The notes: generated from the sequence alone by a model not told the origin. A DNA stretch of 64,000 bases from Dicyema japonicum (GCA_011109175.1 RDEW01000064.1:136653-200652), one strand, 5' to 3'. Shown: positions 1 through 64,000, counted from the stretch's first letter. Numbers and translations are program-made.

Positions 1-2125
1 TGGCGATGAGTACTTTTCTGTCAACAACTCTTCCCAACATAGTGGCTCCCTTACAGTCTCATTTTCATTGAGGTCAGCTTCCATCACTTCAGGATCGTCC
101 TCACTGTTGTCCGCTTCCTCTTCTTCGTCCGACTTTGGAGACAATTCAGACTCATCTAATCTTCAGTCACCCATTTCAGCTTGCAGTCGGCGAAGTATAT
201 GATTTATCTGTGCAGCATTTTCAGTCGTACTCTTCTTTAGGAGATCATTGAGCCTCTTCTCCATCTCCTATAAACTAATAATCCATCATCTAACGATTTT
301 ACTCCCAGCCTTCCGGATTCTTTGGTCAGAGAGAAGCGTATATAGGGTTCCGTGTATGTAAGGTTTGATCTGCATATTTAGCTCAGTCAACCTCAGAGTT
401 GGGACTTTCCAGTAATCTCAGAAGCACAGACAGGTATTTCTGAGCGTAGGAAACACAGACCTGTCGTCCAGAGTTTAAGATACAAAGATTCATTAGCAGA
501 GCTAGTCCATACTCCAAGGAATAGTCCGAGAGACTCTCTGAATCTTCCAACCGATCCATGATCCACTGAATGAGATTCAATTTGATCATTTCTGTTTGAA
601 ATTGCCGACTGACAGCTCACACTGAAATCTACCGCAGTGTCAGTTTTTGGATGGCTCCCACCAACTGCTGCCTAGTTGGACTGTCTCCGGGTTCTTTTTT
701 CATAGCGGATATCATCGATTCCAACAAACTTGGAGAAAGAGTTATTTACTCCCGTCCACGTGCCAGTGAGCCCAATGAGTTAATTAAACGTGCAAGATTG
801 TCCAATATGACCTCACTGGAGACACTGAGTGATTCGATGATCGTTTTCTGTCTATCAAATGGAAAGGTACCCCATATTGGTGTAATTTACTGCACCCGAA
901 GATGTCGTTCGATATAAAACTCTGCAGAACCTCTTTCCTGGTACGTCTATCTGATCTTATCAGTCCCCAACGAAGAGCTTGAAGGAGAGGGGGTGTCTTT
1001 TTTTCATCCCCTTCAGCGATCTTCTGGCGAACCTTTTCGAAGTTTAATTTAATAAAGGCGACGATGTTCTTCGGTCTCATGTATATCCCCAGCTACCTTA
1101 CCTTGGTAATATAGCGGGTTTATTAGGTTGTTCCGTGCGATTTGGTCGTAAAGAGGCCCTCCCAGAGACGATTCTGCCGGTGGTCTGATTGCTGAACATC
1201 CTCTTGGCTATTTCGTCGATATTTTCAGGTGTTAGCTTCTGTAATTATAATTTTTGTACCGACTTTCCGTTCACAGTATCCTCCAAAGCATCGATTAATT
1301 CGCTGGCAATATCGATGAGGTTCCTATAGTCCGACTCTAGACTAGTCATTAGCTTGGCTGCTTGGTCTAGTTTCCTTTCAGTCTCCTTCTTTTGTCGAAC
1401 GACCTCATCCACTTTGTGCTCAGACTCCACATTCATCTATTTCCTAATTACTCCCAGCATAACCAATATGTCATAAAGTTGAGGATTCTTCTGTCCGTAA
1501 ATCTTGCTTATAAATTTCTTCAATTTGCCTATTAGACTCTTCTTCCATTCTTCAGTGAAGATGTTTTTGAAGGCTCGATGAGTGGTAGAGTTTTTGATAC
1601 ACACGAAAGCACAGTACGGAAAGAAGTCGTTCGATTGACTCAGTTCTGAGCCTTCTGTCTCCAAAAACTGCTTAAAACTGTTCATTCGATGAAAGTTCTC
1701 GTCATAATCGAACTGGGAGTTAGAATTTGGTTTACGTCGGTGGTCTCTCGGTAGGTGTAGGTGGCGAAGAATATTTCCAGGTAGAACCTCATCTTATCTT
1801 TTGTTTCCTTGTCGTTCTTGGTGGTCAAATGAGAAAAATGTTGATCCCACAGCAAAATGAATTTGCCACGACCCCCGTTTTTTATGAGGTTTAACAACTT
1901 TGACTAAATTGTTGCTAAAATTTACTTGAATTTCTGATGTGATTATTCTTGATTCTGGCATGGCTCTGTTCGTGCTTTCCTGTTCGAACTCCATCCTGAG
2001 ATCCTCATATCCCATAAATTTCAAATACTGCTTTGTAATTATAATATGACCTCGGTTACTAACTGTCGTGCAAGACGGGGGACATCCGGTCGTCCTTTAT
2101 TAGGATTGGGCAAATAATCAGACAT
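1..2125 (-). CDS. ARMC9: LisH/armadillo ciliary protein ARMC9, runs off the window start; 10 resolved micro-introns (21-27 nt); two in-frame stops (possible pseudogene)
   Basis: The spliced translation is colinear with ARMC9: LVTE|YLKFMGYED (LisH), FYLEIFFA, FKQFLETEGSELSQ, DYRNLIDIASELIDALEDTVNGK, LLQALRW, LARLINSLGSL, GAIQKLTLR|RQFQTEMI, SLSDYSLEYGLALLMNLC, E|IKPYIHGTLY, VMEADL. ATG at 2125. Introns at 2028-2050, 1904-1925, 1713-1735, 1437-1463, 1239-1259, 1076-1101, 848-870, 609-632, 370-391, 268-294. In-frame TAA at 746-748 and TGA at 163-165. Confidence 0.9.
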
Positions 2126-2199
2126 ATTTCGTTGTCATAGATTTTATTATTTTGATTTTTAAATTTATTTATTTATTTGGTGCAATGTGGTTAATTTCT

Positions 2200-2580
2200 A
2201 AAAATTTATCTTCCTTCCCTCTTATGGCGTCATTGGGTCCACCTTACAAAGGATACGCCCAACCGATAATTAGCTACGGCTGTAAGGCATGGGGTACAAA
2301 CCTGTCTTATAGGAACCTAAAGAAAATTAATGTCTTTCAAACAACAGTCACGGGAGTCCTCCTTACGGTTGATGCCAATATTTTTCAAGGAACTTGTGAG
2401 AGGAACGGGAGCCCGATCGCTATCTCCGAAATCCAGTAAAGTTTCCCGTAGGTACAGGAAACATGTTGGTTTCGTGACGAACACCGTTGAAGGATGAGTG
2501 GCATACTAAAAGAGGCCGGGATCACTTGAAGGCCACGTATCTTTTTGACATGTCGGTGATTTTAGGTTTTAAATAAATAA
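2200..2580 (+). mobile_element. 3' remnant of an I/Jockey-group non-LTR retrotransposon with terminal stem-loop
   Basis: RT C-terminal motif QPIISYGCKAW; reading ends AGIT*; stem GGGATCAC/GTGATTTT (2518-2563), then an AAATAAATAA tail. Confidence 0.55.
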
Positions 2581-2599
2581 TAATTTCGGATGTGGCATA

Positions 2600-2890
2600 T
2601 TGGGACCATTCATCTACCGGAAAAATTCATTGAAGATCGAAGCTAGCCAAAAAAGGGCTTCTAAAATTACAAAAAGATTGAATTCTGGAAAGTCCTGTCT
2701 CGAAAGCCTCTCGAATCCTTAATACGCAAGAACTGGGGAACGTGCCGTTGCGACTACGAGGATCCAGTTATACGGGCGATACGTGTTTGTGTGGGGTAGA
2801 GGGAGGAACATCGAGCCAAGTTGAGGTCTTCTCTGAGCGTGCTGAGATCACGTGATTAGTTGATTTTTGTCAACGTGGTCTTTGGTATTT
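2600..2890 (+). mobile_element. 3' remnant of the same LINE group
   Basis: Homologous to 19575-19820 (GAGCATCGAGCCAAG, GAGCGTGCTG); ends EIT*; stem GAGATCACGT/ACGTGGTCTT (2844-2882). Confidence 0.55.
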
Positions 2891-3419
2891 TTTCATTTTT
2901 ACCGAAAAGAGGTTCAAAGTTAAGTGACGTCTAATATTTGTTGCCTCAAGATCACTGGGATCAAAGAGAATGTGTCACAACTAACGATCTAATTCCTATG
3001 AGTGAGACGCATCCTTTTCAAGTACCACGTCCATCCATTACCGTTATTGTGGGAACCTCTCAAGTAGAAAAAAGGATAGATCCCTTTTTGGATGCTCGAC
3101 AAGCACTGGTATCATGATGCAGGTTGATAAGATCACGCCTTTTAAGAGCGGAAGTGAAATTCGTCTAATTTCACATTTTTGAAATAACTATATGGCTGAT
3201 TTAACAAAACATTTAAAATAATTATCAATTTACTCAGAATCCTCCAATTTTTGAATAAAATCATATAAAACTTTTATTTAATGCAAAAAACTAAAAGTTA
3301 ACAACTATTGACTACTTTAACAATTGAGAACGCATTCCCCCTGACGGTTTGAAAGAAATGCGCTAATGAGTCAGCTTCTTTCTCTCCCATCATTTTTTCT
3401 CTTCACGACGATTGATTCT

Positions 3420-3640
3420 ATTTAGGAGGGTCAGTTACCTGCTTCCTATAATTCCTGAAGTTTCCATGGCGACCGGTTCAAAAATGATTTGTCCACCGAG
3501 ACATTCATATTTCTTCCTTTTTTGGGTTAGTCTTTTCTGAAGCAGAACCTGTGTTAGTTCCAGTCATAATAAGGTTGGAGTGAGAGAAGATATCCACACA
3601 GGTGGCGTCTCAGGAGAGGTATCTACCACTTTCCCACGGA
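3420..3640 (-). mobile_element. CRE-like (RT-RLE) retrotransposon endonuclease fragment
   Basis: Minus-strand DATCVD...F.PVAMET-like motifs, matching the other CRE 3' fragments such as 46400-46740. Confidence 0.6.
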
Positions 3641-4659
3641 GATTTGTTTCGTCAAATCTTTCCGAGAGGCTCCAACTGGACAGGGAATCCGGCCGCTTCT
3701 AGTCCCTACGCAATAACTCGGTTGATTCCACTGTGTCTTGAACTCCTTCCAGCACTCATCCGGAAGAAGAGAGTGTGAAGACCTTTCCTGTCGACCATTC
3801 TTCCACATCTACAGCAATGGATCACGCAAAAATCCATTCAGAGGTGGACAGAAATCCCAATCCTCGTGAAGTCGTTATCTAATAGTGTCTTAAGTGAGGT
3901 GCATAGTAGTGCTCTGAGCCATCCACTTTCGTTCGTCGATGCACAAGCCAACGATGATTTTCAAGTCCAGTTTTATTTCCTCAATGATCTTTGAGCTCCC
4001 AGTCTCGTTTTTTATTAGCGTTCCTGGGAATCTCACACGCAGTCGTGTCCAGACTGGTTCAGTGTCCGATCCGTTAATGTAGCGTAGAATCTGGAGTATG
4101 AGACCGCTGGAAGTATATGTCGAAGATAGAAAGTCGGGAGGTTGATTTCTAGTGGATTCCCCGTAGCATTGGATTCAGGCAGTTTTGTCAAAAAAAATGT
4201 TAAGTGTTTCTTCAACGGAAGTCCTCAGCTTCTCGTCACTGAGTCTTAAAAAGTCCATTTCAGTGAAACCCGATACTGTCCGTAGAAGAAAAAGGAATCG
4301 TGGAGTAAGGTTAAAATTCCTGAGGACGAATAAAGACGTGTGGGAGTCCAGAATTTCTAAATTGTATTTACTCTCCCAGTAGAGTTATATTCGTATTAGT
4401 TAGTACTCCACTTTGCATGTCTGAAACAGTCTATAAATGTCAAGTCCTAGATTTTCCACTATTGGTATTTGTACGAGATCTTTTAAATTGATTTATTTAT
4501 ATGCTACATGGGGATCCTTTCCGGCCTCAATTTTTTTGAATAATATCGACAAACTTCATGTTGTTGACTTTATACTTAAAATAATCCGGTATTCGCAGGC
4601 AAAAATGACTTCCATCTGCTTTAATTCTACACAGGTGTAAGAAAGAAAGGTTAAACCCG

Positions 4660-4960
4660 CTAATTAGGTGATCCCAGTCTCCAATAACGCCCAAAAATCT
4701 ACTTGAATGTTCCGCTAGTTACCCAATTGCCCTCCGGAAGTGCCTTCTTTTATGTCTGCAGAGGAATTCCATCGAGTGCTCTTCTTTATGGTTGATCGGA
4801 TTCCTTTGCATGGGTCACCCTTTCTCTGAATGGGTTTCCAAGTTCCTTGCAGAAGCGTAGGAACTCCTGGCCATTTTTCAGAGTCGACTCTTCGGAAAAG
4901 ATACTGGTGAAGAATAAGGTGTGTTGGAACGTCTTCCTTAGTCATATTTGTCTTCTGTTA
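4660..4960 (-). mobile_element. LINE 3' remnant (ETGIT* family)
   Basis: ORF-like C-terminus ending GAGACTGGGATCACCTAA, as in the other stem-loop family members. Confidence 0.5.
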
Positions 4961-5009
4961 AATAAATTTTTTTTTCCAAATTTTATGGTTTTATTATAAA
5001 ATGAATAAA

Positions 5010-5240
5010 AATTAAATTAAGGCATCTGAATGGCCATGCTATTGCCCCTAACAATAGCCAACGAGATACGTTCTCGGAACCAACCAGTCCCTCGCGGATC
5101 CTTGGTCATAGCTTGAATCATGGAGCCGATCTTACGAACCAACTCATCTGCTTGGGGGCCAAGGATTCCTGGCGTTTCCACCGCGAATGGAACAAAAAGA
5201 TACTCCACCGAAATTCTCTAGTACTTCCTCCTCTTTCGTT
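5010..5240 (-). mobile_element. CRE-like retrotransposon 3' end
   Basis: FVPFAVETPG...FRERISLAIVRGNSMAIQMP*; near-identical to 26345-26640 and 42110-42182. Confidence 0.75.
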
Positions 5241-5241
5241 C

Positions 5242-5430
5242 AAAGATCACCGTTAAACCAAAAAAAACTAAATGATCCCAAAAAATTTAATCCAGGGTCT
5301 CAGCTTGGCTCGATGTTACTCTCTTGATCCTACACAAGCTCGTTGGGGTTAAGTGGTTTCCTGATCACATTATTTCCTCGGATTAGGATATCCAAGGGTG
5401 TTAGTATCATATTCCTTTTGTCCGTAGGCC
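5242..5430 (-). mobile_element. LINE 3' remnant (GII* variant) with stem-loop
   Basis: Shares ACATCGAGCCAAG with 2600-2890; stem GGGATCATT/GGTGATCTT (5242-5279). Confidence 0.55.
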
Positions 5431-5496
5431 GTAATTTGGATTTTACTTATTTTTTTTTTATTGGGGTTTTCATAAACAGTTAAGAAATAACTTATT

Positions 5497-5790
5497 TATT
5501 ATTAACCACGGATACACAGAGAAAGAAGTTAAAGTAAACGACTAATTAAGTGTATCCAGTTTTCACTTCTACAGAGTCCATCCGGAATCAACATAAAAGG
5601 TAAGACATCCGTTACATGCAGTTGTGGAAACCCCTCCAGTGGAGTGGGGAAGAGCAAATGATCCTTTTTCGTGCCGGCCTGGCACTGGACGTCACCTAGA
5701 CAGGTGGATCACATGACGCCACTCTAATGGTAAGAAAGAGGAGGAAAAGACAAGCAAGCAGAAACTTCAATCAATAAACCACGCAGCACC
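5497..5790 (-). mobile_element. LINE 3' remnant (ETGYT* subfamily) with stem-loop
   Basis: Homologous to 37310-37710 and partly to 23150-23220; stem GGATACAC/GTGTATCC (5510-5557), tail GTGGTTAATAATAAAT. Confidence 0.55.
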
Positions 5791-5919
5791 ACATGGCTCC
5801 ACGCGGCTAATTTATAAGAAATAACTTAAATATGTTTAATAAAATTTCAAAATAAAATAAATCTTTTATTTAAATAATTTAACTTGTGTAAACTAGTTCT
5901 CAAGAAAGAATATTTTCAA

Positions 5920-6420
5920 ATCGGTTCTGACACCTGGAGGAGCTGCTTCGAACCTAAAAATCAAGAAATATTCTTGTCTCGGTGATCGCTACCGATTTAC
6001 TCTTGTTGCGACCGAATCATCGGGAGCCGTTGGTTTAATGAAGGCTGAGTTCTTGTGAGAACTCGGAGGATTGCNAATCTTTTATTTAAAAAATTTAACT
6101 TGTGTAAACTAGTTCTCAAGAAAGAATATTTTCAAATCGGTTCTGACACCTGGAGCAGCTGCTTCGACTGCGGAGAACCTAAAAATCAAGAAATATTCTT
6201 GTCTCGGTGATCGCTACCGATTTACTCTTGTTGCGACCGAATCATCGGGAGCCGTTTGTCCAATGAAGGTTGAGTTCTTGTGAGAACTCGGAGGATTGCT
6301 TGCCAAAAAGAAAAGGGATCAACGAGAAGGGTTATGACTAAGACAAAAGATTGAAATGGCCATACTCTGAGGGAACTTGTTCGCAATCCACGCAGCAGGC
6401 TTCCTTAACTGACATTTGTT
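5920..6420 (+). mobile_element. CRE-like 3' fragment, duplicated across a single N (6075)
   Basis: PGAAASTAENLKIKKYSCLGDRYRFTLVATESSG...RQKIEMAIL*GN, the RLE-domain tail. Confidence 0.65.
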
Positions 6421-6489
6421 TAATTGTTAAAAAAAATATTTTTTAATTCGAAAATGTGGCACAAAATATGTCACATTCTGATAAATTAT

Positions 6490-7000
6490 TATTAACCCAA
6501 GAACACTAATAGTTAATAAGTGATCTCGAAGGCCTCAATCAGAATTCTCATTTTCTCCTCGTGCGCCTTCTGGGATCCAACACAACTTTTTTGTGGGCAA
6601 GTGGTTTCGGGAATAGGAATTGGAGAGGGGTGATGTATACGCTTTCATAAGACACCTCGTGGCTGTGTTTTGTTGAGAGTTGCACTGCCTGCACAGCAAA
6701 TCCTACTCTTCAAGTGATGAGGGTATTAGTTTTTCTAGTTTCCCGAGATTACTAATGGTATTGGCTGTTAAGGCCTGATTTTCCCTGATTCTTTGTTTGT
6801 TCGTATTAGGACAGATTGATTCCCATAAAGTACAGGCATAGCTGACAGATGGCTCAATGAATTGTTTGTACAACATCCTCAAAGCTGGGAAATGGGTTTT
6901 GATGCCACCGAAAATAGTTTTGATTATTCCTAGCTTTCTTGAGCAGCTCCCAGAGACGCCGTCGACGTGAGATGAAAAGGACATGTGTGTGTGTCGAAGG
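6490..7000 (-). mobile_element. I/Jockey-group LINE 3' portion
   Basis: HVDGVSGSCSRKLGIIK...LYKQFIEPSVSYACTLW (RT C-terminal region); ends EIT with stem GAGATCACT/AGTGTTCTT and a GGGTTAATAAT tail. Confidence 0.7.
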
Positions 7001-7272
7001 TGATCCCCTAGATTTTCAGTTTCTTTGTGAAAAATATTTTTGTTTGGTTGATAAATATATTTCCTGTCATTTGTCCAAGTCGTTTGCCTGAGGTAAATAA
7101 AGATGAAGAAGATTTTTTAGTAGATATATCAAGTCGGTTGTAATTTAGTCAAATTTGAATCTTCGAAATGATGCAGGATTGTTTTTAGGCTTGCCAGGCT
7201 TAAGGATTGGGGTATATAGGACAGTTCAAGAAATTTGGAATTTTTTTTTTACTATTTATTAAACAATAGAAG

Positions 7273-8700
7273 TCAGGTAGTTGCCGCCCTCACTGTGTGT
7301 CTGTTCCCTCTCAAAATTGCGAGCGAAATTCGCTCAAATAGCCAGCGGCGTTCACGGAGATCTCCAGTGCATGAGGTGATCCGGTTTCCAAGACGTCCGA
7401 AAAACTCGAGTGTAGAGAAGGAGTAGGATCCGGAAGTCTCCATAGTAAAGGGAACAAATTTGACATCATCGGGAAGGTCGACGTATTTAACGAGTTTGGC
7501 CTTCTCCGCCTTTACGGATGCTGAACAGGCCCTTGTAGCACTCTCGTGAAGATTTTTCTGGGCGAACGTGTCTGTACATGTCACATCCCAAACCAGTGGT
7601 TTCCCGGCCTCAAATGGAAATATGGTCATCCCGTCCGGTCGTTTCCCGTCACTTCTGCATAACCCGACCGGTTCAAGAATGGCCGAGTATCCAGCAGCAT
7701 CCATAGCTCGCCTGACAATTTCATTCAGAGCCTTGTGCCTTGGGGATCTGCCAGCGCTCCTCCTGCAGGCGAGAGGGTGCAGGCCATAGCAGTCTATCAG
7801 GATGCCACATCGGCACGGGTGAGGTACACATACTTTTAGTCCCAGCCGCAGAGAGATACCAGTTCTAACGCATTCATCATCCAGAAAAGTGCCCAAAGCT
7901 CCATTGGGGATGGCGTTTAGCCAAGCTCCGCTCTCAGGGGAAGCCCCCGAAAGCAAACAAGCGCGTCGGTGCTGATTGGCAGATTCTAGTAGGAGTCCAA
8001 ATGATTTCCAGCATAATAAGTTGTCCAGGTTTCGCTGGCGATCTTGGGAAGGAGGCAGGGGGAGGTTGGTGGCATTCCAGGCTTCTCGTGCGTGGATTAT
8101 CTCTTGGTCAGTTGAGAATTCGGGTGGGGAGTGTAGAATCCTCCTGACCAAAGGTTCGCAGGCCGTGAGTGATGATAGATGAGCGGGAAGTGAGACGTCC
8201 AAAGTTCGACGGATTCCAAGACCCCCGAATCTAACTGGGAGTGTAGCCTGCATCCATGTATCATCGTCGAATCGGACATTAAATATTTGCTCCGTCGAGC
8301 TGAGGAGAGACAAATCAAAATTCTCGAGCAGCTCCAGTTGAGAATAATATGGAGCTGTCCTTAGTAGATAGGAGATTCTCTGGATGTTGAGACTTCTTTT
8401 CAATAGGAATAGTGCTGTGTGCAAGTCCAGCAGCTGTAATCTTTCCAGCGAATCGCATAGGAGTCGTTTTTTTCAAGGAGGACATGCTTCATCGCATTAC
8501 TAGTGATCGGGGATCCAAGAAAGATCAATTCATTTTCAGGGGTCGAAATCCCACCGGGAAACAAGGAGTAAAATTTTTGAACAATTGGAGAGAAGTCATC
8601 GTCAGCAAGACCACAGTTTGTTATTTCACATTTCGATATATTCAACTGAAGACCCACCTCGGACAGCGCGGGGAAGTGTATTCATGTTTATTGAATAGTT
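7273..8700 (-). mobile_element. CRE-clade non-LTR retrotransposon: RT C-terminus plus restriction-like endonuclease (largest copy in the window)
   Basis: The 383-aa ORF has ATLPVRFGGLG, SGAWLNAIP, the CRCG...HPLAC...RH zinc knuckle, KRPDG, LVWDVTC, KLVKY, FVPFTMETSG and ISLAILRGN. Upstream is GLQLNISKCE...FLGSPI. Confidence 0.9.
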
Positions 8701-9199
8701 GAAAATCACTGTGATTGCATTAATCGCAATAGGTCCAAGGTGTTTTTGTAAAATACAAAGGATAGAATCAGGCCCACATGAGAGGGAAGAATTCTTCGAC
8801 TTCAAACCCTCTGAATGGGGATAAAGTTAATCAGCTGTGTTCTTTTCGCTCTTATTAGATATAAAGAAAGCCCATCCGTTTTCCTGAAAGGTTTGTGGCT
8901 TATACTGGCGTAATATTTGATGAGCTTGCTAAAACTGTGTTAATCAATCTGTTCTCTTTTAAAATTTCCTTTTGGGCCAAATTGTTTAATTTTTCTCCAT
9001 ATCTGATAAACCGCTAGTCTGATAAATCGTCACTTACAAAATACAACTAAATTGTCTAAAATTAAAAATCTACACATTAATAAATAATAATATACATCTC
9101 CAGCTATTAGTTATCTTAAAAACGAGCTTTTTTTGTCCCTCAGATAACCAACATTTCCATCAAAAAAACGTAAATACTGTATTACCATATTTGCCAGTG

Positions 9200-10100
9200 A
9201 CCCCCCTACTATTTACTTTGTAACGCTGTGATATTACGCGCCGAGAGAGAATAGAAACAATGAACACCCTTGTGATTTATTTTTAGTTAAGAAACAACAA
9301 ATTAGAATTAGCTTAGTACCGTCGGCTAAGCAGGAAAAAACAACAGTGAATCTAGACTTTTTATGGTCTGTTGTTCTCACGAGAACAGTTTTTTTACCTT
9401 TGGAAGATAGTTTTCGATGTAGGCTTATCAAACCATATTCCAATTTACGATAACTCATTTTTTTTCTCATTTTGATTACGATGGATTGAAAGAGTTATCT
9501 TTTCCTCTAAATCTTCAGGCAGTTTCTGAACATCAACTTATAGTTCTCTGTCGTATCACAAGGTCATTTCTCTTTAAAAATCGTGAACATCAACTTATAG
9601 TTCCTTTGAAATCGGTAATCTTTCTTTGTTCGGCACAAGCCAAACCTCGCAGACGAATCATATTTCTTGTGACGACTAACCCACACTTTCTTCGACCCAG
9701 CATACAAGTTCTTGTTCAAGTGCTGGTTACTGGCAGCGTTTCCTCTATTAGCAAATTTGTTTCATCACTGATAGCTGTGTTGCATTGCGTTTCCAATCTC
9801 TTACTAGTTTCTCATTTACGCCAAACTTTCTTGAGGCACTACAGTTGTTACCTTCTTCGGCAAGGTTTACAACTTGCAGTTTGAACTTGGCAGAGAATTT
9901 CATGATTGAATGTTTACCATTCACTTCAATAATTAGATTGATCTTTGCAAGAATTTTTTGTGAAGAGTGTAGTAATCACATCACATTAAAGCGATGAATA
10001 CGAAGTTGAATTTCATGACTCGGTGTATAAGTCAAGGTCGATTTTTTAGGTTGATTTGTGATCAAAAAAGGTCGAATTATACACCGACACATTTTTTATG
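9200..10100 (-). mobile_element. pogo/Tigger-like DNA transposon remnant (Brinker/CENP-B HTH plus DDE_1)
   Basis: KFKLQVVNLAEEGNNCSASRKFGVNEKLVRDWKR (HTH); KGKKTVLVRTTDHKKSRFTVVFSCLADGTKL (DDE_1); subterminal inverted pair TCGGTGTATAA...TTATACACCGA at about 10020-10087. Confidence 0.75.
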
Positions 10101-10599
10101 GAGCGACATTCACATCATGGAGCACACATATTATACCCAAGAGACTGGACACGACATGTGGTTATGCCAGTGGACGCAACTATGGACTTATCTGCTCTTC
10201 TTGCAGCGACTTTTTCCACCTTGATGCATAAAAATGCCTCAGCGGGATGCATGCTCGCTCTGCTTGTGGAACTGCAGTGTCTGCATGGGTACTGGTCGGA
10301 AAACTTAGACGATCATTCCAAACGAGCCCGTCGAACCGAATGAGCCTCTGGGCCTAAATGATATGGACAACCTCTTGCTCTTCTTGTCGGATCTAAGGAA
10401 AGCCAGGAAGATTCCAATCAGGATCCCAAGTAGGGGTGATAAAGTTAATATTTTATATTAAAATTAAACAAATTCTGTTTTTTCATTATTTTTAAACGTA
10501 CTCCCTTTATTATTATTGTTAAATTTTTTTAATTTTATTTTTTTAATTATTTCAATAAATTATTATTTTACTATTAAATAAATATTAAACATCATGTGG

Positions 10600-11520
10600 T
10601 TTACACGTTTTTGGATGCCACTTATTTCTAAGTCTTCTCTGATTAAATTAGCATTAATTGTTAACGACTTTCCAAGAGAATTTCAATTACAAAATAACCA
10701 TGAGTTATGTAAACTATGTTTAACGACAATGAAGTACTTTGTTAACTTTCACAGGTTGTCAAGGAAACATAAAAATTCCGTTGGTAAGGATTTTTTGATG
10801 ATATAGATAGATCGCATGACAACATTTAGCCAACAAAAATTAAATAAATCTAAAATTGAAAACTTGGATTTGAAGGTGACAAGGTTCTTCTGAAATGTGA
10901 CATTCCGCTTAACAAATCATCAATGCCTTTGTTCATTGATCTTTTCAAATGCAACCAAATTTCCCTTCCTTTGCAATCGCAAGCAAGGAACTGTGCCAAA
11001 TATTTTACAAATGAATACATAGCTTCATTAGGGGCATATTTAAGTATTTCATCGAATTTTATTTTCTAGAGAACAAAAAAAATTTGCGATAACCGATGAA
11101 ACTCAAATTATTTTACATAATTGTTCAATGGAGGTCAGGAAATCTTATCCAGAAGTAGATGATGTGATAGCTTCCGAAATTGGAATTCCTTCCAAAGTCG
11201 TATTGACGAGATGGGTACCTGCTTGAAGGCTACATTTTTTATTCAAAAATTTTAATCCCAGTAATTAACATTTTTGAGTTAATTGAGGATGAAGGCATTT
11301 TAGTAACTTGAATGCATTGAAAAGTGAAAAAATAGAACAGAGCTTATGAGCATAACTATTCACATATTCCAGGTTGTTCATATATAGTAATTAATCACAA
11401 AAAAATATTACAATTTGGAAATAACGAGTCCACAATATAGTACGCATATTCGACGCTTAGTGCAATAGATTTTGGGAAAGATGAAACAGGGGTTAAAAAA
11501 AACAATATTTGGAGAAGAGA
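10600..11520 (+). mobile_element. Degenerate hAT-like transposase remnant
   Basis: Frameshifted VLTRW-GTCL motif near 11200, related to the IITRWGSFLE motif at 27107-27379. Confidence 0.4.
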
Positions 11521-11779
11521 ATTTTGGAAAGTGACCTAACTAAAATTATTAATATGGAATGTAATAATGTCTCTCCTGAAGATTATTCGTTCCTTCTGAA
11601 TTGTCAGCCATCCTCGGCAACTGTCGAATGATGTTTTTCGCAATTCAAGAGTTTTTTGAAGACAAACAGAGATTTTTTGTACACGAAATCTGGAAGATAA
11701 TGTAATGTCCATTTTCAATAAATAGTCTTTAAAACAACATTTGTTAATTTTTTTAATTTTAAGGTTAAAAAATGTTTGC

Positions 11780-12345
11780 GCTAATCCCAAGAACTATCCA
11801 GATCCCCGCGGCTACATGCCTGGTCTCTGCAATTGACGACGCTCTCACGTCCGACGAACAAGAGGCCTGGCTAAAACTCCTCAGTCGGTATAAGGAACGA
11901 ATACAAGGTGTTTTTTGGACAGAAAGACGAACAAAATACACACATTGGGGTCAAGTTGGACATCTGCAATGCCTTCAATTCACTGCGAAGGGATCAAATT
12001 TTAGAAATTACAAGCAAACGAGCCCCGGAACTTATTCCACTCGTCTACCTCGCTTACTGAACCAATTCTTCACTGGTTTTTTATTTTATTGAACCAAAAA
12101 AACTACCGTCATATTCAAAATAACAAAATCCAGATGATCCCAGCCTCCCTCAACAGTCTCCACATCTTTTCTCAGTGTTCCGACTGCGTTCCTTCGCATT
12201 TCCGATATGGACGGGGTCCGCATACTCATTTTCGGGGACAAGATTATCTGTTTGGAGACTGGAGTCCAACAAGGGGACCCAATTGGTTCACGATGAAATT
12301 GTCCGCTCTATCAACAAAGAACTAAACCTCTGGCATCTTGATGAC
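11780..12345 (+). mobile_element. CRE-like RT fragment
   Basis: VQQGDP...EIVRSINKELNLWHLDDA (RT motifs 4-5 of the CRE type), frameshifted. Confidence 0.6.
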
Positions 12346-12839
12346 GCTGTGTACATATTTGTATGAGTACATATATGACGCTGTGTACATGTAGTAACAC
12401 AGTCATTCCTGAGTATAAAAGTTTATTTTTTTAATTTCATAGAAAATGAGAGATCGGATGATGTTTTTCCAAGAACATCATAAGATTTTTATGTGGAACA
12501 TATTTCGAATGTTTCAGGTATTTATTGTATAAAGTCTGCTAGAAAACTTAGATTCAAAACATTTTGATCTTAATTTTTCTCAGCAAATCTAAATTCATCC
12601 TATTTTAAGCGGATGAACAAAAAAATGAACGTTCATTTAACAAAGTATGATATTTGTATTGGAAGTGAGGTATTTTTAGTGAATATATTTAGATACGAGT
12701 TTTAAAGGATTATGGGACAAATTGAAGCTCCATATGAAGAGCCAAGTAAAATTACTCAAATTTTGTCAAAAAACCGAATAGAGGTTTATTTACGTTTTTA
12801 TCACAGATTAAGGCAGGATCAGGAGAATTTAAAATAGTC

Positions 12840-13900
12840 AACTAGTCGAGTCAAGAAAATCCAGACTTAAAAAAATACATTCTTTGATTAGAACCCAATT
12901 AGTGTTAATTTGATATGACATGTCGTAAATTCTTTGATTTTTGATAAGAAATGACAAGTGATGTGATTGACAGGTGAAATGTAACCAGCATGGATGGGTA
13001 ACCCGTGCGGGACGAGACATATTATGATTTAATTAATATCCTGGTTGGACAAATAAATCACAGCTATACTCTCGTCTCTGAAAGAATAGTTTCATTTCAA
13101 AAAACGAGGAGAGAAGGAATCGAATTTGATAGGTGTTAAAGAACGGACGGTTTTCCTCAGATTCATGCAGAACGACGTAAGCATTATAATAATTAATCAT
13201 ATAAGGACTTAAATTAGTAGCTTCACTCACACACGATTACTCTCATAATGAAGAGGATGTTCGAACAGTAGAGAACGATGATGGGATCACTGACTCTATA
13301 AGGAACACCTTCATTTTACTGCGAATACTGCAATATAAGCAAAAGGAACCCATATAATAGAATGTTCTTACCAGAAGGGTAACTCTTTTTGAAAGACTGC
13401 GAAACTGATGAAAACACTCCCTGAGGACGAGGACGTTTATCTTCCCTACCCATAAACAACACAGTAAAACGAAGCACAAAATTAATAAAAACCAACCATA
13501 ACCCCTCTCTAGAACACCAATTGGAGTGATCCTCTATCAAATACTCCAAAACATCACCAAACGGAACTGGATCTTTCTCCACAAACTTACAGGTACACAA
13601 TGACAGCTTGAATCACACAAGTTCAACTTGAAAATGAAATGAGCACCACATCTACGCCACGAACTCCAGCACCCCAATGAATCTCCGTCTTATACGAACC
13701 TGTATCGGCCAAATCATAACTAAAGTGTAGTTCGGAATATAAATCAGTGGGGAAGTTCTCAGAAAGATGATATTCTAGAAATTCTTTTGAATAATTAAAT
13801 CCAAGTTGTTCCGTTGACTCAAATCCTTGAAATCCAGTATAAAAAACACTCCTAGGGGATAGTAACGAAGAAAGCTTTATTTCTACATTCTACCTGACAT
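12840..13900 (-). pseudogene. Putative RhoBTB-like gene remnant (atypical Rho domain plus BTB-like segment)
   Basis: Minus-strand NVEIKL...EFLEYH...SYDLADTG...RGVDVVLISFS and WCSREGLWLVFINFVLRF occur in the same order as RhoBTB NVETIKC/EVLERS/LRLWDTFG/GRSDVVVLCFS/HFCPRTPVILVGCQLDLRY. A later CDL...H...L..C segment is BTB-like. The splice structure was not resolved. Confidence 0.4.
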
Positions 13901-13959
13901 AGTTTCACTAGTGATTGTGCAGGTATCAATTATTTTGCAAAGTGTTCTCAAAAGTTCTC

Positions 13960-14640
13960 ATACAACTAAGTGATCTCAGACCGACAAAGGAGAGGACGTG
14001 TCCGGCAGGGTCGAGAATCCTGAACAGCTCTTCTTATTCGACATGGTATCGGCTTAAAATTTATGTATGATTGTAGATAATTCGACAGTGTATGGAATAG
14101 AGGGCAGCTCGGTAAACTAGCCTCTTTTAAGAGTTTCCGTTGTAATTCGATTAAGAAATTTTCAATGGGCTGAATTTTGTGTTCTGGTCTAATTAACCTT
14201 ATTGCGGTCTCCTCGATTGCGGATAGTTTCAATGAGGAGGATCGTGAAATCTGTATTGCCCACGAAGGACTTGCATACGTCATCGTTGGCCGGATAAATT
14301 GTTCATAAATCGTGCCAAGGGTCCCAGTTCTGTCTCTAAGTGTTTTTGAGAGCATTTTTAAAATTCTCATTTTCTTCAGAGCAGAAGTTACTATGTTCTC
14401 AACATGTCGGATAAAGGTGAGTCCCTGATCAAAGGTGACTTCCAGAATCTTCGGTGTTTTGTTAATAGGAATAGCCTCATTCTTCATAAAGATTTCTGGT
14501 TCGACACAAAGCTGTCTTTTGTAAGTGGTAAACAGTGTGACAGAGGACTTTGTTGCTGATGCGTCGCGTCTCCGCTTCGAGAGCCATAGTTCCAGCTTGT
14601 CAAGCATTTGTTGAGCGGACTAAGTCGCTGATTAAATACT
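13960..14640 (-). mobile_element. I/Jockey-group LINE 3' portion
   Basis: 213-aa ORF: KILEVTFDQGLTFIRHVENIV...IYEQFIRPTMTYASPSW; ends SEIT*. Confidence 0.75.
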
Positions 14641-15539
14641 TCTGTCCGTAGAGGCAAGAATGGTATAGTGGCATAGGAGAGGATCAGACAGTTTTAATTA
14701 AAAGTTTATTAACATAAAAATAAAACTGCAATAAATTAGAGAATGCGACGAGAATTGGTAATTGAATTATGATTCACTAAAAACAATTATAAATTATAAA
14801 ACTTAAATACACTTATTTATAGTTTTTTGCATAAATTATCAATATCTCGTCAAATCGTTGACAACGTCACTTGCATTAATATTTTTAAAATTTTACCGTT
14901 TGTTGTATTTCATATTATGCAGCGTAGAAAAACTTGTTTCGCATAAATTTTTCGTTGAAAATTGTAAAATAATAGACAGTCTTTGTGTAGATAATCTGGG
15001 ATATATGTTACTAACATATATTCAGAATTCTCCAATTTTTACTCCAACACTATTGATTTTATGAATCGATCATTAAACAGTTCAATAAGTTCTTCAATCT
15101 CTTCAACAGATAAGTGTTTTGACTCTGACAGAAAGAATGATTATCAAGTTTTCGCCAATGATATTAGGTTTCAGTTATTTTACTATCAATTGCTTTGGTA
15201 TCAATAAAATCACACTTTTAACACATTTGGCACACCTAAAAAATACCATTGTCAAAATCGAACGTGGACAACAGTCGCACATTACACACAAGTGATTCTC
15301 CTCTCTCAAACTAGCGCCCACGAGGAATGACACAAAACGATCATTTGTCTCACAAAAGCTAGTAATAGGTGTCTTCTTTCTTTATACAATCTTCCGGGTG
15401 TTTTCACGTGATCACGGTTAATCACAAAAGCAAGCACAAATGACACAAAATAAATAAAAATAAATCAGAGATTTAAACAAGTCAAGTCCCTGTGCTGTGT
15501 AGCATCAATTAATCTACTAATATCATCCTTAACTGAATA

Positions 15540-16720
15540 AGGGATATCCCAAGCACATTAAGAGTACGCATAAATCTCCTCAACAGCAAATTTATGTTCC
15601 ATACTCTACAATAACAAAAATATTACAATGAGCCAAATCCACGTGTTAACATGGCACACCAGAGTGAAATTATCTTCCACCAGTTTACTCATCACGACAA
15701 AAAATCTCTGCAACACACGATAAGAAGCGGATGGAAGCATAGTCAATGCCACTTGCAAAGCGGAGAGATTCTTAGCCAACAAACAGGCCTTAATGACGCA
15801 CCCACAGGCAGAGGGTATAACCTCCTCAAACACCAGCATTCTATAGTAATTGGCAATAAAGGAGAACATAGTCTCAATCATCTCAAAGCTCAGATTAAGG
15901 ACATCTACAAAATAACCAGTCAATACTACTTTTAATCAACTCCCAATAATTGGCATCCAACAATCGGGGGAGACTGGTGTCACAGTAATCATTGACTCCT
16001 TTAATAACCCCCATTTGTTGGCAATTGTCAATATAATGCATATTGTCCATCATTTTACGTCAATCCACTACCTCTTCTATGATATTCAGAGAATTTGTTA
16101 GTACTTGATCATCACCTCCCTTCAGTTCCTTCCACAGACTACAATGAGTACATAAAGTACAAGTCCACACAAACGTCCCCATATAATAGCTCAATTTGCC
16201 TGGGGGTGAGTACTGCACAGTTAATCTGATTTTTTGTGGGCACGGAGAGTGTCATCATTGAAACTATCAAATCTTCGGTCTGGTTGCTGAGAGTACTGAT
16301 ATTCCTCTCACATCCGAAACTGGAATATATAAAGAATTTCGCCTGTAGAGAGTATCCCCATCTGAAAAGGGAGCACAGTAAGATTTATTGACGGGTACTA
16401 TGATTCCACATTGGAGGTACTTTTCTAGTAGTTTGACCACCTTTGAACTGTGGAATGAGAATTGACTAAACCGAGGGAATCAACGTCTGTAGAATGGACA
16501 CTCGAAAATCATAAAGTGATGGAGATGGTGAACAGCATCATTCCCATTAAAACAGTTTAAATAGATCTTCCATTTGCTCCTGTATATTCTCAGCGGTAGT
16601 GTTGTCTTTAGTTTTGCCACCAATGACAATCACTATGCTTTAATTTATAATAGAAACAATTTTTGTAGCTATTTGACTATTATTTCAATGTCTTGTAAAA
16701 TCCATACGTATAATCGCCGG
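15540..16720 (-). pseudogene. DEPDC1/DEPDC7-like gene (DEP domain plus RhoGAP-like domain) with in-frame stops
   Basis: ATKI|*LSLVAKLKTTLPLRIYRSKWKIYLNCFNGNDAV...VKLLEKYLQCGII...DTLYR (DEP domain; TGA at the W of ATKLW); MFSFIANYY; ALQVALTMLPSASYRVLQRFFVVM (RhoGAP-like). Confidence 0.65.
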
Positions 16721-17399
16721 CAATTTATTTATAATTTAAATTTAATTTTTTAAATATTTTTTTAATAATTTTATTTAATATTAATTTGTCAATCTATTTT
16801 TTTTAAACTTAGAACTTATTCCTTGGTGGCTAATTCGTACAGGGATTTTAGGGATTTGCCTAGCGCCAGTTCGTAAACAGCCATAGGTTCGGTAAGGAAA
16901 GAGAAGTATTTCTTTAGAGCAGTGGTTCCCAAATAGAAAGGCCGTAGATAACCTTCGACCAGGAAGAATTGAACTCACGGATAATTGGTTTTATGTATTT
17001 TTAAAATCATTTGTGCTTTTTTGTGAACTGTCCCTTCATTATAAAGTTTTTTAGTTCTGTCCATTTAACAACCCCCCTATTGACGGATTATTTAAAACAG
17101 TCGATATTGAAAATCAATTATTTTTGAAAAAATGAATGCCTAAATTAACTTTATATAAGTGAAGCCTCTGACACGTGATCATACAATTTTGGCCGGACTG
17201 ATTTGAACACAGATACTTTGCAATTTCACACTCTTTGTTGAGTTCATAAATTTTGGTTTCTGATGTCTCTCATATTCGCCACCTCGTCTTGCAGACTTGT
17301 GCCTGCAGCAGCGGGTTACGAGAGATGAACAGTTTTAAAGAATCTCGAAGGGAATAGTTTTCAAAGTAGACGACTACATCTAAAATTCAAAATTAGCAA

Positions 17400-17590
17400 A
17401 ACAGGAAGTTTTTTAAAGAATTTGTGAAAAAACCGGAATCCTAATGACATTTCCGAAATTCTCAAAAGCATCTCGTACATACAGGAAGTGCATTGGTTTC
17501 CGGGACGAGCAGAGAGCATAGATGGGGCCGGGATCATTGAGGGCCATGTATTTCCTTTTAATTTGTTGGTGATTTTTCGTTCAAATAAAT
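17400..17590 (+). mobile_element. LINE 3' tip with stem-loop
   Basis: Homologous to 2460-2580; stem GGGATCATT/GGTGATTTT (17530-17576), tail AAATAAATAAA. Confidence 0.45.
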
Positions 17591-19574
17591 AAACTGATTA
17601 GAATCTTTATCATAGGTATTGCCGACAACAATGGTCTTACTGAGCGTTTTGAAAAAAAATTTTCGTTTCAAAGTTGAGTCGCGTCGTAAGACGATCCTGA
17701 CTTTGTTAGCGACACCTTTACGCATTCTCTCGTACGCTCTAGAAATTTCGGAACCGATTGTGATGAAACAGAAGCGATCTCCGAGGGCGAGAGTTTCTTC
17801 AACATCTACCTTTAATAAAACGATTTTTTAATTTCTAAAAAATATAAATTTGTAAGCAATTCTCGTGATAAAGTGCATTCTTTTTTACTATTTGTATTGA
17901 AAGTGCTCTAACATTCATATCTTTTCTCGACTGTTTTTTCCATTACTTTTTGCTATTAACGAAGGATGAGCTTAATCGAAGTGTTCTCTTAAGGTTGCGT
18001 ATTTTTTCCTCTAGCGAATTAGGTTCATCGTGTCACTTAGCCTAAATAATTGAATACTTCTCTTCCTCTAGTAGGAGAAGCTCAATGGCTGGCCAGAATT
18101 CAAAAGGATTCTTTCATCCAAATAGAGACTGTTCACCTTGCTCAGGAGACCCCTAATGCCTGGTTGAATTCAAAAGGATTCTTCTTTTTATCAAACTGGA
18201 GACTATTTCGCTCCCTGGAGACGTGTTCTGGTTTTAACCATATAGCTGAGGCTCAAATGGAACTCGTCAAGAAAAAACTCACTAACTAGGTGATCTCAGC
18301 GTCTAACATTTCACAAACTCTCCATAAATGTTGCACTCGCGACTCAACTGCAATCCGAATCTCGATCTTGTTATAAATTTACATAACTCATAATTTGCCT
18401 TTAATTATAAAAATATTATAAATTGAATAAATAATATTTTTAGACTGGTTAACCAATTATTATAACACGCGCACATGCAATTAGAATGATTTTCTAGTAG
18501 TGCAGATATATATACTTCTTCCGATTTTTTTGTTATTGATTTCGATCTGGTTGTTATCAAAATGATAAAGATTCAACTATTTCGGTAACTTCAATCAAGC
18601 AGTATTGCTTCAATAACAACAATTCCCCCTTATTTTATTTTTTTCACATGCAGTTCACTATCGAATTATTTTTATACTCCAAGTACAAATTTATTTTTAT
18701 AAAAACAATGTTAACACATCAATGGAAGGAATTCATGAGACCTAATCCATTTTTGTCCCACGTTTTACCCTCGCGGACATCACTTCATTCTTTAGCGGAA
18801 TAGTTTTCATAATGCAATCTTCATCAGAGGATTTGGTCAGGGAGAAATGTAGGAAGATCCTTTTTAACAACTGTGTCGTGCCTGAAGGACTCGTTGTCTC
18901 ACGGGTGGGATCTGTTTGACAAGAATTGACCTTCGCTGAAAACTCTATCTTTCGGATTTGAACCCACGACATTTCCATTTTGAATAATCCCGTACAGGCT
19001 ATTGCTCCATACTTATGTGAGATATCCACCGAATGCTGTTCTTTTATAATCTGTGTGTTCATTCTTTAGATTTTATTTTTTGACCATATGTTGCAATAAA
19101 CATTGGAGGTGGTTTATTAAACGATTCAGAGGCATCTCTTAACCACGTATATTCCGAAGGAGTTAATATTTAACAAATACTTAATGTGCCCTATTACAAT
19201 GATTGTATATATGGATTAATTTCCGACGTATTGACTCATTACATAATATTAATTTCCAATTGAAATACTAAAAACGTCATTTAGCATGGATAAACCAAAT
19301 AATATTGCGTTAAATGTGGAAATAATATTATCTTACTCGGAAATATACAAGTGTCTTCCAATTGATCACTTGCATTAAGACTCATCGTTGTAATTTTATT
19401 ATTTATTTAACCCCAAGACCACCAGGAAACATAGGATTTTAATTTAAATTTTGTTTAATAAATTGTTTTATATTAATTTATTATAGAAAACTAATGTATT
19501 AAAATGCACTATATAAACAATTCATTGAACCATGAATCTCTTATGCATGTGGTATATAGCGCACATTCATCTCT

Positions 19575-19820
19575 TGGACAAATGTCTTGAAGATCGAGGA
19601 TATCCGAAAAAGAGTTCCCAAAATCATGGAACGCTGGATTTCTGGAGAGTTCCAGCCATCAATGCCTCTTGAAGCCTTGATACGAATGAACTATGGAACC
19701 CGCCGTCGTGACTGCGAAGGTCTAGTCACTCGACCGATACGCGCTTGTGTGGGGTCGAGGGAGCATCGAGCCAAGATGCGGTTCCTGCTAGAGCGTGCTG
19801 GGTTCATGTGATTAGTTAGT
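19575..19820 (+). mobile_element. LINE 3' remnant
   Basis: ORF ending RACVGSREHRAKMRFLLERAGFM*, homologous to 2600-2890 and 24450-24580. Confidence 0.55.
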
Positions 19821-20099
19821 AAGATCTAAATCTATGTAATAACGCGGAACGAAGTTCAAGCTGTATTATCACGTTATCCATTCCGAAATAACATGTAATA
19901 ACTATATATTTCCCCCTCTATGCATTTGGGGACAATTGATCAGTAGGCTAGTTGTCCCTTTGCCTTATCAGAATTTCCATTAATAAATTTTGCGACCAAT
20001 CTACCAAAATGTCTTATCCTCCATAAAATTGAATTTTATCAACCAGACATAGAATTCAAATATATTGAACTAGAAAAACATCGTCATAGTCATAATGAA

Positions 20100-20690
20100 A
20101 AAACTCAGGTGATCCCAGCCTACCTCAGCAGTCTTTGCAAGATTGGACTTGAAGGAAATGCCGTCCAAGGAGAATTTCTTTGGATGGTTGTTGACTAATG
20201 GGACTTTTTTTAGTAACAATAACAATTTTTTAACAAAGAAGTTGAGGAGTTTTCTCGAGGGTATTACTTACGAGTCCTACCATAAGGCATAGACTCCACA
20301 CCAAGACCCTTCCGCTTTTTTAAAATTTTTTTTTCAGAACGTTTTGCCCAGTTTTAATTTGTGTCCTGGATCCTTGATTTCCTCCTGAAAGCATAGATCC
20401 GACCCTCCACAATCCTATAATCAGTTCTAAAGCTTGTCTTCGTACTCTTCGGCAGTCTATCAGTTTTTTGATTAAGGAGACTTACTGGCCGGTCGCCTTG
20501 TCTGCTCTAGAAGCGATAAGATCTTCTCCCTCTTGTGAGCCAAGAACCACCCTTCGACCCATAAAGTAGGCTAGGGAGAATAGCTCCCTTGAAGATGAAC
20601 GGCTGACTTGTAACTTTCGTGTACTTCCTTCTTTCCCTTTCGTCGTCCATGTAATATCCTGCGTGTCCATAGTTGACCCCCAGATAGCTC
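20100..20690 (-). mobile_element. LINE 3' remnant
   Basis: Ends GCTGGGATCACCTGA (AGIT*), like the other family members; otherwise degenerate. Confidence 0.4.
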
Positions 20691-23600
20691 AGACTCGTGC
20701 ATTGTTTACTCTCAAAGTGTATTATCGTTTTAGGTATTTTTTCATATTATTTATTTGGATTTCACATGATTTTTCAGCAGAGGGCCCACACACTAACAAT
20801 TCATGCTCAGTAGAGTCAAAAGGGAAGAGGATGAACAGAAACAAACAAAAAATCTTCAATTCAAGTAGCCACATAAATCGACTCTATCATTGGCGGCACG
20901 TGGCATAGTTGAGTATTAAAATACATAGGATTTCCAAAATCAAGCATCATTGCTCTGAATAAATTTCACACATTTTAATTTTAAAATATTAACTGATGTG
21001 AATTGATTAAGTCCGTCTCAAATAATTCGTCTCCTCTTAGAGCCAGGCCTACCCCTACATTAAGGCTCTTTGTACTAAATAGTTTGGCTCGTCATGGAAT
21101 GAGTATTTAATTCCTTAATTTCATCGTTCAAACGTCAAATAAGCAGCATCCCCCAATCGGTTGGATGTTTTCAAATCCATGGCATCGGGAATTCACTCGA
21201 CAATGAGAATCTTTGTATTGGCAATTCATATCGCTTTGGCTTGGGTGTTCATGAGTTACACCGATGGTTCTTGGAAGATGATTGATAGAAAAGAGTCTTT
21301 CGAGGATTTTTCTATTTCAGTCTTAAAATTATCTTCAGCATTTTTGTAGAGGTCAGAGGGTTTGTTTCAGACATTACAGCTAATTAATGCGGCAATGGAA
21401 GATAACCTTATTGAAAGATCAAGGAACATCTTTAATCATTGGGACAACTCCCACGTCTCATTTATTGAGTCCATTTGTTTAGTATAACAAGGTGTTAGAC
21501 CTCTGAGTCGACAGAAGTAATTTCAGTGCTTACACTCTTATTAATATGTATGTCCCCCTTTTCTTTCTGCCAAATGTTTTCTTTCTGAAATTTCTACTCA
21601 ACTCAAATAACCCTATCATTTACAATGAACTCAATTTTTCTGACTCACAATGATATTTGGTTCAGTTCTCAGATACCAGAGAAGGATATACTTCATGTAG
21701 TCAAGCTTTAGGACAGTATTTACAATGAACTCAATTTTTCTGACTCACAATGATATTTGGTTCAGTTCTCAGATACCAGAGAAGGATATACTTCATGTAG
21801 TCAAGCTTTAGGACAGTGTACTGAGTAGTGCAAGTGAAATTTATGAAGAATGATGAGAGTTACCACAATTCCACTATGAGAGCTGACCAGTAAGTGATCT
21901 GTAAATTTAGATATGGCTCATACTCTAAAATTTTGCAAAAAATCAATATTTTCTTTAGTCAAAAGTCCAGTTTTTTTCATAGTCGCAAGCTGAACCACAA
22001 TGTGATTCTTATTGATATTTTTATTGCCTCAGAGAAAGTATAATTTACATAAAACCCAAAAGCTACAAATATTTTATCTAAAATTTGATTTTATCAGTTA
22101 AATTGGAAAAATCAACAAAAATGGGAGAGTAAAGACCAAGTCTAGATGTTAGTAGTATAATTAACAACTATCCATTTGTTGAATCCCATAATTAGAAGAC
22201 CGATTGGGATTAATGAGATCAGAGATAATTTTTGACTTGAACTTTGACCGGCTTGACGAGTGGCGCCGTCATCAGTGGATACTCACTGCGGAACTGGATT
22301 GTCTAGAAAGGACCCACACACAAGAAAAAGAAAAAAAGAAGTGAAGATCATTCCTTGGCTCTACGATTAGTTAAAATTAACTGTTCTATACTTAAATAAA
22401 GTGTGTATCCTGCTTATGCAGAGCTATAGATATTATGGCTCTCGTGAAAAGGCTGTTATTATTATAAAAAACTATATTGGGAACATGGTTTTCCTGTTTT
22501 ATGAGGATTACCTGTATAATTGTGTGGACTAAAGTAAATACAGATAAAATTCTATGGACGGTAATTGCAGTAAGCAAAATACGAGTGAATATAAACCAAG
22601 TGAGCCACAGAAATTTTTAGCACATCCTAATTCATAGGTATCAGCCCAAACAACCAACATATTATAGAAATAAAACAAATTTGAGTATTAAAATCATAAT
22701 ATTCTTTTTTGTAAAATTCCATTACAAACTCTGTGAGGGTATTGCTGTCTCTAGTCGTATTAACAGATAACTTTTAGAAATTGTAGAGAAGTATTGTCCA
22801 TTTGTGACGGTTGGTAATAAACATTTCTCGCTTGATTTTCAGCTTCTTTTTCAAGTGCATCACTCCAAACCTTGATAACTTTATATTTAACAACCATTTT
22901 TCTCATATTGCTAGCAACAGGTCTAGCATCGATCTGAAATAATTATGAGGATCCAAAAGTTCCTTTTTTTCGTCATCAGTAAATGATTGTCGCACTAAGA
23001 TGTATTTAATGTATCAACTCATTTTAACTGAAAGAAATAACAATAATTTAATCATTGTATTGGTTATTTAATTTTGAACTTTATAAATGATTAGGAAATT
23101 AATTTTTGCTGGTTTAATTATTTACGTTTTTTACATAAATAAGAAAATCATCTTTGGTGTTGCGTCATGTGATCCACTTGTCTTAAGTGGTCCCAAGTGA
23201 CAGGCTGGAGTTATAAAGGATCAGTTGCTCTACTACACATTTCTCACACGCCACTTTAGAGGTTTTCACAATTGAAAGGAATGGAAGTCTTTACATGCTC
23301 GTTCTGGATGAATTGTGTTTTAAAATGAGATTTTGGAGATTAATTACGATATGAGTAGACGATCCGGTTCCGCAATGAAGAGTTCACTGCTGATGACGTC
23401 ACTCGTCAAGCCAAATGGATGAATTGTGTTTTAAAATGAGATTTTGGAGATTAATTACGATATGAGTAGACGATCCGGTTCCGCAATGAAGAGTTCACTG
23501 CTGATGACGTCACTCGTCAAGCCAAAGCATCATAGATGTGTGGAACCTTCAGTTGGAATGAACAGAGACAAGATTCGAACTAGGAGCCATCGAGCCTTTT

Positions 23601-23799
23601 TCCCGGTCCAAGTTATGTTATCCATTAAATTGAAATCCAATTCTCGGAATGTACAACTGAAGCACTTTTTGAGAAATTTTTTTATTTTAAAACCAAGAAT
23701 CACCGACAAAATAAAATAAGAGAGTGGAGACCGTCAGGTGATCCCGGCCTCCTTATATTAGGAAATAAATGTACATTATTAAAATTAAATAATGCCGTA

Positions 23800-24615
23800 A
23801 TTTTACTTTAATTATTTAAATATTATCACCGTCCACACGTAAACAGCATGTAGAACTCCATCTAGCTTTTTCCAGTTTATGACGCTTTCTGGAAACAGGC
23901 TCGTGGTGAATGCAGAGAAGTCGTCTACGTCACTATTTACCTCGGACAAAAGATTGGGAAGGAAGACAGTCACCTTGAAGTTAAACAAGGTCGGCATCCC
24001 TTTCCACAGATGTCAAAGGATCTTGGGTGTCTACGTCACTATTTACCTCGGACAAAAGATTGGGAAGGAAGACAGTCACCTTGAAGTTAAACAAGGTCGG
24101 CATCCCTTTCAACAGATGTCAAAGGATCTTGGGTGTGACAATTGATATGCATCTCTGTTTGACACCACACGTAGAAAACATTCTATTGAAATGCGAGAAG
24201 AAACTGAACGTATTGAAAAGTTTATCGGGAATATGGAAGAGTGGTACTCACCCAGTTTTGATGAACGTGTACAAACAGTACATCGAGCCATGTTTCTCAT
24301 ATGCATGCGCCTCGTGGGACCGTCCATATCTTGGACAAATATGAGGAAAATTGAGGAAATACAAAAGAGGGCTTACAGAGTACGGAGCGTTGGATTTGTG
24401 AAGATCATCGACCCGGACCTACGCCTCTGGAGGCCCTTATGAGACTAGACTCCAGATCTCGGGAAGTTTGCCCTGAAAATTCAGGCAGCCGTCCTGTACG
24501 TTCATGCGCGGGCACGAAGGAAGAACACCGGGAAAAGATTAGGTCTCTGTTAGAATCATCGGGATCAAGTGATAATTAGTTTTGTTTTACCGTGGTCTTG
24601 GGTTAAATAAATAAA
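23800..24615 (+). mobile_element. I/Jockey-group LINE 3' portion with an internal about 102-bp duplication
   Basis: RILGVTIDMHLCLTPHVENILLKCEKKLNVLKSL...VYKQYIEPCFSYACASW; stem GGGATCA/TGGTCTT (24561-24599), tail GGGTTAAATAAATAAAA. Confidence 0.7.
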
Positions 24616-26344
24616 AATTAATAAAAATGACGTTTTTCTGGCTCTAAAAAAACCATTTTCAGTGAAAACTCAATTTTGGTAGTATTTTATACCGAAAAAT
24701 ACTAAAATGTACACAAGAGAAAATTTGCAATTAATAATATTTAAAAATTTATTAAAAATTAAAAAAAGTTAATATAAAATCGGACATAAAAAAGCTTATT
24801 TTAAACATTTCTTTAAAAAAACAAGAAGTACCTTGAAAGCACTGGGGATGCGACAAGAGTCGCATGGCTCAAAACGGCAAACTGCCATTCAAAAGGTCCC
24901 TGGCTGAACGCCTATCCTTATCCCGAGATTGACACCCGCTGGATGATGAGGCAGCTAAGATCGTGTACCAATGCATGCCTGTCTAAACTTGAAATTGAAA
25001 AAACCATTTTCCTCTGATTAGCACCTCTACATTTTATAGTCGACTGGTCTCATACTAGTCTATAACAAAAGCCGTGATGGGATGACAACATTCCCTTTGG
25101 CTAAATCTCGGAACCTGGTTTTAAAAACTGCATGTGTTGATAATTCTCTCCGAAAATTTTATCCGCTTCAGTCTCGGACCCAAGTTATGTTTCTAAGCAA
25201 ACCGAAGATCAGAAGAGAAGGAAATATGGAAGCATTCACTTGTTTGTCTAAATTTTTATTGAAACGTCAAGAATCCTTGGCCCACAAACAGGTGACCTAG
25301 TTCATCTGATCGGTTCATAATCTAAAGTATCCTAAGAATCCACGTGATACTTGATGGCTTAGAAAGCGTATCTCGATAGTAATCGTCAGAGGAAACAGCA
25401 TGACCATCAAAGCTCCCTAAATTAAGTGCTCTTTAAAAATTTTTTAATTTTTTTTAAAAAATAACTCTCAATATAAAAAAATCAATCTAAAAGTGCAAAA
25501 TACAACTCTAACCATATAAAAGTCTCACCTCATCCCTAAGTTGTGTATAATCTCAGCCCTAACTTCGTCTAAACGAGTCGATGATTTAAATCGCAATCCA
25601 TCGCAGAATTGCTAAATTTCCTGACTGAAATGCGTTAACAATTTCAAAATTTTTTTTCAAAATTCATGAAATAATATTTCACTGCTTCAAACCAACTTCC
25701 CCATCTGCATAAATTAAGCAAAATTTACCACATCAGGTGAATATCCAACATCCTTCAACAAACTACGACGTTGTCGGGTTTTTACTGTGGCACTTTAATG
25801 CTTGCAATTAAGCCATTTATTTCCGGATATGCACACTTTATACGCAAAATCGTATTGTGTGACAAATGAGAAACACACGTCACATGGTGCATGTTGTTAT
25901 GACCATTAATGCTTTACCACCTATTTATTTAGATAAATTTATATCACCAGAAATCATATAAGGAGCGGCATCTGAAATTACTAGATGAAAAGTGTCACAA
26001 TAATCTTCATTTCTCTAATGACGTCATCTATTTATTGGCAATAAGCGAATGCTCCCAATTAGAATCACTAAAAAACCTTTCCTGCTTAACATGACATTAC
26101 GGAATAAGCGTTTCCGTGGACAACTGAGATCCCAATTCGTTGCCTCAGTCAGACCGCTTCTCGCACGTCTTTCTTACGGTGGGCCAATTTCCCCCGATTT
26201 CCTTTAGGAAAGAGGCTGTAATACTTCCGGCCGCACCAGATTGTTAAATTATTTTATTATCATTTTATGGGCGACATTAAAATCATTTTTTAAATGCAAT
26301 TTAAATCAAATTTTTTTAATAAAAAAAATTGTTTAGTATATTAA

Positions 26345-26640
26345 AAATTAAATTAAGGCATCTGAATGGCCATGCTATTTCCCCTAACAATAGCGAACGA
26401 GATACGTTCTCGGAACCAACCAGTGTCTCGCGGATCCTTGGTCACAGCTTGAATCATGGAGCCGATCTTACGAACCAACTCATCTGCTTGGGGGCCAAGG
26501 ATTCCTGACGTTTCCACCGCGAATGGAACAAATATATACTCCTCCAAAATTCTCTGGTATTTCCTTCTCTTTCGTTCCTCGGCCTGCTTCGAAGCATGTC
26601 CTGGGTCTGAAGCAGAAGCAACCAAATTAGACGGGGAATT
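26345..26640 (-). mobile_element. CRE-like 3' end
   Basis: ASASDPGHASKQAEERKRRKY...FVPFAVETSG...RERISFAIVRGNSMAIQMP*. Confidence 0.8.
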
Positions 26641-26859
26641 AGAATTTAAAAAAATTAGCACTTAAATTTAAAAATAGCACTTATAGCATTTATAATGCAT
26701 GTTTATTTTTAACAAAATTAAAAAATAATTATTCCAAATTTAATTTTATATTAAAATAAGTATAAAAATAACATTTTAGCACTTAAATTGGCCTAGTCAT
26801 CATTATTGATGACTAATTGTTAGGACGGAAATAATAGGACATTTTTTAGGACATTTTAA

Positions 26860-27420
26860 AAACAAAATGCTACATTAGCATGAAATATTTTTTTCAATAT
26901 TGTTTACATTGAAATTTCTATCTTTAGACATCTGTTTTTTCAAAAGGGAGAAAGATTGCTCCTCTGCAATTGAAGTAGCGGGATAGTTTAGAAGGTTGCA
27001 AAATGTAATTGGATTTATTAATTTGTTATTCATTTTAACAACATCCATTAAATCATTTTACCTTCAATTGAATGCCGTGAGTTTTGTAATTTTTCCAAAT
27101 TAGATTTTAGCATTTATATTTCGCAATTTCAAAAAGTTCATGAAACAAATTTTCATTCATTATTGATTGCTTCACAATTGCAACTATAATCCTATCGTTT
27201 TCAAAATTGTTTACTATGTCTTTTATTGTAACGAGATTTTCGGAATAATAAAATGACGTTTCTAAGAAACTTCCCCATCTTGTGATAATTACATCTGGAG
27301 GTAATTTAATTCCATCAAAAATAGATCTGCGCTTTATTGATTTCGAAAAAGAAATTTTTTCAAAAGTCATTAACTGCAAGATATTTTGACATTGTTTTCA
27401 TTTACAACTTTGTAGCAAAT
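26860..27420 (-). mobile_element. hAT-like transposase remnant
   Basis: KLPPDVIITRWGSFLETSFYYSEN motif, followed by a degenerate dimerisation-domain-like segment. Confidence 0.55.
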
Positions 27421-27619
27421 GAAAAAAATAAGTATTATGAAAATTTTTATTATTTTCATTATTTTGTCTGACTTCACCATATAAGGAGCCACATCGCTAA
27501 TAAATATGTCAAACTTGAAATTTTAAATAAAAATTTATCAAAAACATCTCTAATTGTTTGAATTATAACAGTTGTGGGGGAGCTATTAAATAGATTTTCA
27601 TAGATAGCAGGTAGACACG

Positions 27620-28620
27620 ATAACAGAACGTCCAAGACGGCAAGAGAAAAAAGTGAGTAGCCAGATCTATACCTGGAATTTCCATGGGATGATCTTGCTC
27701 AGAGCGCATCTATATGTCCTGACAAACGGTTTAAAGACATCAGTTAAGATTTGCGATCGTTAAAATCTTCAATAATAATAAATCTAATCCACTTTCTTAA
27801 CAAGGAAATTTTCTCGTGGATTAACTCTTTGATATGGCAATATATCAATTCCTACTCTCCTGCATATTTGGATGAATTTCCAGATATCGTTTATGCTGGG
27901 CATTAACATTTGAAGCTCTTTCATCTACGAGAAATAATAGCTAGTGGGTTGAACGCATGCAAGGAAGACTTCTGAAGTTGAATAAACAGCTCAAGCAAAT
28001 CTCGGAGCTTGTCGAACAGAAGGGAAATAAGAGGTTCGATGACGATACGAGAGATACACTGTGCCATTGTGGAAATCGAAATTTGAAATAGGGTGAATTG
28101 GGAAGAATAGTTAGTTGCATTCAGGATGAAATAAATATTGTGGAGAAAAACTCAGAGTACATAAATCCCGGAAGGAATTCAGGAACAAAATTGGTGTTTC
28201 GAACCCAATCGGAGGCTTTTTTATAGAAAGTCAAATGGAGAAACCAGGGATGCCACATTCTGTTTTAAAGAAAGTAATGTCTAGCATTTTTGGAAAATAT
28301 TTGAAAGGAGCATGATATCAAGGAAACACATATTCGATGAGTAAGAGAGTTACTAGAGTAGAAAACACACTTGTAGATCGCAAGAAAAAAAATATCCTTG
28401 AAATAATTAATTCCTGCCTAATTCTAATCTTCAAAGCTACTGGACTTGAACCAAATGCATAAAAATCGGCTACTAATGATTCTGGGTTTAGCTCCCAAGC
28501 CAAACTGCTGGATGGAATGGTGTATTGGAGGACAAAACTAGCATCGTCTTGAAAAACGAAATTCTAAAGACGATTTTTGATGGAGTTAAGAATAGAATTG
28601 ACAACTTGTTAGTGATAAAA
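27620..28620 (-). mobile_element. Highly degenerate LINE RT remnant
   Basis: Scattered RT-like peptides on the minus strand; many stops. Confidence 0.3.
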
Positions 28621-28689
28621 TTAAATTCTGTAAACCTGTTCAAGGCCATGAATGATCATGCTGTCTCTCTCTATACAACTACTACATCG

Positions 28690-29980
28690 GATTAATGACG
28701 CACCCACAGGGAGAGGGTATAAACTCCTCAAACACCAGCATTCTATATTAATTGGCAATAAAGGAGAACATAGTCTCAATCATCTCACAGCTCAGATTAC
28801 GGACATCTACAAATAACCAGTCAATACTACTTTTAACCAACTCCCAATAATTGGCATCCAACAATCGGGGGAGACTGGTGTCACAGTAATCATTGACTCC
28901 TTTAATAACCCCCATTTGTTAGCAATTATCAATATAATGCATATTGTCCATCATTATACGTCCATCCACTACCTCTTCTATGATATTCAGAGAATTTGTT
29001 AGTACTTGATCATCACCTCCCTTCAGTTCCTTCCACAGACTACAATGAGTACATAAAGTACAAGTNAGCAATTATCAATATAATGCNNNNNNNNNNNNNN
29101 NNNNNNNNNNNNNNNNNNNNNNNNNNNNNNNNNNNNNNNNNNNNNNNNNNNNNNNNNNNNNNNNNNNNNNNNNNNNNNNNNNNNNNNNNNNNNNNNNNNN
29201 NNNNNNNNNNNNNNNNNNNNNNNNNNNNNNNNNNNNNNNNNNNNNNNNNNNNNNNNNNNNNNNNNNNNNNNNNNNNNNNNNNNNNNNNNNNNNNNNNNNN
29301 NNNNNNNNNNNNNNNNNNNNNNNNNNNNNNNNNNNNNNNNNNNNNNNNNNNNNNNNNNNNNNNNNNNNNNNNNNNNNNNNNNNNNNNNNNNNNNNNNNNN
29401 NNNNNNNNNNNNNNNNNNNNNNNATCTCTGCAACACACGATAAGAAGCGGATGGAAGCATAGTCAATGCCACTTGCAAAGCGGAGAGATTCTTAGCCAAC
29501 AAACAGGCCTTAATGACGCACCCACAGAAAGAGGGTATAACCTCCTCAAACACCAGCATTCTATAGTAATTGGCAATAAAGGAGAACATAGTCTCAATCA
29601 TCTCACAGCTCAGATTACGGACATCTACAAAATAACCAGTCAATACTACTTTTAACCAACTCCCAATAATTGGCATCCAACAATCGGGGGAGACTGGTGT
29701 CACAGTAATCATTGATTCCATTAATAACCTTCATTTGTTGGCAATTGTCAATATAATGCAATTGTCCATCATTATAAGCCAATCCAGTACCTCTTCTATG
29801 ATATTCAGAGAATTTGTTAGTACTTGATCATCACCTCCCTTCAGTTCCTTCCACAGACTACAATGAGTACATAAAGTACAAATCCACACAAACGTCCCCA
29901 TATAATATCTCAATTTGCCTGGGGGTGAGTAATGCACTGTTAATCTGGTTTTTTGTGGGCACGGAGAGTGTCATCAAATT
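28690..29980 (-). pseudogene. Partial duplicate copies of the DEPDC1-like gene flanking an assembly gap
   Basis: 28690-29065 and 29424-29977 are near-identical to parts of 15700-16260, with scattered substitutions. Similarity ends before the DEP-domain exons. Confidence 0.7.
29087..29423. other. Assembly gap (N run)
   Basis: Continuous run of n. Confidence 1.
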
Positions 29981-31619
29981 TTTTTCAACTTCAGAATCAG
30001 CCGTGTCACCGTATTCTGCATCCCATATCTTTCTTCCATCTGAGGAACCCCATATCTGCTCAAAACATAACCACGTGCTTTGCGGTGGTCCTCATTTTTC
30101 GAGAACGCAACAGTTCCGTAATCGAACGACCTACAAACGTTCAATTGGACCAAACAACTCTAACTGTTCTTATCTTCTCCGAACTCAAATAAAGTCTGAT
30201 CCTTTACTTTCCAACTGAATTATTAACAAGTGACACGAAGTATTTAGAAGGTCGATCGCTAGAGCAGAAATACAATCATTTTGAAAAGATCATTTTGAAA
30301 GACAATTGAAAAGGTCGAATCGACTCCGGCTTACGGATCAATACCCTTATCGGAAATAATGAAACAAGCCTCGACGAGAGACAGTCTGCATCTGGAATTC
30401 TACCCGACTAGGATTGAAAAAAATCGAGCTCACCTTTGAACCCGTCGTTATATACGAATACCACACAAACGATGCTGTGTCTAAGAACACTCGGTTGGAT
30501 AACACTCGGTCAGAAGCTTTCAAAATATGAGAGTCGGCTAACTTCAAAACAATTTGAATCCCCTACAGTGGGACAAAATAATAAACGTTATCCTAAGAAC
30601 TACCAGAATAATCACCTCTGAGTGTCAAAAAAACAAAATCCCCATTTTAACAAATTTCTGCGGATTCTTAATGATTTGTTCATTAGAGGAATAAAGCGTA
30701 AAATTCGCGCAAAGTCATCAACTCAAGCTAGCATGTGATTTACACAAAAAACCACCAAATCGATTTTTATTTCGTTTTTATTTAATAAATTATTTGTCTC
30801 AGTCCATACATGCGAGACGCCGTACATTCGAGATTCATCACAAAATACAAAAGAAAAATTTTCTTAGTAAAACTTTAATTGGAAAAAATTATTAATAATA
30901 TCAAATTACATATAGTACATATTTTATTTAAAATAATAATTTATAAAACATGTATCTAGTGAACCTAACATGTCATACCTTGGAAAATTTAAGATCAACT
31001 GTGCTACTGGTAACATAGATATTTGCCCTGACTGGAGAGAACGGGCAAATATCAAAAGACGTGCCTTAGAATCAGCACTTGCAAGAGTTACGCAATAAAT
31101 TTGCCATTTCGCATGTTACAGGATGTCCACGAGCTACTTGGATACAAGGACAAGTAGAGCGGTTTTTGTTTTTTTATCTTAATAGATTTAATTAATAAAT
31201 TGAAAGATGGGTTTCTACCACGAGTTCATCCAAGGGGAATATTGGAAGTTATATTGACTTCATAAAAGACATTGTACGGGATTATAGTAAATCAAAACTT
31301 TATACAAGACAGCGGCCTTTTGAGATTATTACAACGTCAAACTAACAAATCAATCGATAAATTATTATTGGATTTAAATTAGGAGTAGGTTAAAGGTGAA
31401 CACAAGAGGAGAGGCCATAATTAAAATTGCCTCTTCCAAAATATCCTTTCGAGAAATTGGGAAAACTCTCAGTCTACTTTGATAACCCTATTATTTTACG
31501 ATATTTAATTTATTATAAAAATAAAAAAATAAAAAAAATTTATTAAAATTAAACGATCAATCTTTTCGGTTGAAGTGGTGACGTGCTTCTGTTTTTCTTC
31601 TCTAGAAAAATTCATTTCT

Positions 31620-34500
31620 TTATCATGTCTAAATGCAAAATTTTTGTTTTCCATCGCCACATTCAATGTTCGTGGCCTCTCATCTCTGATCAAGAGGGAA
31701 CTATTATCCGAAAATTTGTCCCGATACAAAATCGACATTTGCTGAATCAGGAAACAAAGAAAGCCCTAGGATCCGATGAAACCATTGGTAACTACCGGAT
31801 TCTTCTACTCCCATCAGAAAATTGGCATTACGGTCTTGGTTTTGCAATTAACTCGAACCTATTGAACTGCTTGCATAAAGTATGGACAGTCAGTGATCGT
31901 GTTGCCGTTATGCAATTTGTTTATCATCTACAAACAATACTATAATGACTGTTATCAATTTATATGCCCCACACATGGGCAGAGTTTCCAAAAATATGGA
32001 TGAGTTGGAAGAGTTTTATCAAATCCTATCGAATACTTATATTTGAGTTCATCGATCTGCACTTATATTTATCTGTGGTGACTGGAATGCCAACGCTGGT
32101 ATGAGAAGGCACGACGAAGTCTGTATGGGAAAATATGGCAGAGGGTATCGTAATCTCTCTGGACACTCACTCATGGATTTTTGTGATTCATCAAATCTGT
32201 ATCTATGCAATACCACTTTTAAATACCCAGCAAAACATATAACTACCTGGGTTGGCATAAGAAGGTCCAAAGACGAACATACGTGCATATTCAACCAAAT
32301 AGACTACACTATCTGCCCTATCTCCTTGAAGAGACTTCTGTCTGACTCTAGGAGTTATGGAGGAACCACTACTGACAGTGACCATAAGCTAACGGTGGCC
32401 AGATTAAATCTCAAACGATACTACGGAATTGAGGCAGTCAAGAGGAAAAGCACACCTCTAAATAAACGTTTGGCTGTGGAAATGTTGACTTTTGACACTT
32501 GGCAAAAGAGATACAACAAAATGTCTCTAAACGTTTACGTGGAGTTGAACCCAGTGGCACCCCCTCGACTGACCTCGGAAAGATCTTGGATATTCTAAAA
32601 CTGTTGGATACCAGGAAAAAGACCAAAATAGACGAATGATTCATGACCCCTTAATTCGAGAATTGTCTGAACAGCAGAAAGAAATACATTCGAAACTGGG
32701 AAGTTTAAATTCGAATAATGTGCATTAAGGAGAAAATGCAATCAAATATCGCATCTGATAAGAAGACGATCAAATATACTTTGGCACAAATATTTGGACG
32801 ATAAAGCAACTGAAATCGAAAACTGTCAGTATGGAAGACGAATGTTCTCTGCTGTTAGACTACTTACACGAGGAACTGCAAAGAAACCACTGAAAGTCTG
32901 TGACGACGAAGGTCAATATCTTCAAAACACTGAGGATAAAGCAAATTATATTGCTAGACACTTCGAGTCGTTGTTTAAATCTGAAGGGATTAATGTACCT
33001 AAATTTATTGGATATCCGAGACCCCTTACAAACAAAATTACAATAAAGGAAGTAACCGATGCATTTATGCATCTAAAGGGAAATCGGTCGACTAGTTATG
33101 ATGGCATTCCGGGTAAGTTACTAAAACATGCCCCGGTTACTGTTGGGAATATAATCACGAATATCTTAAATGAGTCGATGGAACTTCACTGTCCACTTTT
33201 TTGGGACATGGAATCTTATTTCCAATACATAAACCTGGGAAAAAAGAAGCGTCGTTGGACGGACTAAGACCTATTATTCTATTGTCAGTTATCAGAAAAA
33301 CCTTATCGATCATAGTGTTTAACCGTATACGAGAGCCAGCGGAAAAATACCTTTCCCTAAGTCAAAGTGGGTTTAGAAGTGGAAGATCAACCTCAGATAT
33401 TGTGTGGAGTCATCGATGGCTCACGTCGTATACGAGAGCCAGCGGAAAAATACCTTTCCCTAAGTCAAAGTGGGTTTAGAAGTGGAAGATCAACCTCAGA
33501 TATTGTGTGGAGTCATCGATGGCTCACGCTAATATGTCAAAAATACACGAAAGTAATCTACATCCTAGGAATTAATCTAACGAAGGCTTAAGACAGCATC
33601 AATAAAGAAAAACTCATAATTGTTCTAAAGGAACTGCGTGACGAGGACTGCCTGAGACTAATAAGTTTATTACTTTCCGAAACTGACCTATCCGTGAGAA
33701 TAGAACAAAGAATTCGAAGAGTTTCAGTACCAACATGGGCACTCCACAAGGAGATTCCTTGTCCACAATTATATTTATTGTTTACCTCGAAGCTGCGCTC
33801 AAGGAATTGAGAAATGTCATGGGTCCTAAATACCGGGACATAACAGAGTTAATTTATGCGGATGATGTAGACTTTGTGTCTACCGACCATGCGCTCAAGG
33901 AATTGAGAAATGTCATGGGTCCTAAATACCGGGACATAACAGAGTTAATTTATGCGGATGATGTAGACTTTGTGTCTACCGACCAAAAAATACTTGACCA
34001 AATTTTACTTCAAGCCGAACGTATTTTTAAGAATTGGGATTTACGCATAAACATTAAAAAAACTGATTATACACGAGTCGAACGAGCAGAATCAAGGAAC
34101 GATGAGTGCTGGAGACATACCGATATTTGTCGAAGGAAAATGCTGGCTACCATATACTTCAAAAAAATGTACCAAATTTGGATAAGAAAAAAACATGTAT
34201 CACTGAAACTACGTGTCAAACTATACGACACGTTTATTAAACCAATTTTGCTATACAATTCCGGAACATGGGCATGTTCTAAAATTGATTTAGAGAAGCT
34301 AGATACTTTTCACAGGAACCAACTCCGCATGTTGATTGGAATTTTTTGGCGAGAAAAATCTTAAATGAAAATCTATATTCACGATGTAAATCCAGACCAC
34401 TCAGCACCGATGTTATTTTATCGAGATGGCGACTATTTGGACATATCTTCAGACTGGACCCGACTACGCCATGCAACAGAATAAAGGAAGAATATTTCTA
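31620..34500 (+). mobile_element. Near full-length, frameshifted RTE-clade LINE (APE endonuclease plus RT)
   Basis: YGLGFAIN, VINLYAP, ICGDWNA, NQIDY, TDSDHKL (APE); GYDGIP-like, RPIILLS, QSGFRSGRSTSD, GTPQGDSLS, LIYADDVDF, KLYDTFIKPILLYNSGTW (RT). Confidence 0.9.
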
Positions 34501-34798
34501 ATACGCCGGAAGTCGCGGATTTCGAGTAGTCCTACTCGCTGCGAAAAAGAGTCTGTCCTTTATCTTTGTATAATTTATTATATAAAAAATAAAATTAACT
34601 ACTTCCAATTTATGTGTTCGTACTCTCAACATAGAATCAAATGTAATAGCTTCCTCCTTTATAAAAGTGTCGTAGTTCTATAACACAAAATTTTTATTAT
34701 CACGTTAAGTTAAATCAAAATTATTCAATAACTTAACATATCTTTAATTAAGTGCGGCTGCTCTATAGTTAATATAATGGAATTATAAATTTCAAAAA

Positions 34799-34870
34799 AT
34801 CCGCGTCCGGGAATCGAACCCGAATATCCAAAATAAAAATCTGAAATCTTAACCACTAGACCAACGCAAA
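34799..34870 (-). tRNA. Degenerate tRNA-Glu-type gene or pseudogene (anticodon loop now TT-TTT-AT)
   Basis: Minus strand TTTGCGT TGGTCTAGTGGTTAAGATT TCAGA TTTTTAT TTTGG ATAT TCGGG TTCGATT CCCGG ACGCGGA, then a T-run. A and B boxes are intact; the cloverleaf closes with several G-U pairs. Confidence 0.7.
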
Positions 34871-34899
34871 TTGTTTTTAGTGACGTCAACTATTCAACT

Positions 34900-36060
34900 G
34901 TCAACTATAATTTTTCATTTATATTTCCTCGGACATTGTATTTTGAGAGGTGACGTCGATGAAACTTGTAAGTTTTTTAGCTCCTGTTTACTTTCCTCCA
35001 GGTTCACGAGTTGCATAACAGAATGGATCAGAAAAACGTTTTATAAATTTTAGTCCTATTCTGAGAGAGATGTGCCTTCTTCGTATCCAAATATTCCAAA
35101 ATTTCTTAAAGATAGTGCCCAGTAACTTCCTTCTTCTGATATCCTCCGGGTATTCCAAAATGAGAAACGGGAATTAAAAGTTAAATTATTATTTCTCGAA
35201 CGTTCTTAATAATATAATTGTCAATATATCAAAATATGTCAGGGTACATAATACGTCACGAGCCTAGAGTGTTACCAAGCCTAGGTGGTTACACTTCGGT
35301 TATTTTTCGATAAAGATTGAAAATTAATTTATTGTTTGAGATAAATATATGAAATTAAAATTTTTTATTTAATAAAAACAGCATAGGAAATTAGTGTAAT
35401 TATAGATTTATAATAATTATAATGTATAAATGGCCCTTGTGTTCGTAAATAACATAGAGTATTATTATTCTATTTCGTAGAATCCTGATATCCACGTATG
35501 TGAAAGAAACAATCAACTGAGGATTATACAGTAACCGCCCCGCTTGCATGACTATTCCCAATCTGGATAGCTAGTGAGACTCGCTCAAAATCCAACAGCG
35601 TTCACGTAGATATCTTGTTCGTGTAGAAATCCGATTCCCTAGACGACCCAGGAATTTCAGCGTCGAATATGGACTGATGTATTTGCATATTGAGTTAACG
35701 ATAATTAGGTTTTTATGATCGATTTTGTTTTCTCAGATAAATTAAATATTTTTATTTTTTACAAAAACACAGAGTTCTAATTGTTGATCCTCCCAGACAT
35801 AATTGACGTGGTCGGTTCAAATGGTAGTAATTGATATGAACTGGAATAGTCACTGAGTTTCATAATTCGATTCTTACAACACTATTTACCTGGTAGTAGG
35901 ATTCATTTCTGTCTATTGACTCCTTCAGAGTTCTCACGACAACACATCTTTCAGGAGACGTCCATTTTCCAAAAAGGATCTCTAATCCCAACACTACAAG
36001 AAAGGTTGATACAATGGGGGATGTGATAGACCTGGTGCCTTGAAAGGAAGCACTCATACC
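34900..36060 (-). mobile_element. RTE-clade fragments in inverted orientation
   Basis: DIRRRKLLGTIFKKFWNIWIRRRHISL is homologous to 34120-34230; EGVNRQK is RT motif 3-like. Confidence 0.55.
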
Positions 36061-36206
36061 GTGGAAACTAGATTTACCTAATAAGCAATATGTAGACTAT
36101 TTTTTTTTTATTTTTAATTATTTATAATATGAATCCAGACTGTTGTTACCAAAAACGACATGTGTTGTATTTTTTATATATATTTGTGGAAAGGACAAGA
36201 AGACTA

Positions 36207-36967
36207 ATGTTCAGTCTTGTCCTTCTCTCAGTTTTATCAGTCTCGACTATTCTCGCAGAGAAATGTTGTGTTTGAGATGAATTTGGACTGTTTTAACGAA
36301 AAGTGCTACGCTTTCATAAAACAGTGCCAAAACTATAAAAACGGTAAAAAAATTTGTAGGAAAATGGGGGGAGATTTGGCCAACGTCAACAGCAAGGAGA
36401 CTCAAAAGTACATTTTTNATATATTTGTGGAAAGGACAAGAAGACTAATGTTCAGTCTTGTCCTTCTCTCAGTTTTATCAGTCTCGACTATTCTCGCAGA
36501 GAAATGTTGTGTTTGAGATGAATTTAGACTGTTTTAACGAAAAGTGCTACGCTTTCATAAAACAGTGCCAAAACTATAAAAACGGTAAAAAAATTTGTAG
36601 GAAAATGGGGGGAGATTTGGCCAACGTCAACAGCAAGGAGACTCAAAAGTACATTTTTGGTGAGCTGAGTGATTTTTATTGTGTAGAGACAATTTTGAAG
36701 AAGTATAAGAAGTCATTTTACATTGGGGTTAACGATATCGCTGAGGAAGGGAAATTCGTTGTTTCTTTGGGAGACGATCTAGTAAATCGATAGATAACAT
36801 AGAAATCCTCCAATTGGATAAAAAGAGAGCCAAACAATTATGGGAATGAAGACTGTACCGTCATTACTAATCATTGTGGACGCTGGAATGATATAAGTTG
36901 CGGCAGAAAACGACCCATTCTCAGTGAAATTAATGATATTCTTCTTGGCGGTACAATTTGGCATTAA
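36207..36967 (+). CDS. Secreted C-type lectin (EPN/WND, mannose/GlcNAc-type); 5' half duplicated across N36418; frameshift after the signal peptide
   Basis: Signal peptide MFSLVLLSVLSVSTILAE; FNEKCYAF...ICRKMGGDLANVNSKE...FYIGVNDIAEEGKFV; 21-nt intron 36782-36802; NWIKREPNNYGNEDC...GRWNDISC; stop at 36965-36967. Confidence 0.8.
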
Positions 36968-37309
36968 ATAGAATCAAACCACCGTAGTTGTTAAAATAGA
37001 GTCGGCAATTACTAATTCTCTAATACATTGATTTCCGTCGTCTCTAACATTTCTCATATTATATTACAAGTCCCAACATTTATTCCTTAGTTTTCAATGT
37101 AGCGTAGTAGTTGTATGGAAAGATAAGTTAGGGCAGTTCATGAGGGAATTGAAGACAAGGAGTCTTGTCTTGGTGGCTTGGACTCTCCGTTAGTATCCCA
37201 TTCCAACCGCTACTATATCTCCGTCATTGAAATACACGCAGGCATATTCTTTTTTTTTCAAAAAAATTATGTTCCCTTTGACGGCCAATTCGTTTTTTTT
37301 ATTATTTAT

Positions 37310-37710
37310 TTATTATTAACCCCGGATACACCGAGAAAGAAGTTAAAGTAAACAACTAATTGAGTGTATCCAGTTTCCACTTCTACGGAGTCCATCCGGA
37401 ATCAACATAAAGAGTAAAAGACGTCCATAGTATTTATTTATTATTAACCCCGGATACACCGAGAAATAAGTTTAAGTAAATAACTAATTAAGTGTATCCA
37501 GTTTCCACTTTTACAGAGTCTATCTGGAATCAACATAAAGGGTAAAAGACGTCCATAGTTGTAGTTGTGGAAACCACTCCAGTGGAGTAGGGGAGAGCAG
37601 ATGATCCTTTTTCGTGCCGGCCTAGTACTGGGCTCCACCCAGACAGGTGGATCACATGATGCCACTCTAATAAGAAGAGAGAAAAGGAACATACGAACAA
37701 ACAGAAACTT
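37310..37710 (-). mobile_element. Two tandem LINE 3' ends (ETGYT* subfamily), each with a stem-loop
   Basis: GGATACAC/GTGTATCC stems at 37324-37371 and 37452-37499, each followed on the minus strand by GGGGTTAATAA. Confidence 0.6.
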
Positions 37711-37749
37711 CAACCAATTAGCATAGCTCGATATGAGAAAATTTATTTA

Positions 37750-38850
37750 CAGGGTTTTCCGATTTATTTAATAACTTTGTCATAAAATTTAATAACTTTG
37801 TCAAAAAATTTAATAACTTTGTCATAAAATTTAATAATTTTGTCAAAATATTTAATAACTTTGTCAAAATGTTTAATAATTTGTCAAAATATTTAATAAC
37901 TTTGTCAAAATGTTTAATAACTTTGTCAAAATACTTAATAACTTTGTAAAGGGTCAAATTAAAAGAAACCAATTTTATAATTAATTGAAAAAAACAACTA
38001 TAAATTAAAATTCTTCATTAGCCAATGCTTTAACTAAATTGATCCGCATATGGCTGTACAAATTATTGCACACATCTGATGAAATTTCTCCGATGTTTTG
38101 GATTGCGTTTATTAATTCATCGAGTTCCTACAATTTTTCTTTTTCTATTGGATTAAGTTGAAAAAAAACTCTTCAATTGGATTAAGTTGAGGAGTATAAG
38201 GAGGCAAAAAATACAATTCATACCCTGTATACGTTAAAAATCAATTGGATACCAGTTCCGAATACAATGTAAAAGGCCGTCCACAGAAATAGCAGCACAA
38301 ATAGAGAAATTTTTCTCTCTTATGTTTCTAGTACATTTTTTCGAAGTAACTCCTTTTATAGATCTTCCAAATTTGGATCTCATCAAACAATTGACTCCCA
38401 TTTCGTCTATAAAAATAAGCCGTTGATTATCAACTTCAATTATTTTTCTGGCAGATTTTTATCTTTCTTCCATATTTATTGTAGAATTTCTCGCCATAGG
38501 TACAAATTGATTTTTTTAAACTATATCCAAATGTCTCTAGCGTCCTATTTATTGTCGATTGAGAGACATTTTTTATTTTCACATCAAATAAAGAATTTTG
38601 TAAATTCTTCAGCGTAAATGAAGCATCTTCTTCAATTTTTATTAGCATCTTCTTAAAGTTATTAAGTATTTTGACAAAGTTATTAAACATTTTGACAAAG
38701 TTATTAAATATTTTGACAAATTATTAAACATTTTGACAAAGTTATTAAACTTTATGACAAAGTTATTAAACTTTATGACAAAGTTATTAGATATTTTGAC
38801 AAAGTTATTAAATTTTATGACAAAGTTATTAAATAAATCGGAAAACCCTG
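37750..38850 (-). mobile_element. Tc1/IS630-like DNA transposon with about 200-bp TIRs built from 21-nt repeats and TA target duplication
   Basis: TA|CAGGGTTTTCCGATTTATTTAATAAC... and ...GTTATTAAATAAATCGGAAAACCCTG|TA; about 9 units of AATAACTTTGTCAAAATATTT per end. Internal VSQSTINRTL (HTH), IFIDEMG and YTPQLNPIEEFF motifs, disrupted. Confidence 0.85.
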
Positions 38851-39619
38851 TATTTTATTTGAACTTTGAAATTTGATTTTAAAATTAAATATAAATAAAT
38901 TTAAATCGAACATTTCGTTAGGTTAAGAAATATCAAATATAAATAGTTAACATTATTTTGATGGTAGGTTATCCTCATAACAATGGATGTACAATCCACG
39001 TGTTTGTTCGCGAAACAGTATATTGTATCCTTCAAAAATGTCGATCATATCATTCCAAATAACTTTTTCTTTAAATTCTGATTTATTTCAATGATAACAG
39101 AGATTGAAAATAAGTAAAAATCGTGAACCATAAACAAGTTACAAATAAGCTTTTGCGGTAAAGTGTTAGGGTATCTAGATTTTAGAGTTGCTAGAATGTT
39201 GCTTCCATAAAATAAAGTCAGCAGACGAATCTTCACACAACGAATTGAGAACAACGTTTTATAATACAGATTAGTAAAGATCACGTATTCAATAAATTCT
39301 TTAACGGAAAAGGATATCCAGGTCGACGAAAATCTCTTCCAGAAAGTTGTTAGTTTTGTGGAAGATACAGAAATCAAATACATTTGATTGTGGGAAACAT
39401 TTTGGCTTTTCCAGTCTCAGTGGGATTAACCAATTAATCGATATCCCACAGGATCGACGACCAATTAAAAGGAGTGTGCTTTATTTGGCTAACAGATGAG
39501 ATGCAATCATCCGAAACCAAGATGAAACAGAAAGACCACTATAAAATCATATGTGAAGATATATTTGAATTAAAGGAGGAGGAGAAAGAATTGACGCTTC
39601 CCCAATTGGGAACATTGCA

Positions 39620-40230
39620 CGCATCTTTATGATGATGCGGTCCGCATCGGTATCTCTATCCGTTTGGGGTAATCGACACTAACGCGCCTGTCTGATCGCA
39701 TCACCCCCGTCATGCAGAAGAATTTTTAGGAGATTCCCGCAGCATAGTACCTTGAATGATGCTGTGAAACACACACTGGAATCTGTCGGAGACCCTTCCA
39801 TATTGGTACCCATTGACCTTGACAAAGGAGGCGGAAAGCGAATATATAGAGGAACAATCTTTCCGTTCGAAAAGGGGAAACCGTTAGTTTTAGAACCCAC
39901 ATGTTTTGACTCTTTGTCCCCCAACATCACCGGGAGTGCGACAAAAGCAGAAATCGGAGAGAGCAGAAGAAAATAAGTACAGATGACCCCTCGACCGATA
40001 AAACTCCCGCGCAATTGCTGTAGAGACAACCGGAGCGATAAGCAATAAGTCCCTAGTCTTCCACAAAAAAACTCGGATGTATTGTTTCGCTTTGAAACCA
40101 TGATGACTACGAAACACGGTCTTTTTAGCGGTCTTCCGTCTGAAGGGCTTTGATCTGCCTTCATACGCCAAATCTGTTTAGTAATGACTGGTCTACGAGA
40201 GATTCCAGAGAGAAGTCCAGACGCATCAAG
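39620..40230. mobile_element. CRE-like fragments (RLE part on plus strand, RT-like part on minus strand)
   Basis: NDAVKHTLESVG...TIFPFEKGKPLV on the plus strand; degenerate RT-like peptide on the minus strand. Confidence 0.5.
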
Positions 40231-40549
40231 GATCAATGATATTTCATCTAACGTTAAACCTCACAAAATCTGTATTAATAAAAATTCATTCATTCAAAAA
40301 AGATAATAAATTAAGTAAAAGACAGCTTAGTGTTCGGGTCCCAGCATTCCACCATCTCTAAGCTTCTGTTTTCAGCATTGACTTTCCCATCTTTGACTTT
40401 TCGGTTGCACGAGAAAGTCGAGAAAATCTGAAGACAACGTGGACGAATATTTGGTAGTTATTACAATCCTTGCATTCTTCCACAAAAAAGCCCCCAAAAT
40501 ATGTAAGGCATGAATCATCTCGTCTGAGTTTGTTTTCCTTCAAGTAAAA

Positions 40550-41440
40550 CCAACTCTGATTTAATTCAGAAATAAACCTGGGCATCCCCCATTTCGTCGC
40601 AAATCCAAAAAGGAAATATTCAAATTGGATTCGTTAGCTGGTGGTTGATACTTAACTCAGTGTCGACGCTTCTTATTTATAAGATTTATTGGATTGATAT
40701 TAAACTGTTCCGACCTCCTAACCCTCTTTGGGTTAAACTAGGATGGAAGTGCGTTATCCAGGTATCACTTTAAAGACTTGCAATTCAGCCTTTTCCTGAA
40801 GCCGATCCTATCGGGGATATTTCCGTAATCCAAGGTCAACTGAATGAGTGAATTGACTATCTGTCGGAATGGATAAATATTAGAAACTTCCCTGGATCGA
40901 CACTGAGTTCTTATATCCAACCAAAGTTAAGAAATCGAATTGACAAAAACTACGTCAAGAGAATTCCTATATAATGTGGGTACTTCTCAAGGGTACTCCC
41001 TCTCACCTTTGCTATCTGTCCTATACAGGAAACGGCGATAAGTGATCTTCCAAGATTTTATGAGGGTAGCATAGAAGCATCCACTTATGCTGACGACGTT
41101 GACTTCACATCGAAAGATAGATCAGCCCTATTAATAAATAGCTCCAAATGAATTCAAAAAATGGTATCTAACATGAATGTTCACAAAACGAACAAAATAT
41201 TTTTNTAATGTGGGTACTTCTCAAGGGGACTCCCTCTCACCTTTGCTATCTGTCTTATACAGGAAACGGCGATAAGTGATCTACAAGATTTTATGAGGGT
41301 AGCATAGAAGCATCCACTTATGCTGACGACGTTGACTTCACATCGAAAGATAGATCAGCCCTATTAATAAATAGCTCCAAATGAATTCAAAAAATGGTAT
41401 CTAACATGAATGTTCACAAAACGAACAAAATATTTTTATG
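40550..41440 (+). mobile_element. RTE-clade RT fragment, partly duplicated across N41205
   Basis: GTSQGDSLSPLL and TYADDVDFTS, similar to 33735-33990. Confidence 0.6.
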
Positions 41441-42109
41441 TATATTTTAGAATATATAATATTTTGTCACATGGGCAACATAAGCATCTGGGCAACCTGT
41501 TTTTTTTACGTGTTTCCATTGTAACTAGAATATACTACATAACATGATTTTCTTGTAACTCTTATCAGAGCAACATTTAAATAATTCATTAATTTTAAAT
41601 AAAAATTACTACAAATTGTATTTAGTTGTATTAGTTCATAACAGATTTGAAACGAAACAAAACATGTTTCAGAAAGAATGGAATCCTAATAGTCCATAAA
41701 GCTAGGAAAGCCACAATTACAGGATTCTTTTTTTTTGATACAAGATGAACCCTGCCCAAGTAGGTCTTAGACCTATAACAAAACATGTTTCAGAAAGAAT
41801 GGAATCCTAATAGTCCATAAAGCTAGGAAAGCCACAATTACAGGATTCTTTTTTTTTGATACAAGATGAACCCTGCCCAAGTAGGTCTTAGACCTATCAA
41901 GGAGAATCAACTGCAATACTATATCGAAGTCACTCTATACCAAAATTGTCAAACAGTGTGCCAACTTCTAGTGTGCCGCCTGCCAAATACAAATTGAATA
42001 AATTTATATGCATTTTTTGACATAATTAATTTAAAAAGAAAAACAAATTAAAACAATTACTATAATTAAAATAATCATTTTTTAATAAAAAAAAATTTTA
42101 TTATCAAAT

Positions 42110-42182
42110 GAATAAAAATTAAATTAAGGCATCTGAATGGCCATTCTATTTCCCCTAACAATAGCCAACGAGATACGTTCTC
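42110..42182 (-). mobile_element. Extreme 3' tip of a CRE-like element
   Basis: Nearly identical to the 3' ends at 5010 and 26345 (ERISLAIVRGNRMAIQMP*). Confidence 0.65.
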
Positions 42183-42289
42183 GACGATTTTTAATTATAC
42201 ATTAACTTCCTAAGTGGACGACGGGGACGTGTTTTCCTGGGAGGTCTGAAATCAATCTCACGGCTCCTCCCAAACTGAGTTCCTCAAGG

Positions 42290-42910
42290 ATCGCCAGGTT
42301 GGCAAAAATGAAAAGCTCTGCTCTATACATTATAATTGTTACGAGGACGAAAATATTGATGTTGCTGTATCCGCAGAGTGGTTGGCCATTGGAAACAATA
42401 GTCCGAGATCTGAGGAATATTATTTTTCAAGACAGGAATCTGTTATTTGCAAATTCGATACATCATATGCCTGCTGGAACAGGATGCTGAACAGTAACAA
42501 CATCAGAAGGCACAAAGAAAAGGTTAGGCTATTACATTTACACTTTAGCAGAATGTACGGCATCAAAATTCAAAGAAACTGAAGACTCTGGTATAAATAC
42601 TATTTATTGGCTGGAGAACTCAAACTACTGTAAGGTGCTCTTATCAAAGTCATCCATATTGTTTTAACGTGGGACGGTGGCATTTCGAAGTATTATAAAT
42701 ATTACGTATATTCAATCCGTCGTCCTCAAAAGACGTTAGAGAGTATGCTTGGTTGAGCATAAATAAGAAGTATCCACTATCGAGAACTTTGTCGCAGCAA
42801 CCAATCACTTGGTGGAACTAAATACTCAGTTGAGAACGGTGGCGAAAAGGAAACGGAAAATTATCAAGTATCAGCTCCTCCAAGATGAGACAGGTCCAGG
42901 TGGAAGAAGC
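42290..42910 (+). mobile_element. Degenerate R4/Dong-like RLE fragment
   Basis: Zinc-knuckle-like ETI..L...C.RML...RRH..VRLLH and VLTWDGGI motifs, homologous to 44900-45330. Confidence 0.5.
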
Positions 42911-43689
42911 GAGTAATAATGATAATTTAATAGGCTCTTGCAATTTTATGACATTTTCGATAGGAATATCGTTATAAGTGAATACATGACTCATAGTGAC
43001 ACGTGATCGTAAATATATTTTGTTTTTTTCAGTTTATACATTTTTTTAGTTTTTAATTCACGGAAATGACCGACATCAACCCAGGCGACGATTGAGAAAT
43101 TACGGGAGAACATTTCGATTGCTCGTCTCAAAATATCGTGCTTGGAATTCAATCTAGCTTACGTATCTGAAGATTTTCTCATCGTTTGAGAAAAATACAA
43201 GATGGTTTTCAATAAAGGCAAATTTTCTCATAAACATAAAATACACATTAGGCTTACGAAACCCACATCGTCTCTTAAAACCTCCTATATTATAGTATCC
43301 ACTGACTAATAAGATGTCTTTGTTGTAGGCTCTGTCATTTGTCTAAATATTATAAACTTTTTACATCAATTTTCAACAACAATATACAAATAAGGATCAA
43401 AAAACTCAAAAACATTATTTTTTTCTCAGACGTCGAATAAACATGATAATTTTATTCTATCAGCGATAAATGTGACATATTTATTAAAATAACTGTACCG
43501 TCCCTACGTGGAACTCAGCCATACTTGGCACTTCACAAGATCCAATCAAAATAAAAATTAGTTTTCTGGATAATTCAGAATTTTTTGAGTTGAATGGTGT
43601 AATTTTTAGTTAAAATCATTAATATTTAAAAACATAAAGTACAAAAAAATCAGTCAATAAGAATAGAGTGTCATTTTAATGGAAAAACA

Positions 43690-45560
43690 TGCAACGTGCG
43701 TTCGATTCGGTGGCGTTAAAACTCTCTCGAGTTGTCAAAAATGTTGAAAGGAAAAATGGAGAATGGTCACTTGCGTTACCTGATGGTATGAATGTAACTC
43801 TTGCAATATCCGAGAGCGTTGTGGCAGATGACCCAAAAGAATGGGCGAGGCATGTAGTCCTGCAGGTACGTAGCAGGCTATCTCGAATGCCCTGGAATGG
43901 TTGGCATATGCTCGAACAGCCGAGGAGCTCTACTCCATGGGGGTCTGCAGGTACGTAGCAGGCTATCTCGAATGCCCTGGAATGGTTGGCATATGCTCGA
44001 ACAGCCGAGGAGCTCTACTCCATGGGGGTCTATTCCAGGAAATTCTTTGAGAGTATAGGAATAGATTTGAATTATTCAAAGTTGCGACTAACACGCAAGT
44101 ATGTAGCGAGTTAGTAAGAGTCCTAGAGGAACACGAAGGATATAAGTATCTGGGTGTTACCGAATCTCCAAAGTCCCTTATAATGTCTGAGACAAAGCGA
44201 TAAATTACTAAAGGCATCCGTAAAAGAGCAGCGTTATTGTGTAAGACGTCTCTACATGCAAGGAATTTGTACGTAGCATTAAATGAGTATTATGTCTTGC
44301 TGCTAAACTACTACATAGGTGTTGTGGAGTTGAACTTAAAGAGTATGATGAGATGGATGTTATGATTCGGGGAGTACTCAGAGAAAACCATGTCCATGTG
44401 CTGGCAGACAATAAGGAGAGACTATATTTACTCAGTGATAAATTCGGCCGTGGACTGTGTGGAGTAGTCCAACTAAGTGAGCGTATCTTAATCCGTATGC
44501 ACGACACCCTGATAGCTGGGTCAAGTGTGTCTGCTAGGAAGCACGCCATAATAACGACCGAGAAAACACGGGCAATCCACCTAGGCACTATCAGACCTTT
44601 TTTGTCTGCTAAGTATGGTATTGATAATGGTGGGCTAGTAAATGTGAAGGCGTTGATCGAATTACAATATAATAATTTGATGAAAATGATCAACTTAAAA
44701 AACCTTCATAAGGTACTCTTCAGAGCATTGGACAATCCACATGTCGACTTTAAGTCGTCGACAATATGGCTAAAATACGGTGACAGCTCACCTCGATCGA
44801 AGGCGCTGTACACGTATATGCAAGACCGCAATATTTTTTGGGGTCGATCAACAAATACATGCCCCCACCGTAAGTCAAGGCACATGTCGGTTGATCATTT
44901 AGCCACTCGATGTGGATCCATGCTCTGCCACGACTATGTGTGAATGCACAACGAGGTAATAAGGATTCTTCATCTTCTACTATGCAATAAGTATGGTATT
45001 CGCCAAACCAGAAAGTTGCGGATTCATAAGGTGCAATCTGTTGTAGAGAACACCAGGGTCCAAATTAAGGTAGACAGTGTTATCCGTACCTCGGTGCTAC
45101 TCAAGCACAATAAACCGGACATTTTTGTACACGATAAGGTGTCTGGCCAAGTCCTTATCATAGAAGATTGCATCACGTCTCAAGACCGTTTGCAGACTGT
45201 GAAGTTGGAGAAAAAAGGAAGTATGACTTTCTTGCAAACGAGATGGGGCAGATGCTTGGTTGCAAGGTCCTCGTTATTCCTATAGTAATGACGTGGGAAG
45301 GAATTGAAACAAAGTACCACAAGGGTTATCTGAAGCAGTTGGGGGTAGATAGGAAGCTCCAGGCCTATCAACAGTCCACTGTGTTAAAGCGGATTCTAGA
45401 GAGCCTGACAGTGGAGTATAGGAGGCAGAGCCCTGAGATGCCATATGGGAAGAGGGTTCAATTGGACAAGGCGCTCTCGGAGATGTTTCAGCAACCAGAA
45501 TCGAACCTGCCTGAGGAGGCTGGTGCACAGGCAGGCGAGGAAGGTTGTTGATTATTAAAT
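43690..45560 (+). mobile_element. R4/Dong-like non-LTR retrotransposon 3' half (RT thumb, CCHC knuckle, RLE)
   Basis: YKYLGVTE, ERLYL...GRGL, VDHLATRCGSML.HDY..HNEV, HNKPDIFVHDK, ITSQDRLQTV, EKKRKYDFLANE, IPIVMTWEGI.TKYHK. Confidence 0.85.
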
Positions 45561-45849
45561 ATATTAACTTTTTTATTGTTTGTTAAATAAAGTGGGTATA
45601 CTAAATTAAATTAAAAATTCAAATAGTCCAACAGCATGGATAAATTCATGAGTTGTTGTTAAAGAAAATTGGCTAATAGTGAAGGTTTTGATGTTAGCTC
45701 AAATAGTCAAAATAATTTGAATATAATCAATGCGACTCCAAAGATAAGAAAATATTGTCCAACCTACTTATTGTAGGATTCACACATATTATTGTTGATA
45801 CTTTTGGAATACCCCTCTTTTTGCTTTGTTCAAAACATTTCAGATAGTA

Positions 45850-46190
45850 TGAGGTCTACAAATTAAGAAGACATTTTGAAACGAGTCATTCAGAATATGT
45901 CCATAAGTAAAATAGAAAAATTCATAACCAAACGAAAACGTTAAAAAATTGCTCTGTCTCATCAATGCTTTGCTTCGTACAAAGTTTCTTACAGAATTGC
46001 AAAATTTAAAAAACCGCAGAATTTTGGATTAACTCTAGTTTGCCAACGATTATTGATATGGTTGAAGCTATGTTTTGGTTATGCAAACCAATTACGGTAA
46101 CTATCACTTTCTGATAACACAGTCGCTAGAAGAATTGATGACAAATCTGGAGATCAAAAACTTTGTGTTAAAATGAAAGAAATTATATCA
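45850..46190 (+). mobile_element. hAT (Buster/Charlie) transposase fragment
   Basis: ASYKVSYRIAKFKKPQ and LSLSDNTVARRIDD motifs. Confidence 0.65.
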
Positions 46191-46399
46191 CTAACTTTTT
46201 TGTGTTAAAATTTGTTTATGCTAAAAATAATATTTGTATTATATTGTGGAATATAAAGGAATACCTGTAAAAAAAGTTTGGAAACATGTCCTATAGTGAT
46301 GGCAGTTTAGATTCTTCGTATCGTTCTCTTTATATTCTCTTATTTTTAACAGCTCCCTCGAAAAGTTGCACGTTTTTTTATTTCAATTATTTAAAATAG

Positions 46400-46740
46400 T
46401 TAATTAAAAAATCAGTATTTAAAAAATCGTCCTTCAATGAGAAACACTGAATGAGCCAGCTCCTTTCTTTCCTATCATTTTTCTTCGTGATGACCGATCT
46501 GATTCTGTTTAGCAGGACCAGTGACCTGTTTCTTATGATTCCTGTCGTTTCCATGGCTACTGGTTCTAAAATGAACTGTCCATCGAGACATACATATTTC
46601 CTTATCTGTAGGGTATCAGCCTTCTTCGAAGCAGAGCCTGGGTTAGTTGCTGTCACAACAAGGCTGGAGGTAGAGAGGCTATCCACACAGGTGGCATTCC
46701 AAGCAAAATATCTGCTGCTTTCTCACGAAAAGAGAGTAGT
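46400..46740 (-). mobile_element. CRE-like 3' fragment
   Basis: ATCVDSLS...PGSASKKADTLQIRKY...FILEPVAMETTG. Confidence 0.7.
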
Positions 46741-46749
46741 TACGTCTGA

Positions 46750-47280
46750 TCTTTGGTTGGCTGAGGCGAGTCCGAGAGGCTATAATTCCAGGGATTTCCG
46801 GTTGGAATATTTTCCAAATAAGTTTTTCCTGGGGACGGAGTCAAACGCTTTGTGAATATCCACGGAATAAAGTACCGTCTTCTGGGTGTGTTTGTGACTC
46901 ACCTCAGGATAAAATCTGCCAGGGTGGTTAAATGGGTAGAAGTTGAGAGATCTGTTTTGAACCCGTGCTGAAATGACATATCTGGTAAAACATCCTAAAT
47001 TTTTGAAAGGACTAGATTTTCCAGTAGCTTTGAGATTGAACATAGGAGAGAGACAGGCCTGAATGACGCTTGATTGTCTTTCCATCTTCCAGGTATCAGA
47101 ATTGGTCGTATATGAGCACTTTTCCAAATAGTATAAAATTTTTGTTAACTGAACAGTCTTGTTAGGATGCAATGCCTAGTGTTCCTAGATATTTCAGTAA
47201 AATAGTTGGAATTCTATCAGGACCGCTAGTCTGTTTTAGAGCATTTTAGTCAACCGTAATGGCACATGTGAATAAAATAT
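46750..47280 (-). mobile_element. LINE RT core fragment
   Basis: QHGFKTDLSTSTHL and VDIHKAFDSV (RT motifs 2a-3). Confidence 0.6.
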
Positions 47281-47519
47281 CCTGAATAGTTTGCGGATTT
47301 GTAGGTTTTATTAGTGATGTTATTTTTATTATTTTGTTTTTGTTTTTTAAATTCAATAACTTTTTGCTAGTGATTGAGGATGCTTGCATTGCGTGTGTAA
47401 TAATAAATGGGATTGAATAATCGCTTCCTTAGAATAGTCAACACCCCAATGCAAACATAGATGCTTAGTGGAACATTTCATAATTTAAAAAATCACTAAA
47501 TAAAAAATCTCCCTAAGGG

Positions 47520-50203
47520 GGAATCGCCTCCTTTGAGAACACTGTCCTAGTAGATGATAACTGGACACAATATATTCTTTGTTACTGATCCCTCTTAGAA
47601 ATACCCTTAACACGTGGTCGAATACACCCTATTCACCACCGACATTAAAATCTCCCGGTAGTGCGACAGCAGACTCTACAGTACCAGTCGGTTAAAGAAG
47701 GCGTCAATTTCTAAGGTAACTGAGGGACCAACCTTTCCGACGGTGCTCTAAAATAAATTAACTACTTACTCTGAAGACTCTTAATAGACTCAATCAGCAG
47801 TCCGTGCTCTCCCACAGAATTACAGATGTGTACAACCTCTGACTGCAATTGAGCTGCAACTTTCTGACATTATCCCTTACTCTACCATTATCTCATTAAA
47901 CTGATCCAGCACGTGGGCAAAAACCTTTTCCATCAAGTATTCCATGCCACGTAACCCCATCACCAAACACAATGTCTCCATCTCTACCATTACCACACTC
48001 CAACCTTGTCGTGATGTGTATTCCTCCAAGTCGAACACGTGAGCACCCTCATTTGCACACAACCCCACGAAACAGTTACAGGAGAACGAGTATATCACTT
48101 CCCTCCGAGCCTACGCTTTCAGCAGAAAGTCAACGTACCTAAGTAACCACCACGTAACTACCACGCAGCCATTCTCTGCTGTAGAGGCGGTAGGTCCCCA
48201 ATCTCAGTACAGTTCACCCACAGCCCATTATTAAGTGAGTCCATAACACGTGTCCAGCCAACTAAGAATAAAAGAACCCCTTACAGACAGCATCCACTTG
48301 CACAACCACATTAATGAGGACGGATATCCTCAAGTTCACTTGTGAGGGAAGACACGTGATCATTGCAGCACTGCTTTGATACGAGCTTTCCTCTATCATT
48401 CTTAAGAGGATGGCACTGAGAGCGCTCTCAAACTGCTTTCTGTGATGTTCCGTCGCGAATCTACGGAAAATCCTTGACAGGGCTGTAATAGACGTCATAA
48501 GGTTGGACCTACTGTGACCATAATAACCCACGTGGTCTAAAAATACTCTTTATTGTTAGTTAAAGATATCTCAGACTTGCTTTTCGACTGCTTCCCGGAT
48601 ATGTGACCCATCATTCTCTGTCCCAACACTGCGAGATCCAAAGCCTTTATCAACCCACGAGTCACCTGTTTGTNCTTAAGAGGATGGCACTGAGAGCGCT
48701 CTCAAACTGCTTTCTGTGATGTTCCGTCGCGAATCTACGGAAAGTCCTTGACAGGGCTGTAATAGACGTCATAAGGTTGGACCTACTGTGACCATAATAA
48801 CCCACGTGGTCTCAAAATACTCTTTATTGTTAGTTAAAGATATCTCAGACTTGCTTTTCGACTGCTTCCCGGATATGTGACCCATCATTCTCTGTCCCAA
48901 CACTGCGAGATCCAAAGCCTTTATCAACCCACGAGTCACCTGTTTGTAAACTTCAGCTTAATGTAGTAGACGTTCTCGATATGCTGAATCAAGGAGAAAA
49001 CCACGTTCTCCAGAAATTTATCACAGAGACTTTCTGCTATGCTTATCAATGGAAATTTCTTGTGTTACCACCAGCTACCTCCTCAGGACAAAGCACGTGG
49101 AAGCAGGTTCCTACTCCCTCTGTAAGTCGAAGGTAGCTACCAATGTAGTTGATTCTGCTTATTCTGGAGAGACACAGGGAGAAGTGGTGCTCTATCAGGT
49201 TGGAGGTGTGGCTAAATCACGGAAAAGGCTTACAAATATTTGGAGAGGTCACAGACACGTGCCAGAAATTCGGGGTATGCGTTAACAGCCATGTTTATGG
49301 AGGAAAGGTCTGACAGGAGAGCTGGTACAGGGATCCCCTTTAAGGTGCAAATCCCCTGAGCCATAGACAAAACATACTCGCAGTCATCTACATGTCCCTC
49401 ACGGAATGCCGTCTCCAGTCGTACGCAGATGTCCAGTCCACATGGAGTTGACAAAGTCTGGACCTTTCCGAGCAAATATTCCAAATGTGCTTTGGCCTGA
49501 CCCATCAGTTCGGTTTTTCTAATCAAGCACGTGTCATGTAGTTGTCCCACCATGTGCACTAGGGCAATAACAGACTTGTCGTCCAACTCTCCCTCAAATT
49601 TAATCTTTTTACCCGCCACTGAGCATATTAAGCCCCAAAATGAGTCTTATTTCGTCCGCTGATACAACAGGATCTTAGTCATGGAAGGTAACTACAACAC
49701 ATGTAACCAGTACCTCACTGTAAATATTGTTGGACAGCTGGGCATTCACCTCCTCCATCATACCCGAAAGGACTGTCTTTCTCTTCCTTATCAAAGTCAA
49801 ACTGGAGATCAGTCACAACAATACTAGTTGGTGGGGAAATTCAGGGATTTGAACTCTGTGGAGAGCATTTGACGCAGTTGTCTAAATATAAAAGAGAACC
49901 AACAATATGATGGCAGCAAAACATCGAACACAGAGATCTTGGGAAAACCTGACCTTGTCCCGGAAAAGACAGACTAGAGGGAATGCTCTGACTGCGTTAA
50001 TGAGGATTGAAGACAGAGATTCGTCCGTTAGTTCCGGCTATTCCGATGAGGGACACTTAGAATAAGGAAATTTTTCACTGATAATCAGTTTAGAGAGGCT
50101 GAAGGGGGCAAACCGTTGAACTCCGTCTAAATCTGAGACCGCTTGATCACCCAGGGAATGGATCGAAGTGAGAAGTGTCAATTTTAAGGAAATTCATTTT
50201 CAT
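47520..50203 (-). pseudogene. NCKAP1: NCKAP1/Nap1/HEM-family gene (WAVE complex) with micro-introns, in-frame stops and apparent frameshifts; part duplicated across N48674
   Basis: KLTLL...ISEKFP (N-terminus), LFRDKV, CFHVLCPEE|...SLCDKFLE, FDLEEYTSRQ|EMETLCLVMGLRGMEYLMEKVFAHVLDQF, against NCKAP1 [39 protein letters not shown]. Introns of 20-23 nt, e.g. 47984-48004. TAG at 50038-50040 and 48537-48539. Confidence 0.75.
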
Positions 50204-51511
50204 GTTCTTTTCGGTTGAAATCACACAATTGCGGATCGCCTGACCAAAGAAGAAGACCTCCTTCCGGATTTTGCAGAAGGGGGCGTCGACCTCGTTCAGG
50301 AAATTCTCAGTTATTCACAGGGTTTATGACGTTTGTAATATTCCAGTGGTTTGGTATCTGAGAAGAGTGACCATGAATTGTTCTTTACAAACAAGAAAAA
50401 GAAGAAGGTGGTCGTGAAAGACAAATTACACCCTCTTAAGCGGCCTCTTAGATGTTTGGCAGCCCTGGAGAACAAATCTCTGGTGAATATAGATGGCAAC
50501 AATAAGGAGACCAAAATGCCTAAATCCAACAAGAAGAAGTCGACGATAGTCTCCAAGACAGATATCACTGAGCTAAACAAAATTCTTCCTGAGAGAAAGC
50601 CTAAACCAAACATGGCAAAGATTTTCGATATTTGGTCTTCCCAAGGCCACAATGACAAAACACGTGTCCACGAAAAACCTGATCTTCTTAAGCAGGTACA
50701 AACGTGTTTTCACGTGTAGAATTTACCACATCCGGGATTTTCCTACAACCCTGAGCCAGAACTCCACCAGGATTTACTCTGGGCTGCCCACGTGGCTATA
50801 AAGAATGATGAGGATGAGAAGGATTTGGCTCAAAAGATTTATAATGAGGGGTTTAACATACCAAAGGAATTACTAGAGGTTATTACCCACGTGGGTTATC
50901 CATTTAGAAGCGGGAGGAAGAGATGATGTTGAGTGGGCTGGGAGAGGACGAGACAGTTCCCAAGGAGACTGAGATGGTAGTAGAAGACGTCATACGGAAG
51001 TCCTTTCGACGGGAGAAGAAGACACGGTCTCAAATTATCGCAAAGAAGCGAAATTTGATGAAGGTCTCGGTCCCTGGTTAATTTTCGGAAAGAATGAGAC
51101 TCCGTGAGTGTCTCAACTCGAAAAGGGACAAACAGTTCCGGAATTTGAATGATATCTGTAAGATGTTGGACAACGAGGATAAAAGGATTGGGGAAAATAA
51201 GGAGCTGACATCAAAGAAGCGAGCTGCTCTTAAATCGAGGACTAAGAGGTTGGCGAGGCTTAAATTCCGTGAACCCCTTCCGTTGGATGTTAAACCGAGT
51301 GATGAACTGCCATCATAATTGACTAAACTGTCGGTAACTGATGATTATTATTACAGCCTGAGGAGAGTCTGTTGAAAGACCATTGCGTGGACTTTCAGAA
51401 GAGGAATCTGATATGTCCGTCGAGGAAGTTAAGGAAGATTGGGTTATTGTTTGTAGTCGTAAGAAGACTAAGTATAGAGAAGTTGTTAGAAGGAGTTTGA
51501 GATATTTGTGA
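50202..51511 (+). CDS. NOP53: Ribosome biogenesis factor NOP53/GLTSCR2; start uncertain; in-frame TAA at 51316-51318
   Basis: GGLVSEKSDHELFF, LKRPLRCLAALENKS, IFDIWSS, PHPGFSYNPEPELHQDLL, KRLARLKF...DVKPSDELPS*LTKLS|PEESLLKD...FQKRNLI; introns of 23-29 nt, e.g. 50696-50719. Confidence 0.85.
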
Positions 51512-52539
51512 GTTTTTAATACTTTGTGTTGAGTTGGCTGTTTTTGTAAATGCTAAGTTGTTAAATAGGCATTTCTTCTTGAAAATGTTTTGAGAATGGG
51601 AAAGTTATGCTTTATAATTAATCTTGCCCCCCATATACAATAAGTCCTCTCTAATCAGTCATCCAGTGCCAAAATACTTTTTCTAACTAGCTTATTTTTG
51701 ACATTATCGGAAAGTTCCTGAATTCGTCGATAAACCGTATTATTGACAATGAAACAAAATCCAGTTTTTTAGCGATTTCTCCCTTAAAGACACTCCACGA
51801 GCTACTGGCTTATTTTTGATATTATCGGAAAGTTCCTTAATTCGTCGATAAACCGTATTATTGACAATGAAACAAAATCCAGTTTTTTAGCGATTTCTCC
51901 CTTAAAGACACTCCACGAGCTTTCTAAAATTTATACGCTTAACCATTGTTCGCTATCAGATAACTCACATAATAAAATAACTTTAAAATTAAAAAGATGG
52001 TCTGGTCCATTTTAGATGATTGTCTAGCAAAATTTAGTAGAGATGATTTACATTTTGGACTTGTTGAATTTATTTTGAAAAATAACCATTGTTCGCTATC
52101 AGATAACTCACATAATAAAATAACTTTAAAATTAAAAAGATGGTCTGGTCCATTTTAGATTATTGTCTAGCAAAATTTAGTAGAGATGATTTACATTTTG
52201 GACTTGTTGAATTTATTTTGAAAAAAAATCCTTATTTTTGAGACGTGGATGCTTCATTGACAAATGTTTCGAAAGCTTTGATGGTGTTTGTCATTATTTG
52301 ATTGCATATTCATTTTGCCGTTTCCGGTATATCTTCCTTTTTCAAATTCATATTATAGATAACATTATTTTATTTGCTTTTTATTAATAATAATAAATAA
52401 GGCGATTTTTGTCAATAAAGTCAAAAATTCATATGTCCTTTAAAATTATTTAAAACTTATAAAAATGTGATTTTAAATAAAAAAATATTCTATAAATCAA
52501 AAGTTATAAAGTCAAAAAAAAGTCAAAATATAACTTTTT

Positions 52540-52950
52540 TTGCCGAACGATCCATCGAGGCATGTGACTGAAATGATATCTTCGACATGCTGAGGTCTGA
52601 GGCCAAACAGCATCGTCTTGCATGCCATGTGTTCGCCGCCAACCATGGGTGCGGAGCGTGGCAGGATGCACTCCCGTGTTCCTCCCTGGGGACCCTTTTG
52701 GACGATGACTGTATTCGGATTGGGATCACCCCTGGGAGTTGATGTTTGCGTCGAACACCAATGTTGATGTGGAGGGATCGTCGATGCCAAAAGGCTGCAC
52801 CCGCTCTCGTGCAAAAGGAGTGCGAGCAGAGCACCCCGCCAAGAAAGATGTGCGGGAAGCGGTCTGGCTGAGGCAACGAATAAATATCGCAGTTGTCCGC
52901 GGAAACGCTTACTCATGATGTCAGCAGCCGCTCTCCCCCATAGTTAATAA
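52540..52950 (+). mobile_element. CRE-like 3' fragment with an internal deletion
   Basis: Near-identical to 62600-63200 but lacks the segment between GCACCCCGCC and AAGAAAGA. Confidence 0.7.
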
Positions 52951-53899
52951 ATAATATTTTATTGTTAATAGATTTTTCGTTTAGTAAAGTAAAAAATTTT
53001 ATCGATTTTATTTATTAATTTTTCGAGTTTTTAAATAAATTGCATAGTGCTGGTAAAAAAAACCGGTTTCGTAGTTACAAACTTTTTTGGCGTATAGATA
53101 TTAATTTTTAACTGAATTAAAGTGTTTGGAGTTGACTAGATGTATAATTTTTTTATTTAAAAAAATTTCCTTAATCGTCTAAAATTTTTAAAATTTCAAT
53201 TTAGCGTGTGAATAAAAAAACCGGATTTGGATTACAGCCAAAGGTAGACTGATTCCAGAACCAAGGCCACAGTGTCGGTTTTCCGAGAGAAAAAATAATA
53301 CGGTAGTTCCCAAAGGGTCCGTCAACGCCCGAAGGCACCTTCGTTTCTTGTAGACAACAAATCCGATTTTGTATCTCTTTAGGTCTTTTCCAGCCTTTTA
53401 GATTGACAGGATGACAGGTTTACATGAAAAAATAAAGTTCTTTACTCCTTGGAATATTTTCCTTCAATACTCATAGGCATCTTTATTGCTAGGGAATCAG
53501 CCAATCTAATCACATGATCATGGCTGATGGCCTTCGAGGGATCACAGTGAGTGAAAGAGTTATTATGCGATCTTTCAAGAGGGCACTAATACATAAAGTC
53601 AGATATACAATTAGTCAATATCTTCCCCACCCCCCACATTTGGCCTCAATTGGTCTGGATCATCTGGGGATTTCAACGAACCTGTCTTCAGCAATAAGTG
53701 ATAACGACCCCACAATGATTTAAATCACTGGTAGACTCATATTTTCTGTGGTTATCGTCGCAATTTTCGTCTCCCATGGACAGTTAATATAAACATCACA
53801 TCTCTCTAGGTCCTTAAAGTATCTCCCTCCACCTGGTCTCTAATACACCTCAAGCATTAAATGTTAGGAGCTTCAGACGAGAAACGAGGGACACTACCT

Positions 53900-54950
53900 C
53901 GTCAAAAAAGGATGACAAACCACTAAGGTGCCTGAAAATATTCATAGATACTCTTCCTGGCGATGGGAGTTTTTGTCCTCGACCACCTGAGAGAACCCCC
54001 TCCCCCTGCAAGAAGCGGTCCACTATGCTAAGTTAAGCATCAATGGGTTGAGGCAAAATTTTGGACTACGCTTTCTCCTGGTGGAGTTGAAGATCGACAT
54101 TGCTTCGATTTACAACTCCCTTTAAACGGACCTACTCCCGCTGTTACCTGTTGCATGTAAATATTGACTAACCGGACAAAAAACAAGGTGGTGGTCACCT
54201 CACTTTATACCGGAGAGATTTTAGATGCGTGGACATCACTTTGGAGACGTAGAACCTAATTGGGAAAGACGATGTACTGAAATCACTGCGATTTCACTTG
54301 GGAAATAAATAGAAATTTTTTTTTATGAACATCTGGGTTCCCCCACCTGATTTTTATCCAAAGCATTGTGCTACACTCGATTTATCCACCTACCTTGAAC
54401 GGTGTGATCAGTAGTTTGAGTTTGATATGTGGATTTTGTAATCCCTAACTGCATGCACGTATAACGCTTCCTGAGATTCTTAATAGCCATCTGAGGCTGA
54501 CGGGGAAGCACGAGGAACGACTAAGACCATGGTGATCTAAAAAATCTTGAACATGGGAGAGAGATAGGTAACCAGGATCATCGACACTACTTTGATTTAT
54601 ATTAGCTACCAAATCAACAAGCCTTTCAGTAGAGTTCGACTGACCAGTGTTGTCGCTCGTGTCGCGATTATCTGGGGGTTCGATCCCTACGTGATACTTA
54701 CCTAGTCGAAGGGTTCCGTTCTCTGCCTTCTTCTAATTAAAGATACCTCATGTGGTATCTCTACCTATCTCAGATGACGGTGTCTGTCGGCATCCAAAAA
54801 GAATATATCTTTTCCCTAATCAACTGGTGGGAAGTAATGCTTGGAAGGATGTGTCTCACTCTGACCGTGGGAACTGGGGTTATTGAATGAAGTAGAGTTT
54901 GACTACTAAAAACTCCTCGTTGTACTTTCCACTTATATTCGAATATGGAA
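53900..54950 (+). mobile_element. Degenerate LINE APE-endonuclease region
   Basis: KQGGG.LTL and NIWVPP-like motifs; many stops. Confidence 0.3.
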
Positions 54951-55449
54951 CTCAACGTTGATCAATAAACTGTTTTGCACGGGCACTGCTATCGACACCC
55001 TTACAATTTCCACCTATAAGGCTGTTTGATAATATGGCCTAGTAATATAGTTGTTTTGTGAGAAAACGACTTTTTTTTAATTTAACTAAGTTAAAAAAAG
55101 AAAAAAATCTTTTCAGCTAACTATGCGATCCTAGACTGATTGGGGGAGGTCAACCGGCGGGACTGGGATCTTTAAATAATTTCCATAACAGGCTTTAAGT
55201 CAGCTCGTATTTTGGGTGGTTTATGAGATATTGGAAAAGGATGTAATAGAGGGGGGTGTTTGCTAGGTTAGGAACTGCTCGGTAAAAGAACTAACCTATT
55301 GTAAATTCTAACTATCTAGTGTTTCCCCCAAAACTGCTTTTCTCAGAAGACGAGCTATAGCCTTGCCACTTCTCCGTTTCCTCTTCGCTCAGATCAATCA
55401 CCACAGCACTACTAAACTGTGACGTTAGCCTACATTATGTATCCCGCAG

Positions 55450-56650
55450 AGTCTTCTAAAATGCATGTATCCCTGTCTTTGATCTTCGGTTAGCGTCGTC
55501 ACAATGTCCTTGATAGCTGAATTCCCTAAACATCCACGTGAATGATGTACCAACTAGATGTCTGCTCAAATTGGATATCTTCATGCAGTGTTTCTCAACC
55601 TGTTTTTGTATCGCCTCTGTCCCATCAAAAATTGTCAATTATTTCGTCTTCTTTTTCAGAATTTATCATTTCATCTTCATCAATGAATTATTCTTTCTCA
55701 GAATTCTCCGATAACACCATTTAGTAGTATCTTCATTTTCATGGTGTTGAATATCAAGGAATGTTTCCATGTCCGGAGGGTCCAAAATTCCAATTTTCCT
55801 AAAAATTTCAGTAATATTATTTCCCCAATCATTTGGACTGACCTCGATATTTTGTTTACGCAATTTATTGAAACAATTTTTAGTTGCTTCATCCATGTTC
55901 TATTTGAGTGATCATAATTTATCGAACATTCATAATTATATTTTTTGTACCTTAAATTTTGAAATCATAACTGGCTTTAATTTATGGGTTCCAGTCATAT
56001 TTGTACATAACATAATTGAAACCCGATCTTTGAAATTTTTATATCCACCAAATCGTGATTTGCATATGCTCTTGGACAAAATCCTAGAGCCCTGTCTCGT
56101 CCATATTGTAAATTTCGTCTTCTTTATAATGTTTGGAAATTTTTTTCAAAGTGATCTACAAATCCTTCTAGGTCAGGTTGTTTGTCAGTTATCAATTCCC
56201 ATCTAATTTATGCATTCGAAAACTGTATTTTAAGAAAACCTTTTGAATTCTTGAAATCACAAATTGATAACTTTTTAGCAATATTTTGTGCTTTATTTGA
56301 TATTGGTCCATCATTTAACATAGCCCCTAACAAACAAATAAAAAAATACTCTTAGATTCCATCAAATCCATCCATTCAACTAGCTTAGCATCAAGTTCAG
56401 GAAATTTTAATGATTTGCATGGCTTTTTTGAAGGAATATAATTTTTAGATGTTTTCAATTTGGAATCTCAGGAATTAATAAAATTATTCACTGTTTTTCT
56501 TTAAATTCGACATTAAATAAATCAGAAAATCTGTGACCGATTGTTTGGCACAATGTAGTATTATTCTCATCTTTATCTCTAAAAATTTCAAGTTTTTGGA
56601 AACAATTAAGCTTGTATAATTACAACGAGAAGCTTTCGAACACATGGTAA
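55450..56650 (-). mobile_element. Tigger/jerky-like transposase remnant
   Basis: Degenerate CENP-B HTH (AS..W.D.F-like) and DDE_1-like peptides; heavily frameshifted. Confidence 0.4.
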
Positions 56651-56964
56651 AATTTTTAAAAAAATAATTGAAAATGATTAGTAAAAATAAATTTTATTTT
56701 TTTTAATAATGTTGGCCAATTTCTTAGAAAAATTTGCTTTTCTATGAAAATTTGCCCTGACGTGAAATTTTGAACCAATTTGAGAATTGGGCAATTAGAG
56801 GGAGTTACTGTAGTTATGAATCCTTAATAACTACCACCGAAAAGCCAACTTTATAAAACCTCTAGTCGTCCATACTAACTTAATGATTATCTAAGAGGAC
56901 ACCTCTGTGCCATTTACTACTCAAAAACCCAAATATTAAAAATGATAAAAAAGAATAAAAAACG

Positions 56965-59900
56965 TTATATAAGATCAGTAAGCGCAATCCTAGGGACGAT
57001 ATTCATAGCAGTCAATTCCTGTATGAGTAATTTAAAAGCATAAGGGATCTTAATAGCAGCCATGGACTGTCCATCTCTACAGTTTTGACACCAATTCTCA
57101 TATCCCATTACTCCACACATTTGACAAATATGAGCAACAAACTCATCACTAGAGTGCACCAATCTCTCATAAATAAGACTGCTGGCCCCGTAAGCTATCA
57201 AACAATCTCTCTCCATTTCCCCAATTCTGAGTCCCCCTTCACGGGTTCTAACCTCCGTGGGTTGTCTAGTCAGATTAACAATAGGTCCAGTCGCCCTAGC
57301 ATGTATTTTGTCCCCCACCATGTGTTTCAATCTCTGATAGTAAACAATCCCATTATAAATATAACACTTTAACGGTAGACTATAATAACACCACAAATAA
57401 CCCCCCAATACCAGTGTACATGATATCCTCCCCAATGTAATTAAATCCATGAGTTTCTAATACCTTCTGAGTAAATTCCCTCTTATGCCCCGTGAAGACT
57501 ACGATAAGTTAGAGAAATACTAGTGGCATCGATGAAATCTCCGTTAATCGATGCCGCCTTCCCCGCCAATATTTCCAAAAGTTTACCCACAGTCATCCTT
57601 GAGGGGAAACCATGGGGATTCATGATCTAATATCCACCAAAAATTACAATATCAGGGATGTAGCCCTACAGTTACGTATTTCATCCAATCCATGACCTAC
57701 CATCAGTCCCAATACCACCTTAGTCTTGACCAGTGGTTTTTGGGGATATAATAAATTATAAATAACAGAGTCGTAACGGTCCCGATGATTCTCAGCCATT
57801 AGGCCCTGAGTCTGTTTGCACATTGCACACTGATAGGTTAGTCTGGGGGCAGGGTTGTGATTAGGGAATGGAATGGTAGAGGCAGCTATACCGATTAACG
57901 CACAACCAGCGATCTCCATGTGAGTATGATGTCTGACTAATTAATACAGCCATACTCAGTAAGCTCATCCCTATTACGGGCCAACACCACATCCTCCATT
58001 TCGTTGCCGTCAATAAACTCCAAAATCCCTTTCTTTGTCATGGTTTGCACTTGTCTACAATATATACCCAACAAACATGTATTTCCTCTGTAAAGCAATC
58101 TCCATTTCGGGGGTAACCAAACATCTCCCATTCTTTACTCTAAAGAAAGGTCTTATTAGGCGACCAGAATCATATGACACTATCACAAAACGACGTATTT
58201 CGTCCATATTAATGTTAACATAAAAGGGGAGGAGTGACAATCGACGTAGTCTTCTTATTCTCTCCACCAAATTAGCAGGTTCAGGAGTTATTCCAATAAA
58301 TTCCCCCAAATTAATAACAAAAGTACCATTAAGGAAAACCATATAGCTTGTAATACTAATAGCCTGAGGTCCCGATAACGATTCATCTACAAGCACTCCA
58401 AAGTTTCTCAATACGGTGGCTATAGCATCATGCTCAATATCACACGACACTTCAGTCAGGAGAGCAAAGTTCTTAACAAGTCCACAACTCTGTAATATAC
58501 AAATGAGGTAACCTCTCCCTCAGGGGTATCACATGGACATATGAAATAAAATTGAGTCCCGTGAATAGATCGGGGACCAACTGCCTTCCTAGACTTCTCA
58601 TATTGGGAGGCTATTCTCGTCAGATGCGTGAGTGTTGCGATATAACAACATCGATTCAACACTTGAGTAACCCCCGGTCTGTCCATTTTGAACATTTTTA
58701 TAACCCAATTCCCCTATAAATCACAACCCCCACTACAGTCAAAATAGCGCCCTCCATTCTGTCACAAATAAATCTGGGGGACATATAGTTAACCAAGTCA
58801 AATCCATTATTCTTGTATAACCTCTCATACCTCTTCCTCAACTAGGAATAACCCCCACTAACAAAATCAGTATTGAAAGTCTGAAACAAATCCTGAAATA
58901 ACAAGGAAAGCAATGAAGAAGCCAACTCCACCCGTTTGTTTCCACAATGTTCCTTACAGTCAACGGTCTCGGGCATTAGCTTACCCTTTATGAACCGGTA
59001 GAACATAATACACAAGTACACCGCCTTTCTCCTCAAATTGAGCCCATCACCCTGATAATAACACAGCAAATGACCTTAATGTGAGGCAGTACTGTGTCGG
59101 AAAGTACTCTATCAACCATATCACTTCTACTTAAGTCCTGAACCCCCTGTTCATAACCGCTTATACTCAATTTATCCTCCAAATACTTACGCGCCTACAA
59201 TTACCCCCAACAGCCACCGCCACAGCCGTGTGTACTTTAGCCACTTCATGACACTGATAGAGACTTGAAGTCAACATTGAGAAAGCCTCAGTTGTGAGTC
59301 CCATGTAGCCAATCGCTTCCTGATCTGTTTCAATGCCGAGGGCCTTCACGACAATGTACGCTGGGACAATCTCACAGAACGAGTTGTGTTTTATGTAAAA
59401 TATGTCGTTCTTGAGGAATAAAGTCAATTTACTCTTCCTTAGGGGGGTAGAACTACAGTTAACAGTGTAACTACCACATAACTGAACATTTCAGCTCTTC
59501 TCCGTCGTCCTCCACTATTATACGGTTTTTTATTGTCTGTTCCTGTATCATGAGTACTCGTTCGGTTCCCTTCACGACAAAGTATCCCCCAGGATCAAGT
59601 GGACATTCCTGGATGGCGATCATCTGATAATCCCTGTGAAGATCGTTCCTGATTATGTTGCAGCATTTGGACTGCAGCATTATTGGCATTCTACATGACA
59701 CCATAGGGTACCGGCCAATCAGGACCTTCTCTTTCTGTACATATGACCCGAGTGCTCCCTTCTGGTAGACAATATCAACGTAAATATCAGCAGAATATGA
59801 CATATTCCTTTGACGGCACTAAAGTGACCCACGTCAACAACTTCATTCGGATAAATATCCCGCATAGCTCCTAATCCGTCTGATACTTCAGGGTGACCAA

Positions 59901-60230
59901 CATAGATATCCTTATATCTGAGAATGATATCACAAATTACTCTATAAACAAGCTTCCTGTGGCAAATGAGTAAAATTGATTCTGTGCCCTCACAATCTCT
60001 TTAATCTAATAATAATGGAAGTAACAACGTGTTTTTGAACGAAACTGTTGAACGAATTAATTTGCATCTTCACTAGTCCACCAAAGTGAAGATATTGAGG
60101 AAGAAAGGACTCCGTACCCTACAATTTATATCAAACTAAGACTTTAAACTCTCTTAAGTGTGATCGATCATTTAAATACAACTCTGAAAATCTTTGGTTA
60201 CTATTGCGTAAATAATAACAATTACTGCAT
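56965..60230 (-). CDS. POLR3B: RNA polymerase III second-largest subunit RPC2 with 18 canonical micro-introns (21-25 nt); lacks about 195 codons of the hybrid-binding region
   Basis: [14 protein letters not shown]|[53 protein letters not shown] (RPC2-type), CPCDTPEGE|[20 protein letters not shown]|[52 protein letters not shown]...[20 protein letters not shown] at 60230, TAA at 56965-56967. Confidence 0.95.
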
Positions 60231-60502
60231 CCACTAATAAATTCTAAAGCATTCACTGATTTTAAACGTTTATTATTTGTTATTTAGGTTAACCACTTAA
60301 TAATTATTTTTAAAATATTATTAATTTTATAATATTCAATCTTAAAATACGAAAATGATAAAACCAAAAGTTCTATCGGCTCGCTAAGAAATTTCCGTCT
60401 CCAATCGGCTTCACTGTAAAGATCAAAGTAGCCATTTCCGTTCGACAGTGGAAACAATGGAGACGCACAGGCTTCGAATGTCACGTTTGGTTGCGGGAAC
60501 TA

Positions 60503-60575
60503 GGATCACCTAACTATTTGACATTTCTTTTGTATTTTTTTCTCGGTGATCCCGGGGTTAATAAATAAAATAATA
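60503..60575 (+). other. LINE 3'-terminal stem-loop and tail (clearest copy)
   Basis: GGATCACC-(T-rich 34-nt loop)-GGTGATCC perfect 8-bp stem; LGS/GIT* end inside the 5' arm; followed by CGGGGTTAATAAATAAAA. Confidence 0.6.
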
Positions 60576-60699
60576 AAAGTTCTGTATTTTCGATATCCTA
60601 ATAATACTCCCATGTCTCAATTGAATTTGACAAAAACGTGACTATTAAAAACACGTGTTTGTTAATGGCAATATCACCCTAATAATGGAAAATATTAAA

Positions 60700-62190
60700 T
60701 TTTGAACGGAAGGATGCCTAATGAATTGTGGAATGATGTGCAGTTGGTTATCAGGAACGCTGCAATAAAACATGTCAAATACAAAATGCTCTGAGTGGCT
60801 CTCTGCCAACACCCTAAACATTGCTAAGGCTCGTAAAGCTGCTAAAATCTCTGGGAATATAGACTAGACAAGAAAACTTAACTCTGAGTTCAAAAAGGCA
60901 GCCAGGAAGGATAAGGACTACTCGAGGTTACGCTGCAAAAAATGGAAGATGACTATAAGAGAGGTCACACTAGAAATGCGTATTTACAACTAAAAAGATT
61001 ATAAACCCCCTATACGAAAATGATGGGCAAAATCAAGGACAATGACGGTGTTGAATTACTAAGCCAACAAACATCCGAAATTGATGGAGAGAATATACGG
61101 AAAGGCTATATTCAAAAATCGTGTGCCAACCCATATATGTTAATGAAGCAACGTTGGGTGAAAGGCATAAAATCCTCGAGGAGGGATGCGTGTGGGCTAC
61201 ACAGCAATTAACGGGGAACAAGACACCGGGGATTGACAACATCTCAAGCGAATTATTGAAGGCTATACCGGTGACAGCTATCACCAGTCTATTTCAAAAA
61301 AATTGTGAAACTGGTATTTGGCCACGTGAGTGGAAAAGATCTATATTTATTCCAATACCGAAAAAAGGGGATACCTAGAACTGTTCAAACTATCGTACAA
61401 TAGCCTTAATTCCCCACGTCCGCAAAAGACTTCTAAAGATAATACAACATTGTCTAATGCCAAATGCCGAAATGATTCTACCGGATGTCCAAGCAGGATT
61501 CAGGAAGGGACGAGGCACACGTGACCAAAAGTCCGGTGGATTAGGGGGAAAGCCCATGAATCCCAAAAGAGTGTATAAAAGCTTTTGATTCCGTTATACA
61601 TGACAAGCTGTGGTCCGCTTTAAAAGAATTTGGATTCGATGCCTATCTGACATTGCTTATCAAATCTCTTTAAAGGATCAAGAAACTACTGTTAGAACAG
61701 TGTATGGAAATACCGATTAGTTCAAAATTGGTAAAGGAGTAAGACAAGGATGCTCATTATCTCTCATCCTATTCAATATGTATGCCGAAATGATCATGAC
61801 TAATTTGGATACTGTATCAAATAACGGGATTAAAATTGGAGGCAGAAACATCAATAAATTGCGCTATGCTGACGATACAACCTTACTGGCTGAAACAGAG
61901 GATGGCCTCAGAAAGTTGATTCTAAGATTCAGAGAAGAGAGCGCCGTCTTCGGTTTATTGCTAAATAATGACGACTGGTAATAATGGAATAATAGGAACA
62001 AAAATTGGGAATGAGAAAATAGAGAGTTGCGTTAATGTTGTCTTTCTGAGATGTCTAATTAATCGGAATGGTGACGGAGGCCTGGAAATCAAGAGGCGAA
62101 TTGCCATGGGACGAGACACCTTCCAGAGAATGAATAGAATTTGGAAAAGCAAAGATATTTGCTTAAGGCCAAATAATCCAATTTATTTTC
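60700..62190 (+). mobile_element. RTE-1/BovB-like LINE, RT region, frameshifted
   Basis: TPGIDNISSELLKA, WPREWKRSIFIPIPKKGD, NYRTIALI, QAGFRKGRGTRDQ, GVRQGCSLS, GIKIGGRNINKLRYADDTTLLAE, EIKRRIAMG. Confidence 0.85.
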
Positions 62191-62365
62191 CCCCTGTTTC
62201 TCTGTCAGTCCTTGTCTTTATAAATTGAACCTTTGCAGAAAGTCCGAGCCTGCCTTCGTGTCTAACTAATGATACCATACTTTGTATCTTCGGGGACTTG
62301 AATAATCAAATTCAGAAAAATCTTCCCATGTTCTAATAATTAATTATTATTTTTTACTAAAAAAT

Positions 62366-62487
62366 TGTACGACACTGTGAGTGCCCCGGCGGTCACCCAG
62401 CCAAGTACAAACACAGCCTATAAACGCTTAACTTGCGAGGTAAATATAATAAAGAGCAGGGGATTCAAAAGTGAGTCTTGTGGTATT
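62366..62487 (-). rRNA. 5S rRNA-like gene (divergent copy or pseudogene)
   Basis: Minus strand about 120 nt: ...AAGTTAAGC...GGCTGTGTTTGTACTTGGCTGGGTGACCGCCGGGGCACTCACAGTGTCGTAC, then a T-run. Matches the 5S box A and box C pattern; pairing TACCACA/TGTCGTA (helix I) and CTGTG/CACAG (helix V). Confidence 0.7.
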
Positions 62488-62599
62488 CCCCTTTTCATTA
62501 CAATCGTATCCTCTGCATCTCAAAAATTATTCTCTTAATGTCAGAAGATTTCTTAACCAATCAAGTAAAAGTTTTGCGATTTCAGATACGATTAGCTGA

Positions 62600-63200
62600 C
62601 AAAACTATGCGTCATACCAACACCAATGTCGCTGTGGAGGGATCGTCGATGCCAAAGGGCTGCACCCACTCTCGTGCAAAAGGAGTGCGAGCAGAGCACC
62701 CCGCCATGCTGCTATGAACAACATTGTCATGCGAGCGTTTGAAGCGGCAGGTTTCCCGGCAGTACTGGAGACTGTGGGATTGGACCGCGGAGATGGGAAA
62801 AAATTGGATGGGTTAACTATCTTTCTGTTCATTAAGGGAAAATCGCTCGTATGGGACTGCACTGTTGTGGACTCTTTTTCGAACTAGATGATGCTCAGCT
62901 CGGCGCAGTCAGCTGGATCGGCAGCCGATCTGGCCGAGAAAATCAAGATTAAAAAATATGGCGAAATTGGAGACCGCTAACGTTTTGTATCGTTAGCAAT
63001 CGAGACCTCTGGTTCGGCCGGAAATATTACAGCCTCTTTCCTAAAGGAAATCGGGGGAAAATTGGCCCACCGTAAGAAAGACGTGTGGGAAGCGGTCTGG
63101 CTGAGGCAAAGAATTGGTATCGCAGTTGTTCGCGGAAACGCTTACTCCGTGATGTCAGCAGCCGCTCTCCCCATAGTTAATAAATAATATTTTATTGTTA
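62600..63200 (+). mobile_element. CRE-like RLE-domain 3' end
   Basis: HPLSCKRSASRAPRHAAMNNIVMRAFEAAGFPAVLETVGLDRGDGKKLDGLTIF...LVWDCTVVDSF...KIKKY...RQRIGIAVVRGNAYSV. Confidence 0.8.
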
Positions 63201-63287
63201 ATAAATTTTTGAAATAAAAAAAATTATCTATGTCATAATCAACTCTGATATATATAAATTATTTATCGTTAATAAAAAAAAATTCAC

Positions 63288-64000
63288 ATGGGTATTAGAC
63301 ATATCAGCAAAAATATCATTTTCTTGCTTTGTTTGATCGTTACTTGTATATTGTTTTGGAAAATTAATGTAAAAAGTTTATAATATTTAGACAAATGACA
63401 GAGTTTACAACAAAGAGATCTTATTAGTCAGTGGATACTATAATATAGGAGGTTTTATGAAACCAGGTGGGTTTCGTAGACCTTATGAGTATTTTATGTG
63501 GATGAAAAAATTCGCCTTCATTGAAAACCATCTTGTATTTTTCTCAGACGACGAGAAAATCCTCAGAGGCATGGGTAAGATTAGAAAAAACCTTCCTACC
63601 ACTTTAATTAACATAAACAGGTCAGAATTGATTGGGTTTAAAAAAATTGAAGAAATAAAGCATATTTTCACACTTCCTGGATTTGGCTTGCATCCTGAAG
63701 AAACTGGAAATTATCATTACTCCGCCATCATGAATTCCAAACACGATATTTTGAGACGAGCAATCGAAATGTTCTCCCATAACTTCTCATACGTTGCCTG
63801 GGTTGATGTCGGTCTTTTCCGTAACGTGAAAACTAAAAAAATGTATAAACTGGAAAAAACAAAATACATTTACGATACACGTGTCACTATGAGTCAAGTA
63901 TTCACTTATAGAGAATATCCTATCGAAAATGTCATAAAAAATTCAAGAGTTTGGGTATCTGGAGCTATATTTATAGGTCATGTTGACCTAATGTACAAAT
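63288..64000 (+). CDS. HtrL/YibB-family protein with N-terminal signal anchor (type II membrane, glycosyltransferase-like); runs off the window end
   Basis: MGIRHISKNIIFLLCLIVTCILFWKIN| 22-nt intron 63369-63390 |TNDRVYNKEILLVSGYYNIGGF...IENHLVFFSDD...YSAIMNSKHDIL...AWVDVGLFR...RVWVSGAIFIG. Open to the window end; missing from the supplied ORF track. Confidence 0.75.

What the first reader, a model, noticed from the sequence alone, without database searches (positions are those of the whole stretch)
1..60230. Gene graveyard: nearly every recognisable host gene, including essential ones, is broken
Seen in the sequence: ARMC9 has 2 in-frame stops. DEPDC1-like has TGA at a conserved Trp. The C-type lectin has a frameshift after the signal peptide. 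NCKAP1 has stops and frameshifts. NOP53 has TAA at the conserved Ser of ELxxSL, and its third intron has no frame-preserving AG. RPC2 has a large internal deletion, a GT..GG intron and substitutions at normally invariant residues (EGR>EVR, AMGKQ>AMCKQ, RNTY>RLTY). Established knowledge: RPC2 and NOP53 are essential, so intact copies must exist elsewhere. Inference: this TE-dense block may be a decaying duplicate territory, such as a non-recombining second haplotype, germline-restricted or eliminated DNA, or somatically amplified copies. DNA elimination and differential amplification have been reported in dicyemids. Only the HtrL-like gene looks intact.
Basis: partly seen in the sequence, partly recalled or inferred. 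Interest (0 to 1): 0.75.

Follow-up and report, generated by a model that had tools for sequence, protein, structure and literature searches.

The report
Dead duplicate genes in repeat-rich scaffold
Most of the "broken" genes in this stretch of the octopus parasite Dicyema japonicum are decaying spare copies made by large local DNA duplications. Better copies lie elsewhere, mostly on the same scaffold. Two of the genes called broken (ARMC9 and the lectin) were misread because of 21-27-base introns and an assembly artefact.

Summary
The window is C339:136653-200652 of the 67.5 Mb, 377-scaffold Dicyema japonicum assembly.

**Confirmed broken**
- RPC2: a 585-bp deletion removes the core of domain 6, and Gly is replaced by Val in the E-G-R motif.
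- NOP53: one TAA and one lost splice acceptor.
- NCKAP1: a fragment cut at both ends.
- DEPDC1-like: two TGA codons.

**Not confirmed**
- The lectin "frameshift" is a 22-nt intron. The gene reads open for 149 codons.
- One ARMC9 "stop" lies in a 21-nt intron. ARMC9 is single-copy and open except for one TGA near its tail.
- The A-M-C-K-Q and R-L-T-Y changes are shared with the better RPC2 copy. RPA2 also carries the Cys, so these are lineage traits.

**Cause**
- About 64% of the window has another copy on the same 248-kb scaffold.
- Window 50.5-62.2 kb (NOP53 and RPC2) duplicates C339:213-239 kb at 97% identity.
- Window 27-50.3 kb is collinear with C339:11.7-63.2 kb.
- The better NOP53 and RPC2 copies lie 26-40 kb downstream.

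**Context and open points**
- Dead duplicates occur elsewhere in this genome. I found an RPB2 pair, and earlier reports of this scan list DMC1, XMAP215, NDUFS1 and RFX. No special territory is needed, and germline restriction was not testable.
- The better RPC2 copy itself carries a TAA in the assembly, probably from mis-phased patches.
- The flanks of the gap at 29087-29423 are overlapping copies of one unit (95.7% identical), so the sequence is not continuous there.

The parts
1..2125 (-). ARMC9 gene, single-copy, 11 introns of 21-27 nt. Its last 128 bases run off the window start.
   Evidence: Pfam ARMC9_ARM and CTLH_Armc9 match its exons. It is the only locus in the genome. The splice-path model needs 11 introns and 1 lesion (cost 17.3), against 32-76 in 20 shuffles. 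No other copy of 1-3364 exists on C339.
165..167 (-). In-frame TGA in the ARMC9 tail, the only unresolved stop in this gene
   Evidence: Only a 15-nt GT..AG could remove it. Ninety-five codons stay open behind it.
729..749 (-).
   Evidence: It is GT..AG, frame-preserving and of typical length.
15270..16929 (-). DEPDC1-like gene copy with two nonsense codons (16480-16482 and 16060-16062)
   Evidence: It is 90% identical to C135:88.8-90.5k, which is open at both sites. The DEP match is weak (on the C135 copy only, 27.9 bits).
16806..24797 (.). Duplicated block, copy of C339:80422-93444 (92-96% identity)
28692..29976 (-). Second, partial DEPDC1-like copy, interrupted by the assembly gap 29087-29423. 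The two flanks overlap each other.
31500..34700 (+). Retroelement with reverse transcriptase
   Evidence: RVT_1 at 33687-34361, E 4e-13
36178..36417 (+). 241-bp tandem repeat of the lectin 5' end, next to the single N at 36418. Probably a gap-closing artefact. In this unit the intron acceptor reads GG.
   Evidence: It is absent from the paralogue at C339:36985-37400.
36448..36967 (+). C-type lectin gene, an open 149-codon frame with introns of 22, 27 and 21 nt. The last conserved Cys is Ser here (the paralogue keeps Cys).
47210..50302 (-). NCKAP1 pseudogene fragment, truncated at both ends, with a tandem repeat of about 270 bp at the single N 48674
   Evidence: It is 86.9% identical to C79 and 93.3% to C339:60.3-63.8k.
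50300..50480 (.). Junction of two duplicated blocks, 26 bp upstream of the putative NOP53 start
   Evidence: Homology to C339:63178 ends at 50299. Homology to C339:212959 starts at 50481, where the other copy runs into an N gap.
50326..51511 (+). NOP53 copy A. It has a dead third-intron acceptor (51064-51087) and a TAA at 51316-51318.
   Evidence: Pfam Nop53 E 5e-19. Copy B reads open for 299 codons with 5 canonical introns from the gap edge onward.
56967..60118 (-). RPC2 copy A. It has a 585-bp deletion at 57674|57675, Gly>Val at 57251 and Arg>Met at 58694.
50481..62174 (.). Segmental duplicate (block A) of C339:212959-239204 (block B), same orientation, 97.0% identity over 10.2 kb aligned
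61085..62225 (+). Reverse-transcriptase fragment. Block A ends inside it at 62174.
   Evidence: RVT_1 at 61721-61978. Boundary seen.
63391..63999 (+). HtrL_YibB-like ORF, one of at least 3 copies on C339
   Evidence: Pfam PF09612 E 1.3e-8. Copies found.

Best explanation
Window 16-62 kb is a patchwork of DNA-level segmental duplications and transposon remains inside one 248-kb repeat-rich scaffold of Dicyema japonicum.

Two large duplications abut at 50.3-50.5 kb. The left one is collinear with C339:11.7-63.2 kb. The right one copies C339:213-239 kb.

The copies keep their introns and flanking DNA, so they were made from chromosomal DNA and not from mRNA. In each pair the window holds the more degraded member, which has decayed as a redundant spare: deletion, nonsense, splice-site loss, truncation.

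Shown: the duplications, the lesions, and the retained introns.

Inferred:
- Copy B of RPC2 and NOP53 is the working gene.
- The five damaging differences private to RPC2-B come from short mis-phased patches between two 97-100% identical copies in a merged short-read and long-read assembly.

ARMC9 at the left edge is an ordinary single-copy gene and not part of this process.
For: - Coverage: 63.5% of the window has another copy on C339, and 52% at 85% identity or more over 300 bp or more.
- Block map.
- A/B identity is 97.0% over 10.2 kb. It is higher in RPC2 exons (98-100%) than in intergenic parts (90-97%).
- Introns are kept in both copies.
- RPC2: there are only two RPC2-type loci in the genome, both on C339. 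The other RPB2-family loci are RPA2 (C112) and two RPB2 copies.
- Lesions private to the window copy: the 585-bp deletion, Gly>Val and Arg>Met in RPC2, and two lesions in NOP53.
- The window NCKAP1 copy is truncated at both ends.
- The DEPDC1-like gene belongs to a family of at least 8 loci, and the window copy has 2 nonsense codons.
- The same kind of event occurs outside the scaffold. RPB2 on C24 and C35 are 90.4% identical with 23 gap openings, and the C35 copy is frameshifted. Earlier reports of this scan describe dead duplicates of DMC1, XMAP215, NDUFS1 and RFX.
- The assembly history fits local artefacts: Platanus plus Falcon merged, then SSPACE, GapCloser and HaploMerger, with 48.9% repeats (PMC6736024).
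- The five B-private damaging RPC2 differences fall in 2 runs of neighbouring sites among 38 differences, P about 0.0045.
Against: - No copy of RPC2 is clean in the assembly. Copy B has a TAA at C339:233757-233759.
- The 5' end of NOP53-B is hidden in a 3.7-kb N gap.
- Each of the three NCKAP1 copies has a private candidate lesion.
- A hand count for RPC2 gives about 13 synonymous and about 13 non-synonymous differences, a ratio near 0.3. That is lower than expected if copy A had long been neutral, so its death is recent or gene conversion is at work.
- No reads or transcripts could be consulted. The protein database held no dicyemid sequence.
- The polarity of the first RPC2-B patch rests on weak evidence: profile spacing and my recollection of human POLR3B.
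Confidence: 0.7

Rival explanations
1. Assembly artefact. Blocks A and B are two haplotypes, or population variants from pooled animals, of one locus that the scaffolder placed in tandem. The 'pseudogenes' would then be null alleles or consensus errors.
For: - DNA came from pooled specimens, and the assembly passed through merging, GapCloser and HaploMerger.
- Block B starts at a 3.7-kb gap and holds a 2.2-kb gap.
- Single Ns mark false tandem repeats.
- The gap flanks at 29 kb are overlapping copies that differ by 4.3%.
- About 900 bp of RPC2 (window 59175-60074) is 100% identical between A and B.
Against: - Mean A/B divergence is 3%, and up to 9% locally, against a published heterozygosity of 1.24%.
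- B carries extra stretches of about 12 kb and 2.8 kb, and A carries a 585-bp deletion.
- NCKAP1 has three copies and the DEPDC1-like family eight or more, which two haplotypes cannot give.
- A haplotype null for both RPC2 and NOP53 would be hard to keep in an animal that also self-fertilises (from general knowledge of dicyemid biology).
Confidence: 0.15
2. The block is part of DNA treated differently in germline and soma: germline-restricted, eliminated, or selectively amplified. Duplicated genes would decay there because they are not expressed in most cells.
For: Chromatin elimination, extrachromosomal circles and selective amplification have been reported in dicyemids (Noto et al. 2003 and Awata et al. 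2006, as cited in PMC6543705). The window holds the more degraded member of every duplicate pair.
Against: - Nothing in the sequence marks elimination.
- The same scaffold carries the best copies of RPC2 and NOP53 and the unique ARMC9 gene.
- Similar dead duplicates lie on large ordinary scaffolds (C35, and the cases).
- No depth data were available.
Confidence: 0.07
3. The window genes are functional, and the lesions are reading errors caused by micro-introns or base-calling errors.
For: This proved true for the lectin and for one of the two ARMC9 stops. Splice signals are reduced in this species (PMC13644364).
Against: - The 585-bp RPC2 deletion removes about 195 codons of the catalytic domain and runs from mid-exon into an intron.
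- The NOP53 third intron has no usable acceptor, and the paralogue shows the intact state.
- NCKAP1 lacks both ends.
Confidence: 0.05

Closest known systems
Unprocessed (duplicated) pseudogenes in segmental-duplication-rich regions, as in human pericentromeric and subtelomeric DNA
   Same: The copies are made at the DNA level with introns and flanks. Blocks from several sources are juxtaposed as a mosaic. One member of each pair decays. There are signs of gene conversion or homogenised stretches.
   Different: The introns are 21-29 nt, so lesions are easy to confuse with introns. The partners lie within one 248-kb scaffold. The chromosomal position (centromere or telomere) is unknown.
Other dead duplicates in the same Dicyema japonicum assembly
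   Same: These are intron-retaining, truncated or frameshifted spare copies of otherwise conserved genes, with a better copy elsewhere.
   Different: Here several such copies, including two essential genes, are packed into about 15 kb. The better RPC2 copy is itself not clean in the assembly.
Germline-restricted or programmed-eliminated DNA (lamprey, songbird germline-restricted chromosome, Ascaris; chromatin elimination reported in dicyemids)
   Same: Such DNA is rich in repeats and in duplicated copies of ordinary genes.
   Different: The defining property, a soma/germline difference in presence, was not testable. Nothing seen here requires it.

Membership tests
Unprocessed pseudogene from segmental duplication | A paralogous copy exists, and the introns are retained in the copy | tested here: met
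   RPC2 and NOP53 introns are present at the same places in A and B. The NCKAP1 and DEPDC1-like copies align through introns.
Unprocessed pseudogene from segmental duplication | Flanking non-coding DNA is co-duplicated | tested here: met
   The 11.7-kb block 50481-62174 includes intergenic DNA and a retroelement fragment.
Unprocessed pseudogene from segmental duplication | Disabling lesions are private to the copy | tested here: met
   RPC2 deletion, NOP53 nonsense and acceptor loss, NCKAP1 truncations, DEPDC1-like nonsense codons.
Unprocessed pseudogene from segmental duplication | Relaxed selection (non-synonymous to synonymous ratio near 1 on the dead lineage) | tested here: inconclusive
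   The hand count for RPC2 A against B gives about 13 synonymous and 13 non-synonymous differences, a ratio near 0.3. There is no outgroup to separate the lineages. Gene conversion is possible.
Processed (retroposed) pseudogene | Introns are absent, with a poly-A tail and target-site duplication | tested here: not met
   Introns are retained throughout. No poly-A is seen at the block ends.
Uncollapsed haplotype (false duplication) | Divergence is close to genome heterozygosity, and the copies are collinear without large indels | tested here: not met
   Mean divergence is 3.0%, and up to 9% locally, against 1.24% heterozygosity. There are indels of 12 kb, 2.8 kb and 585 bp.
Uncollapsed haplotype (false duplication) | Each copy shows half read depth | not testable with these tools
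   No reads were available.
Germline-restricted or eliminated DNA | Presence or depth differs between germline and somatic DNA | not testable with these tools
   No reads or stage-specific libraries were available. There are literature reports only.

The most novel reading that the evidence does not exclude
The dead-copy block, or the whole C339 scaffold, belongs to DNA that dicyemids eliminate, circularise or amplify differentially during somatic development. If so, the apparent lack of any clean RPC2 or NCKAP1 copy in a whole-animal assembly would reflect a mixture of germline and rearranged somatic versions of these loci, and not assembly error.
Probability: 0.06. Interest if true: 0.8.

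Novelty: new member of a known kind. Interest (0 to 1): 0.3.

Why it matters
- **Annotation.** Micro-introns of 21-29 nt make intact genes look broken, and they let broken genes be rescued by spurious splice paths. Duplicate-aware comparison is needed to tell the two apart.
- **Assembly errors flagged.** The reference assembly has false tandem repeats at single Ns, overlapping gap flanks, and a stop codon in the only RPC2 copy that has a catalytic core.
- **Gene loss in a reduced parasite.** Several apparent losses of essential or conserved genes in this genome are dead spare copies, not true losses.
- **Repeat content.** The region is one worked example of how segmental duplications and transposon remains fill a stretch of this 67.5 Mb genome, which holds only about 5,000 genes and is about half repeats.

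Tried and rejected
1. **Splice-path dynamic programme.** With any GT..AG of 18-60 nt, or NAG acceptors up to 45 nt, it finds lesion-free paths even in shuffled sequence. I therefore rejected it as a test of integrity. It is useful only with lengths of 19-31 nt and a shuffle control, and even then it cannot say which NCKAP1 copy is intact.
2. **Transcript or independent-assembly evidence.** The word-based protein search with the RPC2 C-terminal exon found no dicyemid sequence. The best hit was 71% identical, from an octopus.
3. **DEP domain search in the window.** There was no hit at E up to 0.1. Pfam scans of 30 other ORF pieces found only reverse transcriptase and a transposase-type DNA-binding domain. 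I located the DEPDC1-like gene by eye and confirmed it through paralogues.
5. I redid the step with coordinates only.
6. **PDB search with the 40-aa RPC2 exon** that holds the first B patch gave no polymerase match. Polarity there is weakly supported.
7. **Asn/Asp difference at 57545.** I dropped it as uninformative, because human RPC2 has Asp and yeast has Asn.
8. **Spliced (joined) gene models.** I never sent these to a search tool. Exons were searched one by one by reference. Joined translations were made only inside local scripts to check open frames.


Full report
**Identity of the sequence.** The window is G000:C339:136653-200652, in an assembly of 67,542,437 bases in 377 contigs. These figures, and the 21-29-nt introns, match the published Dicyema japonicum genome. 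That genome is 67.5 Mb in 377 scaffolds and 48.9% repeats, with 1.24% heterozygosity. It was built from pooled animals by merging Platanus and Falcon assemblies, followed by SSPACE, GapCloser and HaploMerger (PMC6736024). Very short introns with reduced splice signals are documented for this species (PMC13644364). I fetched the whole 247,640-base scaffold. It holds 8 N gaps of 26 bases or more and 14 single Ns.

**The assembly gap.** Sequence before the gap (28692-29063) and after it (29510-29881) are two overlapping copies of the same unit. They are 95.7% identical, and both match window 15704-16257. The letters on the two sides are therefore not continuous. The gap sits inside a second, partial copy of the DEPDC1-like gene, and it is either a false join of overlapping contig ends or a true tandem repeat. 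No conclusion below depends on it.

**RPC2.**
- Pfam and PDB matches identify the minus-strand gene at 56967-60118 as RPC2. The best PDB hit is human POLR3B.
- The genome has five RPB2-family loci: RPA2 on C112, two RPB2 copies on C24 and C35, and two RPC2 copies, both on C339.
- The second RPC2 copy (B, C339:233384-237116) lies 40 kb downstream in the same orientation.
- Aligning the two copies shows that the window copy (A) lacks 585 bp. The deletion runs from the middle of an exon into the next-but-several intron, leaving a 10-base GT..AG remnant. It is a genomic deletion and not an exon-precise one. It removes profile positions about 59-257 of domain 6.
- A also has Val for the invariant Gly of E-G-R and Met for an Arg conserved in human and yeast RPC2.
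- The 1-bp A/B indels at 59824, 59208, 58856 and 57631 all lie inside 20-23-nt introns and are harmless.
- The substitutions A-M-C-K-Q and R-L-T-Y are shared by A and B. RPA2 has the same Cys. They are lineage features, not marks of decay.

**Copy B of RPC2 is not clean either.** It has a TAA in the most conserved motif of the family and a Pro>Arg 34 bp away. At both sites A keeps the state seen in human RPC2. About 1.7 kb upstream it has a 1-bp deletion, a Val>Gly and a Leu>Pro within 46 bp. For that upstream patch, profile spacing favours the 40-codon reading of copy A, but the evidence is weak. These five differences form two runs of neighbouring sites among the 38 A/B differences, P about 0.0045. 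My reading, which is an inference, is that these are short phase-switch patches between two nearly identical copies, or gene-conversion tracts from the dead copy. Only long reads can decide.

**NOP53.** The genome has two loci, both on C339.
- The window copy (plus strand, 50326-51511) has exactly two lesions relative to copy B. The acceptor of the third intron reads CG instead of AG, which leaves an in-frame stop in the retained intron. A TAA also replaces a Ser codon.
- From the edge of a 3.7-kb N gap onward, copy B is an open 299-codon frame with five canonical introns of 23-29 nt. Its 5' end is unknown because of the gap.

**NCKAP1.** There are three copies: C79:824433-827989, C339:60312-63780, and the window fragment at 47210-50302.
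- The window copy is 86.9% identical to C79 and 93.3% to the other C339 copy.
- It lacks about 580 bp (nearly 200 codons) of the 5' end and about 675 bp with the C-terminal exons. It is a fragment.
- I could not show that either full-length copy is intact. C79 has a TGA where both C339 copies have a Gly codon. The C339:60 kb copy has a 113-bp deletion.
- A CYFIP gene, the partner of NCKAP1, is present.

**DEPDC1-like gene.**
- No DEP domain scores in the window.
- The gene at about 15270-16929 (minus strand) is 90% identical to a paralogue on C135. The DEP domain of that paralogue scores weakly.
- The family has at least eight loci.
- The window copy has TGA at 16480-16482 and 16060-16062, where C135 has Gly codons in long open frames.

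**Genes that are not broken.**
- Lectin (36448-36967): the shift of frame after the signal peptide is a 22-nt intron. With three introns the ORF is open for 149 codons.
- The 241-bp tandem repeat next to the single N at 36418 is absent from the paralogue at C339:36985-37400 and looks like a gap-closing artefact. In that repeat the intron acceptor is mutated.
- The one blemish in the lectin is Ser for the last conserved Cys of the lectin domain.
- ARMC9 is the only copy in the genome and lies in the only long unique stretch of the window.
- A homology-guided manual model and an independent splice-path search give essentially the same ARMC9 structure: 11 introns (nine identical, two resolved slightly differently without effect on the reading frame).
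- One TGA remains at 165-167, beyond the ARM domain, with 95 open codons after it. The model costs 17.3, against 32-76 in 20 shuffles.

**Architecture.**
- 63.5% of the window has another copy on C339.
- Window 27-50.3 kb is collinear with C339:11.7-63.2 kb. Window 16.8-24.8 kb copies C339:80.4-93.4 kb. Window 50.5-62.2 kb copies C339:213-239.2 kb.
- The two large blocks meet at 50300-50480, 26 bp upstream of the putative NOP53 start.
- Block A ends inside a reverse-transcriptase fragment.
- A/B identity is 97.0% overall. It is 98-100% in RPC2 exons and 90-97% in intergenic DNA, and about 900 bp (window 59175-60074) is 100% identical.
- By hand count RPC2 has about 13 synonymous and 13 non-synonymous differences, a ratio near 0.3. 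This suggests that copy A died recently or that the copies exchange sequence.

**Is this a special territory?**
- The same scaffold holds the best copies of RPC2 and NOP53 and the unique ARMC9 gene.
- Outside it, RPB2 is duplicated (C24 and C35, 90.4% identical with 23 gap openings), and the C35 copy is frameshifted.
- Earlier follow-ups of this scan on other pieces of the genome report dead duplicates of DMC1, an XMAP215 paralogue, NDUFS1 and RFX, and a LINE-capped local duplicate. I did not re-test those.
- Dead, intron-retaining duplicates are therefore a general feature of this genome.
- Chromatin elimination and selective amplification have been reported in dicyemids. No tool here can test depth or stage differences, and nothing in the sequence calls for them.

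**Limits.**
- No reads or transcripts were available, and the protein database held no dicyemid sequence.
- Spliced models were searched exon by exon by reference only. The joined step was left out of all database tools.
- Some polarity statements for the upstream RPC2-B patch rest on my recollection of human POLR3B and are marked as inference.

**Verdict.** The region is an ordinary, if dense, case of segmental-duplication pseudogenes in a repeat-rich parasite genome, with useful warnings about the assembly.

Noticed in passing
C339:233757-233759 (outside the window; equivalent to window 57340): The only RPC2 copy with a catalytic core carries a TAA in the assembly, so no clean RPC2 exists in this reference genome. 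Its five private damaging differences sit in two tight patches.
   Followed up: partly
window 57828-57842 and locus L001 (C112): RPC2 (both copies) and RPA2 have Cys where second-largest RNA polymerase subunits normally have Gly in the M-G-K-Q motif. RPB2 on C24 keeps Gly.
   Followed up: partly
loci L002-L011 (C24:580.4-584.7k and C35:803.7-807.9k): RPB2 is duplicated. The two copies are 90.4% identical over 3.1 kb with 23 gap openings, and the C35 copy is frameshifted in a conserved exon.
   Followed up: partly
window 36418 and 48674: Single Ns are flanked by local tandem repeats (241 bp and about 270 bp) that are absent from paralogues. These are probably GapCloser artefacts that can mimic gene damage.
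   Followed up: partly
window 165-167 and 50326-50346: Two places would need GT..AG introns of only 15 and 16 nt to keep a frame (the ARMC9 tail and the NOP53 start). That is shorter than any intron modelled elsewhere in this work (19 nt or more).
   Followed up: no
window 63391-63999; C339:118459-119370; C339:40047-42620: An ORF of the bacterial-type HtrL_YibB family (PF09612) occurs in at least three copies on this animal scaffold.
   Followed up: no
C79:824433-827989; C339:60312-63780; window 47210-50302: Each of the three NCKAP1 copies has its own candidate disabling lesion. Whether the animal keeps a working NCKAP1 is open. A CYFIP locus exists at C334:602.6-604.1k.
   Followed up: partly
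window 7276-8472 (minus strand): A 399-codon open frame has no Pfam match. Part of it is 96.5% identical to C339:204.1-204.5k. It is probably the non-catalytic part of a retroelement.
   Followed up: no
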